Origin: Macrostomum hystrix
Taxonomy: Eukaryota > Animalia > Platyhelminthes
Assembly (NCBI GenBank): GCA_950097015.1
Contig: CATNEN010000001.1
Location: forward strand, 248,001-312,000
Direction of reading: 5' to 3'
Length of the DNA: 64,000 nucleotides
In this document: piece by piece, positions 1 to 64,000 of the stretch
How the letters are laid out: each line of letters starts with the position of its first letter
How positions within the stretch are numbered: the first letter of the stretch is position 1
Program-made: the position numbers and the translations under genes
The notes under the pieces: model-generated
The model's database searches: none
The model's input: the letters and a program-made list of their open reading frames with translations, nothing else
Told to the model about the DNA's origin: nothing

Positions 1-559
1 AAGACAAAGAAGAAAAGGAAGAAGAGGAAGAAGAGGAAGAAGAGAAGGTGGAAGTAGAGGAAGACAAAGAAGAAGATATGGAGCTTTTAAACTGCCTAGT
101 GCCTGCCATCTGAGACTGAAATTGCTGGTTTTGCTAATCCATAACGATGCAGGTAATTGATCAGGTCAAACCACAAAGAAGTGCAATCTTCAATCTATTC
201 AATGAAGAGAGCAGGTTTTACTTATAAACCTTTCAAATAATTACCACAAGAATATTCCACAATGAAGTATTGAAGGCCTTTTCGATGAAGACTCTCAACT
301 GCTTTTGGCAGTCGGCTGCAGATTGTCAGCGGACTACTGGAAGTGTTTAGCCTGTGCGAAGTGCAGCTAGTTGGTGCTTCGCTGGGTCTGCTGAATGTCT
401 AGCAATAGATAAGAGCCATTGCAAATAATCGTTGCAAATTGCTTGCTTATTCGTTGCAAATAATCTGCTTCGAGAGCTGCAGCAAATCTAACAAGAGCAT
501 GTCTATAATACTCAACCCAACAGTCTCATCAGTTATCTAACTCATCTCTACGCTGTCAC

Positions 560-1420
560 ACATCTTCCCTGTCTCCTCTCTCTTGCCTTATCTCTCCTTT
601 CTCACCTCTTCTGTCTCACCTCACCTGTCTTAACTCACCTGTCTCATCTCACCTGTCTTATCTCTCTTCTGTCTTATCTCTCTTCTGTCTTATCTCTCTC
701 CTGCCTCACCTCTCCTGTCTTATCTCTCTCCAGTCTTATCTCTCTCCTGTCTTATCTCTCTTCTGTCTCACCTCACCTGTCTTATCTCTCTCCTGTCTTA
801 TCTCTCTTCTGTCTTATCTCTCTCCTGTCTCACTTTACCTGTTTTATCTCTCTCCTGTCTTATCTCTCTTCTGTCTTATCTCTCTTCTGTCTTATCTCTC
901 TCCTGTCTCACCTTTTCTGTCTTATCTCTCTCCCGTCTCACCTTTCCTATCTTATCCCTCTCCTGTCTCACCTTTCCTGTCTCATCTCTCTCCTGTCTTA
1001 TCTCACTCCAGTCTCACCTCTCCTGTCTTATCTCTCTCCAGTCTTATCTCTCTCCTGTCTTATCTCTCTTCTGTCTCACCTCACCTGCCTTATCTCTCTC
1101 CTGTCTTATCTCTCTCCTGTCTCATCTCTCTCCTGTCTCACTTTACCTGTTTTATCTCTCTCCTGTCTTATCTCTCTTCTGTCTTATCTCTCTTCTGTCT
1201 TATCTCTCTCCTGTCTCACCTTTTCTGTCTTATCTCTCTCCCGTCTCACCTTTCCTATCTTATCTCTCTCCTGTCTCACCTTTCCTGTCTTATCTCTCTC
1301 CTGCCTCACCTTTCCTATCTTATCTCTCTCCTGTCTCACCTTTCCTGTCTTATCTCTCTCCTGTCTCACCTCACCTGTCTTATCTCTCTCCTGTCTCACC
1401 TTTTCTGTCTTATCTCTCCT
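560..1420. repeat. CT-rich 15/30-bp minisatellite (tctctctcctgtcttat)
   Basis: Direct tandem repeats. Confidence 0.9.
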
Positions 1421-2445
1421 GTCCTCGACACGATCGCAGTCCGATTCCCAGCCCAAGCAATTTGTCTGCTTGAGCAAGACACAGCCAGATTGAGCAAGGT
1501 TAAAACAAAAAAGCAGTTCTTTTGGAAAACAAAATACAAAGAATTTTAACAGAAGTTCGTGAATTATGAAAAAAGCAACAATACTAAATTAGTGTTGCGC
1601 AAGTTTACTATTTTTATCTCAGTTTTAACAATATGGAATCACCAGTTTATCACTGACAAAACGTATGCACTCGCAGCGCTTACTACAAGCAAAACAACAA
1701 AAAAATGTAATCAATTGGAATAGAATTTTATTAGAACTAGAAATTGAATGCACACACTGATAACTCCATTGAAGTTGTGTACACAAAATTAATGTCCAGA
1801 GAGAAAACTAATGAAAGAATTAATTTTTAGGATGCTTAACAAGTAGCCACTTAATGAGTTCATATTTTCGGTTCAGATTCAGATATCAAGCAATCAAAAA
1901 GTGGTTAAGATTAAAAAAGAAAACGTAAAACAATGGTCCACAGGAAAAAAAACTAGGAAATCCACTGCTGAACTGATTGACAATATTTAAACTTTTTTTC
2001 ATTGAAAGTCCCGGAGTTAATGCTTGGGGACATGTTGTGAAATTTAGAATGAAGGTGAGATTGTACAACTGCCTGAAGATGAGAAAGTCAAGGCAGATGT
2101 ACACACCTGCGTGAGTTGTGTGCTCAGGAGTCAACGGAATGAGCATAATTGCCTCCTTTGAATTAATTGTCATTTAACCTTTTTGTACTAGACAACAGAA
2201 GCCAAGACGAATAATAAGGCTATTGGTTCATCTGCTAATTTAAACTACATTTTTGTTAAACAGAATGCAATGCAAACCAATGCAAATCTAAACTTGCAAC
2301 AATGAAAATGAAACAAATATTTAAGGTAGGAGAGATGAAATCTAATTTCAAGGATAGGCAAGCATTTAATTAACACTTGAACAGCAATCAAATGCATATC
2401 AAAATTGTTTTTTTAGGCTATAATTTATTTTCATGAAGAAATTGA

Positions 2446-2863
2446 CCCTGTAAAAAATTCGGCTGCTTCTTCGGCGGTTTTTTTGTGCAAAATAGGAGTG
2501 GAATCTACCAAAATCCCCCCTATCTCGCAAGAGTTAGAGAAACCACCCAGGAAGCAGCCGATGTAACCGTAAATTGTGCGGAAACCGCCGAAGAATCACC
2601 CGAACCAGTGGCCCATGGGACAACCAGAGAATTCTTTACGGGCGATTCCTCGGCGGTTTCTGAGCATGGAATCTTCCGAACTGGAGGATTTTTGGGTGAT
2701 TCCATTTCGCCACCAAGAAGCACCGAGAAAACGCCCAGTTGGGTAGATTCTAAGCATGGAATCATCCGATTGGTATGTTTCCAGCGTTCGGCTGTTTCTT
2801 TTTCTGGAAACACCGCAGATTCCAACTGGAATCACCCAAAGAAACATCCTATTTTTTAGCGGG
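2446..2863 (+). mobile_element. Non-autonomous DNA transposon (CCC...GGG termini, 2-bp TSD; CMC/EnSpm-like), full copy
   Basis: ccctgtaaaaaatt...attttttagcggg flanked by GA/GA; four copies in the window. Confidence 0.8.
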
Positions 2864-3037
2864 GAATTGGTTATATAAAATTACTGCACTACTCTATATC
2901 TTGCCTATTATAACCAGTTTACTAAAGTTAATTGTATTTATGAGGATATGATATTAAACTTAAACAATGGAAATCATAATTAGTCAATACCAAACAGGTA
3001 AATAGATCGCAAACAAATCAAAGTTTGCATCAATCAA

Positions 3038-3571
3038 TCAATAAAACTTAGCCGACTGTTCTGCGCGTTTAACAGCCTTGTCCCGGTGATACTGCCGCTT
3101 ATAATAGCTCTGAGCAAAGGAATTGACAATGGATACTAGAAAGTACACTATCATGCCGGCTACTAGAAGTTCAAAGCCCTGCTGTAGAAGGCTGCGATTT
3201 GAGCCGCTACTAGCAGCAGCGGCGGCGGCGGCGGCGGCAGTGCCAGCATCGCCAGTAGGACGATGCAAAGATTTTCTCTGCTTCTCAAGCAGGTCTCTAA
3301 TAAGAGACTCAAGTAGCGGACCAACAAGTGGGGAGCCGCCAAGCCACTTTGCCAGGGCCTCAACTAGATGAGGCGAGAATGCGAACACGACAAACAGCAT
3401 CTGCAGATGCATCTTAATAACAGCTTTGCCAATTAGTGTGGCAAAGAAGAATGTGCGAAATGGAATGAGAAAATGGCCACACGTGATGCCAGCCAAATCG
3501 AAAAGGGGATTTGGGATAGAGGCGCACAGTAGGATGCCCCAGAAGCCGAGCCGTTGCACCAGGTTGTGTAC
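3038..3571 (-). CDS. VMP1: VMP1 coding exon 3 (terminal)
   Basis: [49 protein letters not shown] motif; tcgcag acceptor; in frame to stop at 3038-3040. Confidence 0.93.
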
Positions 3572-3823
3572 CTGCGATTGTTGCCAAAGAAAGTAAGGGA
3601 GGGATTGATAGAGGATAAAAAATGAGAATCTTATTTAAATGAATATCAGAAAACACGTGTGCCTTCCCGATTCAAACAAACATATAGGGAAATATATACT
3701 ACTCTAAGTTGGGGAGACCTCTGTTTCTTAGAACTTTTGAGTAGAAGTCTGAAATTTTTAGAAACACAAGAAATTCTATGATTCTCAGAAGCACTCAGAA
3801 GCAACAAATAACTAATACCCACT

Positions 3824-5166
3824 CAGCAACAGAGAACTAATGCTCCCCAGCAACAGAGAACTAATGCTCCCCAGCAACAGAGAAAAAATGCCTCCCCAGC
3901 AACAGAGGAAAAATGCCTCCCCAGCAACAGAGGAAAAATGCCTCCCCAGCAACAGAGAACTAATGCTCCCCAGCAACGGAGAACTAATGCCCCCCAGCAA
4001 CAATAACTAATGCTCCCCAGCAACAGATAACTAATGCCCCCAGCAACAGAGAACTACTGCTCCCCAGCAACAGAGAACTAATGCCCCCAGCAATAGAGAA
4101 CTAATGCCCCCAGCAATAGAGAACTAATGCCCCCCAGCAACAGATAACTAATGCTCCCCAGCAACAGAGAACTAATGCTCCCCAGCAACAGAGAACTAAT
4201 GCCCCCAGCAACAGAGAACTAATGCCCCCCAGCAACAGATAACTAATGCTCCCCAGCAACAGAGAACTAATGCTCCCCAGCAACAGAGAACTACTGATCC
4301 CCAGCAACAGATAACTAATGCTCCCCAGCAACAGATAATTAATGCTCCCCAGCAACGGAGAACTAATGCCCCCCAGCAACAGAGAACTAATGCCCCCAGC
4401 AACAGAGAAAAAATGCCTCCCCAGCAACAGAGGAAAAATGCCTCCCCAGCAACAGAGGAAAAATGCCTCCCCAGCAACAGAGAACTAATGCTCCCCAGCA
4501 ACGGAGAACTAATGCCCCCCAGCAACAATAACTAATGCTCCCCAGCAACAGATAACTAATGCCCCCAGCAACAGAGAACTACTGCTCCCCAGCAACAGAG
4601 AACTAATGCCCCCAGCAATAGAGAACTAATGCCCCCAGCAATAGAGAACTAATGCCCCCCAGCAACAGATAACTAATGCTCCCCAGCAACAGAGAACTAA
4701 TGCTCCCCAGCAACAGAGAACTAATGCCCCCAGCAACAGAGAACTAATGCCCCCCAGCAACAGATAACTAATGCTCCCCAGCAACAGAGAACTAATGCTC
4801 CCCAGCAACAGAGAACTAATGCTCCCCAGCAACAGATAATTAATGCTCCCCAGCAACGGAGAACTAATGCCCCCCAGCAACAGAGAACTAATGCTCCCCA
4901 GCAACAGATAACTAATGCTCCCCAGCAACAGAGAACTAATGCTCCCCAGCAACGGAGAACTAATGCCCCCCAGCAACAGAGAACTAATGCTCCCCAGCAA
5001 CAGAGAACTAATGCTCCCCAGCAACAGAGAACTAATGCTCCCCAGCAACGGAGAACTAATGCCCCCCAGCAACAGAGAACTAATGCTCCCCAGCAACAGA
5101 GAACTAATGCTCCCCAGCAACAGAGAACTAATGCTCCCCAGCAACAGAGAACTAATGCTCCCAGCA
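3824..5166. repeat. 24-bp minisatellite (cagcaacagagaactaatgctccc) in VMP1 intron
   Basis: Direct tandem repeats. Confidence 0.95.
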
Positions 5167-5363
5167 GCTCACAAAACTCGAGTTACAAAATCAACACGAA
5201 GAGCTGTTTCCAATTGAGCTTAAGTCAACTCGGTATGAGTCAACAACGATCAGAAGTGTTTTTAAATCAACGATTTTAGCTTAGAAAATCATAAATTGGC
5301 CACTATAATATAACTATACTATCTAACAGAAGTAGAGTAACAGACAGTAGCCATATGACTCAC

Positions 5364-5573
5364 CAGTAGCTTGACTCTAGTAGTGAGAGGCAATTGTCGC
5401 TTAGCATCGGCAGACTGAGCGGCGTGCCTCTGTTCGTGTAGCAACTGCTCCAATTCGTCTAGTTCCTCACTGTCCGGATCCATGCCAGATAGTCTAGCAG
5501 CTCTGGCTAGAAAGTAGGGCGGCAATTCGCCTATGGCTGTGCCGGCGCCCCAACTGAATGCTTCCAGGCGAAC
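5364..5573 (-). CDS. VMP1: VMP1 coding exon 2
   Basis: [30 protein letters not shown] motif; cgcag acceptor and ctg|gtgagt donor; 210 nt, phase 0. Confidence 0.92.
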
Positions 5574-5589
5574 CTGCGAGGGCGACAAA

Positions 5590-6230
5590 TCTAGATATGA
5601 GACTAGACATGAGACTAGGCATGAGATTATATATGACACTAGACATGAGACTATATATGAGACTATATATGAGACTAGACATGAGACTAGACATGAGACT
5701 AGACATGAGATTATATATGACACTAGACATGAGACTATATATGAGACTAGACATGAGACTAGGCATGAGATTATATATGACACTAGACATGAGACTATAT
5801 ATGAGACTAGACATGAGACTAGGCATGAGATTATATATGACACTAGACATGATACTAGACATGAGACTAGACATGAGACTAGACATGAGATTATATATGA
5901 CACTAGACATGAGACTATATATGAGACTAGACATGAGACTAGGCATGAGACTATATATGAGACTAGACATGAGACTAGACATGAGACTAGACATGAGACT
6001 AGACATGAGACTAGACATGAGACTAGACATGAGACTATATATGAGACTATATATGAGACTAGACATGAGACTCGACATAATACTAGATATGAGACTAGAC
6101 ATGAGACTAGATATGAGACATGAAATTGGACAAGACTAGAAATGAGATTTGACATGACTAGAAATGAGACTATAAGACAAGACTAGAGAAATGAGACTAT
6201 AAGACAAGACTAGAGAAATGAGATTAGACG
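5590..6230. repeat. 12-bp minisatellite (atgagactagac) in VMP1 intron
   Basis: Direct tandem repeats. Confidence 0.95.
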
Positions 6231-6327
6231 CATTACAAGACTGAACGACTCAGTAAATTAAAACAGGATTGACCCTAGAGAAATGAGATAAGACAATAGA
6301 ACTAATAATAAAACAGGAAGTTTTTAC

Positions 6328-7176
6328 CTTCGACAGGATAGCCCAGATGGAGGGTGCCAGCACCTCTGGTGGCACAGTGTCAGTGGGACAGCCAATCTCA
6401 GACGGATAAGGAGGCTCCGGGAAGTTCAAAGTTCGGCACTCGTAAGCGGCCAGTGTCACCCTGGCAATGTGCGGTCCCAAATAGATGAGAAATGTGTGCA
6501 GGCCTGTACCTAGGCCAACACTAGACAGAATGCCAAGCCAGATCCACCAGGAACACCACAGGCCAGTGGCTTCAACAGCGTTTAAGTATTGTCGATGCGG
6601 TCCATCAGCGTGTCTTAGACCAACCAGAGCTAGCAGTAAACAGGCAACTAGGCCAACCCTTAGCCTATTGTGCCACAGTCTAATCATCAGATTGCTAATT
6701 AGAAAATTGCACTCCAACACCGCATAGTAGATTGTGGCTATAGGCCTACGCCACACCACTAGGCGCTCACGTTCGGCTCTCTCCCGCTCTTTGGCCAATT
6801 GACGCAATTGGAATTGTGACTCGGTGCGTGATAGGCCGCCACCGCCGCTGCCATTGGACGGAGCAACGGCAGCAACAGCAGCAGTAGCATCAGCGCCAGA
6901 GTCTACTAAAGCGCCTCTGTAAGCAACTTTAAAACCGAACGCCTCTTTAGTCGAGTTGTATTCCAGACTGTTGTTGGCTTCGCTCATTGCTGCTGAAGAA
7001 TCACCGCTAGATACCAAAGATTGCGACTGTTCTAGTCGCTCAATTAATTCACTTTTTCGGCCAGAGATGCGCAAACCTTTGCTTTTACAAATCTCTCGCA
7101 ATTCGGTTAGTTTGAATTGACTAAAATCTTGCTGGTGTTGCTTATTGGGCTTCTGTTTGCCACCACCGCTGGACAT
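6328..7176 (-). CDS. VMP1: VMP1/TMEM49 (DedA-family ER scramblase) coding exon 1, including N-terminal SAP-like domain
   Basis: ORF contains VMP1 hallmarks WIWLGILSSVGLGTGLHTFLIYLGPHIARVTLAAYEC and NFPEPPYP. ATG (MSSGGG) at 7176 lies just after a tttgcag acceptor. Donor aag|gtaaaa at 6328/6327. Confidence 0.9.
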
Positions 7177-7654
7177 TGTAGAAATGTGGCTGCAAAGTTT
7201 CATATAGGCCATATGTACGCACAATTTGTGTATGACCATATTGGTCAAGGAAAATTACTGTAAAAAAGGACGGACTTAAAGGGGACCGAGGCGTAACACA
7301 GCCCCCTTTCGTTTGTCTATTTTTAGAAGCGAAGGCTTCGTTTAACTGTACACTATTTAAGAGGCTGACAAACGCTCTTCTAGAGGGAAGAAATTACAGC
7401 GCATGGGAGAAAACTTTGACTTTCTACCCATGGGAATAACCGAAACTAAAAGAGAGATGGAATCTTATTTATTGATCGTTTCACTTGTTGTATTCACGGA
7501 GACGACGAAACAGCAAACTGTACAGTTGAAACTTTTTACAGAATTTTCATTTTTTAATCTTTAAACTAGACATTCTATTTTGACAGACGTCTTTAAGAAG
7601 GCATTGTCAGCTGGTTTAAAAATCTGTAATATAGTTTTTAAATTATCTAAGAAT

Positions 7655-8790
7655 ATCTGAAGGTATCTAAGGACACCTGAAGTTACTAAGGATACCTGAA
7701 GTTACTAAGGATACCTGAAGTAGTTAAGGACACCTGAAGTTACTAAGGATACCTGAAGTTACTAAGGATACCTGAAGTAGTTAAGGACACCTGAAGTTAC
7801 TAAGGATACCTGAAGTAGTTAAGGACACCTGAAGTTACTAAGGATACCTGAAGTAGTTAAGGACACCCGTGAATGAAGTTACTAAGGATACCTGAAGTTA
7901 CTAAGGATACCTGAAGTTACTAAGGATACCTGAAGTAGTTAAGGAAACCTGAAGTTACTAAGGATACCTGAAGTTACTAAGGATACCTGAAGTTACTAAG
8001 GATACCTGAAGTAGTTAAGGAAACCTGAAGTTACTAAGGATACCTGAAGTTACTAAGGATACCTGAAGTTACTAAGGATACCTGAAGTTACTAAGGATAC
8101 CTGAAGTAGTTAAGGACACCTGAATGAAGTTACTAAGGATACCTGAAGTTACTAAGGATACCTGAAGTAGTTAAGGACACCTGAATGAAGTTACTAAGGA
8201 TACCTGAAGTTACTAAGGATACCTGAAGTAGTTAAGGACACATGAATGAAGTTACTAAGGATACCTGAAGTTACTAAGGATACCTGAAGTTACTAAGGAT
8301 ACCTGAAGTTACTAAGGATACCTGAAGTAGTTAAGGACACCTGAATGAAGTTACTTAGGATACCTGAAGTTACTAAGGATACCTGAAGTAGTTAAGGACA
8401 CCTGAATGAAGTTACTAAGGATACCTGAAGTTACTAAGGATACCTGAAGTAGTTAAGGACACCTGAATGAAGTTACTTAGGATACCTGAAGTTACTAAGG
8501 ATACCTGAAGTAGTTAAGGACACCTGAATGAAGTTACTAAGGATACCTGAAGTTACTAAGGATACCTGAAGTTACTAAGGAAATCTGAAGTAGTTAAGGA
8601 CACCTGAATGAAGTTACTTAGGATACCTGAAGTTACTAAGGATACCTGAAGTAGTTAAGGACACCTGAATGAAGTTACTAAGGATACCTGAAGTTACTAA
8701 GGATACCTGAAGTTACTAAGGATATCTGAAGTAGTTAAGGACACCTGAATGAAGTTGATAAGGAAAAGATACCTGAAGCAATTCAGGATA
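7655..8790. repeat. 19-bp minisatellite (agttactaaggatacctga)
   Basis: Direct tandem repeats. Confidence 0.95.
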
Positions 8791-11124
8791 CATAAAAATC
8801 GAAAATGACAGACAAGGCTTGTTGGCTTGGTATACGAGTACAACTTTTGCCTACAAGGGCCAACCACTAAGGCAGTGACAATATACACTGTGCAGCAATG
8901 AAAAACATATAAATATGAAAACTAATAGAAAAGTATGCCAGTTTAACAAGTAGATATGGCTTATTTAGTAGGTAATATATAGCTTGTAGAACGCAGTACT
9001 CGTAATATACATATATTATATATTATATATATAATATATGTATATATTGCAACAATAGTATATATATAAGGATATATATATATATATATGTTTCAATAAT
9101 GATTTCAAATGTAACTTTAAAGGCAGAAATTTTATTAGCAGGAGCCACAAGGACTATGGGTATTGACAAAAAAGTGACATTAGACCCATGGCCAGTAAAA
9201 TAATGTTATGTTGTTAGTACAATACTGAATATAGGATAAGTAAATGTTGATGCAATTTTTGTTGCCTGAGAGATTTTTATTATTTTATACCTTATTGATT
9301 GCCAATTTGTGGCGTAAATTTTGTTTTCAAATTATGGTTGATAAGAATTTTGTTGTCTTCCCCCCTTGAGGGCCTATTTTCATATAAAGAAAATGAAAAC
9401 TTACACAAAATGCATTTTAAAATGCACAATTACTGCTTTTATGTATTGTGCAATTGTTTGGCTATTTGCATGTTATTCGAAATGATTGCTTTGAAGTGGT
9501 CAACATGTGATGTGGATGGGCCATATGGAGTTATATGTTGCCCATCATCAGTTGATTGTGATTTAAGTAAACAATTTTGGGGAGTAATAGATGTCAAATT
9601 GTCAAAAAAACAGTCCAAAACTGCTGGCCTGTTACCCAAGAGCGCCAATTTAGTGGTGAATGTGCAATCAGTAGAAATCTTCTCTAAAGCCATGCCTACA
9701 ACAGCCACAACAGCAGACTGAGAAGCAGGAAAGGCTGACTGAAGCCATGGCCAAAGCAGTGGCTAAAATGCTTATAGAAAAGCATCTACCAAGTGTGGAC
9801 ATTGAAGCTTTGTGCCTATTTCTTACCAGCTCCCTTGGCCACAGAATGGAGCCAGCAATGGTCCAAAGGATTGCCAAATTCAGATAGGCCTAGACATTAT
9901 TTCTATAGGCCTAGGCCTATCATCACATTATAATTTTTTATCAGAGCCAAAACCCTACATATTGTTATTTTTGCATTTTGCATAGCTATTTTTGCAAGAT
10001 ACTGCTCCCTGCTCCCTGCTACCCTATAAAGTTGGACTTGGACCTACTAGGCAGGTGCTAGTCATTTGATTTCGTCAAATAAGTTAATGAATATGTCAGA
10101 TGAAGTGACTGAATTTTAGGTGTACCAAAACTGAAATAGACAAAACGATCCAGATGGGTTTGTATTAATTCTGACTAGATGCTAGCGTTATTTAACAAGC
10201 CCAAACGTTTCATTAAAGCCCATATGACAGTTCATGAAAGAAGTCAGTGTTATAAGTGTTGTTCATTGATTTATTGATTTAGCTAGGCTTATTGGTTGAT
10301 GTTTGGCAAAGACAATTAAGAAGACTGATTAGTCCATTTAAGGTGCATATATATGGAAAGCAATTTATTAAAAGCCTCGAACGCACATAATATAAAAATT
10401 TTTGCGTAAAAAATATTAGTAATACGACAAACAGTTTTAAAATGTATCGCGAAAAGGAGCAACGATGAAATTACGAGTATGCGCTGTGTACTTACATTTA
10501 CAACTCCCATAATTCCGGTAAATTTTACACAATACATTGGTTGTCAAGTTTCGTCGAAATAATTTGAGCTGAACTTTGACTTTATTTTTAACATCGAGTA
10601 GAAATCTGAATATCGCTCGGGATGTCAATACATTTTCGGTTACAAGTAACGAATGAAAAATCATTTTTGGAGAATTTAGTAACGGAAGTTACTTCCGTTA
10701 CTTTTTAAAAGTAACTTGCCCAGCACTGACATTTATACGAGCGTATAATGATGATCCTATACAGTTTCTTGTGTTGTAACAGTACTTTCAACTTTTCCCA
10801 TATCCTTGCCCTTTTTTGTTACTTTCTCTTCGTTTCTTTGTTTTTCACTGCGTCACCCTCTTTTCGCAAGCCTTCTGGATTTTAATTTTTATATGATTGG
10901 CAGTTGTATGTTTAACGACCGTCACCCAATGCATGGGTGACGCGTTAGTCAGGCTTTCGTAGCAAACTGGCGCGTTGTTGTGATTAGTTGGGTGGGTGAC
11001 TGCTCTCATTGACCGGCCGCCCTTTACTCGCGGTTGCTTTTCTATTAATTTACTTCGCTGTTTTGCAAAAAATGGGAATCACTTTCCTTTTCACTTTTAG
11101 CAAAGGTTCAAATTCTGCGCGCAC

Positions 11125-12620
11125 GGCTACATTGGCGACCATGCTATAGTTAAGTACCATGCAAAGCGCGCGACGACTACTTGGAGCTACGAGGAATTAA
11201 GAGGCGTCAGATGAGTCAAATGAAGCGGAGAATACTCTCTCAGAATTCATCAATCCTTTACTCCATCCATCAATCGATCAACTCTTAATCCATCAATTAT
11301 CTTTAGAGTTCATCAATTCCTGTCCAATCCTTTAGCGACTGTAGTCAACATTCAGCACAAATCCCTTCCTATACTACAAGAGCAAGGATCAAGAGCGCGA
11401 CGACCAACATCCAGGTCTACAAGCAGATTAACCAATCCCTTTCTAAGCGACGATGGTCGCAGGACAGAGCGGCCAATATTAAGTGAATCAGTTTCTCCTA
11501 GACGCTCACCGAGCCCATTGTCAAACAGAAAGGCAACTGCATGTGATGCAGCATGTTGATAAACCTGAAACTGCTAAATCATTTGACAGCACCTCTAAAT
11601 TAAGCCGCAATTTTCACCAGTGCCGAAGCCGGCACCTACAAAGGCCGATCGAAGACTTCGACGAATTTTTCGTCAGGATCGGCGCGCGCGTACATCCATC
11701 GCTTTCCCGGCCTGATCAACAAGATCAACATGCCGAAGATGCTGACAAGCTAGATCAACACCCTGACAGCATACCTGCAGGTACCGGCTTTCACAACCTA
11801 CACGACGTGGCTTGCATGGGATGCTGTGCGCTTACGCTGGACTAACATGCACCTGGAAAAAGCTGCATGGAAGAACTTCATGGAGTATATGAATGCGGAG
11901 ATCTCGTAGCGCACCTTCGGTCTTGTCACGTGCCTCACTTTTTCGCCGCGAGTTCCGATCGCTCGGCATCGTCAACAGGATGACACCTTCGATAATATAA
12001 GTACCTCACGGAACTGCAACGGCTGCATGGCCGCAAATTAAGGTGTATCCGGATCCCGATGCTCAAGTCTACGCCCAGCAGGCAACCCTATAGCTCGAAC
12101 AGTTCATATGCAAGGACTTAAACTACGTACGACTACGTTGCCGAGCGTCTGCTCAATCAGTTAAATGACACAGTGCCACTGTACACTGCAAACAAGAAAA
12201 GCAAAAAACACACAGCAAAGAACACCGCCAAGTATAGACCTCCGGCGTCCTGAAGCGTCGATTCCTTCATTGTTGCTTGCCGGCTAATGGGCCAGCTACT
12301 TCTATAATGCACTCCAGCAACGGCCGGAGGTCAGTGCCAAGTAAACAGCGGTCCTAATATCTGCTTTGGCTGCGGTCAGCTCAGCCACATCCGTCGGAAC
12401 TGCCTAAACAACAGGAGGGATGGTTCACAAGCACCAGCCCTCGCAGAACTTGGAAGTTCGGCCTCAACACATCGCCTTAGCAGCTGCCATGCAGCCGCCG
12501 GACCATACGCAATTCGTCACGGCGTTTGCTTTCGGGAAATTTGCCTGGCAGGTTGTCTGCCGAAATTTGCTCGCAGAATTTTACTTGCCGTGCTTATGGC
12601 TCCTATCTACCTAGTAACGT
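11125..12620 (+). mobile_element. Degenerate LTR retrotransposon gag relic (Ty3/Gypsy-like)
   Basis: CCHC zinc knuckle CFGCGQLSHIRRNC at 12362-12403; PBS-like ca-t-tggcgacc at ~11130; frame-disrupted. Confidence 0.55.
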
Positions 12621-13845
12621 ACCTATAATTAAGCTACACTATACCTTTTAGCTGATAGCTTGCTTGAATTGCCTTACACTTACACTACGTCTTCCTTTTG
12701 GAGAGCGAAAGTAATAGCTAAATCAATTCAGGATGCTTTAACAAGCGCAATTGTATTGTAGTTTACTTCCTAGTACCACTTTATTAAATTTTCAAGGCTA
12801 TATGATTGTTTCAGTTTATATTATATTTTAATTGACTAATTAGCTTATACTACGAATGCTGCATATTGCGTCAGTTTTATGTTTTCCCGAAGCTGTTTTT
12901 CTTTCAATAACAGTTCGGCACTTTTTGGTATTACGCAAAAGCTTAAAGATTAGCGTTGTTATAATGTTGCCCAGTCAGTGTGCACGAGATGGGGGTAGGG
13001 GGAAGACCTACTAGTATACTTTTGCTCTCAAATCCATGCACTATACTAGCTCTCACAAACAAAAAGCTTCGTTCGCAAAAATACACCTTGGCTCGCATTG
13101 TTTGGATATACTCGTATATATACCTGCCGACTGCTGCCACTTTTGCAGTATATTCGACTAAAAAAGCTGCAGGGTTGAAGTCGGTTTGAAGATTATAACG
13201 CTAAATTGCACCGAGTTTTTCTTTTTACTTGAAAAACGCAAAACATAAAGGTCTCATTTGCTAAAAAGGCGGTCAGGGCCAGAGACAGTTAGAGCTACGG
13301 TCCTTAAATTTATACTTCACATTTACCGAACTGCGTGGCACGCGTTCGAACATTCCAGTTGATATCAAAATAATAATATAGATATATATAGAATAATTAG
13401 GTTAAACAACATCTATAAAAGGTTAAGTAAGCCCCCTGTAACTGGATGCTAAAGGCCTATAGCTTGTATGGCTGGCTCAGCTTTCGAGGCAAAATGCTTG
13501 CAAAAAAAGAAAGCAGACCTAACGATGAAGCGCATTTCGTTTAATGTGTTGCACAATAAACACAAACAGTGTAACATGTATATTGGCAAATTTATTGTCC
13601 CGTAAGTTTTTTTAATATAAAACTGTGCTAACAGAACATAAAGAAAATGTTAATAAGAGACTCAATTTAGCTGAAAAAATATTAAACTAATAAAAAAATT
13701 GCACTATTTTGAGTGTTTTGTTTTAGTTTTCAAAAAGTGTACTAATTCGAATCGAAATCCTCTACAACGCCGGCCATATTTTATTCTTCGGCAGCGAACC
13801 GTAGTATGACGTAGGCTTGTTGAGAATTTTACGATTTCTAAGTGT

Positions 13846-13857
13846 ATTTCTTTTTCC
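13846..13857 (+). promoter_or_regulatory. TCT / 5'TOP initiator of the snoRNA host transcript
   Basis: tttC+1tttttcc pyrimidine tract 45 nt upstream of a perfect ctg|gtaagt donor; TOP starts are typical of snoRNA host genes. Confidence 0.55.
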
Positions 13858-14689
13858 AAGTGTACTCGTTTTTACGACTCTACGTCTTTCACTGGTAAGT
13901 ATATATTTATATTTATGTGTTTTTTAAAGAATTGCATGCTTTGTATCTACCGTTTGCTTTGTAGCTAACTTTAGCCTTTCCGCGGCCGCTTATGTGAACA
14001 TTGAAAAGTTATGCTTAGATGTAAAGCCGGTCTTTAATCCACACGTAGTTTTTTCAATTTTTATATATTAGTCTAGTTTATTTAGTTATTTAGTTAGGCC
14101 CTACTAATTATTTAGCCACAGCTAAATACAGTCAGTGTTTTTAGACTTAACATTGCTTGTTGTTGCTTCATAATTTATATAATAGTAAAGCTCTCAAGTT
14201 TAAGAAGACTTGCAAGCAATGTAAAAATTAAAATTTTAAATCTTGAAAAAATGACCAGAATCAAGGTGTGTCCAAAATTGCATTTAACAATGAAACCTAA
14301 GTTTGAGGCTAGAAATCAGTGTTTGACAAAGTGACCAAGCTTTTTTGGCTATTTTGTCATCTAGTTTTTAACTAGCCATAGAATACAAGTAACAAAAACA
14401 CCACTAATTTAGACCCCACTAATCCTTGGATCCAGCCTTTTCTCTCGACACAATGTGCTAAGTAAACAGATGATTGAATAGGCCCATTCTTTTTGAATCA
14501 TTCCTTAACTTTTTCTGAAAAGTTTCGTTTTTAATTAATTAAATTAGAAATTAAATTAAATTAGAAATTCCTTTAATTAGAAAAAGGAATTTAGGAATCC
14601 AATCATTAATGTTGCTGGCAATGTTCTACTTCTATTTGTTATTCAGGTAAAGTTGCTCGCTTGGCAAATAATATGAATAAAAAGGCGAG

Positions 14690-15300
14690 AATCAACATTT
14701 AATGTTTAACAACGCGTTTCGCACGTTTCGTGCATCTTCAGGTTTATTAAAACGAATATAGCAAATAGAACAGCGAATAAATATGAGATTTTGGGTGAAC
14801 TTTATTCAATATTTTTTAATCAATAATTTAAAATTTTCCGAGTACATATTTGATATTCCGTAAGTCAAGAGGCAAGTCCAGGGGCGGATTGTTAGCATTA
14901 CAGCCAGCAGTGTAGAAAGTACAGCCAGTGCCCCCTCCCTCAGAACACACGGAGAACATGGCCTGCGCCACTGTGTTGGAGTTGAGTGTTGAGGTTGGGG
15001 GAATGAGCTTTAATGTACAACGCTTCAAGTATCTGCAGTTTGGAGTCAAATGAGCATTGGTCAATGACTTTGAAGCGCTCTTTGGGTTTGCAGCTGGAGC
15101 AGCTATTACATTCTAAGAGATGGTTTTGAATAGTCGACGGTTTCAGCCAGTGCTCCCTGATTCTATTGTGCAGGTGCCTTTTAGTCTTCCCCACGTAGGA
15201 GACGCTCTGGTCATCAGAGCAGTTGAATTGGTAAACTACACCAGCACGAAGAGCACAGGGAACACGTGACTTCAACCAACCGACAAAGTTGCCAACTTTA
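14690..15300 (-). mobile_element. Penelope-like retroelement 3' fragment (GIY-YIG endonuclease + 3' UTR)
   Basis: GVVYQFNCS...YVGKTKRHLHNRIREH...H...LEALYI...PNLNTQ is typical of the PLE GIY-YIG C-terminus. Confidence 0.88.
14706..14746 (-). ncRNA. Minimal type I hammerhead ribozyme of the Penelope element
   Basis: Reverse complement reads aac-CTGAAGA-t-gcacg-aaa-cgtgc-GAAA-cgcg-TT-gtt: core boxes, stem II, palindromic stem III, 3-bp stem I. Confidence 0.8.
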
Positions 15301-15342
15301 GCAAAAAGAAAGATGATGCTCTGATGACCAGAGCATAGGTTT

Positions 15343-15655
15343 TAGACCTATTCATACAAGCTGCCATGTGGATAAGCTGAAAATTATCGGCATGGCTCTG
15401 TATGAATAAAATTGAAATTAATAGCATGGTATTTTATATAAAAAGTTGTAGACCTATTCATACAAGCTGCCGTGTGGATAAGCTGAAAATTATCGGCATG
15501 GCTCTGTATGAATAAAATTGAAATTAATAGCATGGTATTTTATATAAAAAGTTGTAGACCTATTCATACAAGCTGCCGTGTGGATAGCAGAAAATTATCA
15601 GCACAGATCCATGTGGATAAAATTGAAATTATCGGCACGGGACCGTGGGAATAAG
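15343..15655. repeat. 106-bp tandem repeat (~3 units)
   Basis: tagacctattcatacaagc at 15343, 15449 and 15555. Confidence 0.85.
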
Positions 15656-15827
15656 CTCTGCCTATTACCTATAGTGCAAAAGGATTTTTGTGTATGACAG
15701 AAAGTAATTTTCTATTTCGTTTGGTTGTAAGGCGGTACAACAGTGTTTTTGTGTTTTTCTGTGTTCTTTTTGTTCCGTTCTTCCATGTTCTATATTCGTT
15801 TTTTGTTACAGATTTAGAACTAAAAGA

Positions 15828-15904
15828 ATGATGACATAGATCCAATCATGAGCACTGTGTTACTCTGCAACAATGATTGCACATTTTGAGCTTTTTAACC
15901 CTGA
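15828..15904 (+). ncRNA. Box C/D snoRNA, dual guide 18S Am668 (SNORD36/snR47-like) + Gm683 (SNORD19-like), copy 1
   Basis: C box atgatga; D' guide agatccaa pairs with 18S ttggatct; D guide gagctttttaac-c-ctga pairs with 18S gttaaaaagctc. Confidence 0.88.
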
Positions 15905-16079
15905 AATTGTTTACAACTGTATAACCTGTTGCTTCACCTAACAAATTAACTGTAAAAGCTTAACAATTCTCCCCCTTACCTTTTTAGATGCCCCATGAGT
16001 TGTGTGGTCCAATTGTTAAATAAAATGGTAAGATTTGAATATAATATTTGTTTTGTGCACCATAAGCAAAACATGTAAT

Positions 16080-16139
16080 GTGATGAGTTTTTTGGTGAAT
16101 TCTATGAAATCTAATGAAAATTTTTACATTGTATACTGA
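16080..16139 (+). ncRNA. Box C/D snoRNA, D' guide complementary to 28S agaattcaccaa; D guide tttacattgtat of uncertain target
   Basis: gtgatga...ctga with terminal aatg/catt stem; ttggtgaattct-atga; D box 78 nt before acceptor at 16217. Confidence 0.75.
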
Positions 16140-16512
16140 CATTTTTTTGTTGCTCTAAACTTATTGCCATTTATTAAGAACATTGCTCGTTATGAATTTT
16201 TTACTTTTCCATTTTAGATGCCTCATAAATGTAAAAAGCCAAGTCATAAGGTAACTGCTTTTTATTTATATTTATTAAGTTTTGTAGAGTTATGTTACAG
16301 TAACTTACTGTGGTATTTTTCTAGCCATCTTAGAATGCTAATGAAATTTTCTCATAAACTTTATGGGCTTCCAAATATCATTTTCAAGGTTTTACTTGTA
16401 TTCTCCTAAGAAGTATTTCTCTTTTCTTCTAGAACTCAAGTTCAAGTTTTTTATTTACTTTTTACTTTTCTAGAATGTCTTCTACATAATAAGTAGAGCA
16501 AAGTTGATAGAA

Positions 16513-16571
16513 ATGATGAATAAATCCGATTTGATCACGTATGATTTGAAGTCCGGTTGAACAATATCTGA
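16513..16571 (+). ncRNA. Box C/D snoRNA, orphan 'gatcacg-atga' family copy 1
   Basis: atgatga...ctga; conserved gatcacg-t-atga element shared with copies at 19425, 21219 and 26262. Confidence 0.65.
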
Positions 16572-16802
16572 TTTTTAAGCTATTTGTTAAAGTTAGTCTT
16601 TACATTACATTAAAAAATGTAAAATGTTTAAAATTTAAATGTAAATAATGTTTCTTAACCAGACCTTACCTAATTCCAGTTAAGCAGCGAACCTACTGCA
16701 CATGTGATGCCTAGTTCTTTAACGTAAACAAAATCTATTCAGGTGAGAATGCTAGTTTTTTGCTGTAATTTTATACTTTACTAAATGTAAACACTAATCT
16801 TA

Positions 16803-17130
16803 TTATGAATTCTTACCCGCTAAAAAATAGGGATCTCGGTGCTTCTTGCTGGCAAAATGGAATCACCCAATGAATCCTCCAGTTCAGAAGATTCCATGCT
16901 CAGAAACCGCCGAGGAATCGCCCGTAAATAATTCTCTGGTTGTCCCATGGGCCACTGGTTCGGGTGATTCTTCGGCGGTTTCCGCACAATTTACGGTTAC
17001 ATCGGCTGCTTCCTGGGTGGTTTCTCTAACTCTTGCGAGATAGGGGGGTTTTGGTAGATTCCACTCCTATTTTGCACAAAAACCGCCGAAGAAGCAGCCG
17101 AATTTCTTACAGGGTAACCGCACCATCTTT
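16803..17130 (+). pseudogene. SNORD51/76-like snoRNA copy disrupted by MITE insertion
   Basis: Flanks 'aaacactaatcttattatgaattctta | taaccgcaccatctttcgtcgaatgg' rejoin into a decayed copy of the snoRNA at 20940. Confidence 0.7.
16816..17114 (-). mobile_element. Same MITE, internally deleted copy
   Basis: cccgctaaaaaatagg...ttacaggg flanked by TA/TA. Confidence 0.82.
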
Positions 17131-17198
17131 CGTCGAATGGTTTTTCAATCAAAATTAATTTAATAATTTATAATAATAAGCCGGTGCTCAACACTTTC

Positions 17199-17274
17199 AT
17201 GATGCATAATTTACCAAACCATCTTTCGTCTGACAAGTAAAATTTCTTAATGCTGTCGACTATAATCGGTCTGA
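17199..17274 (+). ncRNA. Box C/D snoRNA, 28S Am807(yeast) guide (SNORD51/snR39-like), divergent copy
   Basis: C box atgatgc; accatctttcg-t-ctga pairs with 28S cgaaagatggt; terminal ctga at 17271-17274. Confidence 0.7.
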
Positions 17275-17470
17275 TTTATTGTTACTCTATTATTAAAAGT
17301 TTTATAATTTTTTTATTTTATTCTTAATGACTTTTCACCAACAACATACTTTTGCAGAACCATTTTATTCAAGATTAGCAGTTTTTTGCGTTATACTACT
17401 TACTAGCTGCTTGGTGAGGTGAGACTTATTTGCGTAAAATTATAATCCTGTCAATGTACTTTCCTATATT

Positions 17471-17528
17471 GTGATGACCAATTCTTACCTACATTGTATG
17501 ATCATTGTGACTAAATTTATTTATCTGA
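17471..17528 (+). ncRNA. Box C/D snoRNA SNORD34/snR62-like (28S Um), copy 1
   Basis: gtgatga; cttacctacattg-t-atga pairs with 28S caatgtaggtaag; ctga. Confidence 0.85.
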
Positions 17529-18106
17529 AAAATAATGACTGGGGGTAATTATACGATCCTGTCGTTGACAAAATATTTATGGTAATTGCCCTTTTTCCCA
17601 TTTCAGGCAAATTATTTTCAAAAATTAGTATAACACGAATTAAAATGTGAGTTCACAATTCAAAATATATGCTTCACTTTATGCTTAATAACATCCTTAA
17701 TAGATTCCTCAACAGATCGCGTTTGATTGAATAAAACAATTTTAAATGGGTCCAGCCTGAGTTTTCGTTTTTTCGTTTGCACAATTTCTCTAAATCAAAT
17801 TTTTTTTATTGACTATATGCTTTTTTTGTCTTTTTACAGGTTAATGCTCTATTTGCTGTTTCGTCGGAGAGTAAAGCGAACAACTATTGCATGTAAGTTT
17901 ATGCATCTACAGAATAACTAGTTTTATGTAAGCAAACAATAAATAAACACAATTCTAGTGTGGCATTTAGAAGTTATAGTACATATATATGCTTTACTAT
18001 CTAGCTGCAACTTTTTATATTTTAGAGTCGCTGTTTTAACAAATGAACAGATTTATAAGTTTTAGTGGTGTTCTTGAATATTTTACCAAGTATACAATAT
18101 TTATTA

Positions 18107-18185
18107 ATGATGAATCGATTCTGCCATATGACAGAGAAACGTTTGTCATGATCTAGACTTCTATTACCGTTCCATATTTTTCTGA
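18107..18185 (+). ncRNA. Box C/D snoRNA SNORD47-like (28S Cm3866), copy 1
   Basis: gattctgcca-t-atga D' guide plus the accgttcca element that human U47 also carries. Confidence 0.88.
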
Positions 18186-18470
18186 ATTCTCTAATCGACT
18201 TATATTCGCTTATTTTTAAACCTAATTGCTTTTTGAAAAAATTAATTAATTAGTAATTTAATGTGATTTTTCAGATAATGATGCTCCTTAGGAACTATCT
18301 TCTTCCTCAACGAAGGTAAGAACATAATAGTTTTATTCTTGATCAAATTATTTATTGTTTCTGTTATTATCAATAGTTATAAGATATGTTAAAAGTTAAA
18401 AGTTTTAACTCGATTTAAAAGTTTTCAAAAACATTGTTAGGTTTTAGTACTTTTACATGCACTGATATAA

Positions 18471-18540
18471 ATGATGATCAAAAACTTACCTACATTGTAT
18501 GACCGTAATAACGGCTTGACAACAGTACCAAACTTGCTGA
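18471..18540 (+). ncRNA. Box C/D snoRNA SNORD34-like, copy 2
   Basis: atgatga; cttacctacattg-t-atga; internal ccgt/acgg stem; accaaacttg-ctga. Confidence 0.88.
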
Positions 18541-18718
18541 AACAAAGTTCGGATTTAGGATTAGGAAAAACAAAAATGCCACGAAATTATCAACAAAACG
18601 TCTTTTTTTATTGTTTTAGCATAACAACCAGGTTCTATATTTCCGTCGTTTCCGCAACAAGTACAAAGGTAAGCCATAAGAATTTTAACTTATTTTTGTT
18701 GTGGTACTTCTATGTTTT

Positions 18719-18785
18719 GTGATGACAAACACGACGGTCTTCTGAATTACAGCAAATGAGGATGCCTATGTAATTTATTATCTGA
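18719..18785 (+). ncRNA. Box C/D snoRNA SNORD35/snR73-like (28S Cm4506), copy 1
   Basis: gtgatga; cacgacggtct-t-ctga pairs with 28S agaccgtcgtg; C' tgagga; ctga. Confidence 0.88.
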
Positions 18786-19052
18786 AAATTGTTGTCTTTA
18801 GTTCAATTAGTTCCTTTCAAAGTTTTCAACAATTAAACAACTTTATTTTCTAATTCTTTAATTTTTCAGGAGTGTGTCATCATTCAACCTGATGTTTTCA
18901 ACACCGTATAGAGTGAGTTTCGATTTCTTGGTTAAATAGTTGAAAAAAACTTTGTCAAGTATAATCGGGCTAGAAGTGTAAAAAATAGGGATGGTGTCAG
19001 CGCATTGTCAGTACTCTTAGTAATGTTTACTGATGGTAAGCACTGCTCCCCC

Positions 19053-19127
19053 ATGATGAATACCTAACCACACCATCTTTCGTCTGATGGTTATTTAATT
19101 ACATGATGTCTAAATTGCTACTTCTGA
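19053..19127 (+). ncRNA. Box C/D snoRNA, dual guide 28S Am807(y) (SNORD51-like) + Am1449(y) (SNORD76-like), copy 1
   Basis: caccatctttcg-t-ctga and ttgctact-t-ctga (pairs with 28S agtagcaa). Confidence 0.85.
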
Positions 19128-19424
19128 ATTTAGTGTTTTACACAATGAAAAGTTTATTTTTAATATTATGTTTAATTAAGAACTATGTTTTAAAATAATA
19201 TTCAACTTAACAAACTCAATTTTAGTTTTTTTCCGGATTTGTGACCAATTTAGATAATTTCTGACAATTTTACGGTGAGTTACGTCGCTTCATTAGTTAT
19301 GGAACTAAATAGCTACATGTATAAAACAGTGGTTCCAAACTGCTACTTGTAGAGCCTCCAATAACTAGTTTAAAGTCCTGTCTGTAATACTTTATGCTCA
19401 ATAAAATACTACTTAACTATAAAC

Positions 19425-19483
19425 ATGATGAATTGCTAATCAGATCACGTATGATTGACTAATCCTCCAAGTGCAAAATCTGA
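19425..19483 (+). ncRNA. Box C/D snoRNA, orphan 'agatcacg' family copy 2
   Basis: atgatga; aatcagatcacg-t-atga; ctga. Confidence 0.7.
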
Positions 19484-19608
19484 TTTTAAAACCTGACTTG
19501 CTATAGGTTAATACTTTATTAGCTATTTTAACTGACAAGTAAAGCGAATAACTAAATGCGAGTACATGTAAGTTTATTCTACTATAGATAGTTATAAGTA
19601 ATAGGCAC

Positions 19609-20029
19609 CCCGCTAAAAAATAGGGATGTTTCTTTGGGTGATTCCAGTTGAAATCTGCGGTGTTTCCAGTAAAAGAGACAGCCGAACGCTGGAAACATAC
19701 CAATCGGAATCCGGATGATTCCATGCTTGGAATCTACCCAACTGGGCGTTTTCTCGGTGCTTCTTGGTGGCGAGATGGAATCACCCAAAGAATCCTCCAG
19801 TTCGGAAGATTCCATGCTCAGAAACCGCCGAGGAATCGCCCGTAAATAATTCTCTGGTTGTCCCATGGGCCACTGGTTCGGGTGATTCTTCGGCGGTTTC
19901 CGCACAATTTACGGTTACATCGGCTGCTTCCTGGGTGGTTTCTCTAACTCTTGCGAGATAGGGGGGATTTTGGTAGATTCCACTCCTATTTTGCACAAAA
20001 AACCCGCCGAAGAAGCAGCCGAATTTTTA
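19609..20029 (-). mobile_element. Same MITE, one terminus truncated
   Basis: High identity to 2446-2863; terminal caggg missing. Confidence 0.8.
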
Positions 20030-20107
20030 TGATGAACCGATTCTGCCATATGACAGACAAATGTTTGTCATGATCTAGACTTCTATTACCGTTCCATATT
20101 TTTCTGA
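20029..20107 (+). ncRNA. Box C/D snoRNA SNORD47-like, copy 2
   Basis: Near-identical to 18107-18185. Confidence 0.85.
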
Positions 20108-20395
20108 GTTTTAAATCTTAAATTTACAGTCGTAGTTTTTTTAACAGAAATACTATGGCTAATTTATTTAATAAGTATTTGCATACTTTTTCAGATAATG
20201 ATGTACACTTCTGAGTAACTGTCAGCTTCTTAAACAAAGGTAAAGACATAAATGTATTGTTAATCAAATTATTGATTATTCCAGTTATTATACGTAGTTT
20301 TTAGAAACGAGTTTTATAACTCAATGTTCTGCTTTTCATAAACTTTTTAAGGTTTCTGAAATGTTCTTTTAAGCAACATGCTGTTAGCATAAATT

Positions 20396-20464
20396 ATGAT
20401 GATCAAAACTTACCTACATTGTATGACCGTAATAACGGCTTGACTAAATTACCAAACTTGCTGA
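20396..20464 (+). ncRNA. Box C/D snoRNA SNORD34-like, copy 3
   Basis: Near-identical to 18471-18540. Confidence 0.88.
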
Positions 20465-20649
20465 TGTAAAGTTTTTTTTAGTTATTTTTTTTAATTCACA
20501 TACGTTCAATAACATTTTAACGTCTTTTTTTATTTTTTTATTGTTTTAGGGTAACAACCTGATCTTCTATTTCTGTAGCTTCAGCAACAGGTACAAAGGT
20601 AAGCCGTATGCAATTTTAATGAATCGTTACTCATTATAATATACGACAT

Positions 20650-20719
20650 ATGATGACAAACACGACGGTCTTCTGAATTATAGTAATTAATGAGGATGCC
20701 TATGTACTATACTATCTGA
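20650..20719 (+). ncRNA. Box C/D snoRNA SNORD35-like, copy 2
   Basis: atgatgacaaacacgacggtcttctga...ctga. Confidence 0.88.
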
Positions 20720-20939
20720 AAACTGTTTTTATCAATTAGTTCCTTCTAAAGACAGGTTTACCAAATAACGCAACTATATAACTCTTCCGTTTTTTTCCAG
20801 GAGTATGTGAATTCAACGTGATGGTTTCAACACGTAGAAGGTAAGTTTGTTTACACATTTTGAGATTGATGATTTCGGGAAAAACTTATAAAGTGTGTAT
20901 TAATAATTAATTTGCATCGGTATATGAAACACTGGTCCT

Positions 20940-21014
20940 ATGATGAATACTTAACCACACCATCTTTCGTCTGATGGTTATTTAATTACATGATGTCTAA
21001 ATTGCTACTTCTGA
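20940..21014 (+). ncRNA. Box C/D snoRNA SNORD51/76-like dual guide, copy 2
   Basis: Near-identical to 19053-19127. Confidence 0.85.
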
Positions 21015-21218
21015 ATTTAGTGTTTTACATTGCAAAATGATTTATAATTGAAAAGTTAAGTTTAATTTGATAAAAGTGTGAATATTATGCAACTTTGTTA
21101 ACTCTATTTTAGATTTTTTCGCTTTGTGACCAATTTGGATGTATATTTTACTGTAAGTAACGTAAACTAATTTTCTTTAGTTTTTTTAATAATGAATTAG
21201 CTGTTTGTATAAAATAAA

Positions 21219-21284
21219 ATGATGTCGAATTATAATCAGATCACGAATGATAGATGTGACAGAATTCACCACGGGGGGAACTGA
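21219..21284 (+). ncRNA. Box C/D snoRNA, orphan 'agatcacg' family copy 3
   Basis: atgatgt C box; aatcagatcacg-a-atga; ctga. Confidence 0.6.
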
Positions 21285-21531
21285 AACAGTCAAACATACT
21301 GTTACATTACATACAGTATACTACAAGTCGTACTTTTGTTTAGACTATTTTTAAATGATATTAAACCATGTATAATTATACTCTATTTTTAGATATTATT
21401 TAGAATCCTTTTCACTGGCATCTATTTCAAACGAGTCGACGACACTAGATATGGTAAGAGATATAATTGTTTCTATTAATTAAGTATACTCTGTTCAATT
21501 GACATGATTAAAAATTTGGAATATTTTTTTA

Positions 21532-21596
21532 ATGATGACAAACACGACGGTCTTCCGAATAAGAAATACTGAGGATGCTTTTATATAATTTTCTGA
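21532..21596 (+). ncRNA. Box C/D snoRNA SNORD35-like, copy 3
   Basis: atgatgacaaacacgacggtcttccga (D' ccga); ctga. Confidence 0.83.
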
Positions 21597-21789
21597 AAAT
21601 AAATTTTCATTTAATGTGCTTCACTTGTGAATTATCGTAGCTTATTATTCTCCTAACTGTTAAATATGTCAATTGTATTTCAGAGTTTCTTAACAGCTTC
21701 TTTTATTGGTTCAAAACATCAAGCCAGGTAAGTTGATATATTTAATGTAATTTGGCTAATAACGTAATTTTCTGAACTTTGACTCTAAA

Positions 21790-22097
21790 TTTAACGGGCC
21801 AGATGGAGAATCTAAAAGACAACAGCAGCACGCATTGACGGTAGAAGTTTAAGATACATGAGAAACTAAAGTAGAGGAGATCAGACAGAAGAGATGACGT
21901 GGAGATAAGACACGGTAGAGACAAGACATGGGATAGATAAGGCACAGAAGAGACAAGACATGTGGGAGATAAAACACGATAGAGACGAGACACAGGTAAA
22001 ATGAACCAGGATCCTGTAGCTGTCGGTAGGGGCAGGAGCAACGGGCCGGATTTAAGAGCTTCGAAAGCCGCATCTGGCCCGCGGGCCGGAGTTTGGT
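21790..22097 (-). mobile_element. Diverged copy of the hAT-type MITE
   Basis: gccgcatctggcccgcgggccggagtttg is the reverse complement of the start of the 40303 element; GA-rich interior. Confidence 0.7.
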
Positions 22098-22269
22098 GAT
22101 TTCATAACATTGATAGGTTTTTTAGCACTTTTTATTTCTTCTCAAAGTATAAGATGAATAGACAATTAGTTTCTAACAGTTCCGTGTTGAAGGGAACTAG
22201 CAACGTACCGTCAATGACATTTACCAATTCATGAAGATATCTTGATTTATATTTTAAATATTAGTTTTA

Positions 22270-22335
22270 ATGATGACAAACACGACGGTCTTCTGAATTT
22301 AAAGCACTGAGGATGCTCTTATAAAATTAATCTGA
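22270..22335 (+). ncRNA. Box C/D snoRNA SNORD35-like, copy 4
   Basis: atgatgacaaacacgacggtcttctga; ctga. Confidence 0.87.
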
Positions 22336-22761
22336 ATATATGTTTATTTCATCTTTTTGATTGTCGTAGTTTGTAATTTTCACCTAACTAAATGCTAAAC
22401 ATTTCTCTGTTTATTTCCAGGATTTCTTTAAAAGCTTCCAAAAGTTTAATGCAGGAACTACGGGTGAGTTACACAATTTAAATCTGCTAAACTTTTAAGC
22501 TAATTATACTTGTCTACAATCAATTTACTTTAATTTTAAACTAATCGCATTATCTTTAATTATGGTATGCTTTCTAACGCAATTCTAATTCAAGTTTCAT
22601 AATCTAACCTAAATTGCAGTTGCACACCTGATGCCCAGTTTCTTAACCTCTCAGCGAAATCGATTCAGGTAAGAATGCTTGGTTTTTAGGTAGCAATTTC
22701 ATTTTTTTATTCCAATTACGACAGCCATTTTGGTACTACAAGTACTGTAAACACTGGTCCT

Positions 22762-22836
22762 ATGATGAATACTTAACCACACCATCTTTCGTCTGATGGT
22801 TTTTTAATTATATGATTTTTAAATTGCTACTTCTGA
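22762..22836 (+). ncRNA. Box C/D snoRNA SNORD51/76-like dual guide, copy 3
   Basis: Both guides intact. Confidence 0.85.
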
Positions 22837-23032
22837 TTTCATACTATTATATACATTATTAGATAAATAAGCTTAATTTCAGGTAACAATTTCTATGCCT
22901 TACATGTCGCTTAACTTTTCAGAATAATGAATTATCGAGATCGAGTCAAGACCACATGCTGTCTGTATATATTTGGACAGGTGAGTAGTTAACCATATTT
23001 GCTTCTAATTCACTGTGGCTTATAAATTCATT

Positions 23033-23110
23033 ATGATGAATACAGATCCAATTATGAGTTAGAAAATGGCCATGATTTTTCGTTATCAAATTCGAGCTTT
23101 TTAACCCTGA
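23033..23110 (+). ncRNA. Box C/D snoRNA SNORD36/19-like dual guide, copy 2
   Basis: cagatccaat-t-atga and cgagctttttaacc-ctga. Confidence 0.88.
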
Positions 23111-23339
23111 AAATGCAAATACTTAGCTTCTTATTCATATTTTTCATGCTTCACGATATTAACAAGCCTTTTTTAATTTACAATTTTTTAGATTTTGTTG
23201 ACTTCTCGAAACTCTGCATTATCAGTCTAATGTAAGTTTAGAGCTATCGTCTGCAGTGGCATTTTTTATGCTTACTATTTTATTCTGTTTCAATAGGCAC
23301 AATACAAGTTGCAGTCACTTTTTGAAACACCTGCCTCCG

Positions 23340-26145
23340 AGCTCCCCAGGTTAGATACACCACTACAAATCCTCAGGTTAGATACACCGCTACAAATCCT
23401 CAGGTTAGAGACACCACACTACAATATCCTCTGGTTAGAGACACCACTCTACAATATCCTCTGGTTAGAGACACCACTCTACAATATCCTCTGGTTAGAG
23501 ACACCACTCTACAATATCCTCTGGTTAGAGACACCACTCTACAATATCCTCAGGTTAGAGACACCACTCTACAATATCCTCAGGTTAGACACCACTCTAC
23601 AATATCCTCTGGTTAGACACCACTCTACAATATCCTCTGGTTAGAGACACCACTCTACAATATCCTCAGGTTAGAGACACCACTCCACAATATCTTCAGG
23701 TTAAAGACACCACTCTACAATATCCTCAGGTTAGAGACACCACTCTACAATATCCTCAGGTTAGACACCACTCTACAATATCCTCAGGTTAGAGACACCA
23801 CTCTACAATATCCTCAGGTTAGAGACACCACTCTACAATATCCTCAGGTTAGACACCACTCTACAATATCCTCAGGTTAGAGACACCACTCTACAATATC
23901 CTCTGGTTAGAGACACCACTCTACAATATCCTCAGGTTAGAGACACCACTCCACAATATCTTCAGGTTAAAGACACCACTCTACAATATCCTCAGGTTAG
24001 AGACACCACTCTACAATATCCTCAGGTTAGAGACACCACTCTACAATATCCTCAGGTTAGAGACACCACTCTACAATATCCTCTGGTTAGAGACACCACT
24101 CTACAATATCTTCAGGTTAGAGACACCACTCTACAATATCCTCAGGTTAGAGACACCACTCTACAATATCCTCAGGTTAGAGACACCACTCTACAATATC
24201 CTCAGGTTAGAGACACCACTCTACAATATCCTCATGTTAGAGACACCACTCTACAATATCCTCAGGTTAGAGACACCACTCTACAATATCCTCAGGTTAG
24301 AGACACCACTCTACAATATCCTCAGGTTAGAGACACCACTCTACAATATCCTCTGGTTAGAGACACCACTCTACAATATCCTCTGGTTAGAGACACCACT
24401 CTACAATATCCTCTGGTTAGAGACACCACTCTACAATATCCTCAGGTTAGAGACACCACTCTACAATATCCTCAGGTTAGAGACACCACACTACAATATC
24501 CTCTGGTTAGAGACACCACTCTACAATATCCTCTGGTTAGAGACACCACTCTACAATATCCTCTGGTTAGAGACACCACTCTACAATATCCTCAGGTTAG
24601 AGACACCACTCTACAATATCCTCAGGTTAGACACCACTCTACAATATCCTCAGGTTAGACACCACTCTACAATATCCTCAGGTTAGAGACACCACTCTAC
24701 AATATCCTCAGGTTAGAGACACCACTCTACAATATCCTCAGGTTAGACACCACTCTACAATATCCTCTGGTTAGAGACACCACTCTACAATATCCTCTGG
24801 TTAGAGACACCACTCTACAATATCCTCTGGTTAGAGACACCACTCTACAATATCCTCAGGTTAGACACCACTCTACAATATCCTCATGTTAGAGACACCA
24901 CTCTACAATATCCTCAGGTTAGACACCACTCTACAATATCCTCAGGTTAGAGACACCACTCTACAATATCCTCTGGTTAGAGACACCACTCTACAATATC
25001 CTCAGGTTAGACACCACTCTACAATATCCTCATGTTAGAGACACCACTCTACAATATCCTCTGGTTAGAGACACCACTCTACAATATCCTCAGGTTAGAG
25101 ACACCACACTACAATATCCTCTGGTTAGAGACACCACTCTACAATATCCTCTGGTTAGAGACACCACTCTACAATATCCTCTGGTTAGAGACACCACTCT
25201 ACAATATCCTCAGGTTAGAGACACCACTCTACAATATCCTCAGGTTAGACACCACTCTACAATATCCTCAGGTTAGACACCACTCTACAATATCCTCAGG
25301 TTAGAGACACCACTCTACAATATCCTCAGGTTAGAGACACCACTCTACAATATCCTCAGGTTAGACACCACTCTACAATATCCTCTGGTTAGAGACACCA
25401 CTCTACAATATCCTCTGGTTAGAGACACCACTCTACAATATCCTCTGGTTAGAGACACCACTCTACAATATCCTCAGGTTAGACACCACTCTACAATATC
25501 CTCATGTTAGAGACACCACTCTACAATATCCTCAGGTTAGACACCACTCTACAATATCCTCAGGTTAGAGACACCACTCTACAATATCCTCTGGTTAGAG
25601 ACACCACTCTACAATATCCTCAGGTTAGACACCACTCTACAATATCCTCATGTTAGAGACACCACTCTACAATATCCTCTGGTTAGAGACACCACTCTAC
25701 AATATCCTCAGGTTAGAGACACCACTCTACAATATCCTCTGGTTAGAGACACCACTCTACAATATCCTCTGTTTAGAGACACCACTCTACAATATCCTCA
25801 GGTTAGACACCACTCTACAATATCCTCAGGTTAGAGACACCACTCTACAATATCCTCTGGTTAGAGACACCACTCTACAATATCCTCAGGTTAGAGACAC
25901 CACTCTACAATATCCTCAGGTTAGACACCACTCTACAATATCCTCAGGTTAGAGACACCACTCTACAATATCCTCAGGTTAGAGACACCACTCTACAATA
26001 TCCTCATGTTAGAGACACCACTCTACAATATCCTCATGTTAGAGACACCACTCTACAATATCCTCATGTTAGAGACACCACTCTACAATATCCTCATGTT
26101 AGAGACACCACTCTACAATATCCTCAGGTTAGAGACACCACTATA
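23340..26145. repeat. 30-bp satellite (agacaccactctacaatatcctcaggttag)
   Basis: Direct tandem repeats with 28-bp variants. Confidence 0.95.
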
Positions 26146-26261
26146 CCCACTTTGAGTGGGCACCCACTTAGCTAGATTCATCGTTAACTACGCCACAGCA
26201 AGGTCTTAAAATTAAGCTCGTATTGGCCTCTTGGTTGTCCTTATTATCAAAGTAATGTTAA

Positions 26262-26329
26262 ATGATGACTTTATATAATAAAGATCACGCATGATTACGT
26301 CGTAGCAGATCTTGTCCAATATTGTCTGA
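26262..26329 (+). ncRNA. Box C/D snoRNA, orphan 'agatcacg' family copy 4
   Basis: atgatga; aaagatcacg-c-atga; ctga. Confidence 0.6.
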
Positions 26330-26366
26330 TTATTGTATCGTGTATTTTTAGCTAATTTAAAGTGAC

Positions 26367-26431
26367 GTGATGAGTCAATTCTAGTTTATATGATCGGTTT
26401 ATGATCAATTTGTTCTAGAGGCTGTTACTGA
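26367..26431 (+). ncRNA. Box C/D snoRNA SNORD95-like (28S Am2802), copy 1
   Basis: gtgatga; ctagaggctgtt-a-ctga pairs with 28S aacagcctctag. Confidence 0.82.
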
Positions 26432-26586
26432 ATTGTCTAAACTATATACTTTTTTACCTACTATTTTAAGCTAATATATATTATAATTTAAATGTGTTTC
26501 ACTTTTCAGAAGCCAAAATCTTGGATTTCTGGCGAGGTAATTATTCAAGAATATACTTCTGTTATGCGTAAAGTAGAAACTAATTT

Positions 26587-26660
26587 TTGATGACCAAAGA
26601 TCCAATTATGAGTTTGAAATAGCTATGAGTTTTCTTATTCTAAAACGAGATTTTTATCTT
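26587..26660 (+). pseudogene. Decayed SNORD36/19-like copy
   Basis: D' guide agatccaattatga retained; D guide mutated (cgagattttta) and D box deleted. Confidence 0.65.
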
Positions 26661-26869
26661 TTGTGCTCTACGATATTAAAATGCATTTTTACTCTATTTT
26701 TAGATTTCTAGGCTTGTCGCAACTCTGTCTTGTCAGGCTCACACTCATTTTATTAAGAGGCAAGTTAAACAGTTTCATCTGCAGCGCGTTTTTATGCAAA
26801 ATTGTTTTGTCTTGATATATGCATATGTGTATAAGTGTATTTTCCGTTTTCAATCAATCAGGGGAAAAT

Positions 26870-27770
26870 GATCCCCTGATCACCACCACTCTCCCTGATC
26901 CTCAGTTTATAAACACCACTCTCCCAGATCCTAAGTTTATAAACACCACTCTCCCAGATCCTCAGTTTATAAACACCACCCTCCCTGATCCTCAGTTTAT
27001 AAACACCACTCTCCCAGATCCTCAGTTTATAAACACCACTCTCCCTGATCCTCAGTTTATGAACACCACTCTCCCTGATCCTCAGTTTATGAACACCACT
27101 CTCCCTGATCCTCAGTTTATGAACACCACCCTCCCAGATCCTAAGTTTATAAACACCACTCTCCCAGATCCTCAGTTTATAAACACCACTCTCCCTGATC
27201 CTCAGTTTATGAACACCACTCTCCCTGATCCTCAGTTTATGAACACCACTCTCCCAGATCCTCAGGTTATGAACACCACTCTCCCAGATCCTCAGTTTAT
27301 AAACACCACTCTCCCAGATCCTCAGGTTATGAACACCACTCTCCCAGATCCTCAGTTTATAAACACCACTCTCCCTGATCCTCAGTTTATAAACACCACT
27401 CTCCCTGATCCTCAGTTTATGAACACCACTCTCCCAGATCCCTAAGCTTCTCTCCCAGATTCCTTAGCTAGGGACACCACTCTCCCAGATCCCTAAGCTA
27501 CTCTCCCAGATTCCTTAGCTAGGGACACCACTCTCCCAGATCCCTAAGCTAGGGACACCACTCTCCCAGATCCCTAAGCTTCTCTCCCAGATTCCTTAGC
27601 TAGGGACACCACTCTCCCAGATCCCTAAGCTACTCTCCCAGATTCCTTAGCTAGGGACACCACTCTCCCAGATCCCTAAGCTACTCTCCCAGATTCCTTA
27701 GCTAGGGACACCACTCTCCCAGATCCCTAAGCTAGGGACACCACTCTCCCAGATCCCTAAGCTAGCGACA
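26870..27770. repeat. 30-bp satellite (aacaccactctcccagatcctcagtttat) and derivatives
   Basis: Direct tandem repeats. Confidence 0.95.
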
Positions 27771-27943
27771 TCATATAGCTAAGCTAAGGAAATGTTCATA
27801 TTTTGCTTTCTTTCGTTTTTAGATTGAAAAGTCAATCTTTGCGACTACATTCCACACCTGCGACGTATTTCTCTCAACATTCAGTGAGTATCTGCGTTGA
27901 TTCTTAACTATTTTCTAGTTAAGTTTAGTCATAAGGAAATAAC

Positions 27944-28008
27944 ATGATGAGTCAATACTAGATTATATGATTGAATTATGATCATTATTTTCTAGAGGCT
28001 GTTTCTGA
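27944..28008 (+). ncRNA. Box C/D snoRNA SNORD95-like, copy 2
   Basis: atgatga...tctagaggctgttt-ctga. Confidence 0.85.
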
Positions 28009-28181
28009 AGAATTTAGAATCTCATGTTCTATAACTGTTTATGAATAAAAAACTAAGGCTTATGTTACTGTACCCTCCCCTAAATTCTTCCAGTCTACCT
28101 GCTGCCTGTATTGATTAGCGAGGTAATCATTTATTTATATTTGCTTTTATTTAATCATTATCTCTTATTATTTGAAATTTT

Positions 28182-28258
28182 ATGATGAGTTCAGATCCAA
28201 TTATGAGTTAGTAATAGCTTTGAATTTACATATTCAAATACGAGCTTTTTAACCCTGA
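28182..28258 (+). ncRNA. Box C/D snoRNA SNORD36/19-like dual guide, copy 3
   Basis: cagatccaattatga; tacgagctttttaacc-ctga. Confidence 0.88.
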
Positions 28259-28514
28259 CAAAATCAAATAACTAGATTCTTTTTTTATCTTTTGTGCTCT
28301 ACCATATTATAATGCATGTTTACAATTTTTTAGATGGGTCGACTTTTCGCTACTCCTGATTCTCAGAGTCACTCTCATTTCGTTTAAACGTAAGTTTGAA
28401 TTTTTGCAGCGTGTTTTTATGCCACATTGAAAAGTCTGTATTTGCATGTGTATTTTTTCATTTTAGTATAGCACGACTAAAATTGTACTTTCATTTTATT
28501 GACACAACTTTCTG

Positions 28515-30095
28515 ACTTCCTCAGATATAAACCGCTCTCCCAGATCCTCAGGTTGGGAACACCGCTCTGCCTGATCCTCAGGTTGGGAACACCACTCTCC
28601 CAGATCCTCAGGTTGGGAACACCGCTCTGCCTGATCCTCAGGTTGGGAACACCACTCTCCCAGATCCTCAGGTTAGGAACACCGCTCTCCCTGATCCTCA
28701 GCTATAAACCACTCTCCCTGATCCTCAGCTATAAACCACTCTCCCTGATCCTCAGCTATAAACCACTCTCCCTGATCCTCAGCTATAAACCACTCTCCCT
28801 GATCCTCAGCTATAAACCACTCTCCCTGATCCTCAGCTATAAACCACTCTCCCTGATCCTCAGTTTGGGAACACCACTCTCCCAGATCCTCAGGTTATGA
28901 ACACCACTCTCCCTGATCCTCAGCTATAAACCACTCTCCCTGATCCTCAGTTTGGGAACACCGCTCTCCCTGATCCTCAGCTATAAACCACTCTCCCTGA
29001 TCCTCAGCTATAAACCACTCTCCCTGATCCTCAGCTATAAACCACTCTCCCTGATCCTCAGCTATAAACCACTCTCCCTGATCCTCAGCTATAAACCACT
29101 CTCCCTGATCCTCAGCTATAAACCACTCTCCCTGATCCTCAGCTATAAACCACTCTCCCTGATCCTCAGTTTATGAACACCGCTCTCCCTGATCCTCAGC
29201 TATAAACCACTCTCCCTGATCCTCAGTTTGGGAACACCGCTCTCCCTGATCCTCAGCTATAAACCACTCTCCCTGATCCTCAGCTATAAACCGCTCTCCC
29301 TGATCCTCAGCTATAAACCACTCTCCCTGATCCTCAGCTATAAACCACTCTCCCTGATCCTCAGCTATAAACCGCTCTCCCTGATCCTCAGCTATAAACC
29401 ACTCTCCCTGATCCTCAGCTATAAACCACTCTCCCTGATCCTCAGCTATAAACCACTCTCCCTGATCCTCAGCTATAAACCACTCTCCCTGATCCTCAGC
29501 TATAAACCACTCTCCCTGATCCTCAGCTATAAACCACTCTCCCTGATCCTCAGCTATAAACCACTCTCCCTGATCCTCAGGTTGGGAACACCGCTCTCCC
29601 TGATCCTCAGTTTGGGAACACCACTCTCCCTGATCCTCAGTTTGGGAACACCACTCTCCCAGATCCTCAGGTTATGAACACCACTCTCCCTGATCCTCAG
29701 CTATAAACCACTCTCCCTGATCCTCAGCTATAAACCACTCTCCCTGATCCTCAGCTATAAACCACTCTCCCTGATCCTCAGGTTGGGAACACCGCTCTCC
29801 CTGATCCTCAGTTTGGGAACACCACTCTCCCAGATCCTCAGGTTATGAACACCACTCTCCCAGATCCTCAGGTTATGAACACCACTCTCCCTGATCCTCA
29901 GCTATAAACCACTCTCCCTGATCCTCAGGTTGGGAACACCGCTCTCCACGATCCTCAGGTTATGAACACCACGGTCCCAGATCCTCAGGTTGGGAACACC
30001 ACTTCTCCCTGATCCTCATGTTATGAGGATACTCTCCCAGATCCTCAGGTTTTGAACACCACTCTCCCGGAACTTTAGTTAAGGAACGCCACTGC
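28515..30095. repeat. 27/30-bp satellite (aaaccactctccctgatcctcagctat)
   Basis: Direct tandem repeats. Confidence 0.95.
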
Positions 30096-30213
30096 CTTAA
30101 CTCATATTGACTTTTATCTGACTTCCAGACCCGCTAACTATTTTTTCATCATTCGATGAGTGTCTGCAACAATTTAAATTATTTTCTAGTTTTTTTAGTC
30201 ATCAGGAAATAAC

Positions 30214-30278
30214 ATGATGAGTCAATACTAGATTATATGATTGAATTATGAACATTATTTTCTAGAGGCTGTTTCTGA
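30214..30278 (+). ncRNA. Box C/D snoRNA SNORD95-like, copy 3
   Basis: Near-identical to 27944-28008. Confidence 0.85.
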
Positions 30279-30482
30279 AGAATTTAGAATCATGATTTTA
30301 TTAAAGATATTATAAACATGATGGTTTATATAAATTTTCTCTCGCCTAACTTTTCCGTTTTTTCTAGGCTACCTGCTGCCTGTATTGTTTGTTAAGGTAA
30401 ATATTCATTTATTTGCTAGTATTTCTAGTATTGCTAGTAATTTGCTAGTATTTACACATTGTCAATTATTACTACAAATCCT

Positions 30483-30560
30483 ATGATGACTACAGATCCA
30501 ATTATGAGTTTTAAAAAAGCTTTGAATTTTCTTCATCAAATACGAGCTTTTTAACCCTGA
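30483..30560 (+). ncRNA. Box C/D snoRNA SNORD36/19-like dual guide, copy 4
   Basis: cagatccaattatga; tacgagctttttaacc-ctga. Confidence 0.88.
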
Positions 30561-30740
30561 AATAAGTACCCGAATTATATGTTTTCTTTTCAATATGCTT
30601 GTTACGCCACTTTATTGTGTAATATACCATGGTAATTATTTTCAGATTTATTCTTCTCGTATAGCTGGAATCGTATAGCTGGAAAGCTTTATCTACTTAA
30701 TCTAAAAGTGAGTTGACTTCTACTTGTCATGTTATTCTTA

Positions 30741-31163
30741 CCTGCTAAAAAATAGGATGTTTCTTTGGGTGATTCCAGTTAGAATCTGTGGTGTTTCCAG
30801 AAAAATTAACAGCCGAACGCTGGAAACAGACCAATCGGATGATTCCATGCTTGGAATCTACCCAACGGGGCTGTTTCTCGGTGCTTCTTGGTGGCGAAAT
30901 GGAATCACCCAAAGAATCCTCCAGTTCGGAAGATTCCATGCTCAGAAACCGCCGAGAAATCGCCCGTAAAGAATTCTCTGGTTGTCCCATGGGCCACTGG
31001 TTCGGGTGGGTGATTCTTAAGCGGTTTCCGCACAATTTACGATCACATCGGCTGCATCCTGGGTGGTTTCTTTAACTCTTGCGAGATAGGGGGGATTTCG
31101 GTAGATTCCACTCCTATTTTGCTCAAAAAACCCGCCGAAGAAGCAGCCGAATTTTTCACAGAG
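30741..31163 (-). mobile_element. Same MITE, older diverged copy
   Basis: cctgctaaaaatagg...cacagag flanked by TA/TA. Confidence 0.8.
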
Positions 31164-31186
31164 TATTTAAATTGTGATTGTGAATA

Positions 31187-31262
31187 ATGATGAGTTACTT
31201 AGTAACTTGTATGATCTTATGACAATTTTATGATCAATAGTATGTCTATGGACACTTACTGA
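31187..31262 (+). ncRNA. Box C/D snoRNA candidate, orphan or diverged SNORD95-like
   Basis: atgatga...atga...atgatca...ctga; D box 83 nt upstream of acceptor at 31345. Confidence 0.55.
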
Positions 31263-31639
31263 TAACAAATATACCTGTATGATTTTCAATTAGCCATTTT
31301 ATCATAGATACACACATCTAAATTTTCATATGTTTGCTATTTTAGAACTCTGTGTTGATTTTAGAAGTTTCTGGTGAGTATTAAAACTTTTTTACTGTAT
31401 ATTGTCATTGATAATACTAAAAAGTGATTTTATGATAAATATTTAGTGCTGAAATTAACAAATATACGCATATGTTCAACACATTCCTCTAATTCTGGTA
31501 ATGCGTGTTAGATTTTTTGTTCGTTTTTTTCTGATTTTAAATTGTATATAATTTATCTGCATCATATTACTAGCAGTAGAGTAAAAGTTTATAGACAACT
31601 TAATAGCACAGCCTTTAAGTACGTAAAATAAAAGTCTAC

Positions 31640-31794
31640 CTTTTCACCCCAGCCCAGCTAATGATTGTACCGATTTTAGCTACGACTGGATAAACTTAAG
31701 CGTGTCTTGCTCAATGACAGTCTCCCTCCCTCCAAGATTCGAACTCCTGACCTCCCAGTTAAAAACTTGAAGCTTTACTAACCTGCGCTAACCA
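31640..31794 (-). mobile_element. tRNA-derived SINE fragment
   Basis: Reverse complement tggttagcgcaggttag...ggaggtcaggagttcgaatc has A- and B-box-like motifs. Confidence 0.55.
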
Positions 31795-31860
31795 AACATA
31801 ACACAATTTCAGCTGTACAACAAAGCCAGCCAATCAGATTAAAGACAGGCAATCTTTAGA

Positions 31861-32309
31861 ATGGATTTTCAACACAGGCCCGGCGGTAAGACCGGCACAG
31901 GCGGCGTGGCCTCCTGGTCGGATTCGAATCGCGACCGTCGCGAACGCCTACGCCAATTGGCTTTGGAGACTATCGATCTGCAGAAGGATCCCTACTTTAT
32001 GAAGAATCATCTGGGAACTTACGAATGCAAGCTGTGTTTAACTTTGCACAACAACGAGGGCAGCTATCTGGCGCACACTCAGGGCAAGAAGCATCAACAG
32101 AATCTGGCTCGGCGAGCAGCCGAGATGGCCAAGGATGCGCCAATTCAGCCGGCTCCTGAGAAGGCCAGAGTTGAGCCAAAACGATTCGTTAAAATTGGCC
32201 TGCCTGGCTATAAAGTTACTAAACAGCGCGATCCGGAGTCTGGTCAACAGTCGATGCTGTTTCAGATTGATTATCCGGAGATTGCTGAAGGCATTGTGCC
32301 TAGGCACAG
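31861..32309 (+). CDS. SF3A2: Splicing factor 3A subunit 2 (SF3a66), exon 1
   Basis: MDFQHRPGGKTG...RRERLRQLALETIDLQKDPYFMKNHLGTYECKLCLTLHNNEGSYLAHTQGKKH (matrin zinc finger); donor AG|gttagt. Confidence 0.97.
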
Positions 32310-32369
32310 GTTAGTTCTAATGCCCAATTTAAGTATTGGAATGACGGTTTTGAGGTAGGTCAATGGCGG

Positions 32370-34765
32370 AGTTTTGAGCAGGGCTATAATAGATTATGGG
32401 TTTTGAGCAGGGCTGTAACAGATTATGGGGTTTTGAGCAGGGCTATAACATATTATGGGTTTTGAGCAGGGCTGTGACATATTATGGGTTTTGAGCAGGG
32501 CTGTAACAGATTATGGGTTTTGAGCAGGGCTGTGACATATTATGGGTTTTGAGCAGGGCTGTAACAGATTATGGAGTTTTGAGCAGGGCTGTATCATATT
32601 ATGGGTTTTGAGCAGGGCTATAATAGATTATGGGGTTTTGAGCAGGGCTGTAACATTTTATGGGTTTTGAGCAGGGCTGTAACATATGGGTTTTGAGCAG
32701 GGCTGTAACAGATTATGGGGTTTTGAGCAAGGCTGTAACAGATTATGGGTTTTGAGCAAGGCTGTAACAGATTATGGGGTTTTGAGCAAGGCTGTAACAG
32801 ATTATGGGTTTTGAGCAGGGCTGTAACATATTATGGGTTTTGAGCAGGGCTGTAACAGATTATGGGTTTTGAGCAGGGCTGTAACAGATTATGGGTTTTG
32901 AGCAGGGCTGTAACATTTTATGGGTTTTGAGCAGGGCTATAACAGATTATGGGTTTTGAGCAAGGCTGTAACATATTATGGGTTTTGAGCAAGGCTGTAA
33001 CAGATTATGGGTTTTGAGCAGGACTGTAATAGATTATGGAGTTTTGAGCAGGGCTGTAACAGATTATGGGTTTTGAGCAGGGCTGTATCAGATTATGGAG
33101 TTTTGAGCAAGGCTGTAACAGATTATGGGTTTTGAGCAAGGCTGTAACAGATTATGGGTTTTGAGCAAGGCTGTAACATATTATGGGTTTTGAGCAGGGC
33201 TGTAACAGATTATGGAGTTTTGAGCAGGGCTGTATCAGATTATGGGTTTTGAGCAAGGCTGTAACAGATTATGGAGTTTTGAGCAGGGCTGTAACAGATT
33301 ATGGGTTTTGAGCAGGGCTGTAACAGATTATGGAGTTTTGAGCAAGGCTGTAACAGATTATGGGTTTTGAGCAGGGCTGTGACATATTATGGGTTTTGAG
33401 CAGGGCTGTAACAGATTATGGAGTTTTGAGCAGGGCTGTAACAGATTATGGAGTTTTGAGCAGGGCTGTAACAGATTATGGGTTTTGAGCAAGGCTGTAA
33501 CAGATTATGGGTTTTGAGCAGGGCTGTAACAGATTATGGGTTTTGAGCAGGGCTGTGACATATTATGGGTTTTGAGCAGGGCTGTAACAGATTATGGAGT
33601 TTTGAGCAGGGCTGTATCATATTATGGGTTTTGAGCAGGGCTATAATAGATTATGGGGTTTTGAGCAGGGCTGTAACATTTTATGGGTTTTGAGCAGGGC
33701 TGTAACATATGGGTTTTGAGCAGGGCTGTAACAGATTATGGGGTTTTGAGCAAGGCTGTAACAGATTATGGGTTTTGAGCAAGGCTGTAACAGATTATGG
33801 GGTTTTGAGCAAGGCTGTAACAGATTATGGGTTTTGAGCAGGGCTGTAACATATTATGGGTTTTGAGCAGGGCTGTAACAGATTATGGGTTTTGAGCAGG
33901 GCTGTAACATTTTATGGGTTTTGAGCAGGGCTATAACAGATTATGGGTTTTGAGCAAGGCTGTAACATATTATGGGTTTTGAGCAAGGCTGTAACAGATT
34001 ATGGGTTTTGAGCAGGACTGTAATAGATTATGGAGTTTTGAGCAGGGCTGTAACAGATTATGGGTTTTGAGCAGGGCTGTATCAGATTATGGAGTTTTGA
34101 GCAAGGCTGTAACAGATTATGGGTTTTGAGCAAGGCTGTAACAGATTATGGGTTTTGAGCAAGGCTGTAACATATTATGGGTTTTGAGCAGGGCTGTAAC
34201 AGATTATGGAGTTTTGAGCAAGGCTGTAACAGATTATGGGTTTTGAGCAGGGCTGTAACAGATTATGGAGTTTTGAGCAGGGCTGTAACAGATTATGGAG
34301 TTTTGAGCAGGGCTGTAACAGATTATGGGTTTTGAGCAAGGCTGTAACAGATTATGGGTTTTGAGCAGGGCTGAAACAGATTATGGGTTTTGAGCAGGGC
34401 TATAACAGATTATGGGTTTTGAGCAGGGCTATAACAGATTATGGGTTTTGAGCAGGGCTATAACAGATTATGGAGTTTTGAGCAGGGCTGAAACAGATTA
34501 TGGGGTTTTGAGCAGAGCTGTATCAGATTATGGGTTTTGAGCAGGGCTGTATCAGATTATGGGGTTTTGAGCAGAGCTGTATCAGATTATGGGGTTTTGA
34601 GCAGGGCTGTATCAGATTATGGGGTTTTGAGCAGGGCTGTATCAGATTATGGGGTTTTGAGCAGAGCTGTATCAGATTATGGGTTTTGAGCAGGGCTGTA
34701 TCAGATTATGGGTTTTGAGCAGGGCTATAATAGATTATGGGGTTTTAGGTAGGGCTATAACAGAT
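32370..34765. repeat. ~29/30-bp satellite (ttttgagcagggctgtaacagattatggg) in SF3A2 intron
   Basis: Direct tandem repeats. Confidence 0.95.
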
Positions 34766-35163
34766 TTTGGACTTTTAAGTTTGGCAATGAATGGTTAAGG
34801 ATTTTAAGTAGGTCAATGGCGTATTAATGTTTTTGAGTGGGGCAATAACGTATTATCAGAGTTTTAAGCAGGGCAATCACTGATAATCGGGTTTTTAGCT
34901 AGGTAATGCATTATGGTTATAAACATTCTAGGATAAAACTTCTGCTAATATCCTCTTTTTGGGATAAAACCGGGTTAAACGTTTTATAAATGGTTTATTT
35001 AGTGTTTCCATCAGTACAGTATTAACATAGTTTACGTATTAAATAGTGTATGATGGCGAGTTTCGGGTTTCGAGTAGGATAAACACCTGTGTTACAGTTA
35101 TTGAATATTTGTATAGCAATTTTTAAACTAAGCACTGTCTCTCGCTGCATCGGCCTAACTTAG

Positions 35164-35635
35164 ATTCATGAGCGCCTATGAGCAGCGCGTTGAACCGCCC
35201 GATCGTCACTGGCAGTACCTTCTATTCGCCGCCGAACCATACGAGACCATCGCCTTCAAGGTGCCATCTCGCGAGGTTGACAAAGACAGCAAGCGGCTCT
35301 GGACGCATTGGAATAAAGACGCTAAGCAATTCTTCTTTCAGTTCGCTTTCCGTTTAGACTCTGGCGGCGGCTTCGGGGGCCGGCCTAGCGGAGTGCTGCG
35401 CGATTTGGAAGCTCAGAAGGCCAAGGCGGCTGCAGCTCAGATGCAGCTAGCCATGCAACAGCCGCCTCCTCCGCCACCGCCTCTGCCTGTCTCCGTGTCT
35501 GCGCCTCCGCCGCCGCCGCCTCCGCCCATGCTGCCGCCGCCTCCACCTCCCCCGCCTCCGCCGCCGCCTATGCGAGCTCCGCCTCCGCCGCCACCACCAC
35601 CGCCGCCTCCTCCACCACCGCCGCCTCCGTCTTAG
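35164..35635 (+). CDS. SF3A2: SF3A2 exon 2 with proline-rich C-terminus
   Basis: ttag|A TTC ATG; FMSAYEQRVEPPDRHWQYLLFAAEPYETIAFKVPSREVD; phase matches exon 1. Confidence 0.96.
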
Positions 35636-35709
35636 GCTACGACTAAAGTATAGCATGTTTAGTTCCTTACCTGTCTATTGTTCGCTTTTAACTAACAGTT
35701 TAACACACC

Positions 35710-35885
35710 ACTCTGCCCTTCACAATCTCCTGCCGCTCTACCCTTCACAATCTCCTGCCGCTCTACCCTCCACAATCTCCCGCCGCTCTACCCTTCACAA
35801 TCTCCTGCCGCTCTACCCTTCACAATCTCCTGCCGCTCTACCCTTCACAATCTCCCGCCGCTCTACCCTCCACAATCTCCCGCTG
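35710..35885. repeat. 25-bp minisatellite in SF3A2 3' UTR
   Basis: cacaatctcctgccgctctaccctt repeated. Confidence 0.85.
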
Positions 35886-36797
35886 AAGGGTAGAGATTAA
35901 TTTAGACTGCTTAATGTCAATGTTTAATTCAACAACATACAGTTTTGTACTTTTTGTACCGCTCTGTACTTTTCGTTCTGTCTATTCCAATCGATATTTA
36001 AATCACTTTTTTGTTGTAAATACATTGAAAGATCAACAGTAAAATATAATGTGTATTAATAGTTACAAAAAATAAGCGCAATTTAATATAAACGTACTAT
36101 ACAAGGTTAATTAGCGTCTTAGTTAATTATACGCGTTCAAATGAATAAATAGATAATTCTTATCATTATACTATGGGGCCATGCTTCTTAAATGACACTC
36201 GCTCGACCGAAATTTTTATCGTTCCACCACCACTCCGAACCCTTGCTGATAATAGATAGATTAATGCATTAGCACAGGTGCGCAAAGGTCTAGACTTTGG
36301 GGCTGAAGCATTAATTATTAGTTTCGCTTTGTACCCAATCAATACCAGTAAAGCTTTTAACCGAAAACTGTACATGCGACACTGCTCAGACTCAACTCAC
36401 TTCGCCTTCTGGTTGGCTAAAATGTTTAACTCTATAAATAGGCCACACTGGACTTAAGATCGCTTTACTCTTCTTACTGTATAGAATTATTGAATAGAAA
36501 ATGAATTCTGCATAGTCTAGTTTTTATCTTAACCTATACGGTGGGCCGGTTCTGGTTTCTAAAACCAACTCTGGTTTGAGAAGCTCTCTCTCCTTCTCTT
36601 CTCTTCTCTTCTCTTCAGCAGCGTAGCAACAGCAAGTGTGTGGGAGTTAGATTATAGAACTCTATATATAAATACGAACTCTTTACTATATTTGTTTTAA
36701 AGGCCTGCCCTAACTTGAAATTCAGTATAGGACAACTTACAAAATAGCTCTAGAAGTTTGATTTCTACATTAACAAGAATCGAAAATTTTCTTTTTT

Positions 36798-36853
36798 ATG
36801 TCCGATAGCGTAATAGAAGGTTCCATTGTTGGCCAATTTTATACTGAAGCTAG
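36798..36853 (+). CDS. UGCG: Ceramide glucosyltransferase, putative exon 1
   Basis: ATG...AG|gtgagc; phase 2 joins exon 2 in frame. Confidence 0.5.
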
Positions 36854-36936
36854 GTGAGCTTAGAAGTTAATTATCTTGTTTTTTGTTGATCTGATTTTTT
36901 AAACACCTCCGCCGCTTACCATCTAATCCATTTCAG

Positions 36937-37098
36937 CGGCATGCTGGGTTTCTGGCCAAATGACGGCTCACCGATTGCCGTCGACTCGTTGAGTACGGAA
37001 GATATCATCCTGGCTTATTTTCTATTCTCTATAGCTATACCGCCTCTACTGATGTGGCTTTACCAGATGGTGTTCTTTGTCCTCGCCTGGTACACTTG
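36937..37098 (+). CDS. UGCG: Ceramide glucosyltransferase exon 2 (N-terminal TM helix)
   Basis: tttcag acceptor; hydrophobic ILAYFLFSIAIPPLLMWLYQMVFFVLAW; TG|gtgagt donor in phase with the next exon. Confidence 0.75.
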
Positions 37099-37135
37099 GT
37101 GAGTTTATACTAGGCTTATGGTTACTTAAATTTTA

Positions 37136-37470
37136 GGGTCAGTGGCAAAGCGGTTATCGTGTTTGCCTCTCGCACCACGGTCACTAAGTTCGATTCTACG
37201 GCGAGGCCACATTTATTTGGGGCGCAGCCGCTGAGTGAAGGCTTTGGGGGCTTGTCGTACGATTTCAGCCCTTAAGGGCCAACCTCCAAGGCACAGTGAT
37301 AGTGTACACACCTGTGTGAGCGTGTGCCTGCGTACAGTATCTGTGTGCGTGTGTGCTCAGGAGTCAGCGAAATGGGCAGAATTGCCTCCTCGCTGGCTGC
37401 GGGTCTAGTGTCACCAAATGATGTGCCATCGCACGCTGGCCTCCTGCAATTATTATTATTATTATTATAT
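37136..37470 (+). mobile_element. tRNA-derived SINE in UGCG intron
   Basis: A box tggcaaagcgg, B box agttcgattc, (tat)n tail; 3' part also found at 2098-2158. Confidence 0.7.
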
Positions 37471-37495
37471 TTTGTTTACTAAATTGGCATTACAG

Positions 37496-37740
37496 CCGCT
37501 ATCATCTGCATCAACCGAAGACTTTGGCGGATCTAAACGGCAACCTACCAGGTGTCAGCATCGTGAAGCCACTGATGGGCATCGACCCATTCCTAGAAGG
37601 CAATCTAGTGTCACACTTCACTTTGCAATATCCCAAATTTGAATTGTTGCTATGCGTTCAAGATGATCAGGATCCCGTCCTTGGATTGGTTAAATTATTG
37701 CGAGAACGGTTTCCTAATGTGGATTGTCGATTGTTTATTG
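37496..37740 (+). CDS. UGCG: Ceramide glucosyltransferase exon 3
   Basis: LPGVSIVKPLMGIDPFLEGNLVSHFTLQYPKFELLLCVQDDQDP...RLFIG matches GT21 N-terminal region. Confidence 0.9.
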
Positions 37741-38648
37741 GTGAGTCCGATTTAAGTTTCTGATTAGGTTTACAAGATAGAGTGAGACCTCATATTGACT
37801 AGATCTCTAGTTAGAATATATCTATGTGGCTATTGAATTACATAATTAGTACCGTTTGCAAAAAGAAATCACTGGCATTATATTTCCTACAGGCTCATTT
37901 AGTAATTATTAGCTAAATTACGAGCTAGCAACTCGTAGAAACCATTTTTTTAATAATAATAATAGTGCTCATAGAAGATTCAAGAGCATATCCACTGTTT
38001 CATGCATTTACCCATTAGAAACTGCTTTCTATGCTCTCTTCTAGCTCCTGTCAACTGTGCAGCTAGTCAGAACTGGTTAATGGATGAAAGCTTTAGTAAA
38101 CCTTTGTTTGAAACTTTTTGGGTTCTTCAGAGAGAAAACATTCCTGCAGTAAACTGTACACTTCTCACTAGATTGCGTCGCTGTTTAACAATTGAGCTAA
38201 CTGCTTTTAAACAGACCAGCCTCGCCAATATGTCCCCCCTCCGCCCGCGGTTTTATTCATGCTTTTCTTCTCTATTCTAACTTCGTCTCTTACTTCTCTC
38301 TGTCTGTACTGTGACTCGGCTAAGCTATTTTTAGAATGTCGATGCGCTGAATCTAGCTGTCTGTTGACACTTTCCTCTAGTTTCTTCTCAGCTTTTAAAA
38401 CTGTTGCCTTGCCACCGTCTGCTTGTGTTGTGTGTGTGGATCTGTCATGAATTCTGGCATTGTACAGGTTATACGAGATGTGTTAGTTATAGACATTATA
38501 TAGTATAGTAACAATAAGAGGCATTAGAATTATTTAGCTTTTGAAATACAAACTCCTCCAGGGAGTTAGTGGCCTTTTCCATTGTCATGTGCCTTAATGG
38601 TTAGTCCTCGATGTGTATGCGCCAGAAGTGTATGTGTCCACGCCGCTA

Positions 38649-38988
38649 AAGCAATCCACCATCACTGGAATAGACTAGCAATCCACTACCACTGGAATAG
38701 ACTAGCAATCCACTACCACTGAAAAAGACTAGCAATCCACTACCACTGGAATAGACTAGCAATCCACCATCACTGGAATAGACTAGCAATCCACTATCAC
38801 TGGAATAGACTAGCAATCCACTATCACTGGAATAGACTAGCAATCCACTATCACTGGAATAGACTAGCAATCCACCATCACTGGAATAGACTAGCAATCC
38901 ACCATCACTGGAATAGACTAGCAATCCACCATCACTGGAATAGACTAGCAATCCACCATCACTAGAATAGACTAGCAATCCACTACTA
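38649..38988. repeat. 27-bp minisatellite in UGCG intron
   Basis: agcaatccaccatcactggaatagact repeated. Confidence 0.9.
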
Positions 38989-39016
38989 GTTTTGATTCGC
39001 ACCGCGTCGTCCGCAG

Positions 39017-39891
39017 GTGGCAAAGAAGGCGTCGTGAATCCCATGGTGCACAACATGGCTCCAGCCTACGACAATGCCAAATACGATCTAGTCTGGGTGT
39101 CCACATCTCGCATTCGGGCCTCGACGCAAATCCTTGAAGATTTGGTAGCCAGAGCTGCCGCCGATCCTAGCGTAGCCATTGTTCATCAGCTGCCATTCAT
39201 GCGCAACGACTCCGTGCACTGTATGGCGGCCATTGTAGAGAAGGTTGCATTCGGCTGCAATCTGGGCAAGCAGTACCTATCGCTGAGTCAATTGGGTACT
39301 CACATCTTCACTGGTATGAGCTATCTGGTTCGCAAACCATATCTGGATAAACTAGGCGGCCTTACATTCTACGGTCGCTATCTAGCCGAAGATTTCTGCC
39401 TATCCAGAGACTTACAAAAGGCCGGCTATCAGCTAGTACTGTCGGCCTATCCCGCCGAGCAGATTGTAGCATCGGCCACCATTGCCGGCTATAAAGATCG
39501 CATGGTTCGATGGTGGCGACTACGGTTGAATATGATGCCTATTGTTACCCTGGTGCTGGAGCCGCTAACCGAATGCCTACTGCTTGGCTTCTACACCTCC
39601 TGGGCTGTCTATTACCTGTTCGACTTTAATCCCTATTATTCTATGCTAATACACCTGCTATTGTGGATCGGCTTAGACTATGCCCAGCTTAGGCGCATTC
39701 AGAATGGCCCGCTGCCGTTTACATTCTTCTCATTTCTACTGGCCTGGTGTCTCAGGGAGCTGCTCAACTTTGCAGTCTATGTTGAAGGCCTGTCGAGTCC
39801 TAGGCGAGTGGCCTGGGGTCGGCGCACCTACCAGCTGTCGCTAAATGGACTCACCTCAGTAGTTAATAATAAGCCGCCTGTGCCTCTGTGA
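39017..39891 (+). CDS. UGCG: Ceramide glucosyltransferase exon 4
   Basis: TGMS, YLAEDF, RMVRWWRLR and EPLTECLL motifs of GT21; ccgcag acceptor. Confidence 0.9.
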
Positions 39892-40302
39892 ATCTCCAGT
39901 CTAATTTAATATTGTTTATCGATTTAATTTTGCAGTTTATACAGTAGGACTACCAAGCTATTTTGCCGGGTCTATGAGTTTTCCAGCGACGAAAATTTGC
40001 CGCAGAAGCTTTCCCCGCACGAGATTCTCCCGCAGGAAACTCCCCGCCGAGATTTTCCCGCAAGAAATGTCTCGTGATGGCCTATTTACTTTCCTACCTG
40101 TCTGTCTGTCTGACTGACTGTCTGCCTGGCTGGCTATTTGTGTCGACAGACAGGTAGGGGAAAATTCGTGTGGGGAAAGCTAGGGTGTCCTGTGGTTGAA
40201 CTGCGCCTAATATTTTGGCTTAGTAGTAATTCGCGTCAGGGTGTCCATAGTGGCCAAGTTCCACCTGTTGTAGTCCTTAAAGGTCAAGAAGTTCGTCTAA
40301 AT

Positions 40303-40609
40303 CAAGGGTCGGCAAACTCCGGCCCGCAGGCCAGATGCGGCCCTCGAAGCTCCCAAATCCGGCCCGTTGCCCCTTCTGACATCTACAATGTCCTGTTTCA
40401 TCTCTCCCGTGTCTTATCTCTCCCGTGTCTCATCTCCCCCGTGTCTAATCTCTCCCGTGTCTCATCTCTCCCGTGTCTCATCTCTCCCGTGTCTTATCTC
40501 TCCCGTGTCTCATCTCTCCCCTATCTCATATTTATACAGTCAATGCGGCCCGCTGTCGTATTTTAGTTTCTCTCTTTGGCCCGCCAGCAAATAAGTTTGC
40601 CTACCCCTG
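40303..40609 (+). mobile_element. hAT/Charlie-type MITE with internal CT-rich repeats
   Basis: TIRs caagggtcggcaaact / agtttgcctacccctg; perfect 8-bp TSD gtctaaat; ggcccg subterminal motifs. Confidence 0.88.
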
Positions 40610-41484
40610 GTCTAAATAGCTGTAGGTGACCACCGAGGACGGAGGTGATGCGGGCACATTCGGGTGACATGGTGATAGAGTTCAAAGGCCTGGCAAGGCG
40701 GCACTGAGGCGCAGTGCTAATTTGTGTATTTGGGTGTGTGAAATACACTAGCGCTTATGGGAAAAATCTGACCGTCGGCCAGAATCATTGAATATCTCTA
40801 CGGTTGCGTTGCTCCGTTTGGGTGCAGCGAAACAATTGTCAGGAAGGATTTCACCTTGGTAGTTCTAATGTTAATAAACTCAAGCTGCAGTTATCCTGTT
40901 AGGCAGCCTTGTTTGCATATCTATGGTAGGCACTTTCTTTTGTTTCAATTCGTTAACGTTAATCGTTAAAAAATATACAAGATACTAATTTTTTAACGAT
41001 TTTAAATGCCCACCACCGTCTATAAATAACAAGAAGCAGTTTTCGGGCGCTTCTGTTGTTTAAATGTCACAGTTAAATAGAGCCGATTTCCCTACAAGCA
41101 AAAACTGTCTAATTTTAATTGTCCGTTTGATAATGCCTATCAGATTTCTTGATTCATGGGCCTATGTTGTCAATTCTTTTTGAACCATTTACCGCCCTTC
41201 AAGTGCTTTGTTTATCGCTATTTTACATCTCTAGACATTATTTTTATCAGTGGCTTGTAGAAAAATCAAAACTACTAAATTATGGCTGTGCTGATGATAA
41301 AATTCAGTTCAGAATTCAGAATTTATTCTTTATCTACTACTACCTTTAGATATTGAGAGTTGGTCACTAATCCTTTTAGTTATATAGTCATTATTCCCTT
41401 ATATGCTGTCAACTATCCATTGGCTTTTATTCAGGAACTATAAGTCCTTTACAGTGGATCAATTATCCGCGGATCGCTAATCTC

Positions 41485-41730
41485 TTTAGGATTATTGTCG
41501 GTGGATCACTAATCCATTGGATTATTGTCAGTAGATCACTAATCCATTGGATTATTGTCAGTGGATCACTAATCCTTTGGATTATTGTCAGTGGATCACT
41601 AATCCATTGGATTATTGTCAGTAGATCACTAATCCTTTGGATTATTGTCAGTGGATCACTAATCCATTGGATTATTGGCAGTGGATCACTAATCCTTTGG
41701 ATTATTGTCAGTGGATCACTAATCCTTGAG
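41485..41730. repeat. 30-bp minisatellite
   Basis: attattgtcagtggatcactaatccattgg repeated. Confidence 0.9.
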
Positions 41731-42794
41731 ATTATATCTAAAGATTTGATCCATCTCATTGTGGTCATTAGGACAATAATTCCTTTTATAATAAAGCTAA
41801 TTTCTTGTTTATCAAATGCTTTTAAGTAGTTTTTCTTTTATTAATCTCTAGTTAAAATGTGCTGTTTAAGGCATGTCTGACATTTAGAATAGGATTTTAC
41901 TATTTCTATGCGTATATACTCAAGCATCATGTCCAATCTGTGATAATACTGAAGTGTTAATGTTAATTATATCTTTGATTTTAGTTTTCTACATTGTCTT
42001 ATTTTGCGTTGCTTCTGTCTAGGTTTTATGATAATAAACTGAATCGGTAAGCTGACAACTAGTTTTTAGTTATTCTCTCCTGTTTTTCATAGACTTCTCT
42101 TCAGTTATACTACTGTCCGCTAAAAAATTATCAGTAGTATGCAAGTTTAAGACAGCGACACAATATTATGTGCCTTGTGCTCAATCGCCCTATTTGCTGT
42201 TCGTTAGTAAAATATTCTGAAGACACTTAACAGTCTGTCTGTTCCCATGACTACAGAAATCATTTAGCTTTTTTCTTAGTCGTTCTACATTATTACTTAA
42301 GTTTATTTTTCTATTCGACAGGTTTTTGTATCGAAAGTCACAAAGTCTGCAACATTCCTTCGCTGTTGTTAGCCTTCTATTTAATTATTGGCTTTTATAA
42401 TTGTACATGTGCCCTACATTATATTATATTCATTATTGTTGTAATGCATTAAGTGTTTACCCCCATCATTCGCGTATTTTATATAAGTTTTAAATCTCTT
42501 ACAATCTGCCAGTTTAGTGCTTGTAAACTTTTTAACTCTAATGTTTTTTCGTATTTTTTTAGAGAAAGTTACATGACTGCGTTATACTGTGTCTGTCAAT
42601 ACTTTTTGGTCTTGTTTTTCTCTGAATACATATTTATATATGCGCTTTTCGCTACTACTGGTCTTTAGTAGTGTCTTGTGCGCCATAAGAATTAAAGATC
42701 TTGTTTTCTTTTCTTCCGGCTCCAGTTTTCATTGTTTAAAACATATTTCATATAAAAACCGAACTTTAGGTTTAAATGCTGCTATGTTAACATC

Positions 42795-43432
42795 CATATC
42801 TGAACCCCTACCCACCCCAACCCCCCTGCTATGTACACTCAGCCATTTCTAAACCCCTACCCACCCCAACCCCCCTGCTATGTACACTCAGCCATTTCTA
42901 AACCCCTACCCACCCCAACCCCCCTGCTATGTACACTCAGCCATTTCTAAACCCCTACCCACCCCAACCCCCCTGCTATGTACACTCAGCCATTTCTAAA
43001 CCCCTACCCACCCCAACCCTCCTGCTATGTACGCTCAGCCATTTCTAAACCCCTACCCACCCCAACCCCCCTGCTATGTACACTCAGCCATTATCTGAAC
43101 CCCTACCCACCCCAACCCCCTGCTATGTACACTCAGCCATTATCTGAACCCCTACCCACCCCAACCCTCCTGCTATGTACACTCAGCCATTTCTAAACCC
43201 CTACCCACCCCAACCCCCCTGCTATGTACACTCAGCCATTTCTAAACCCCTACCCACCCCAACCCCCCTGCTATGTACACTCAGCCATTTCTAAACCCCT
43301 ACCCACCCCAACCCTCCTGCTATGTACACTCAGCCATTTCTAAACCCCTACCCACCCCAACCCTCCTGCTATTTACACTCAGCCATTATCTGAACCCCTA
43401 CCCACCCCAACCCCCTGCTATGTACACTCAGC
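42795..43432. repeat. ~49-bp minisatellite
   Basis: cccctacccaccccaacccccctgctatgtacactcagccatttctaaa repeated. Confidence 0.9.
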
Positions 43433-43495
43433 CAGTTCACACCCCGTCTGTGATATTCAACCAAGCATCAGTTCACTACTTTTGTTTGCCTTCAG

Positions 43496-45022
43496 GACTC
43501 GCCAGACAGTGAAAAATTAAACGGCACATTCAATTTGTCGCCGGAGAGTTCGTGCCTAGCAACGCCTCGGCCGGTGATAGGTACACCGGAGAATTCGCCC
43601 ACAACTGCAACTCCAAAACAGCAGCAGCAGCAGGTAGTGTCCATGTCCGCCGCTAAGATAGCTGTGACGGCAGTTGTAGCCTCAGCTATGAAACGACCCA
43701 ACGGTCGACAGCTAGCCACAGTGGGCGGCAAGCGTGTACAATTTGATCCGGCAATTAGTCAGCACAGAGAGCAATCTTTAACTAGAAATAGAAATGCTTT
43801 CCTACCGGCTAGGCTAGACTTTGATTCGCCAGATCAAATCTGCCTCAATCTGGCAGCTTTGCCGCGTCGCGTTCCAATCGATTCTGGTTTGACGGCTGCC
43901 CAGGCGGCAGAGCTAACTGAGGAACAATCTAAGCCAGCTGTATCAGCCACGCCAATAGTACATATGCCGCGTAGGGTGTTGGTAGCCACCGAACCGAATC
44001 AGACAAAGCGTGCCAAACCTGGCCGATTCAATAATATCGCCCAGACTGCTAGGCCGGCGTACAATAATGCTCAACTGAACTCGCATAGAGATCAGGCGAA
44101 TTGCTCGCCAACTAAGCAGTTCATTGCTAGCGGCGTATCTATCGGTTCGGGTGTGTCATCTGCTTCTCTATCTGCATCAAAGTCGAATCTGTTAAATCAG
44201 CGTGACCAAGCCTCATCTCCTACGGAAGCAGCATCTGTGTTTCAGTTTCCTGAATCGGTGTCAACCCTGCCTAGAAGAGTACCCATTGCTGGTGTTCCAT
44301 TGCCAGATGAGCCAATTGAGGAGCAATCTAAGCCAGCTGTATCGGCAACGCCAATAGTACATATGCCGCGTAGGGTGTTGGTAGCCACCGAACCGAATCA
44401 GGCAAAGCGTGCCAAACCTGGCCGATTCAATAATATCGCCCAGACTGCTAGGCCGGCGCACAATAATGCTCAACTGAACTCGCATAGAGATCAGGCGAAT
44501 TGCTCGCCAACTAAGCAGTTCATTGCTAGCGGCGTATCTATCGGTTCGAGTGTGTCATCTGCTTCTCTATCTGCATCAAAGTCGAATCTGTTAAATCAGC
44601 GTGACCAAGCCTCATCTCCTACGGAAGCAGCATCTGTGTTTCAGTTTCCTGAATCGGTGTCAACCCTGCCTAGAAGAGTACCCATTGCTGGTGTTCCATT
44701 GCCAGATGAGCCAATTGAGGAGCAATCTAAGCCAGCTGTATCGGCAACGCCAATAGTACATATGCCGCGTAGGGTGTTGGTAGCCACCGAACCGAATCAG
44801 GCAAAGCGTGCCAAACCTGGCCGATTCAATAATATCGCCCAGACTGCTAGGCCGGCGCACAATAATGCTCAACTGAACTCGCATAGAGATCAGGCGAATT
44901 GCTCGCCAACTAAGCAGTTCATTGCTAGCGGCGGAGCCAGTATTAGTAGTCGACTGCCGGCGCGTAAGGCCATTGTTGCTAACCAGAATTTAAAGCCGTT
45001 GCCAAAGCTGCGATTCGATTGA
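43496..45022 (+). CDS. Terminal exon of unknown disordered protein with 133-aa tandem repeats and a KRVQF motif
   Basis: ttcag acceptor at 43495 in frame with ~508 open codons; coding-like composition; 399-nt in-frame repeat. Confidence 0.7.
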   Translation, partial: DSPDSEKLNGTFNLSPESSCLATPRPVIGTPENSPTTATPKQQQQQVVSMSAAKIAVTAVVASAMKRPNGRQLATVGGKRVQFDPAISQHREQSLTRNRNAFLPARLDFDSPDQICLNLAALPRRVPIDSGLTAAQAAELTEEQSKPAVSATPIVHMPRRVLVATEPNQTKRAKPGRFNNIAQTARPAYNNAQLNSHRDQANCSPTKQFIASGVSIGSGVSSASLSASKSNLLNQRDQASSPTEAASVFQFPESVSTLPRRVPIAGVPLPDEPIEEQSKPAVSATPIVHMPRRVLVATEPNQAKRAKPGRFNNIAQTARPAHNNAQLNSHRDQANCSPTKQFIASGVSIGSSVSSASLSASKSNLLNQRDQASSPTEAASVFQFPESVSTLPRRVPIAGVPLPDEPIEEQSKPAVSATPIVHMPRRVLVATEPNQAKRAKPGRFNNIAQTARPAHNNAQLNSHRDQANCSPTKQFIASGGASISSRLPARKAIVANQNLKPLPKLRFD

Positions 45023-45859
45023 CTATGTTTATTCCTATAAACTTCATAATCTCCCATTGTGTCACATTCTCCCAAACTTCATAATCTCCCAATGTGTCAC
45101 ATTCTCCCAAACTTCATGATCTCCCAATTTATTCCCATTTTACGAAATTTTTCATATTATTCTATTGATAAATCATTTTAGTTTATAAAAATGTTCTGAA
45201 AATAACTTAGTTTAGAAACTTGATTGACTAATCGATTCAATTGTACGAGTAAAATATTCAGTTTTGTCTTTCCGAATTTACTTTGTCATTTAATTTTCTT
45301 ATTCTAGCCAATTTTAAATTCTAAAGCGCAAGATTGGAAACTAGCATTAATATGAGAAGGTCGCTTGTATAAATGTAAATGAACCTATTTGTGTATTTTT
45401 ATTGACAATGGCTAGTTTTCTTAACTTTTCATTTTGCTTTTCTGTCCAAAATGCGTTTAACTGTGTTTTATTTATGGCATTTGTGTCAATGTGTGTTTTT
45501 GTGGCATGATATTTTTGTAAAATAACTTCATTTATACTACTTCTATAAGTAAAATACAGCGGTTTGGCCTATATAAAATTTATTAAGCGCTAAAACTGAC
45601 CACAGTCAAAACAGGAAATTTACACAATGGAAAGAAGAGAAAATTATATGCCTCAAAATATTTTGTCAAGAATGACCTTCAAATTTGCTATTTAATTGGA
45701 CTTTAGAAATTTCATATCATGAGAAGGTCAATCGGGATTGAGGGATTGTAATTAAAGAGAGTAGCCGGTAAATTACACAACTCAATGAGAAGTACGTAGG
45801 TTGGACCAAAAATATTAACCCACCGGTGATTACCCACGAACTATTAATTACCACCCGAA

Positions 45860-46195
45860 GATAAATTACCCTGCTGGTTTTACCCACCGAAGATTACCCT
45901 GCTGGTTTTACCCACCGAAGATTACCCTGCTGGTTTTACCCACCGAAGATTACCCTGCTAGTTTTACCCACCAAAGATTACCCTTCTAGTTTTACTCCCC
46001 GATGATTACCCTTCTAGTTTTACTCCCCGAAGATTACCCTTCTAGTTTTACTCCCCGATGATTACCCATCTAGTTTTACTTCCCGATGATTACCCATCTA
46101 GTTTTACTTCCCGATGATTACCCATCTAGTTTTCCTTCCCGATGATTACCCTTCTAGTTTTACTCCCCGAAGATTACCCTGCTAGTTTTGCCCAA
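45860..46195. repeat. 28-bp minisatellite
   Basis: attaccctgctggttttacccaccgaag repeated. Confidence 0.88.
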
Positions 46196-46681
46196 AATTT
46201 TGATGCATAAACTTCGAATGGAAACAATTTTACTGCTGATGAAATCAGTTTTCATATGTATCGACCAAATCAATAAAGCAAATAATACTAAAGTACATAA
46301 TTTCACTCGAATTTACAAACTGATACGAACGCAGCGAATTTCCATAATCAGCAGCGTATAGCAATAGCGAAACAGTTTAAATATCGCTTTAAACTGCTTA
46401 CAAGCCGAACTGAATTTCAACTGACTGATAAAAACAGATTTCGTGAGTGGCATGCGCATGTGTGTCTAAAGGCGCGCACACCTGTACATTTGTGTACATA
46501 TACACCCGGCACGCGGGATTGTATTCGTGCACACACCTATACTACCCTGGGAGCGGAACAGGTTTATACTAGATTTTGGCTTCAACAAAATTGGCTGCCA
46601 GTGTATAATAGAAGATTTGACTTGGTAATAATCGCAAAATTTCTACCTTTAAACAAAGTGTACTCAGTAGCTGTAGTTACC

Positions 46682-47362
46682 ATGGCAACAATTTCGCGGC
46701 TGCAGATGCTGCATCGTTGTCTGCCTCGATATTCGCGCCGTCTGTTTTCGTCCTCTCAAGGAGCAGCCGTTAATCTGAACTACGATGATAATCTGAAACA
46801 GAGACGCGAACTATTAAGTCCCGGCCTAATCTCCTACTATGCCAAGCCGTTGTACATTGTGCGCGGCCGGGCACAATGGCTATGGGATCAGGAGGATAGG
46901 AAATATCTGGACATGTTTGGCGGTATTTGCACAGTTTCCGTTGGTCATTGTCATCCGAAGGTGAACTCAGCTCTGGCTGCTCAAAGTGAGCAGCTGTGGC
47001 ACACAACCAGCATCTATATGAGTCCGGCGCCGCAAGCCTACGCTAAGAAGTTGACAGCCAAACTGCCGCCCAGGCTGAGCGTCTGCTACTTCACCAACAG
47101 CGGCTCCGAGGCCAACGATCTGGCTGTGCTGATGGCTCGACTGTACACCCGCCGCTGGGAGGTCGTCACCCTACGCAACGGCTACCACGGCGCCAGCCCG
47201 TTCTTGATGGGGGCTACCGCTCTCTCCACTTGGCGATATTCGACTCCCACTGGGTTCGGCTTTGTCAACACGGCTCACCCGGATCCGTACAGGGGCGAGT
47301 GGGGCGGCCGGGCCTGCAGGGACTCGTCTGCTCAGCCTGATAGGACCTGCGGCTGCGAACCG
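46682..47362 (+). CDS. AGXT2: Alanine-glyoxylate aminotransferase 2 (class III PLP), exon 1
   Basis: Arg-rich mitochondrial-type leader; YLDMFGGICTVSVGHCHP, NSGSEANDLA, YHG motifs; CCG|gtaggt donor. Confidence 0.92.
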
Positions 47363-47389
47363 GTAGGTAGACTTGAAGGATTGGAGGGA

Positions 47390-48228
47390 TGGTGGGAGAT
47401 TAGAGGGACAGTGGGAGATTAGAGAGAGACAGTGGGAGATTAGAGGGACAGCGGGAAACAGTGGGAGATTAGAGAGAAACAGTGGGAGATTAGAGAGAGA
47501 CAGCGGGAGATTAGAGGGAGACAGTGGGAGATTAGAGGGAGACAGTGGGAGATTAGAGAGAGACAGTGGGAGATTAGAGGGACAGCGGGAGACAGTGGGA
47601 GATTAGAGAGAAACAGTGGGAGATTAGAGGGAGACAGTGGGAGATTAGAGAGAGACAGTGGGAGATTAGAGAGAGACAGCGGGAGATTAGAGGGAGACAG
47701 TGGGAGATTAGAGAGAGACGGTGGGAGATTAGAGGGAGACAGTGGGAGATTAGAGAGAGACAGTGGGAGATTAGAGGGACAGTGGGAGATTAGAGAGAGA
47801 CAGCGGGAGATTAGAGGGACAGTGGGAGATTAGAGGGACAGTGGGAGATTAGAGGGACAGTGGGAGATTAGAGGGACAGTGGGAGATTAGAGGGACAGTG
47901 GGAGATTAGAGAGACAGTGGGAGATTAGAGAGAGACAGTGGGAGATTAGAGAGACAGTGGGAGATTAGAGAGACAGTGGGAGATTAGAGAGACAGTGGGA
48001 GATTAGAGACAGTGGGAGATTAGAGAGAGACAGTGGGCGATTAGAGAGACAGTGGGAGATTAGAGGGACAGTGGGAGATTAGAGAGAGACAGCGGGAGAT
48101 TAGAGGGACAGTGGGAGATTAGAGGGACAGTGGGAGATTAGAGGGACAGTGGGAGATTAGAGGGACAGTGGGAGATTAGAGAGAGACAGCGGGAGATTAG
48201 AGAGACAGTGGGAGATTAGAGACAGACA
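47390..48228. repeat. GA-rich ~19-21-bp minisatellite in AGXT2 intron
   Basis: gtgggagattagagggaca variants. Confidence 0.92.
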
Positions 48229-48285
48229 GCTTTCGAGAAACGATGCTAATCTCCCTAAACTTCGAATCCCACCAACCTGGTGCAG

Positions 48286-49050
48286 TCTGGCGAATGTGGC
48301 GCCGCCAGCAAGTACTTCAGTCAGCTGGAGGACACCCTGCGATACTCCTGCCCCAAGGCCGGCCCGGCCGCATTCCTAGCCGAATCTATTCAGGGCGTCG
48401 GCGGCATCGTCCAGTTCCCTCGCGGCTACCTCGGCAAGGCCTTCGCGGCTGTGCGCGCCTCGGGCGGTCTCTGCATCTCGGACGAGGTTCAAACCGGCTT
48501 CGGCCGGCTTGGCAGTCACTACTGGGGCTTCCAGGCACACGGCGTTGAACCAGACATTGTCACCATGGCCAAGAGCATCGGCAACGGCTTCCCGCTTGCC
48601 GCGGTGGTCACTTCGCCGGAGATCGCTCGAACCCTGGCCGAGGCCTTGCACTTCAACACCTTCGGCGGCAATCCGCTAGCCTGCGCCGTCGGCTCCTCCG
48701 TCCTGGATGTCATCGACGAGGAAGGCCTGCAGGACAATGCCAGACGAGTTGGCGACAGACTGATTGCGGGCCTGAAACGGCTGCAACAGTCCAGCAAGCT
48801 AATCGGCGACATCCGCGGCAAAGGCCTCATGGTCGGCGTCGAGCTGGTGTCCGACGCCCGCAGCCGGACCCCCCTAGAGGCGCCAAGGATGGCCCGACTG
48901 TTTGAAGCAACTCGAGATGCCGGCGTCTTGGTTGGCAAGGGCGGTTACTATGGCAACGTGCTGCGACTCCAGCCGCCGATGTGCGTCACGGAGGCTGACG
49001 CCGACGCCACAGTTGAAGCCATCCGGCTGGCCATCAAGTCTGCCGAATGA
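48286..49050 (+). CDS. AGXT2: AGXT2 exon 2
   Basis: AESIQGVGG, DEVQTGFGRLG, PLP lysine in TMAKSIGNGFP, FNTFGGNP. Confidence 0.95.
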   Translation, partial: SGECGAASKYFSQLEDTLRYSCPKAGPAAFLAESIQGVGGIVQFPRGYLGKAFAAVRASGGLCISDEVQTGFGRLGSHYWGFQAHGVEPDIVTMAKSIGNGFPLAAVVTSPEIARTLAEALHFNTFGGNPLACAVGSSVLDVIDEEGLQDNARRVGDRLIAGLKRLQQSSKLIGDIRGKGLMVGVELVSDARSRTPLEAPRMARLFEATRDAGVLVGKGGYYGNVLRLQPPMCVTEADADATVEAIRLAIKSAE

Positions 49051-49489
49051 AACTCTAAATCATCGCGATGACGATATGTATCGAAAAAAACATAATTAAG
49101 GCTCAACTTCTTGTTAACGATGTTTCTACATTGCTTCCGTTTTTGTATTTTTTCTCTGTGTCTTGACATTACAGATAATTTTTAAAGGAAAAGTGATTTT
49201 TGGTGTCTTTATTTCCTGCAAGCAATTTTGCAATTTTTAGAAGAATATAATATAGAATGCCATTTTTCAGCTGCTTGTCTACTATTTCTGCTAAATTTAA
49301 GAGTTTACTTTCGCTACATGCCTACTCTTAGTATACTATTGAAGAAAAAGAACAGTAATTGTTTGGTCAATATTCTTGTGTACCATATTATTTAAGGTAG
49401 AAAAAGCAGCACTCTTGAAAACCAGCTGCCAAATATGCGCAGAAAAAAATTTCTAACGATTTTCATCACAATTTTTTGTGATCTAACTA

Positions 49490-50155
49490 TCTCTTCTCTC
49501 TCCTTCTCCCTCTCTTCTTCTCCCTCTCTCCTTCTTCCTCTCTCCTTCTCCCTCTCTCCTTCTCCCTCTCTCCTTCTCCCTCTCTCCTTCTCCCTCTCTC
49601 CTTCTCCCTCTCTCCTTCTCCCTCTCTCCTTCTCCCTCTCTCCCTCTTCCTCTGTCCTTCTACCTCTCTCCTTCTCCCTCTCTCCTTCTCCCTCTCTCCT
49701 TCTACCTCTCTCCTTCTACCTCTCCCCTTCTCCCTCTCTCCCTCTTCCTCTGTCCTTCTACCTCTCTCCTTCTCCCTCTCTCTTTCTACCTCTCTCCTTC
49801 TCCCTCTCTCCCTCTTCCTCTCTCCTTCTCCCTCTCTCCTTCTACCTCTCTCCTTCTCCCTCTCTCCTTCTACCTCTCTCCTTCTCCCTCTCTCCTTCTC
49901 CCTCTCTCCCTCTCCCTCTCTTCTTCTCCCTCTCTCCTTCTCCCTCTCTCCTTCTACCTCACTCCTTCTCCCTCTCTTCTTCTCCCTCTCTCCTTCTCCC
50001 TCTCTCCTTCTACCTCTCTCCTTCTCCCTCTCTTCTTCTCCCTCTCTCCTTCTCCCTCTCTCCTTCTACCTCTCTCCTTCTCCCTCTCTTCTTCTCCCTC
50101 TCTCCTTCTCCCTCTCTCCTTCTACCTCTCTCCTTCTCCCTCTCTCCTTCTCTCT
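49490..50155. repeat. Polypyrimidine low-complexity repeat
   Basis: ctctctccttctcc units. Confidence 0.9.
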
Positions 50156-50859
50156 GATAGGCACTTGTGTATTGATGTCGTTTAATAATTGTTGCCGTTT
50201 TAAACAGAACCCCCCAACCAGTCGTATCATTGGTCGAGGCCCAGTAAGTTTGCAAAGCGGCAGCTCTCCTCCTATTGGCTAAGCCGCGGACTATTTGAAC
50301 AAGCCTAGACCCACTCATCGATATTTTTGTCCGGAAATTCTTCTTCAAGTTTCCCAAGTCTGTAGTAGCTGTCTGCCTTATCTATCCTATCTATCAAGAT
50401 TCTGCACAGGTGGCAGAAAGGAAACTCTCTTTTTGTTTACTCAGAACACACGAAGATTTTTTTAATTGGCCAATCTCCTTATATTTCTCCTTAATCTCTC
50501 TTTTATAGCACTGCTAATCCTGTAGGGAACTGGGATCTTGTAATTTCGGGGTTGAGTCAACAAACTGCAAATCCTGACTGGCCCACTAACAGAACCAACG
50601 CTATACATTGAAGATCTTCAAACTGTGAGTGCTGAAAAACCTTCCTCCAAAAAGTCTTGCTTTTTAACAAGAAACTGCGCCTGAAGCTGCATCATCTAAA
50701 TTAATCCCGTCATTTTGATAGTTGCTGCGATCCTATTACACGAATCAGGTAAGCCTGTTTGTTATAAAACTTTTTTAAGACTTTCTTAATTAGTGATTTA
50801 GTGAGACTTCTTCTTAAAGCTGTAATTTCGAAACTAATGATTCTCTAAGCCTCTCTATT

Positions 50860-53800
50860 TCTCTGACTCTCTGACTCTCTGACTCTCTGACTCTCTGACT
50901 CTCCGACCCTCTTTGACTCTCTGACTCTCTGACTCTCTGACTCTCTGACTCTCTGACTCTCTGACTCTCTTTGACTCTCTGACTCTCTTTGACTCTCTGA
51001 CTCTCTGACTCTCTGACTCTCTGACTCTCTGACTCTCTGACTCTCTGACTCTCTGACTCTCTGACTCTCTGACTCTCTGAATCTCTGACTCTCCGACTCT
51101 CTGACTCTCTGACTTTCTGACTCTCTGACTCTCTGACTCTCTGACTCTCTGGCTCTCTGGCTCTCTTTGACTTTCTGACTCTCTGACTCTCTGGCTCTCC
51201 GACTCTCTCTGACTCTCTGACTCTCTGACTCTCTGACTCTCTGACTCTCTGACTCTCTGGCTCTCTGGCTCTCTGACTCTCTGACTCTCTGACTCTCTGG
51301 CTCTCTGGCTCTCTGACTCTCTGACTCTCTGACTCTCTGGCTCTCCGACTCTCTCTGACTCTCTGACTCTCTGACTCTCGGACTCTCCGACTCTCTTTGA
51401 CTCTCTGACTCTCTGACTCTCTGGCTCTCTGGCTCTCTGACTCTCTGACTCTCTGACTCTCTGACTCTCTGGCTCTCTGGCTCTCTGGCTCTCTGACTCT
51501 CTGGCTCTCCGACTCTCTCTGACTCTCTGACTCTCTGACTCTCGGACTCTCCGACTCTCTTTGACTCTCTGACTCTCTGACTCTCTGGCTCTCTGGCTCT
51601 CTGACTCTCTGACTCTCTGACTCTCTGACTCTCTGGCTCTCTGGCTCTCTGGCTCTCTGACTCTCTGGCTCTCCGACTCTCTCTGACTCTCTGACTCTCT
51701 GACTCTCTGACTCTCTGACTCTCTGACTTTCTGACTCTCTGACTATCTGACTCTCTGACTCTCTGACTCTCTGACTCTCTGACTCTCTGACTTTCTGACT
51801 CTCTGACTCTCTGACTCTCTGACTCTCTGACTCTCTGACTCTCTGACTCTCTGACTCTCTGACTCTCTGACTCTCTGACTCTCTGACTCTCTGACTCTCT
51901 GACTCTCTGACTCTCTGACTCTCTGACTCTCTGACTCTCTGACTCTCTCTCCCTTTTTCTTCGTCACTCCGACTTCCCTCCTCCCTCCCTGACTCTCTCT
52001 CTCTCTCTGTCTATCTAGATGGAGCCACTATCTGCCTTCTCGCGAACTGTTCAAGCTTATCTCAAAATCTCAACCAGCCCGCACTACTCAATTCAAACAC
52101 AATCCTATTGTAATTACATACGACATGGATCAGTTGAGCGTGCAGGGGTAAAGAATAAATTATAATCTTATCTTTTACATTAGCATCTCTAACCTGTACA
52201 CAAGCTGGCAGAACTGAAATACTGATGACTGAAAGGAATTGTCAGTGAATCACTAGTCTATATAACAGTTAATCACTGACAGACATTGTGACAAGACAGT
52301 ATATAGTTCCAGGACCCAATTCTATTCTAAAAAAGGATTCAAATGACTATCCTACGTAGCTCGCTAATATTTTCTGTGTTAAATTTGTCTTTTTTGAAAC
52401 AACGCTTTTTGACAAACAGTCTCGAGGCCATAAATCACTAATTTCATGCGCATTCTAGACTAAACTCGCAGTCATCAAGCGAGCTTTTGGAATTTATCAA
52501 CCTGTCAAACTGGTTCTTTTTAAGCGCGAATGAGTTATCATCGAGTTGATAATTTATTTGCTGAAAGTCTTACGCATTAAATGCTTAATTAAAACAAAAA
52601 AAGACTTTCGGCTATCACCTACTTATTCTTGCACAAGCAGTTTTCTTCTTCCTCAGTCAGCTTTGAGTCTGGTTCGCTTGACTTATCAATCAATTATCAA
52701 TCTATCATGACTCTCTGACTCTCTGACTCTCTGACACTCCGACTCTCTTTGACTATATGACTCTCTAACTCTCTGACTCTCTTTGACTTTCTGACTCTCT
52801 GGCTCTCTGACTCTCTCTGAATCTCTGACTCTCTGACTCTCCGACTCTCTTTGACTTTCTGACTCTCTGACTCTCTGACTCTCTTTGACTTTCTGACTCT
52901 TTGACTCTCTGACTCTCTGACTCTCTGACTCTCTCTGACTATATGACTCTCTAACTCTCTGACTCTCTTTGACTTTCTGACTCTCTGGCTCTCTGACTCT
53001 CTCTGAATCTCTGACTCTCTGACTCTCCGACTCTCTTTGACTTTCTGACTCTCTGACTCTCTGACTCTCTTTGACTTTCTGACTCTTTGACTCTCTGACT
53101 CTCTGACTCTCTGACTCTCTGACTCTCTGACACTCCGACTCTCTGACTCTCTGACACTCCGACTCTCTTTGACTTTCTGACTCTTTGACTCTCTGACTCT
53201 CTGACTCTCTGACTCTCTGACTCTCTGACACTCCGACTCTCTGACTCTCTGACTCTCTGACTCTCTGACTCTCTGACACTCCGACTCTCTTTGACTATAT
53301 GACTCTCTAACTCTCTGACTCTCTTTGACTTTCTGACTCTCTGGCTCTCTGACTCTCTCTGAATCTCTGACTCTCTGACTCTCCGACTCTCTTTGACTTT
53401 CTGACTCTCTGACTCTCTGACTCTCTCTGACTTTCTGACTCTTTGACTCTCTGACTCTCTGACTCTCTGACTCTCTGACTCTCTGACTCTCTGACTCTCT
53501 GACTCTCTGACTCTCTGACTCTCTGACTCTCTCTGACTCTCTGACTCTCCGACTCTCTTTGACTTTCTGACTCTCTGACTCTCCGACTCTCTTTGACTTT
53601 CTGACTCTCTGACTCTCTGACTCTCTCTGACTTTCTGACTCTTTGACTCTCTGACTCTCTGACTCTCTGACTCTCTGACTCTCTGACTCTCTGACTCTCT
53701 GACTCTCTGACTCTCTGACTCTCTGACTCTCTCTGACTCTCTGACTCTCCGACTCTCTTTGACTTTCTGACTCTCTGACTCTCTGACTCTCCGACTCTCT

Positions 53801-55150
53801 TTGACTATATGACTCTCTAACTCTCTGACTCTCTTTGACTTTCTGACTCTCTGGCTCTCTGACTCTCTCTGAATCTCTGACTCTCTGACTCTCCGACTCT
53901 CTTTGACTTTCTGACTCTCTGACTCTCTGACTCTCTGACTCTCTGACACTCCGACTCTCTTTGACTTTCTGACTCTCTGACTCTCTCTGAATCTCTTACT
54001 CTCTGACTCTCCGACTCTCTTTGACTTTCTGACTCTTTGACTCTCTGACTCTCTGACTCTCTGACTCTCTGACTCTCTGACACTCCGACTCTCTGACTCT
54101 CTGACTCTCTGACTCTCTGACTCTCTGACTCTCCGACTCTCTCTGACTATATGACTCTCTGGCTCTCTGACTCTCTCTGAATCTCTGACTCTCTGACTCT
54201 CCGACTCTCTTTGACTTTCTGACTCTCTGACTCTCTGACTCTCTGACTCTCTGACACTCCGACTCTCTTTGACTTTCTGACTCTCTGACTCTCTCTGAAT
54301 CTCTGACTCTCTGACTCTCCGACTCTCTTTGACTTTCTGACTCTTTGACTCTCTGACTCTCTGACTCTCTGACTCTCTGACTCTCTGACACTCCGACTCT
54401 CTGACTCTCTGACTCTCTGACTCTCTCTGAATCTCTGACTCTCTGACTCTCCGACTCTCTTTGACTTTCTGACTCTTTGACTTTCTGACTCTTTGACTCT
54501 CTGACTCTCTGACACTCTGACTCTCTGACTCTCTGACTCTCTGACACTCTGACTCTCTGACTCTCTGACTCTCTGACTCTCTGACTCTCTGACACTCCGA
54601 CTCTCTTTGACTATATGACTCTCTAACTCTCTGACTCTCTTTGACTTTCTGACTCTCTGGCTCTCTGACTCTCTCTGAATCTCTGACTCTCTGACTCTCC
54701 GACTCTCTTTGACTTTCTGACTCTCTGACTCTCTGACTCTCTTTGACTTTCTGACTCTTTGACTCTCTGACTCTCTGACTCTCTGACTCTCTCTGACTCT
54801 CTGACTCTCCGACTCTCTTTGACTTTCTGACTCTCTGACTCTCCGACTCTCTTTGACTTTCCGACTCTCTGACTCTCTGACTCTCTTTGACTTTCTGACT
54901 CTCTGACTCTCCGACTCTCTTTGACTTTCTGACTCTCTGACTCTCTGACTCTCTTTGACTTTTTGACTCTCCGACTCTCCGACTCTCTTTGACTTTCTGA
55001 CTCTCTGACTTTGACTTTCCGACTGTCTGACTCTCTGACTCTCTGACTCTCTCTGACTCTCTGACTCTCCGACTCTCTTTGACTCTCTGACTCTCTGACT
55101 TTGACTTTCCGACTGTCTGACTCTCTGACTCTCTGACTCTCTGACTCTCT
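50860..55150. repeat. 8-bp (ctctctga)n arrays, two blocks (50860-51950 and 52708-55150)
   Basis: Direct tandem repeats separated by ~750 bp of unique sequence. Confidence 0.93.
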
Positions 55151-55989
55151 CAGGTTTTCTGACTATCAGGCTTTCAAACTCTAGCTGTCTTTAAAATCCA
55201 ATTTTTTCTAATTTATTATCTAATTAGCAATCGGAAATGGAAAGGGAAATGCCGTTAGTAGAAAATTAATCAACTGTTTTATTTTTTTGTGACAATGTTC
55301 TCAATCTAGAATCACAGTTTTCCACATCATGTATCGTATTTTATACTTCTTCACAACATCATCAATATTTTCATCGACTATTTTTGCATTTTGCTATTTC
55401 TCGCACGTAATTCATAACTTCCAGTCATTTATAGAGGAAAGAGTACCCAATTTTTGCAATTCACAATCTTAAGCTACATCTGTGGACAAAGTAGCTAATG
55501 CTACAGAAGAGAACATTGAAAAAGAAAAGAAGAAGGAAATAATAGAGGTGTGAAAACTGACTCCCCGGAAAAGGAATTCAGAACTGATACAAACTGGCGT
55601 GGCTATTAATAACTAATAGCATGGAATGACTGGCTTTTGACTGCATTGTTACTTATGAAGCGGCATTATTGTATATTACACGTGTGGTGTACCCAAAAAA
55701 TTATCAACTTCGGTAACTGACACTTATAGCGATATAATTATACTCGTAGTAAATTAATTGCATACTAGTGTGTTTGTTTTCCTGCAACAATTGTAGGATA
55801 TTGATTACGCATTTTTGAATTAAGATTTTTGCTTCTATATTCGGAGATTAATCAGTGGTTTGTGATTTTCTTGGGCTGGGAAACAAGTTGCCTATATCCC
55901 TAGCCTTGAAAAATAAATAAGCTGCTAAAAATGAGGATCACATAATTATTAGGGAGATATAGAGGTGTTGCTTATACATTCTCTTCTCC

Positions 55990-58085
55990 ACTCTCCTTCA
56001 ATCTCACTTCTCTCTAGTTCTCACCCTCTCTATCCCCTGTCTCACCCTCTCTCTCATCCATTCTCACCCTCTCTCTCATCCATTCTCACCCTCTCTCTCA
56101 TCCATTCTCACCCTCTCTCATCAATTCTCCCCCTCTCTCATCCATTCTCACCCTCTCTCATCCATTCTCACCCCTCTCTCATCCATTCTCACCCCTCTCT
56201 CATCCATTCTCACCCTCTCTCTCATCCATTCTCACCCTCTCTCTCATCCATTCTCACCCCTCTCTCATCCATTCTCACCCTCTCTCATCCATTCTCACCC
56301 TCTCTCGCATCTATTCTCACCCTCTCTCGCATTTATTCTCACCCCTCTCTTATCAATTCTCACCCCTCTCTCATCGATTCTCACACTTCTCTCATCAATT
56401 CTCACTCTTGGTCTCAATAATTCCTACGGGCTCTTAGCAACCTGAGCTAGCAAAGTTTAGCCCTATGCTTTTTATATCCGATTAATTTCAAATGTGTTTT
56501 ACAGTCGTATGTTCGCACAGTTACCGCAAACTTTGAACAAATCAATTTTTTTGTTATCAATTAAGCTGATTGCACTGTTGATAACGCATCAAATTTTATA
56601 GACCGCACTGAAACTCGGCTTCCCCTTGGGGATAGAAGATACGGCTTTGGGATATTTGTACGAGATAGGGATAAGTTGACGAGGCATTAGCTGGATTACA
56701 GATGGAGAATTTGTTTGCTTTTGCAAAGCTCTGGTTTAGTTCTGGCAAATACTTGTAATAGCGCCGTGTGAGTCAGTTTTTGTGAGTTTAATCTCTATCT
56801 CATTCAGCCTGATACTGGATAACCGGTCAAACTGATATTATAAATTGATATATATTGGCCATCTGGTGTGACTGCGTGTCAAGGGTCACTTTATATAGGC
56901 TTAGGTGTGAACTTGTGTATTGTACAGGTAATGCATATATAAATGTGTGTATAGTACTGCGTAATTTACGTCTAACCAATCAACCAATCAGAAATATAAT
57001 ATCCCAGTAGCCTTGTCTGGATGATAGGGATTAAACATGTTTGAATTTAGTCATTTTGATTCAAGGTTTAGAAATTGTTTCGTTTGGTTCATCAGTATTA
57101 TAAGTGCATGGAGAATTATCTGCTAATACGCCACTCTCACAGCCTCTCTCCGCCACTCTCATTCTCTCCGCCACTCTCATTCTCTCCGCCACTCTCATTC
57201 TCTCTCCGCCACTCTCATTCTCTCCGCCACTCTCATTCTCTCCGCCACTCTCATTCTCTCCGCCACTCTCATTCTCTCCGCCACTCTCATTCTCTCTCCG
57301 CCACTCTCATTCTCTCCGCCACTCTCATTCTCTCCGCCACTCTCATTCTCTCTCCGCCACTCTCATTCTCTCTCCGCCACTCTCATTCTCTCCGCCACTC
57401 TCATTCTCTCCGCCACTCTCATTCTCTCTCCGCCACTCTCATTCTCTCTCCGCCACTCTCATTCTCTCTCCGCCACTCTCATTCTCTCCGCCACTCTCAT
57501 TCTCTATCTGCCACTCTCACCCTCTCTCCGCCACTCTCATTCTCTCTCCGCCACTCTCATTCTCTCTCCGCCACTCGCATTCTCTATCTGCCACTCTATC
57601 ACCCTCTATCTACCACTCTCACACTCTCTCCGCCACTCTCATTCTCTATCTGCCACTCTCACCCTCTCTCCGCCACTCTCATTCTCTATCTGCCACTCTC
57701 ACCCTCTCTCCGCCACTCTCATTCTCTCTCCGCCACTCTCATTCTCTCCGCCACTCTCATTCTCTCTCCGCCACTCTCATTCTCTCCGCCACTCTCATTC
57801 TCTATCTGCCACTCTCATTCTCCATCTACCACTCTCATTCTCTATCTACCACTCTCACACTCTCTCCACCACTCTCATTCTCTATCTATCACTCTCATTC
57901 TCTCTCCGCCACTCTCATTCTATCTCCACCACTCTCATTCTCTATCTGCCACTCTCACCCTCTCTCCGCCACTCTCATTCTCTATCTACCACTCTCACCC
58001 TCTCTCCGCCACTCTCCGCCACTCTCCGCCACTCTCACCACTCTCCGCCACTCTCATTCTTTATCCGCCACTCTCACCCTCTCGC
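55990..58085. repeat. CT-rich minisatellites (55990-56410 and 57130-58085)
   Basis: ctctcatccattctcacc and ccgccactctcattctct units. Confidence 0.9.
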
Positions 58086-58591
58086 TGGCAGCGAGTCAGG
58101 CACTTTCAGATTTTGTAGCAAAACAAATACCTATTTTATAAACTAGTATAACTTGGATAACAATCTGATAAATCTTCCTATCCACAAAAAGTATAATTTA
58201 CTATACAAAAACGTTTTCCAAAAACACTCCGCAATGCATAGAATTAATAATTCATCAACTTCAGGTCATATCCCAACAACGAAAGACTGGATAGAAGATG
58301 GGATTTTTGGGAGAAAAGTGACAGAGCGGGACCACCTGCCTAATTTGTTGGGACAAAATTATTAGGGGAGAAGAAAAATAGGAAAATTAAATCATTTGTC
58401 TGACAAAAATATTTATTCAGAGTGCGAAAATTAATTAATTTAATTCTACCTTGTTGGTAGCTTTACACCTGCAAATGATTATTGCAAATTTATTATCCTT
58501 CACAATGTGACAAAATTTGAGTTAACACTTCGTTCAATTGCCACATAAAACACAGTACTTAGCATGCTTATTACCTAGTCATTGAAAAAAT

Positions 58592-61500
58592 GCTTAGTTT
58601 CTGTCAGTTTGGGACCTTTAGTTTCTGTCAGTTTGGGATCTTTTGTTTCTGTCAGATTGGGATCTTTAGTTTCTGTTAGTTTGGGATCTTTAGTTTCTGT
58701 CAGATTGGGATCTTTAGTTTCTGTTAGTTTGGGATCTTTTGTTTCTGTCAGATTGGGATCTTTAGTTTCTGTTAGTTTGGGATCTTTAGTTTCTGTCAGT
58801 TTGGGATCTTTAGTTTCTGTCAGATTTAGGATCTTTTGTTTCTGTCAGATTGGGATCTTTAGTTTCTGTTAGTTTGGGATCTTTAGTTTCTGTCAGTTTG
58901 GGATCTTTAGTTTCTGTCAGTTTAGGATCTTTAGTTCCTGTCATTTTGGGATCTTTAGTTTCTGTTAGTTTGGGATCTTTAGTTTCTGTCAGTTTGGGAT
59001 CTTTAGTTTCTGTCAGTTTAGGATCTTTAGTTTCTGTCAGTTTAGGATCTTTAGTTCCTGTCAGTTTAGGATCTTTTGTTTCTGTCAGATTAGGATCTTT
59101 AGTTTCTGTTAGTTTGGGATCTTTAGTTTCTGTCAGTTTGGGATCTTTAGTTTCTGTCAGTTTAGGATCTTTAGTTCCTGTCATTTTGGGATCTTTAGTT
59201 TCTGTTAGTTTGGGATCTTTAGTTTCTGTCAGTTTAGGATCCTTAGTTCCTGTCAGTTTAGGATCTTTTGTTTCTGTCAGATTAGGATCTTTAGTTTCTG
59301 TTAGTTTGGGATCTTTAGTTTCTGTCAGATTGGGATCTTTAGTTTCTGTCAGTTTAGGATCTTTAGTTCCTGTCATTTTTGGATCTTTAGTTTCTGTTAG
59401 TTTGGGATCTTTAGTTTCTGTCAGTTTGGGATCTTTAGTTTCTGTCAGTTTGGGATCTTTAGTTTCTGTCAGTTTAGGATCTTTAGTTCCTGTCATTTTG
59501 GGATCTTTAGTTTCTGTCAGTTTGGGATCTTTAGTTTCTGTCAGTTTGGGATCTTTAGTTTCTGTCAGTTTAGGATCTTTAGTTTCTGTCAGTTTAGGAT
59601 CTTTAGTTCCTGTCAGTTTAGGATCTTTTGTTTCTGTCAGATTGGGATCTTTAGTTTCTGTTAGTTTGGGATCTTTAGTTTCTGTCAGTTTGGGATCTTT
59701 AGTTTCTGTCAGTTTAGGATCTTTAGTTCCTGTCATTTTGGGATCTTTAGTTTCTGTTAGTTTGGGATCTTTAGTTTCTGTCAGTTTGGGATCTTTAGTT
59801 TCTGTCAGTTTAGGATCTTTAGTTCCTGTCATTTTGGGATCTTTAGTTTCTGTCAGTTTGGGATCTTTTGTTTCTGTCAGTTTAGGATCTTTAGTTTCTG
59901 TCAGTTTGGGATATTTAGTTCCTGTCAGTTTGGAATCTTTAATTTCTGTCAGATTGGGATCTTAAGCTTATGTCAGTTTAGGATCTTTAGTTTCTGTCAG
60001 TTTAGGATCTTTAGTTTCTGTCAGATTGGGATCTTAAGCTTATGTCAGTTTAGGATCTTTAGTTTCTGTCAGTTTAGGATCTTTAGTTCCTGTCAGTTTA
60101 GGATATTTAGTTCCTGTCAGTTTAGGATCTTTAGTTTCTGTCAGTTTAGGATCTTTAGTTCCTGTCAGTTTGGGATCTTTAGTTCCTGTCAGTTTGGGAT
60201 CTTTAGTTTCTGTCAGTTTGGGATCTTTTGTTTCTGTCAGATTAGGATCTTTAGTTTCTGTCAGATTGGGATCTTAAGCTTATGTCAGTTTAGGATCTTT
60301 AGTTTCTGTCAGTTTAGGATCTTTAGTTCCTGTCAGTTTAGGATATTTAGTTCCTGTCAGTTTAGGATCTTTAGTTTCTGTCAGTTTAGGATCTTTAGTT
60401 TCTGTCAGTTTGGGATCTTTAGTTTCTGTCAGTTTGGGATCTTTAGTTTCTGTCAGTTTGGGATCTTTAGTTTCTGTCAGTTTGGGATCTTTAGTTTCTG
60501 TCAGTTTGGGATCTTTAGTTTCTGTCAGTTTGGGATCTTTAGTTTCTGTCAGTTTGGGATCTTTAGTTTCTGTCAGTTTAGGATCTTTAGTTTCTGTCAG
60601 TTTGGGATATTTAGTTCCTGTCAGTTTGGAATCTTTAGTTTCTGTCAGATTGGGATCTTAAGCTTATGTCAGTTTAGGATCTTTAGTTTCTGTCAGTTTA
60701 GGATCTTTAGTTTCTGTCAGATTGGGATCTTAAGCTTATGTCAGTTTAGGATCTTTAGTTCTTGTCAGTTTGGGATCTTTAGTTTCTGTCAGTTTGGGAT
60801 CTTTAGTTCCTGTCAGTTTAGGATCTTTAGTTCCTGTCAGTTTGGGATCTTTAGTTCCTGTCAGTTTAGGATCTTTAGTTTCTGTCAGTTTGGGATCTTT
60901 AGTTTCTGTCAGTTTGGGATCTTTAGTTTCTGTCAGATTGGGATCTTTAGTTTCTGTCAGTTTAGGATCTTTAGTTTCTGTCAGTTTGGGATCTTTAGTT
61001 TCTGTCAGTTTAGGATCTTTAGTTTCTGTCATTTTGGGATCTTTAGTTTCTGTTAGTTTGGGATCTTTAGTTTCTGTCAGTTTGGGATCTTTAGTTTCTG
61101 TCAGTTTAGGATCTTTAGTTTCTGTCAGTTTAGGATCTTTAGTTCCTGTCAGTTTAGGATCTTTTGTTTCTGTCAGATTGGGATCTTTAGTTTCTGTTAG
61201 TTTGGGATCTTTAGTTTCTGTCAGTTTGGGATCTTTAGTTTCTGTCAGTTTAGGATCTTTAGTTCCTGTCATTTTGGGATCTTTAGTTTCTGTTAGTTTG
61301 GGATCTTTAGTTTCTGTCAGTTTGGGATCTTTAGTTTCTGTCAGTTTAGGATCTTTAGTTCCTGTCATTTTGGGATCTTTAGTTTCTGTCAGTTTGGGAT
61401 CTTTTGTTTCTGTCAGTTTAGGATCTTTAGTTTCTGTCAGTTTGGGATATTTAGTTCCTGTCAGTTTGGAATCTTTAATTTCTGTCAGATTGGGATCTTA

Positions 61501-64000
61501 AGCTTATGTCAGTTTAGGATCTTTAGTTTCTGTCAGTTTAGGATCTTTAGTTTCTGTCAGATTGGGATCTTAAGCTTATGTCAGTTTAGGATCTTTAGTT
61601 TCTGTCAGTTTAGGATCTTTAGTTCCTGTCAGTTTAGGATATTTAGTTCCTGTCAGTTTAGGATCTTTAGTTTCTGTCAGTTTAGGATCTTTAGTTCCTG
61701 TCAGTTTGGGATCTTTAGTTCCTGTCAGTTTGGGATCTTTAGTTTCTGTCAGTTTGGGATCTTTTGTTTCTGTCAGATTAGGATCTTTAGTTTCTGTCAG
61801 ATTGGGATCTTAAGCTTATGTCAGTTTAGGATCTTTAGTTTCTGTCAGTTTAGGATCTTTAGTTCCTGTCAGTTTAGGATATTTAGTTCCTGTCAGTTTA
61901 GGATCTTTAGTTTCTGTCAGTTTAGGATCTTTAGTTCCTGTCAGTTTGGGATCTTTAGTTCCTGTCAGTTTGGGATCTTTAGTTTCTGTCAGTTTGGGAT
62001 CTTTAGTTTCTGTCAGTTTGGGATCTTTAGTTTCTGTCAGTTTGGGATCTTTAGTTTCTGTCAGTTTGGGATCTTTAGTTTCTGTCAGTTTGGGATCTTT
62101 AGTTTCTGTCAGTTTAGGATCTTTAGTTTCTGTCAGTTTGGGATATTTAGTTCCTGTCAGTTTGGAATCTTTAGTTTCTGTCAGATTGGGATCTTAAGCT
62201 TATGTCAGTTTAGGATCTTTAGTTTCTGTCAGTTTAGGATCTTTAGTTTCTGTCAGATTGGGATCTTAAGCTTATGTCAGTTTAGGATCTTTAGTTCTTG
62301 TCAGTTTGGGATCTTTAGTTTCTGTCAGTTTGGGATCTTTAGTTCCTGTCAGTTTAGGATCTTTAGTTCCTGTCAGTTTGGGATCTTTAGTTCCTGTCAG
62401 TTTAGGATCTTTAGTTTCTGTCAGTTTGGGATCTTTAGTTTCTGTCAGTTTGGGATCTTTAGTTTCTGTCAGATTGGGATCTTTAGTTTCTGTCAGTTTA
62501 GGATCTTTAGTTTCTGTCAGTTTGGGATCTTTAGTTTCTGTCAGTTTAGGATCTTTAGTTTCTGTCATTTTGGGATCTTTAGTTTCTGTTAGTTTGGGAT
62601 CTTTAGTTTCTGTCAGTTTGGGATCTTTAGTTTCTGTCAGTTTAGGATCTTTAGTTTCTGTCAGTTTAGGATCTTTAGTTCCTGTCAGTTTAGGATCTTT
62701 TGTTTCTGTCAGATTGGGATCTTTAGTTTCTGTTAGTTTGGGATCTTTAGTTTCTGTCAGTTTGGGATCTTTAGTTTCTGTCAGTTTAGGATCTTTAGTT
62801 CCTGTCATTTTGGGATCTTTAGTTTCTGTTAGTTTGGGATCTTTAGTTTCTGTCAGTTTGGGATCTTTAGTTTCTGTCAGTTTAGGATCTTTAGTTCCTG
62901 TCATTTTGGGATCTTTAGTTTCTGTCAGTTTGGGATCTTTTGTTTCTGTCAGTTTAGGATCTTTAGTTTCTGTCAGTTTGGGATATTTAGTTCCTGTCAG
63001 TTTGGAATCTTTAATTTCTGTCAGATTGGGATCTTAAGCTTATGTCAGTTTAGGATCTTTAGTTTCTGTCAGTTTAGGATCTTTAGTTTCTGTCAGATTG
63101 GGATCTTAAGCTTATGTCAGTTTAGGATCTTTAGTTTCTGTCAGTTTAGGATCTTTAGTTCCTGTCAGTTTAGGATATTTAGTTCCTGTCAGTTTAGGAT
63201 CTTTAGTTTCTGTCAGTTTAGGATCTTTAGTTCCTGTCAGTTTGGGATCTTTAGTTCCTGTCAGTTTGGGATCTTTAGTTTCTGTCAGTTTGGGATCTTT
63301 TGTTTCTGTCAGATTAGGATCTTTAGTTTCTGTCAGATTGGGATCTTAAGCTTATGTCAGTTTAGGATCTTTAGTTTCTGTCAGTTTAGGATCTTTAGTT
63401 CCTGTCAGTTTAGGATATTTAGTTCCTGTCAGTTTAGGATCTTTAGTTTCTGTCAGTTTAGGATCTTTAGTTCCTGTCAGTTTTTGGATCTTTAGTTCCT
63501 GTCAGTTTGGGATCTTTAGTTTCTGTCAGTTTGGGATCTTTAGTTTCTGTCAGTTTGGGATCTTTAGTTTCTGTCAGTTTGGGATCTTTAGTTTCTGTCA
63601 GTTTGGGATCTTTAGTTTCTGTCAGTTTGGGATCTTTAGTTTCTGTCAGTTTAGGATCTTTAGTTTCTGTCAGTTTGGGATATTTAGTTCCTGTCAGTTT
63701 GGAATCTTTAGTTTCTGTCAGATTGGGATCTTAAGCTTATGTCAGTTTAGGATCTTTAGTTTCTGTCAGTTTAGGATCTTTAGTTTCTGTCAGATTGGGA
63801 TCTTAAGCTTATGTCAGTTTAGGATCTTTAGTTCTTGTCAGTTTGGGATCTTTAGTTTCTGTCAGTTTGGGATCTTTAGTTCCTGTCAGTTTAGGATCTT
63901 TAGTTCCTGTCAGTTTGGGATCTTTAGTTCCTGTCAGTTTAGGATCTTTAGTTTCTGTCAGTTTGGGATCTTTAGTTTCTGTCAGTTTGGGATCTTTAGT
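58592..64000. repeat. 24-bp satellite (ggatctttagtttctgtcagtttg) with 1536-bp higher-order repeat, running off the window end
   Basis: Tandem monomers; identical variant pattern offset by 1536 bp. Confidence 0.95.

Follow-up and report, generated by a model that had tools for sequence, protein, structure and literature searches.

A putative box C/D snoRNA host gene with 28 intronic units of nine families in the flatworm Macrostomum hystrix

A 64-kb window, the whole stretch of DNA analysed here, was taken from Macrostomum hystrix (Platyhelminthes; GCA_950097015.1, CATNEN010000001.1 positions 248,001-312,000), and one region of it is best read, with a probability of about 85%, as a single RNA polymerase II unit on the plus strand, running from ~13850 to at least 31373 and hosting box C/D snoRNAs in its introns. 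An earlier sequence-only reading had proposed such a gene; its observation was confirmed, its interpretation is partly supported, and the locus is judged real and well supported. The locus looks like a very large example of a host-gene type that flies and vertebrates are known to have, and Drosophila Uhg1, with 16 snoRNAs and five exclusive sites, is a precedent of the same design as the flatworm locus, with its 28 units and nine sites (PMC4430873).

Box C/D units in the window

Strict units, defined as an RTGATGA C box with CTGA 45-95 nt downstream, number 24, all on the plus strand and within 15828-31262; none occurs on the minus strand or in the rest of the window. When sequence was simulated with matching dinucleotide composition, such units numbered 0.4 on average and 3 at most. 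Counting two further units whose C boxes deviate (ATGATGC in 17199-17274 and ATGATGT in 21219-21284) and two decayed relics, there are 28 in all, agreeing with the roughly 28 counted from sequence. The stated unit length of 58-79 nt was also recovered, and the units are built like box C/D snoRNAs. The count of ~28 snoRNAs stands as a count of units, but these form nine families directed at nine sites, not 28 different guides; two are dead relics and five lack a convincing target. The terminal stems of the units are short (0-5 bp), which counts against the snoRNA reading.

Guide families and predicted rRNA targets

Guides were compared with 18S and 28S rRNA sequences from this genome by the D+5 rule, which counts five positions upstream from either the D or the D′ box, with 200 shuffled guides per guide as a control. 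The proposal that D+5 guides pair with the organism's own rRNA held in this check: duplexes comprise 10-15 uninterrupted Watson-Crick (WC) pairs starting 1-2 nt from D or D′, and for most guides only 0-1% of the 200 shuffled versions pair equally well. An rRNA antisense element is present in 23 of the 28 units, two of the 23 being the relics, and the nine predicted sites are 18S A627 and G642 and 28S A1035, A1711, A2178, U2198, C2706, U3238, and C3293.

Family A is SNORD36-like. The D guide of A1 (15828-15904; D-box-to-acceptor distance 83 nt) pairs with 18S A627 over 12 WC pairs; the pairing of its D′ guide with 18S G642 is weak, and Rfam SNORD36 scores 25.4 bits (gathering score 30). The same two sites are predicted targets of A2 (23033-23110; 13 WC pairs at A627, 10 WC plus one GU at G642), A3 (28182-28258; 15 and 10 WC pairs, SNORD36 24 bits), and A4 (30483-30560; 15 WC pairs). 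A decayed family A copy at 26587-26660 shows, on alignment, a mutated D guide and the loss of its D box. Family B is a single unit (16080-16139; acceptor distance 78 nt) whose D′ guide pairs with 28S U3238 over 12 WC pairs plus one GU, a pairing equalled by none of 200 shuffles; this site has no counterpart in the human site table (PMC11550049).

Family D is SNORD34-like and is predicted to target 28S U2198: D1 (17471-17528; acceptor distance 78 nt) does so through its D′ guide with 14 WC pairs plus two GU and scores 32.9 bits with SNORD34 (gathering score 38), and 14 WC pairs are formed by both D2 (18471-18540; 29.6 bits) and D3 (20396-20464). The SNORD47-like E1 (18107-18185) pairs through its D′ guide with 28S C2706 over 10 WC pairs; both conserved elements align to the Rfam SNORD47 model, at 34.8 bits (gathering score 50). 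E2 (20029-20107; 30.8 bits), 96% identical to E1, has the same predicted target. Family F, SNORD35/Z161-like, is predicted to target 28S C3293: F1 (18719-18785) does so through a D′ guide with 11 WC pairs, followed by F2 (20650-20719), F3 (21532-21596; D′ box CCGA), and F4 (22270-22335).

Family G belongs to the Me28S-Am982/SNORD51 clan. G1 (19053-19127; Rfam 27.3 bits) pairs with 28S A1035 through D′ (12 WC) and with 28S A1711 through D (10 WC), and both sites are predicted targets of G2 (20940-21014; 99% identical to G1) and G3 (22762-22836; 32.4 bits). G* (17199-17274), the unit with the ATGATGC box, lies 83 nt from its 3′ splice site and carries a D′ guide matching 28S A1035 over 11 WC pairs, yet its status as a functional guide is uncertain. 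In the family G relic beside it (~17112-17160), the 5′ part has been replaced by a repeat element and the D′ box mutated to TCGA, and a 12-nt antisense match to 28S, CACCATCTTTCG, is kept. Family H is of SNORD95/Z119 type: the D guide of H1 (26367-26431; acceptor distance 78 nt) pairs with 28S A2178 over 12 WC pairs, also the predicted target of H2 (27944-28008; partial Rfam SNORD95 match and snoZ119, with guide identity) and of H3 (30214-30278; 98.5% identical to H2). H2 has a possible, weak second guide to 28S C2550 (10 WC pairs).

The five units without a target are C1 (16513-16571), C2 (19425-19483), C3 (21219-21284; the ATGATGT box), C4 (26262-26329), and the well-boxed orphan I (31187-31262; acceptor distance 83 nt), for which no convincing target was found in rRNA, snRNA, or SL RNA. 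The best match of C1, a 10-bp pairing with U1 stem-loop I, is not significant.

The Rfam check of the units went against the sequence-only reading, as no family reached a gathering score; sub-threshold alignments to SNORD47, 34, 36, 35/Z161, Me28S-Am982, and SNORD95/Z119 are mostly carried by the guide elements. Its assignment of the sites to equivalents of SNORD36, 19, 51, 76, 95, 34, 47, and 35 is upheld by this sub-threshold guide sequence together with the offsets from a published table of human rRNA sites (PMC11550049).

Exon-intron organization

The proposed transcription unit (13850-31373, ~17.5 kb) was modelled by reading exons off the sequence and snapping their edges to AG/ and /GT, giving 31 micro-exons that sum to ~1.39 kb and 30 introns. 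Exon 1 (13850-13894), whose start is a guess at the CTTTTTCC pyrimidine run, the sole feature behind the putative 5′TOP start of the sequence-only reading, ends in the donor CTG/GTAAGT; exon 2 (15988-16027) has 18 pyrimidines of 20 in its acceptor tract and the donor ATG/GTAAGA. Exons 3 to 11 follow at 16218-16250, 16680-16742, 17358-17418, 17607-17646, 17840-17892, 18275-18315, 18620-18668, 18870-18912, and 19226-19274. Exon 12 (19545-19567), paralogous to the 3′ part of exon 7, is of low confidence because its acceptor is weak. Exons 13 to 22 lie at 20195-20239 (72% identical to its paralogue, exon 8), 20550-20598, 20801-20840, 21113-21152, 21393-21453, 21684-21727, 22421-22463, 22620-22668, 22923-22980, and 23192-23231, and exons 23 to 27 at 26510-26536, 26704-26759, 27823-27883, 28094-28122, and 28334-28389. 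Exon 28 (30129-30159) is of low confidence because its donor fits only four of eight consensus positions, and exons 29 to 31 occupy 30368-30396, 30646-30707, and 31346-31373.

Twenty-nine introns are GT-AG and one, at the donor of exon 24, is GC-AG; donors mostly fit 6-8 of eight consensus positions, acceptors have pyrimidine tracts, and the motif GGTRAG[TA] occurs 25 times on the plus strand versus seven on the minus. The arrangement described from sequence, mostly one unit per short intron between tiny exons, is borne out, with consensus splice sites: 26 of 30 introns hold a unit, only intron 22 has two (C4 and H1), and four are empty. Empty intron 6, which precedes exon 7, shows no structure (z = +3.1), and exon 20 is preceded by empty intron 19. 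In the 26 occupied introns the D box lies a median of 84.5 nt from the 3′ splice site (20 of 26 within 75-98 nt), and the eight distances quoted earlier (83, 78, 89, 79, 84, 81, 85, and 83) are all exact. Family C units sit at atypical distances of 61, 108, 108, and 180 nt, that of C1 being 108.

The exons lack coding capacity when taken one by one: in three of them (exons 4, 11, and 13) every frame is interrupted by a stop, and in most of them two frames are. The region had also been called ORF-less, which is correct in that it holds no ORF of at least 110 aa, except for minisatellite translations and one transposon fragment. This fragment carries a GIY-YIG domain.

We infer that the locus is transcribed and spliced, with ~31 tiny non-coding exons making up the host transcript and snoRNAs carried in 26 of 30 short introns (two in one of them), ~75-98 nt ahead of the 3′ splice site. 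After splicing, each intron would be debranched and trimmed by exonucleases to the snoRNP core of fibrillarin, Nop56, Nop58, and Snu13, releasing stable guide RNAs of 58-79 nt that would direct 2′-O-methylation at the nine rRNA sites. The joined exons probably amount to no more than a disposable by-product.

The 3′ end and the SF3A2 neighbour

The description of the host as non-coding agrees with exons that have no long reading frame, but is uncertain at the 3′ end because exon 31 closes with a consensus donor (CTG/GTGAGT), unexpected in a terminal exon, and an acceptor lies near the SF3A2 start. SF3A2 follows downstream, also on the plus strand; its first coding exon (31861-32307) has Pfam zf-met and SF3A2 domains and 88% identity to SF3A2 proteins. 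The next good acceptor, tttcag/ at 31812, is 49 nt before its ATG; the stretch 31374-31812, without a snoRNA, would be either spacer or an "intron 31". ATTAAA lies at 31380 and AATAAA near 31626. The host may tentatively be given odds approaching even of ending as a separate polyadenylated non-coding RNA. A joint transcript with SF3A2 that spliced-leader trans-splicing would resolve is plausible though unlikely, and direct cis-splicing of exon 31 onto the SF3A2 exon is less likely again.

Duplication, conservation, and repeats

The proposed host gene owes its extra unit copies to internal tandem duplication of multi-intron blocks, with an E-D-F-G-C block present twice and H-A three times, the latter together with minisatellite-bearing introns. 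The snoRNAs are selectively conserved between duplicated blocks: in the first block pair they are 87-99% identical, versus 68-77% for exons and 26-64% for intron flanks, and in the second 86-98.5%, versus 37-79% for the remainder. Among the members of a family, invariance is confined to the boxes and the targeting guide, and the unused guide region drifts; all four F copies share an identical C box and D′ guide. Genome-wide BLAST with two query stretches holding seven families (A and C-H) returned copies exclusively inside the locus, which is the only source of the guides for those seven families.

Repeats in the span comprise ~5 kb of minisatellite and ~1.1 kb of a 420-bp element. Plus-strand copies of the latter are found in intron 4 (16834-17104, partial, 97% identical to 19752-20025), intron 12 (19600-20025, full, stopping 4 nt short of the E2 C box), and intron 30 (30741-31153, 92% identity). 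Intron 22 includes ~95 copies of a 30-bp minisatellite (23343-26146), empty intron 24 has minisatellites of 30-bp and 51/81-bp units (26884-27764), and empty intron 27 contains ~50 copies of a 27-bp unit (28518-29928).

Box C/D units and their families

The locus at ~13850-31373 on the + strand is genuine, with good support from its sequence, and it represents a gene type that is already known, the multi-intron non-coding snoRNA host. Its 28 units and 30 introns place it among the largest such hosts. For the annotation of this flatworm genome, it contributes 28 snoRNA units, predictions for nine rRNA methylation sites, and a non-coding host of 31 exons that gene finders will overlook. Its transcription and splicing, its stable small RNAs, and the methylation they guide are what we infer from these features.

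A strict search of the 64-kb window for a C box RTGATGA followed by CTGA 45-95 nt on returned 24 units of 58-79 nt, all on the + strand between 15828 and 31262, with none on the - strand or in the rest of the window. Simulated sequence of the same dinucleotide content gave a mean of 0.4 such units and a maximum of 3. Two further + strand units carry a one-base variant of the C box (ATGATGC at 17199-17274 and ATGATGT at 21219-21284), and two others on the same strand are relics, one that has lost its D box and has mutations in its D guide (26587-26660) and one in which a repeat element stands in place of the 5′ part (~17112-17160). The resulting total of 28 agrees with the approximately 28 units claimed in the sequence-only reading. 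These are not 28 guides, since by sequence the units sort into nine families: A (four units and a relic), B (one unit), C (four), D (three), E (two), F (four), G (three units, a variant, and a relic), H (three), and I (one). Their order from 5′ to 3′ is A-B-C-G*-D, E-D-F-G-C, E-D-F-G-C, F-F-G-A, C-H-(A relic), H-A, and H-A-I, where G* is the variant copy at 17199-17274, and this order indicates block duplications.

Complementarity between the flanks of each unit, which would form a terminal stem, spans only 0-5 bases. Short terminal stems are frequent in intronic animal snoRNAs. No Rfam family matched anywhere in the window at the gathering score, the best sub-threshold scores being those of SNORD47 (34.8 of 50 bits), SNORD34 (32.9 of 38), and SNORD36 (25.4 of 30). 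Permissive Rfam searches aligned units to these three families and also to SNORD35/Z161, Me28S-Am982 (of the SNORD51 clan), and SNORD95/Z119, with the alignments resting mainly on the guide elements.

Architecture of the proposed host gene

The exon-intron model was read from the sequence with boundaries snapped to AG/ and /GT, and its introns are thus predicted ones. It comprises 31 exons of 23-63 nt, totaling 1388 nt, and 30 introns, of which 29 are GT-AG and one is GC-AG; exons 12 and 28 have weak splice signals and are placed with low confidence. Consensus donors and pyrimidine-rich acceptors flank the units, which occupy 26 of the 30 introns, 25 with a single unit and intron 22 with two (C4 and H1), leaving four empty. 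When coding capacity was judged one exon at a time, exons 4, 11, and 13 had stops in all three frames and 14 further exons were open in one frame only. A pyrimidine run, CTTTTTCC at 13850-13857, is a putative 5′TOP start recognized by sequence only.

The distance from D box to 3′ splice site has a median of 84.5 nt and falls between 75 and 98 nt in 20 of 26 cases; eight such distances listed in the sequence-only reading proved exact on re-measurement. By comparison, the distance from the 5′ splice site to the snoRNA varies from 50 to 3135 nt. All of the large insertions lie upstream of their snoRNA or in an empty intron; they comprise a 420-bp repeat in three copies, minisatellites in three arrays, and one GIY-YIG transposon fragment. 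Selection on the spacing between snoRNA and branch point would be expected to produce such an asymmetry.

Polycistronic snoRNA clusters that are independent of splicing are known from plants, yeast, and trypanosomatids (PMC2780460), and the units could in principle be produced likewise, as independent genes or as a plant- or yeast-style polycistron cut by endonucleases, with the apparent exons being chance motifs. This is most improbable given that thirty consecutive donor/acceptor pairs enclose the units, that the snoRNAs keep tightly to ~84 nt from the 3′ splice site while the 5′ distance varies and the repeat and minisatellite insertions are all upstream, and that donors and acceptors are kept between diverged duplicates. 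Donor motifs are also skewed in number, with 25 on the + strand versus 7 on the - strand, and no recurrent promoter-like element is found upstream of the units. Separately, H/ACA snoRNAs were considered as occupants of the empty introns 6 and 19 and rejected, as shuffled sequence folds more stably than either intron (z of +3.1 and +1.9) and Rfam gave no H/ACA match.

Predicted guides and their rRNA targets

Guides were evaluated against the organism's own rDNA (18S, 1813 nt; 5.8S/ITS; 28S, 3757 nt) by seeking duplexes that start 1-3 nt from a D or D′ box and assigning the target nucleotide to the fifth position. An antisense element of at least 10 nt, located 1-2 nt upstream of D or D′, is present in 23 of the 28 units, including the two relics, and forms 10-15 Watson-Crick pairs with 18S or 28S. 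Antisense 10-mers to rRNA are numerous on the window's + strand, where about 260 arise by chance or lie in repeats, so such a match is informative only when it abuts D or D′ within a C/D unit. For most guides, 0-1% of 200 shuffled versions equaled the observed pairing; the shorter D′ duplexes of family A were equaled in 1.5-16% of trials.

In 18S, family A is predicted to address A627 through its D guide (12-15 Watson-Crick pairs) and G642 through its D′ guide (8-10 pairs plus a GU). The remaining predicted sites are in 28S, where family G would use D′ for A1035 (11-12 pairs) and D for A1711 (10 pairs), family H would use D for A2178 (12 pairs), and D′ guides would direct family D to U2198 (14 pairs), family E to C2706 (10 pairs), family B to U3238 (12 pairs), and family F to C3293 (11 pairs). 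Two of the family H copies, H2 and H3, may carry a tenth, weak guide toward 28S C2550 (10 Watson-Crick pairs). Two stretches holding families A and C-H were used as BLAST queries against the whole 220-Mb genome, families B and I not being queried, and copies of the queried families were confined to the locus. Eight of the nine predicted sites therefore appear to depend on this locus alone.

Site positions were compared with a human site table by offset, not by aligning human rRNA itself (PMC11550049). The human 18S sites Am668 (SNORD36) and Gm683 (SNORD19) are 15 nt apart (PMC11550049), which is the spacing of A627 and G642 in the flatworm. In 28S, the corresponding pairs are A1035 and Am1524 (SNORD51/32; offset 489), A1711 and Am2363 (SNORD76; 652), A2178 and Am2815 (SNORD95; 637), U2198 and Um2837 (SNORD34; 639), C2706 and Cm3887 (SNORD47; 1181), and C3293 and Cm4536 (SNORD35; 1243). 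These offsets grow along the molecule, making plausible the eight equivalents that the first inspection had named. Both offsets and guide alignments fit, and equivalence to SNORD36, 19, 51, 76, 95, 34, 47, and 35 is probable, short of proven. The combinations of guides differ from those of vertebrates, in that one RNA joins a SNORD36-type with a SNORD19-type guide and another joins a SNORD51-type with a SNORD76-type guide. The ninth site, 28S U3238, is located 55 nt upstream of the SNORD35-type site; no entry in the human site table corresponds to it (PMC11550049).

Families C and I had no convincing target in 18S, 5.8S, ITS, 28S, U1, U2, U4, U5, U6, or the spliced-leader (SL) RNA. All four C units share an invariant GATCACG just 5′ of the D′ box (16533-16539, 19443-19449, 21239-21245, and 26283-26289) that is complementary to CGUGAUC in stem-loop I of the organism's own U1 snRNA. 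The pairing of C1 with this stem-loop is the best candidate for either family, at nine Watson-Crick pairs and one GU; the other three C copies retain only seven pairs, and the match is probably due to chance. These five target-less units, together with the U3238 site, are candidates for lineage-specific functions.

A separate observation concerns the SNORD47-like units E1 (18107-18185) and E2 (20029-20107), whose conserved D-side element CGTTCCATATTTTT (18166-18181 and 20088-20103) has no rRNA complement and is identical to the last 14 nt of the organism's own U6 in the sense orientation, not as a complement. Most of CGTTCCATATTTTT is also present in the Rfam consensus for SNORD47.

Duplication and selection within the array

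Two E-D-F-G blocks, 17994-19290 and 19930-21170, were aligned. Their snoRNAs are 87-99% identical, their exons 68-77%, and their intron flanks 26-64%, and the splice sites are kept between them. Likewise, in the two H-A cassettes the snoRNAs are 86-98.5% identical, the rest 37-79%, and the surrounding intron sequence 43-78%. Across these paralogous blocks of the one locus, exons (37-79%) are less conserved than snoRNAs (86-99%). In family F, the 23 columns of the C box plus D′ guide do not vary, nor does the C′ region, while the unused D-guide region drifts. The four intact copies of family A agree fully in both guides, and the relic has mutations in them.

Several features would fit an array that is largely dead, with at most one functional copy per family and the remainder decaying as segmental duplicates. 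These are the two clear relics at 26587-26660 and ~17112-17160, the variant C boxes of the units at 17199 and 21219, a D′ box that reads CCGA in one F copy, the lack of targets for family C and unit I, and a repeat element that stops 4 nt from the C box of E2. Such widespread decay is nevertheless unlikely, as the boxes and targeting guides of intact copies are unchanged within introns that have fallen to 26-64% identity in the first block pair and 43-78% in the second. The retention of guides and boxes while introns diverged points to purifying selection acting on most copies. The locus also illustrates how such hosts grow through duplication of multi-intron blocks, with selection preserving each snoRNA and its spacing from the 3′ splice site and leaving the sequence upstream free to gain transposons and minisatellites.

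The 3′ end of the host and its junction with SF3A2

Downstream of the host on the same strand is SF3A2, recognized by homologs with best matches of 88% identity, whose first coding exon is at 31861..32307. The last micro-exon, exon 31 (31346-31373), ends in a consensus donor (CTG/GTGAGT), and ATTAAA follows at 31380, 7 nt past this donor, with AATAAA ~250 nt further on, near 31626. A pyrimidine-rich acceptor at 31812 lies 439 nt from exon 31 and 49 nt before the SF3A2 ATG. Judged from these signals, the 3′ end is open to three readings, in which the host is a separate polyadenylated non-coding RNA, the first part of an operon resolved by spliced leader, or a leader joined to SF3A2 by cis-splicing.

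The cis-splicing reading makes the micro-exons a long 5′ leader of SF3A2, with exon 31 spliced to 31812 and the snoRNAs located in 5′-UTR introns of a coding host. The consensus donor, the position of the next pyrimidine-rich acceptor on the same strand, and the short gap all suit it, and a comparable snoRNA host is found upstream of ARF1. However, the leader would be ~1.4 kb with about 26 upstream ATGs (counted per exon) and should block SF3A2 translation, the transcript could end at the ATTAAA or AATAAA just past the donor, the last exon of the host at the ARF1 locus has AATAAA and no such donor, and the genome's spliced leader could serve SF3A2 independently. On balance, this arrangement is doubtful.

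An operon-like arrangement, with a single promoter near 13.85 kb for both genes, cleavage and polyadenylation of the host after exon 31, and SL trans-splicing of SF3A2 at 31812, is tentatively entertained as a possibility that falls well short of even odds. The spliced-leader sequence of Macrostomum lignano is published (PMC8629364), and a genome-wide pattern search found 19 exact copies of its 3′ 21 nt plus a GTAAG donor in the present genome. In M. lignano, 15% of genes are assigned to operons and 18% of operons begin with a gene that is not trans-spliced (PMC8629364). The gap of ~440-490 nt between host and SF3A2 is inside the 1-kb operon threshold of the same study (PMC8629364) and contains no obvious promoter element. 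Counting against the operon, trans-splicing at 31812 would leave the SF3A2 ATG preceded by a 10-codon upstream ORF that begins at the leader's AUG, the consensus donor of exon 31 would compete through cis-splicing, and SF3A2 may have a promoter of its own.

A comparable neighborhood is found at the ARF1 locus, where a small snoRNA host with AATAAA in its last exon is followed by a 1.2-kb minisatellite and then by ARF1, which has an acceptor before its ATG. The host, at ~7227-7305 on the - strand of stretch L007 (~23.695 Mb on contig 1 of the genome, G000:C1), contains one C/D unit whose 12-nt D′ guide is directed to 18S G1584, as well as two units in which the C box is degenerate. The ARF1 locus thus shares the neighborhood of the SF3A2 locus and does not decide between the 3′-end readings; the pairing hints that the arrangement of a host with a housekeeping gene recurs. 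A broader proposal is that, in this flatworm, large snoRNA hosts are built into housekeeping transcription units, the 31-exon host being either the first operon member before SF3A2 or its disposable cis-spliced leader, and its probability is put at roughly one in four. If true, one promoter would serve both rRNA-methylation guides and the splicing factor SF3A2, and SL trans-splicing would rescue a coding gene located behind a long, intron-rich non-coding precursor. The head-to-tail junction with SF3A2 in an SL trans-splicing organism is the one feature of the locus that could prove new, and, along with orphan family C and the U3238 site, it is worth pursuing.

The spliced-leader search also recorded SL genes in rDNA. 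Each rDNA repeat (period 11,645 bp) has a spacer containing one SL RNA gene, with the exact leader 3′ end plus GTAAG, and one U1 gene (151.7 bits), both on the same strand as 18S and 28S (G000:C15:9725-9750 and 10067-10229; also contigs C17 and C42). Elsewhere, G000:C39:12.667-12.753 Mb contains a tandem array with a period of ~927 bp in which an SL-like variant, GAAGACTCTCTTTTTTGCATGGTAAG, with three mismatches to the canonical leader, is repeated more than 60 times; the array may represent a second spliced-leader family.

Comparison with known snoRNA hosts

The Drosophila Uhg genes (Uhg1, Uhg2, Uhg4, Uhg5, and others) resemble the locus in being multi-exon non-coding hosts with one C/D snoRNA per short intron, in having several isoforms of one guide through internal duplication, and in their controlled distance to the 3′ splice site. 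Uhg1 has 16 snoRNAs and only five exclusive rRNA sites (PMC4430873), and it shares with the present locus the property of many copies for few sites. The flatworm locus, as predicted from its sequence, differs in having more units (28) and more introns (30), in three introns swollen by minisatellites of 0.9-2.8 kb, and in its head-to-tail position with SF3A2 against a background of SL trans-splicing.

Vertebrate GAS5, SNHG1 (UHG), and other SNHG genes are similar in their non-coding exons and in intronic C/D guides located ~70-90 nt from the 3′ splice site. GAS5 hosts SNORD47 and SNORD76. The target sites of both are among those predicted to be guided here (PMC11550049). Unlike the locus, vertebrate hosts contain mostly different guides without tandem paralog blocks, and they have a documented 5′TOP start where the locus has only its pyrimidine run. 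The pairing of guides differs too, with SNORD36- and SNORD19-type guides joined on one flatworm RNA and SNORD51- and SNORD76-type guides on another.

The mammalian imprinted clusters SNORD116/SNORD115 and SNORD113/114 consist of tandem cassettes of a micro-exon and an intron, each with one C/D snoRNA, in a long non-coding host. Amplification of cassettes many times over is common to these clusters and the locus. The mammalian snoRNAs are, however, orphans without rRNA targets, tissue-specific, and imprinted, whereas the copies at the locus are mostly rRNA guides.

Repeats in and around the locus

The non-coding repeat of ~420 bp is present at 16834-17104, 19600-20025, and 30741-31153 on the + strand and at 2456-2864 on the - strand, with 92-97% identity. 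The three intronic copies are all in + orientation and end 4-34 nt upstream of a C/D unit (the G relic, E2, and I), a placement that could result from insertion preference or from selection on the 3′ side of the intron. Intron 1 contains, at 14943-15275 on the - strand, an ORF with a GIY-YIG nuclease domain (Pfam E = 1.6e-7), probably a fragment of a Penelope-like element, and this adjoins a 106-bp tandem repeat of 2.8 copies at 15339-15631.

Three related minisatellites with a common ACACCACTCT core occupy successive introns of the H-A cassettes (23343-26146, 26884-27764, and 28518-29928), and the minisatellite was evidently duplicated along with the cassette before independent expansion. Many other minisatellites are found in the window, such as those at 4.2-6.1 kb and 49-63 kb, and the first intron of SF3A2 (32308 to ~35165) opens with a minisatellite whose 29-bp unit recurs more than 21 times (32371-33000 and beyond). 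ARAGORN reported no tRNA in the window, including at ~31690-31790 on the - strand, a possible SINE that by eye has a tRNA-derived look, its T arm resembling GGTTCGAATC.
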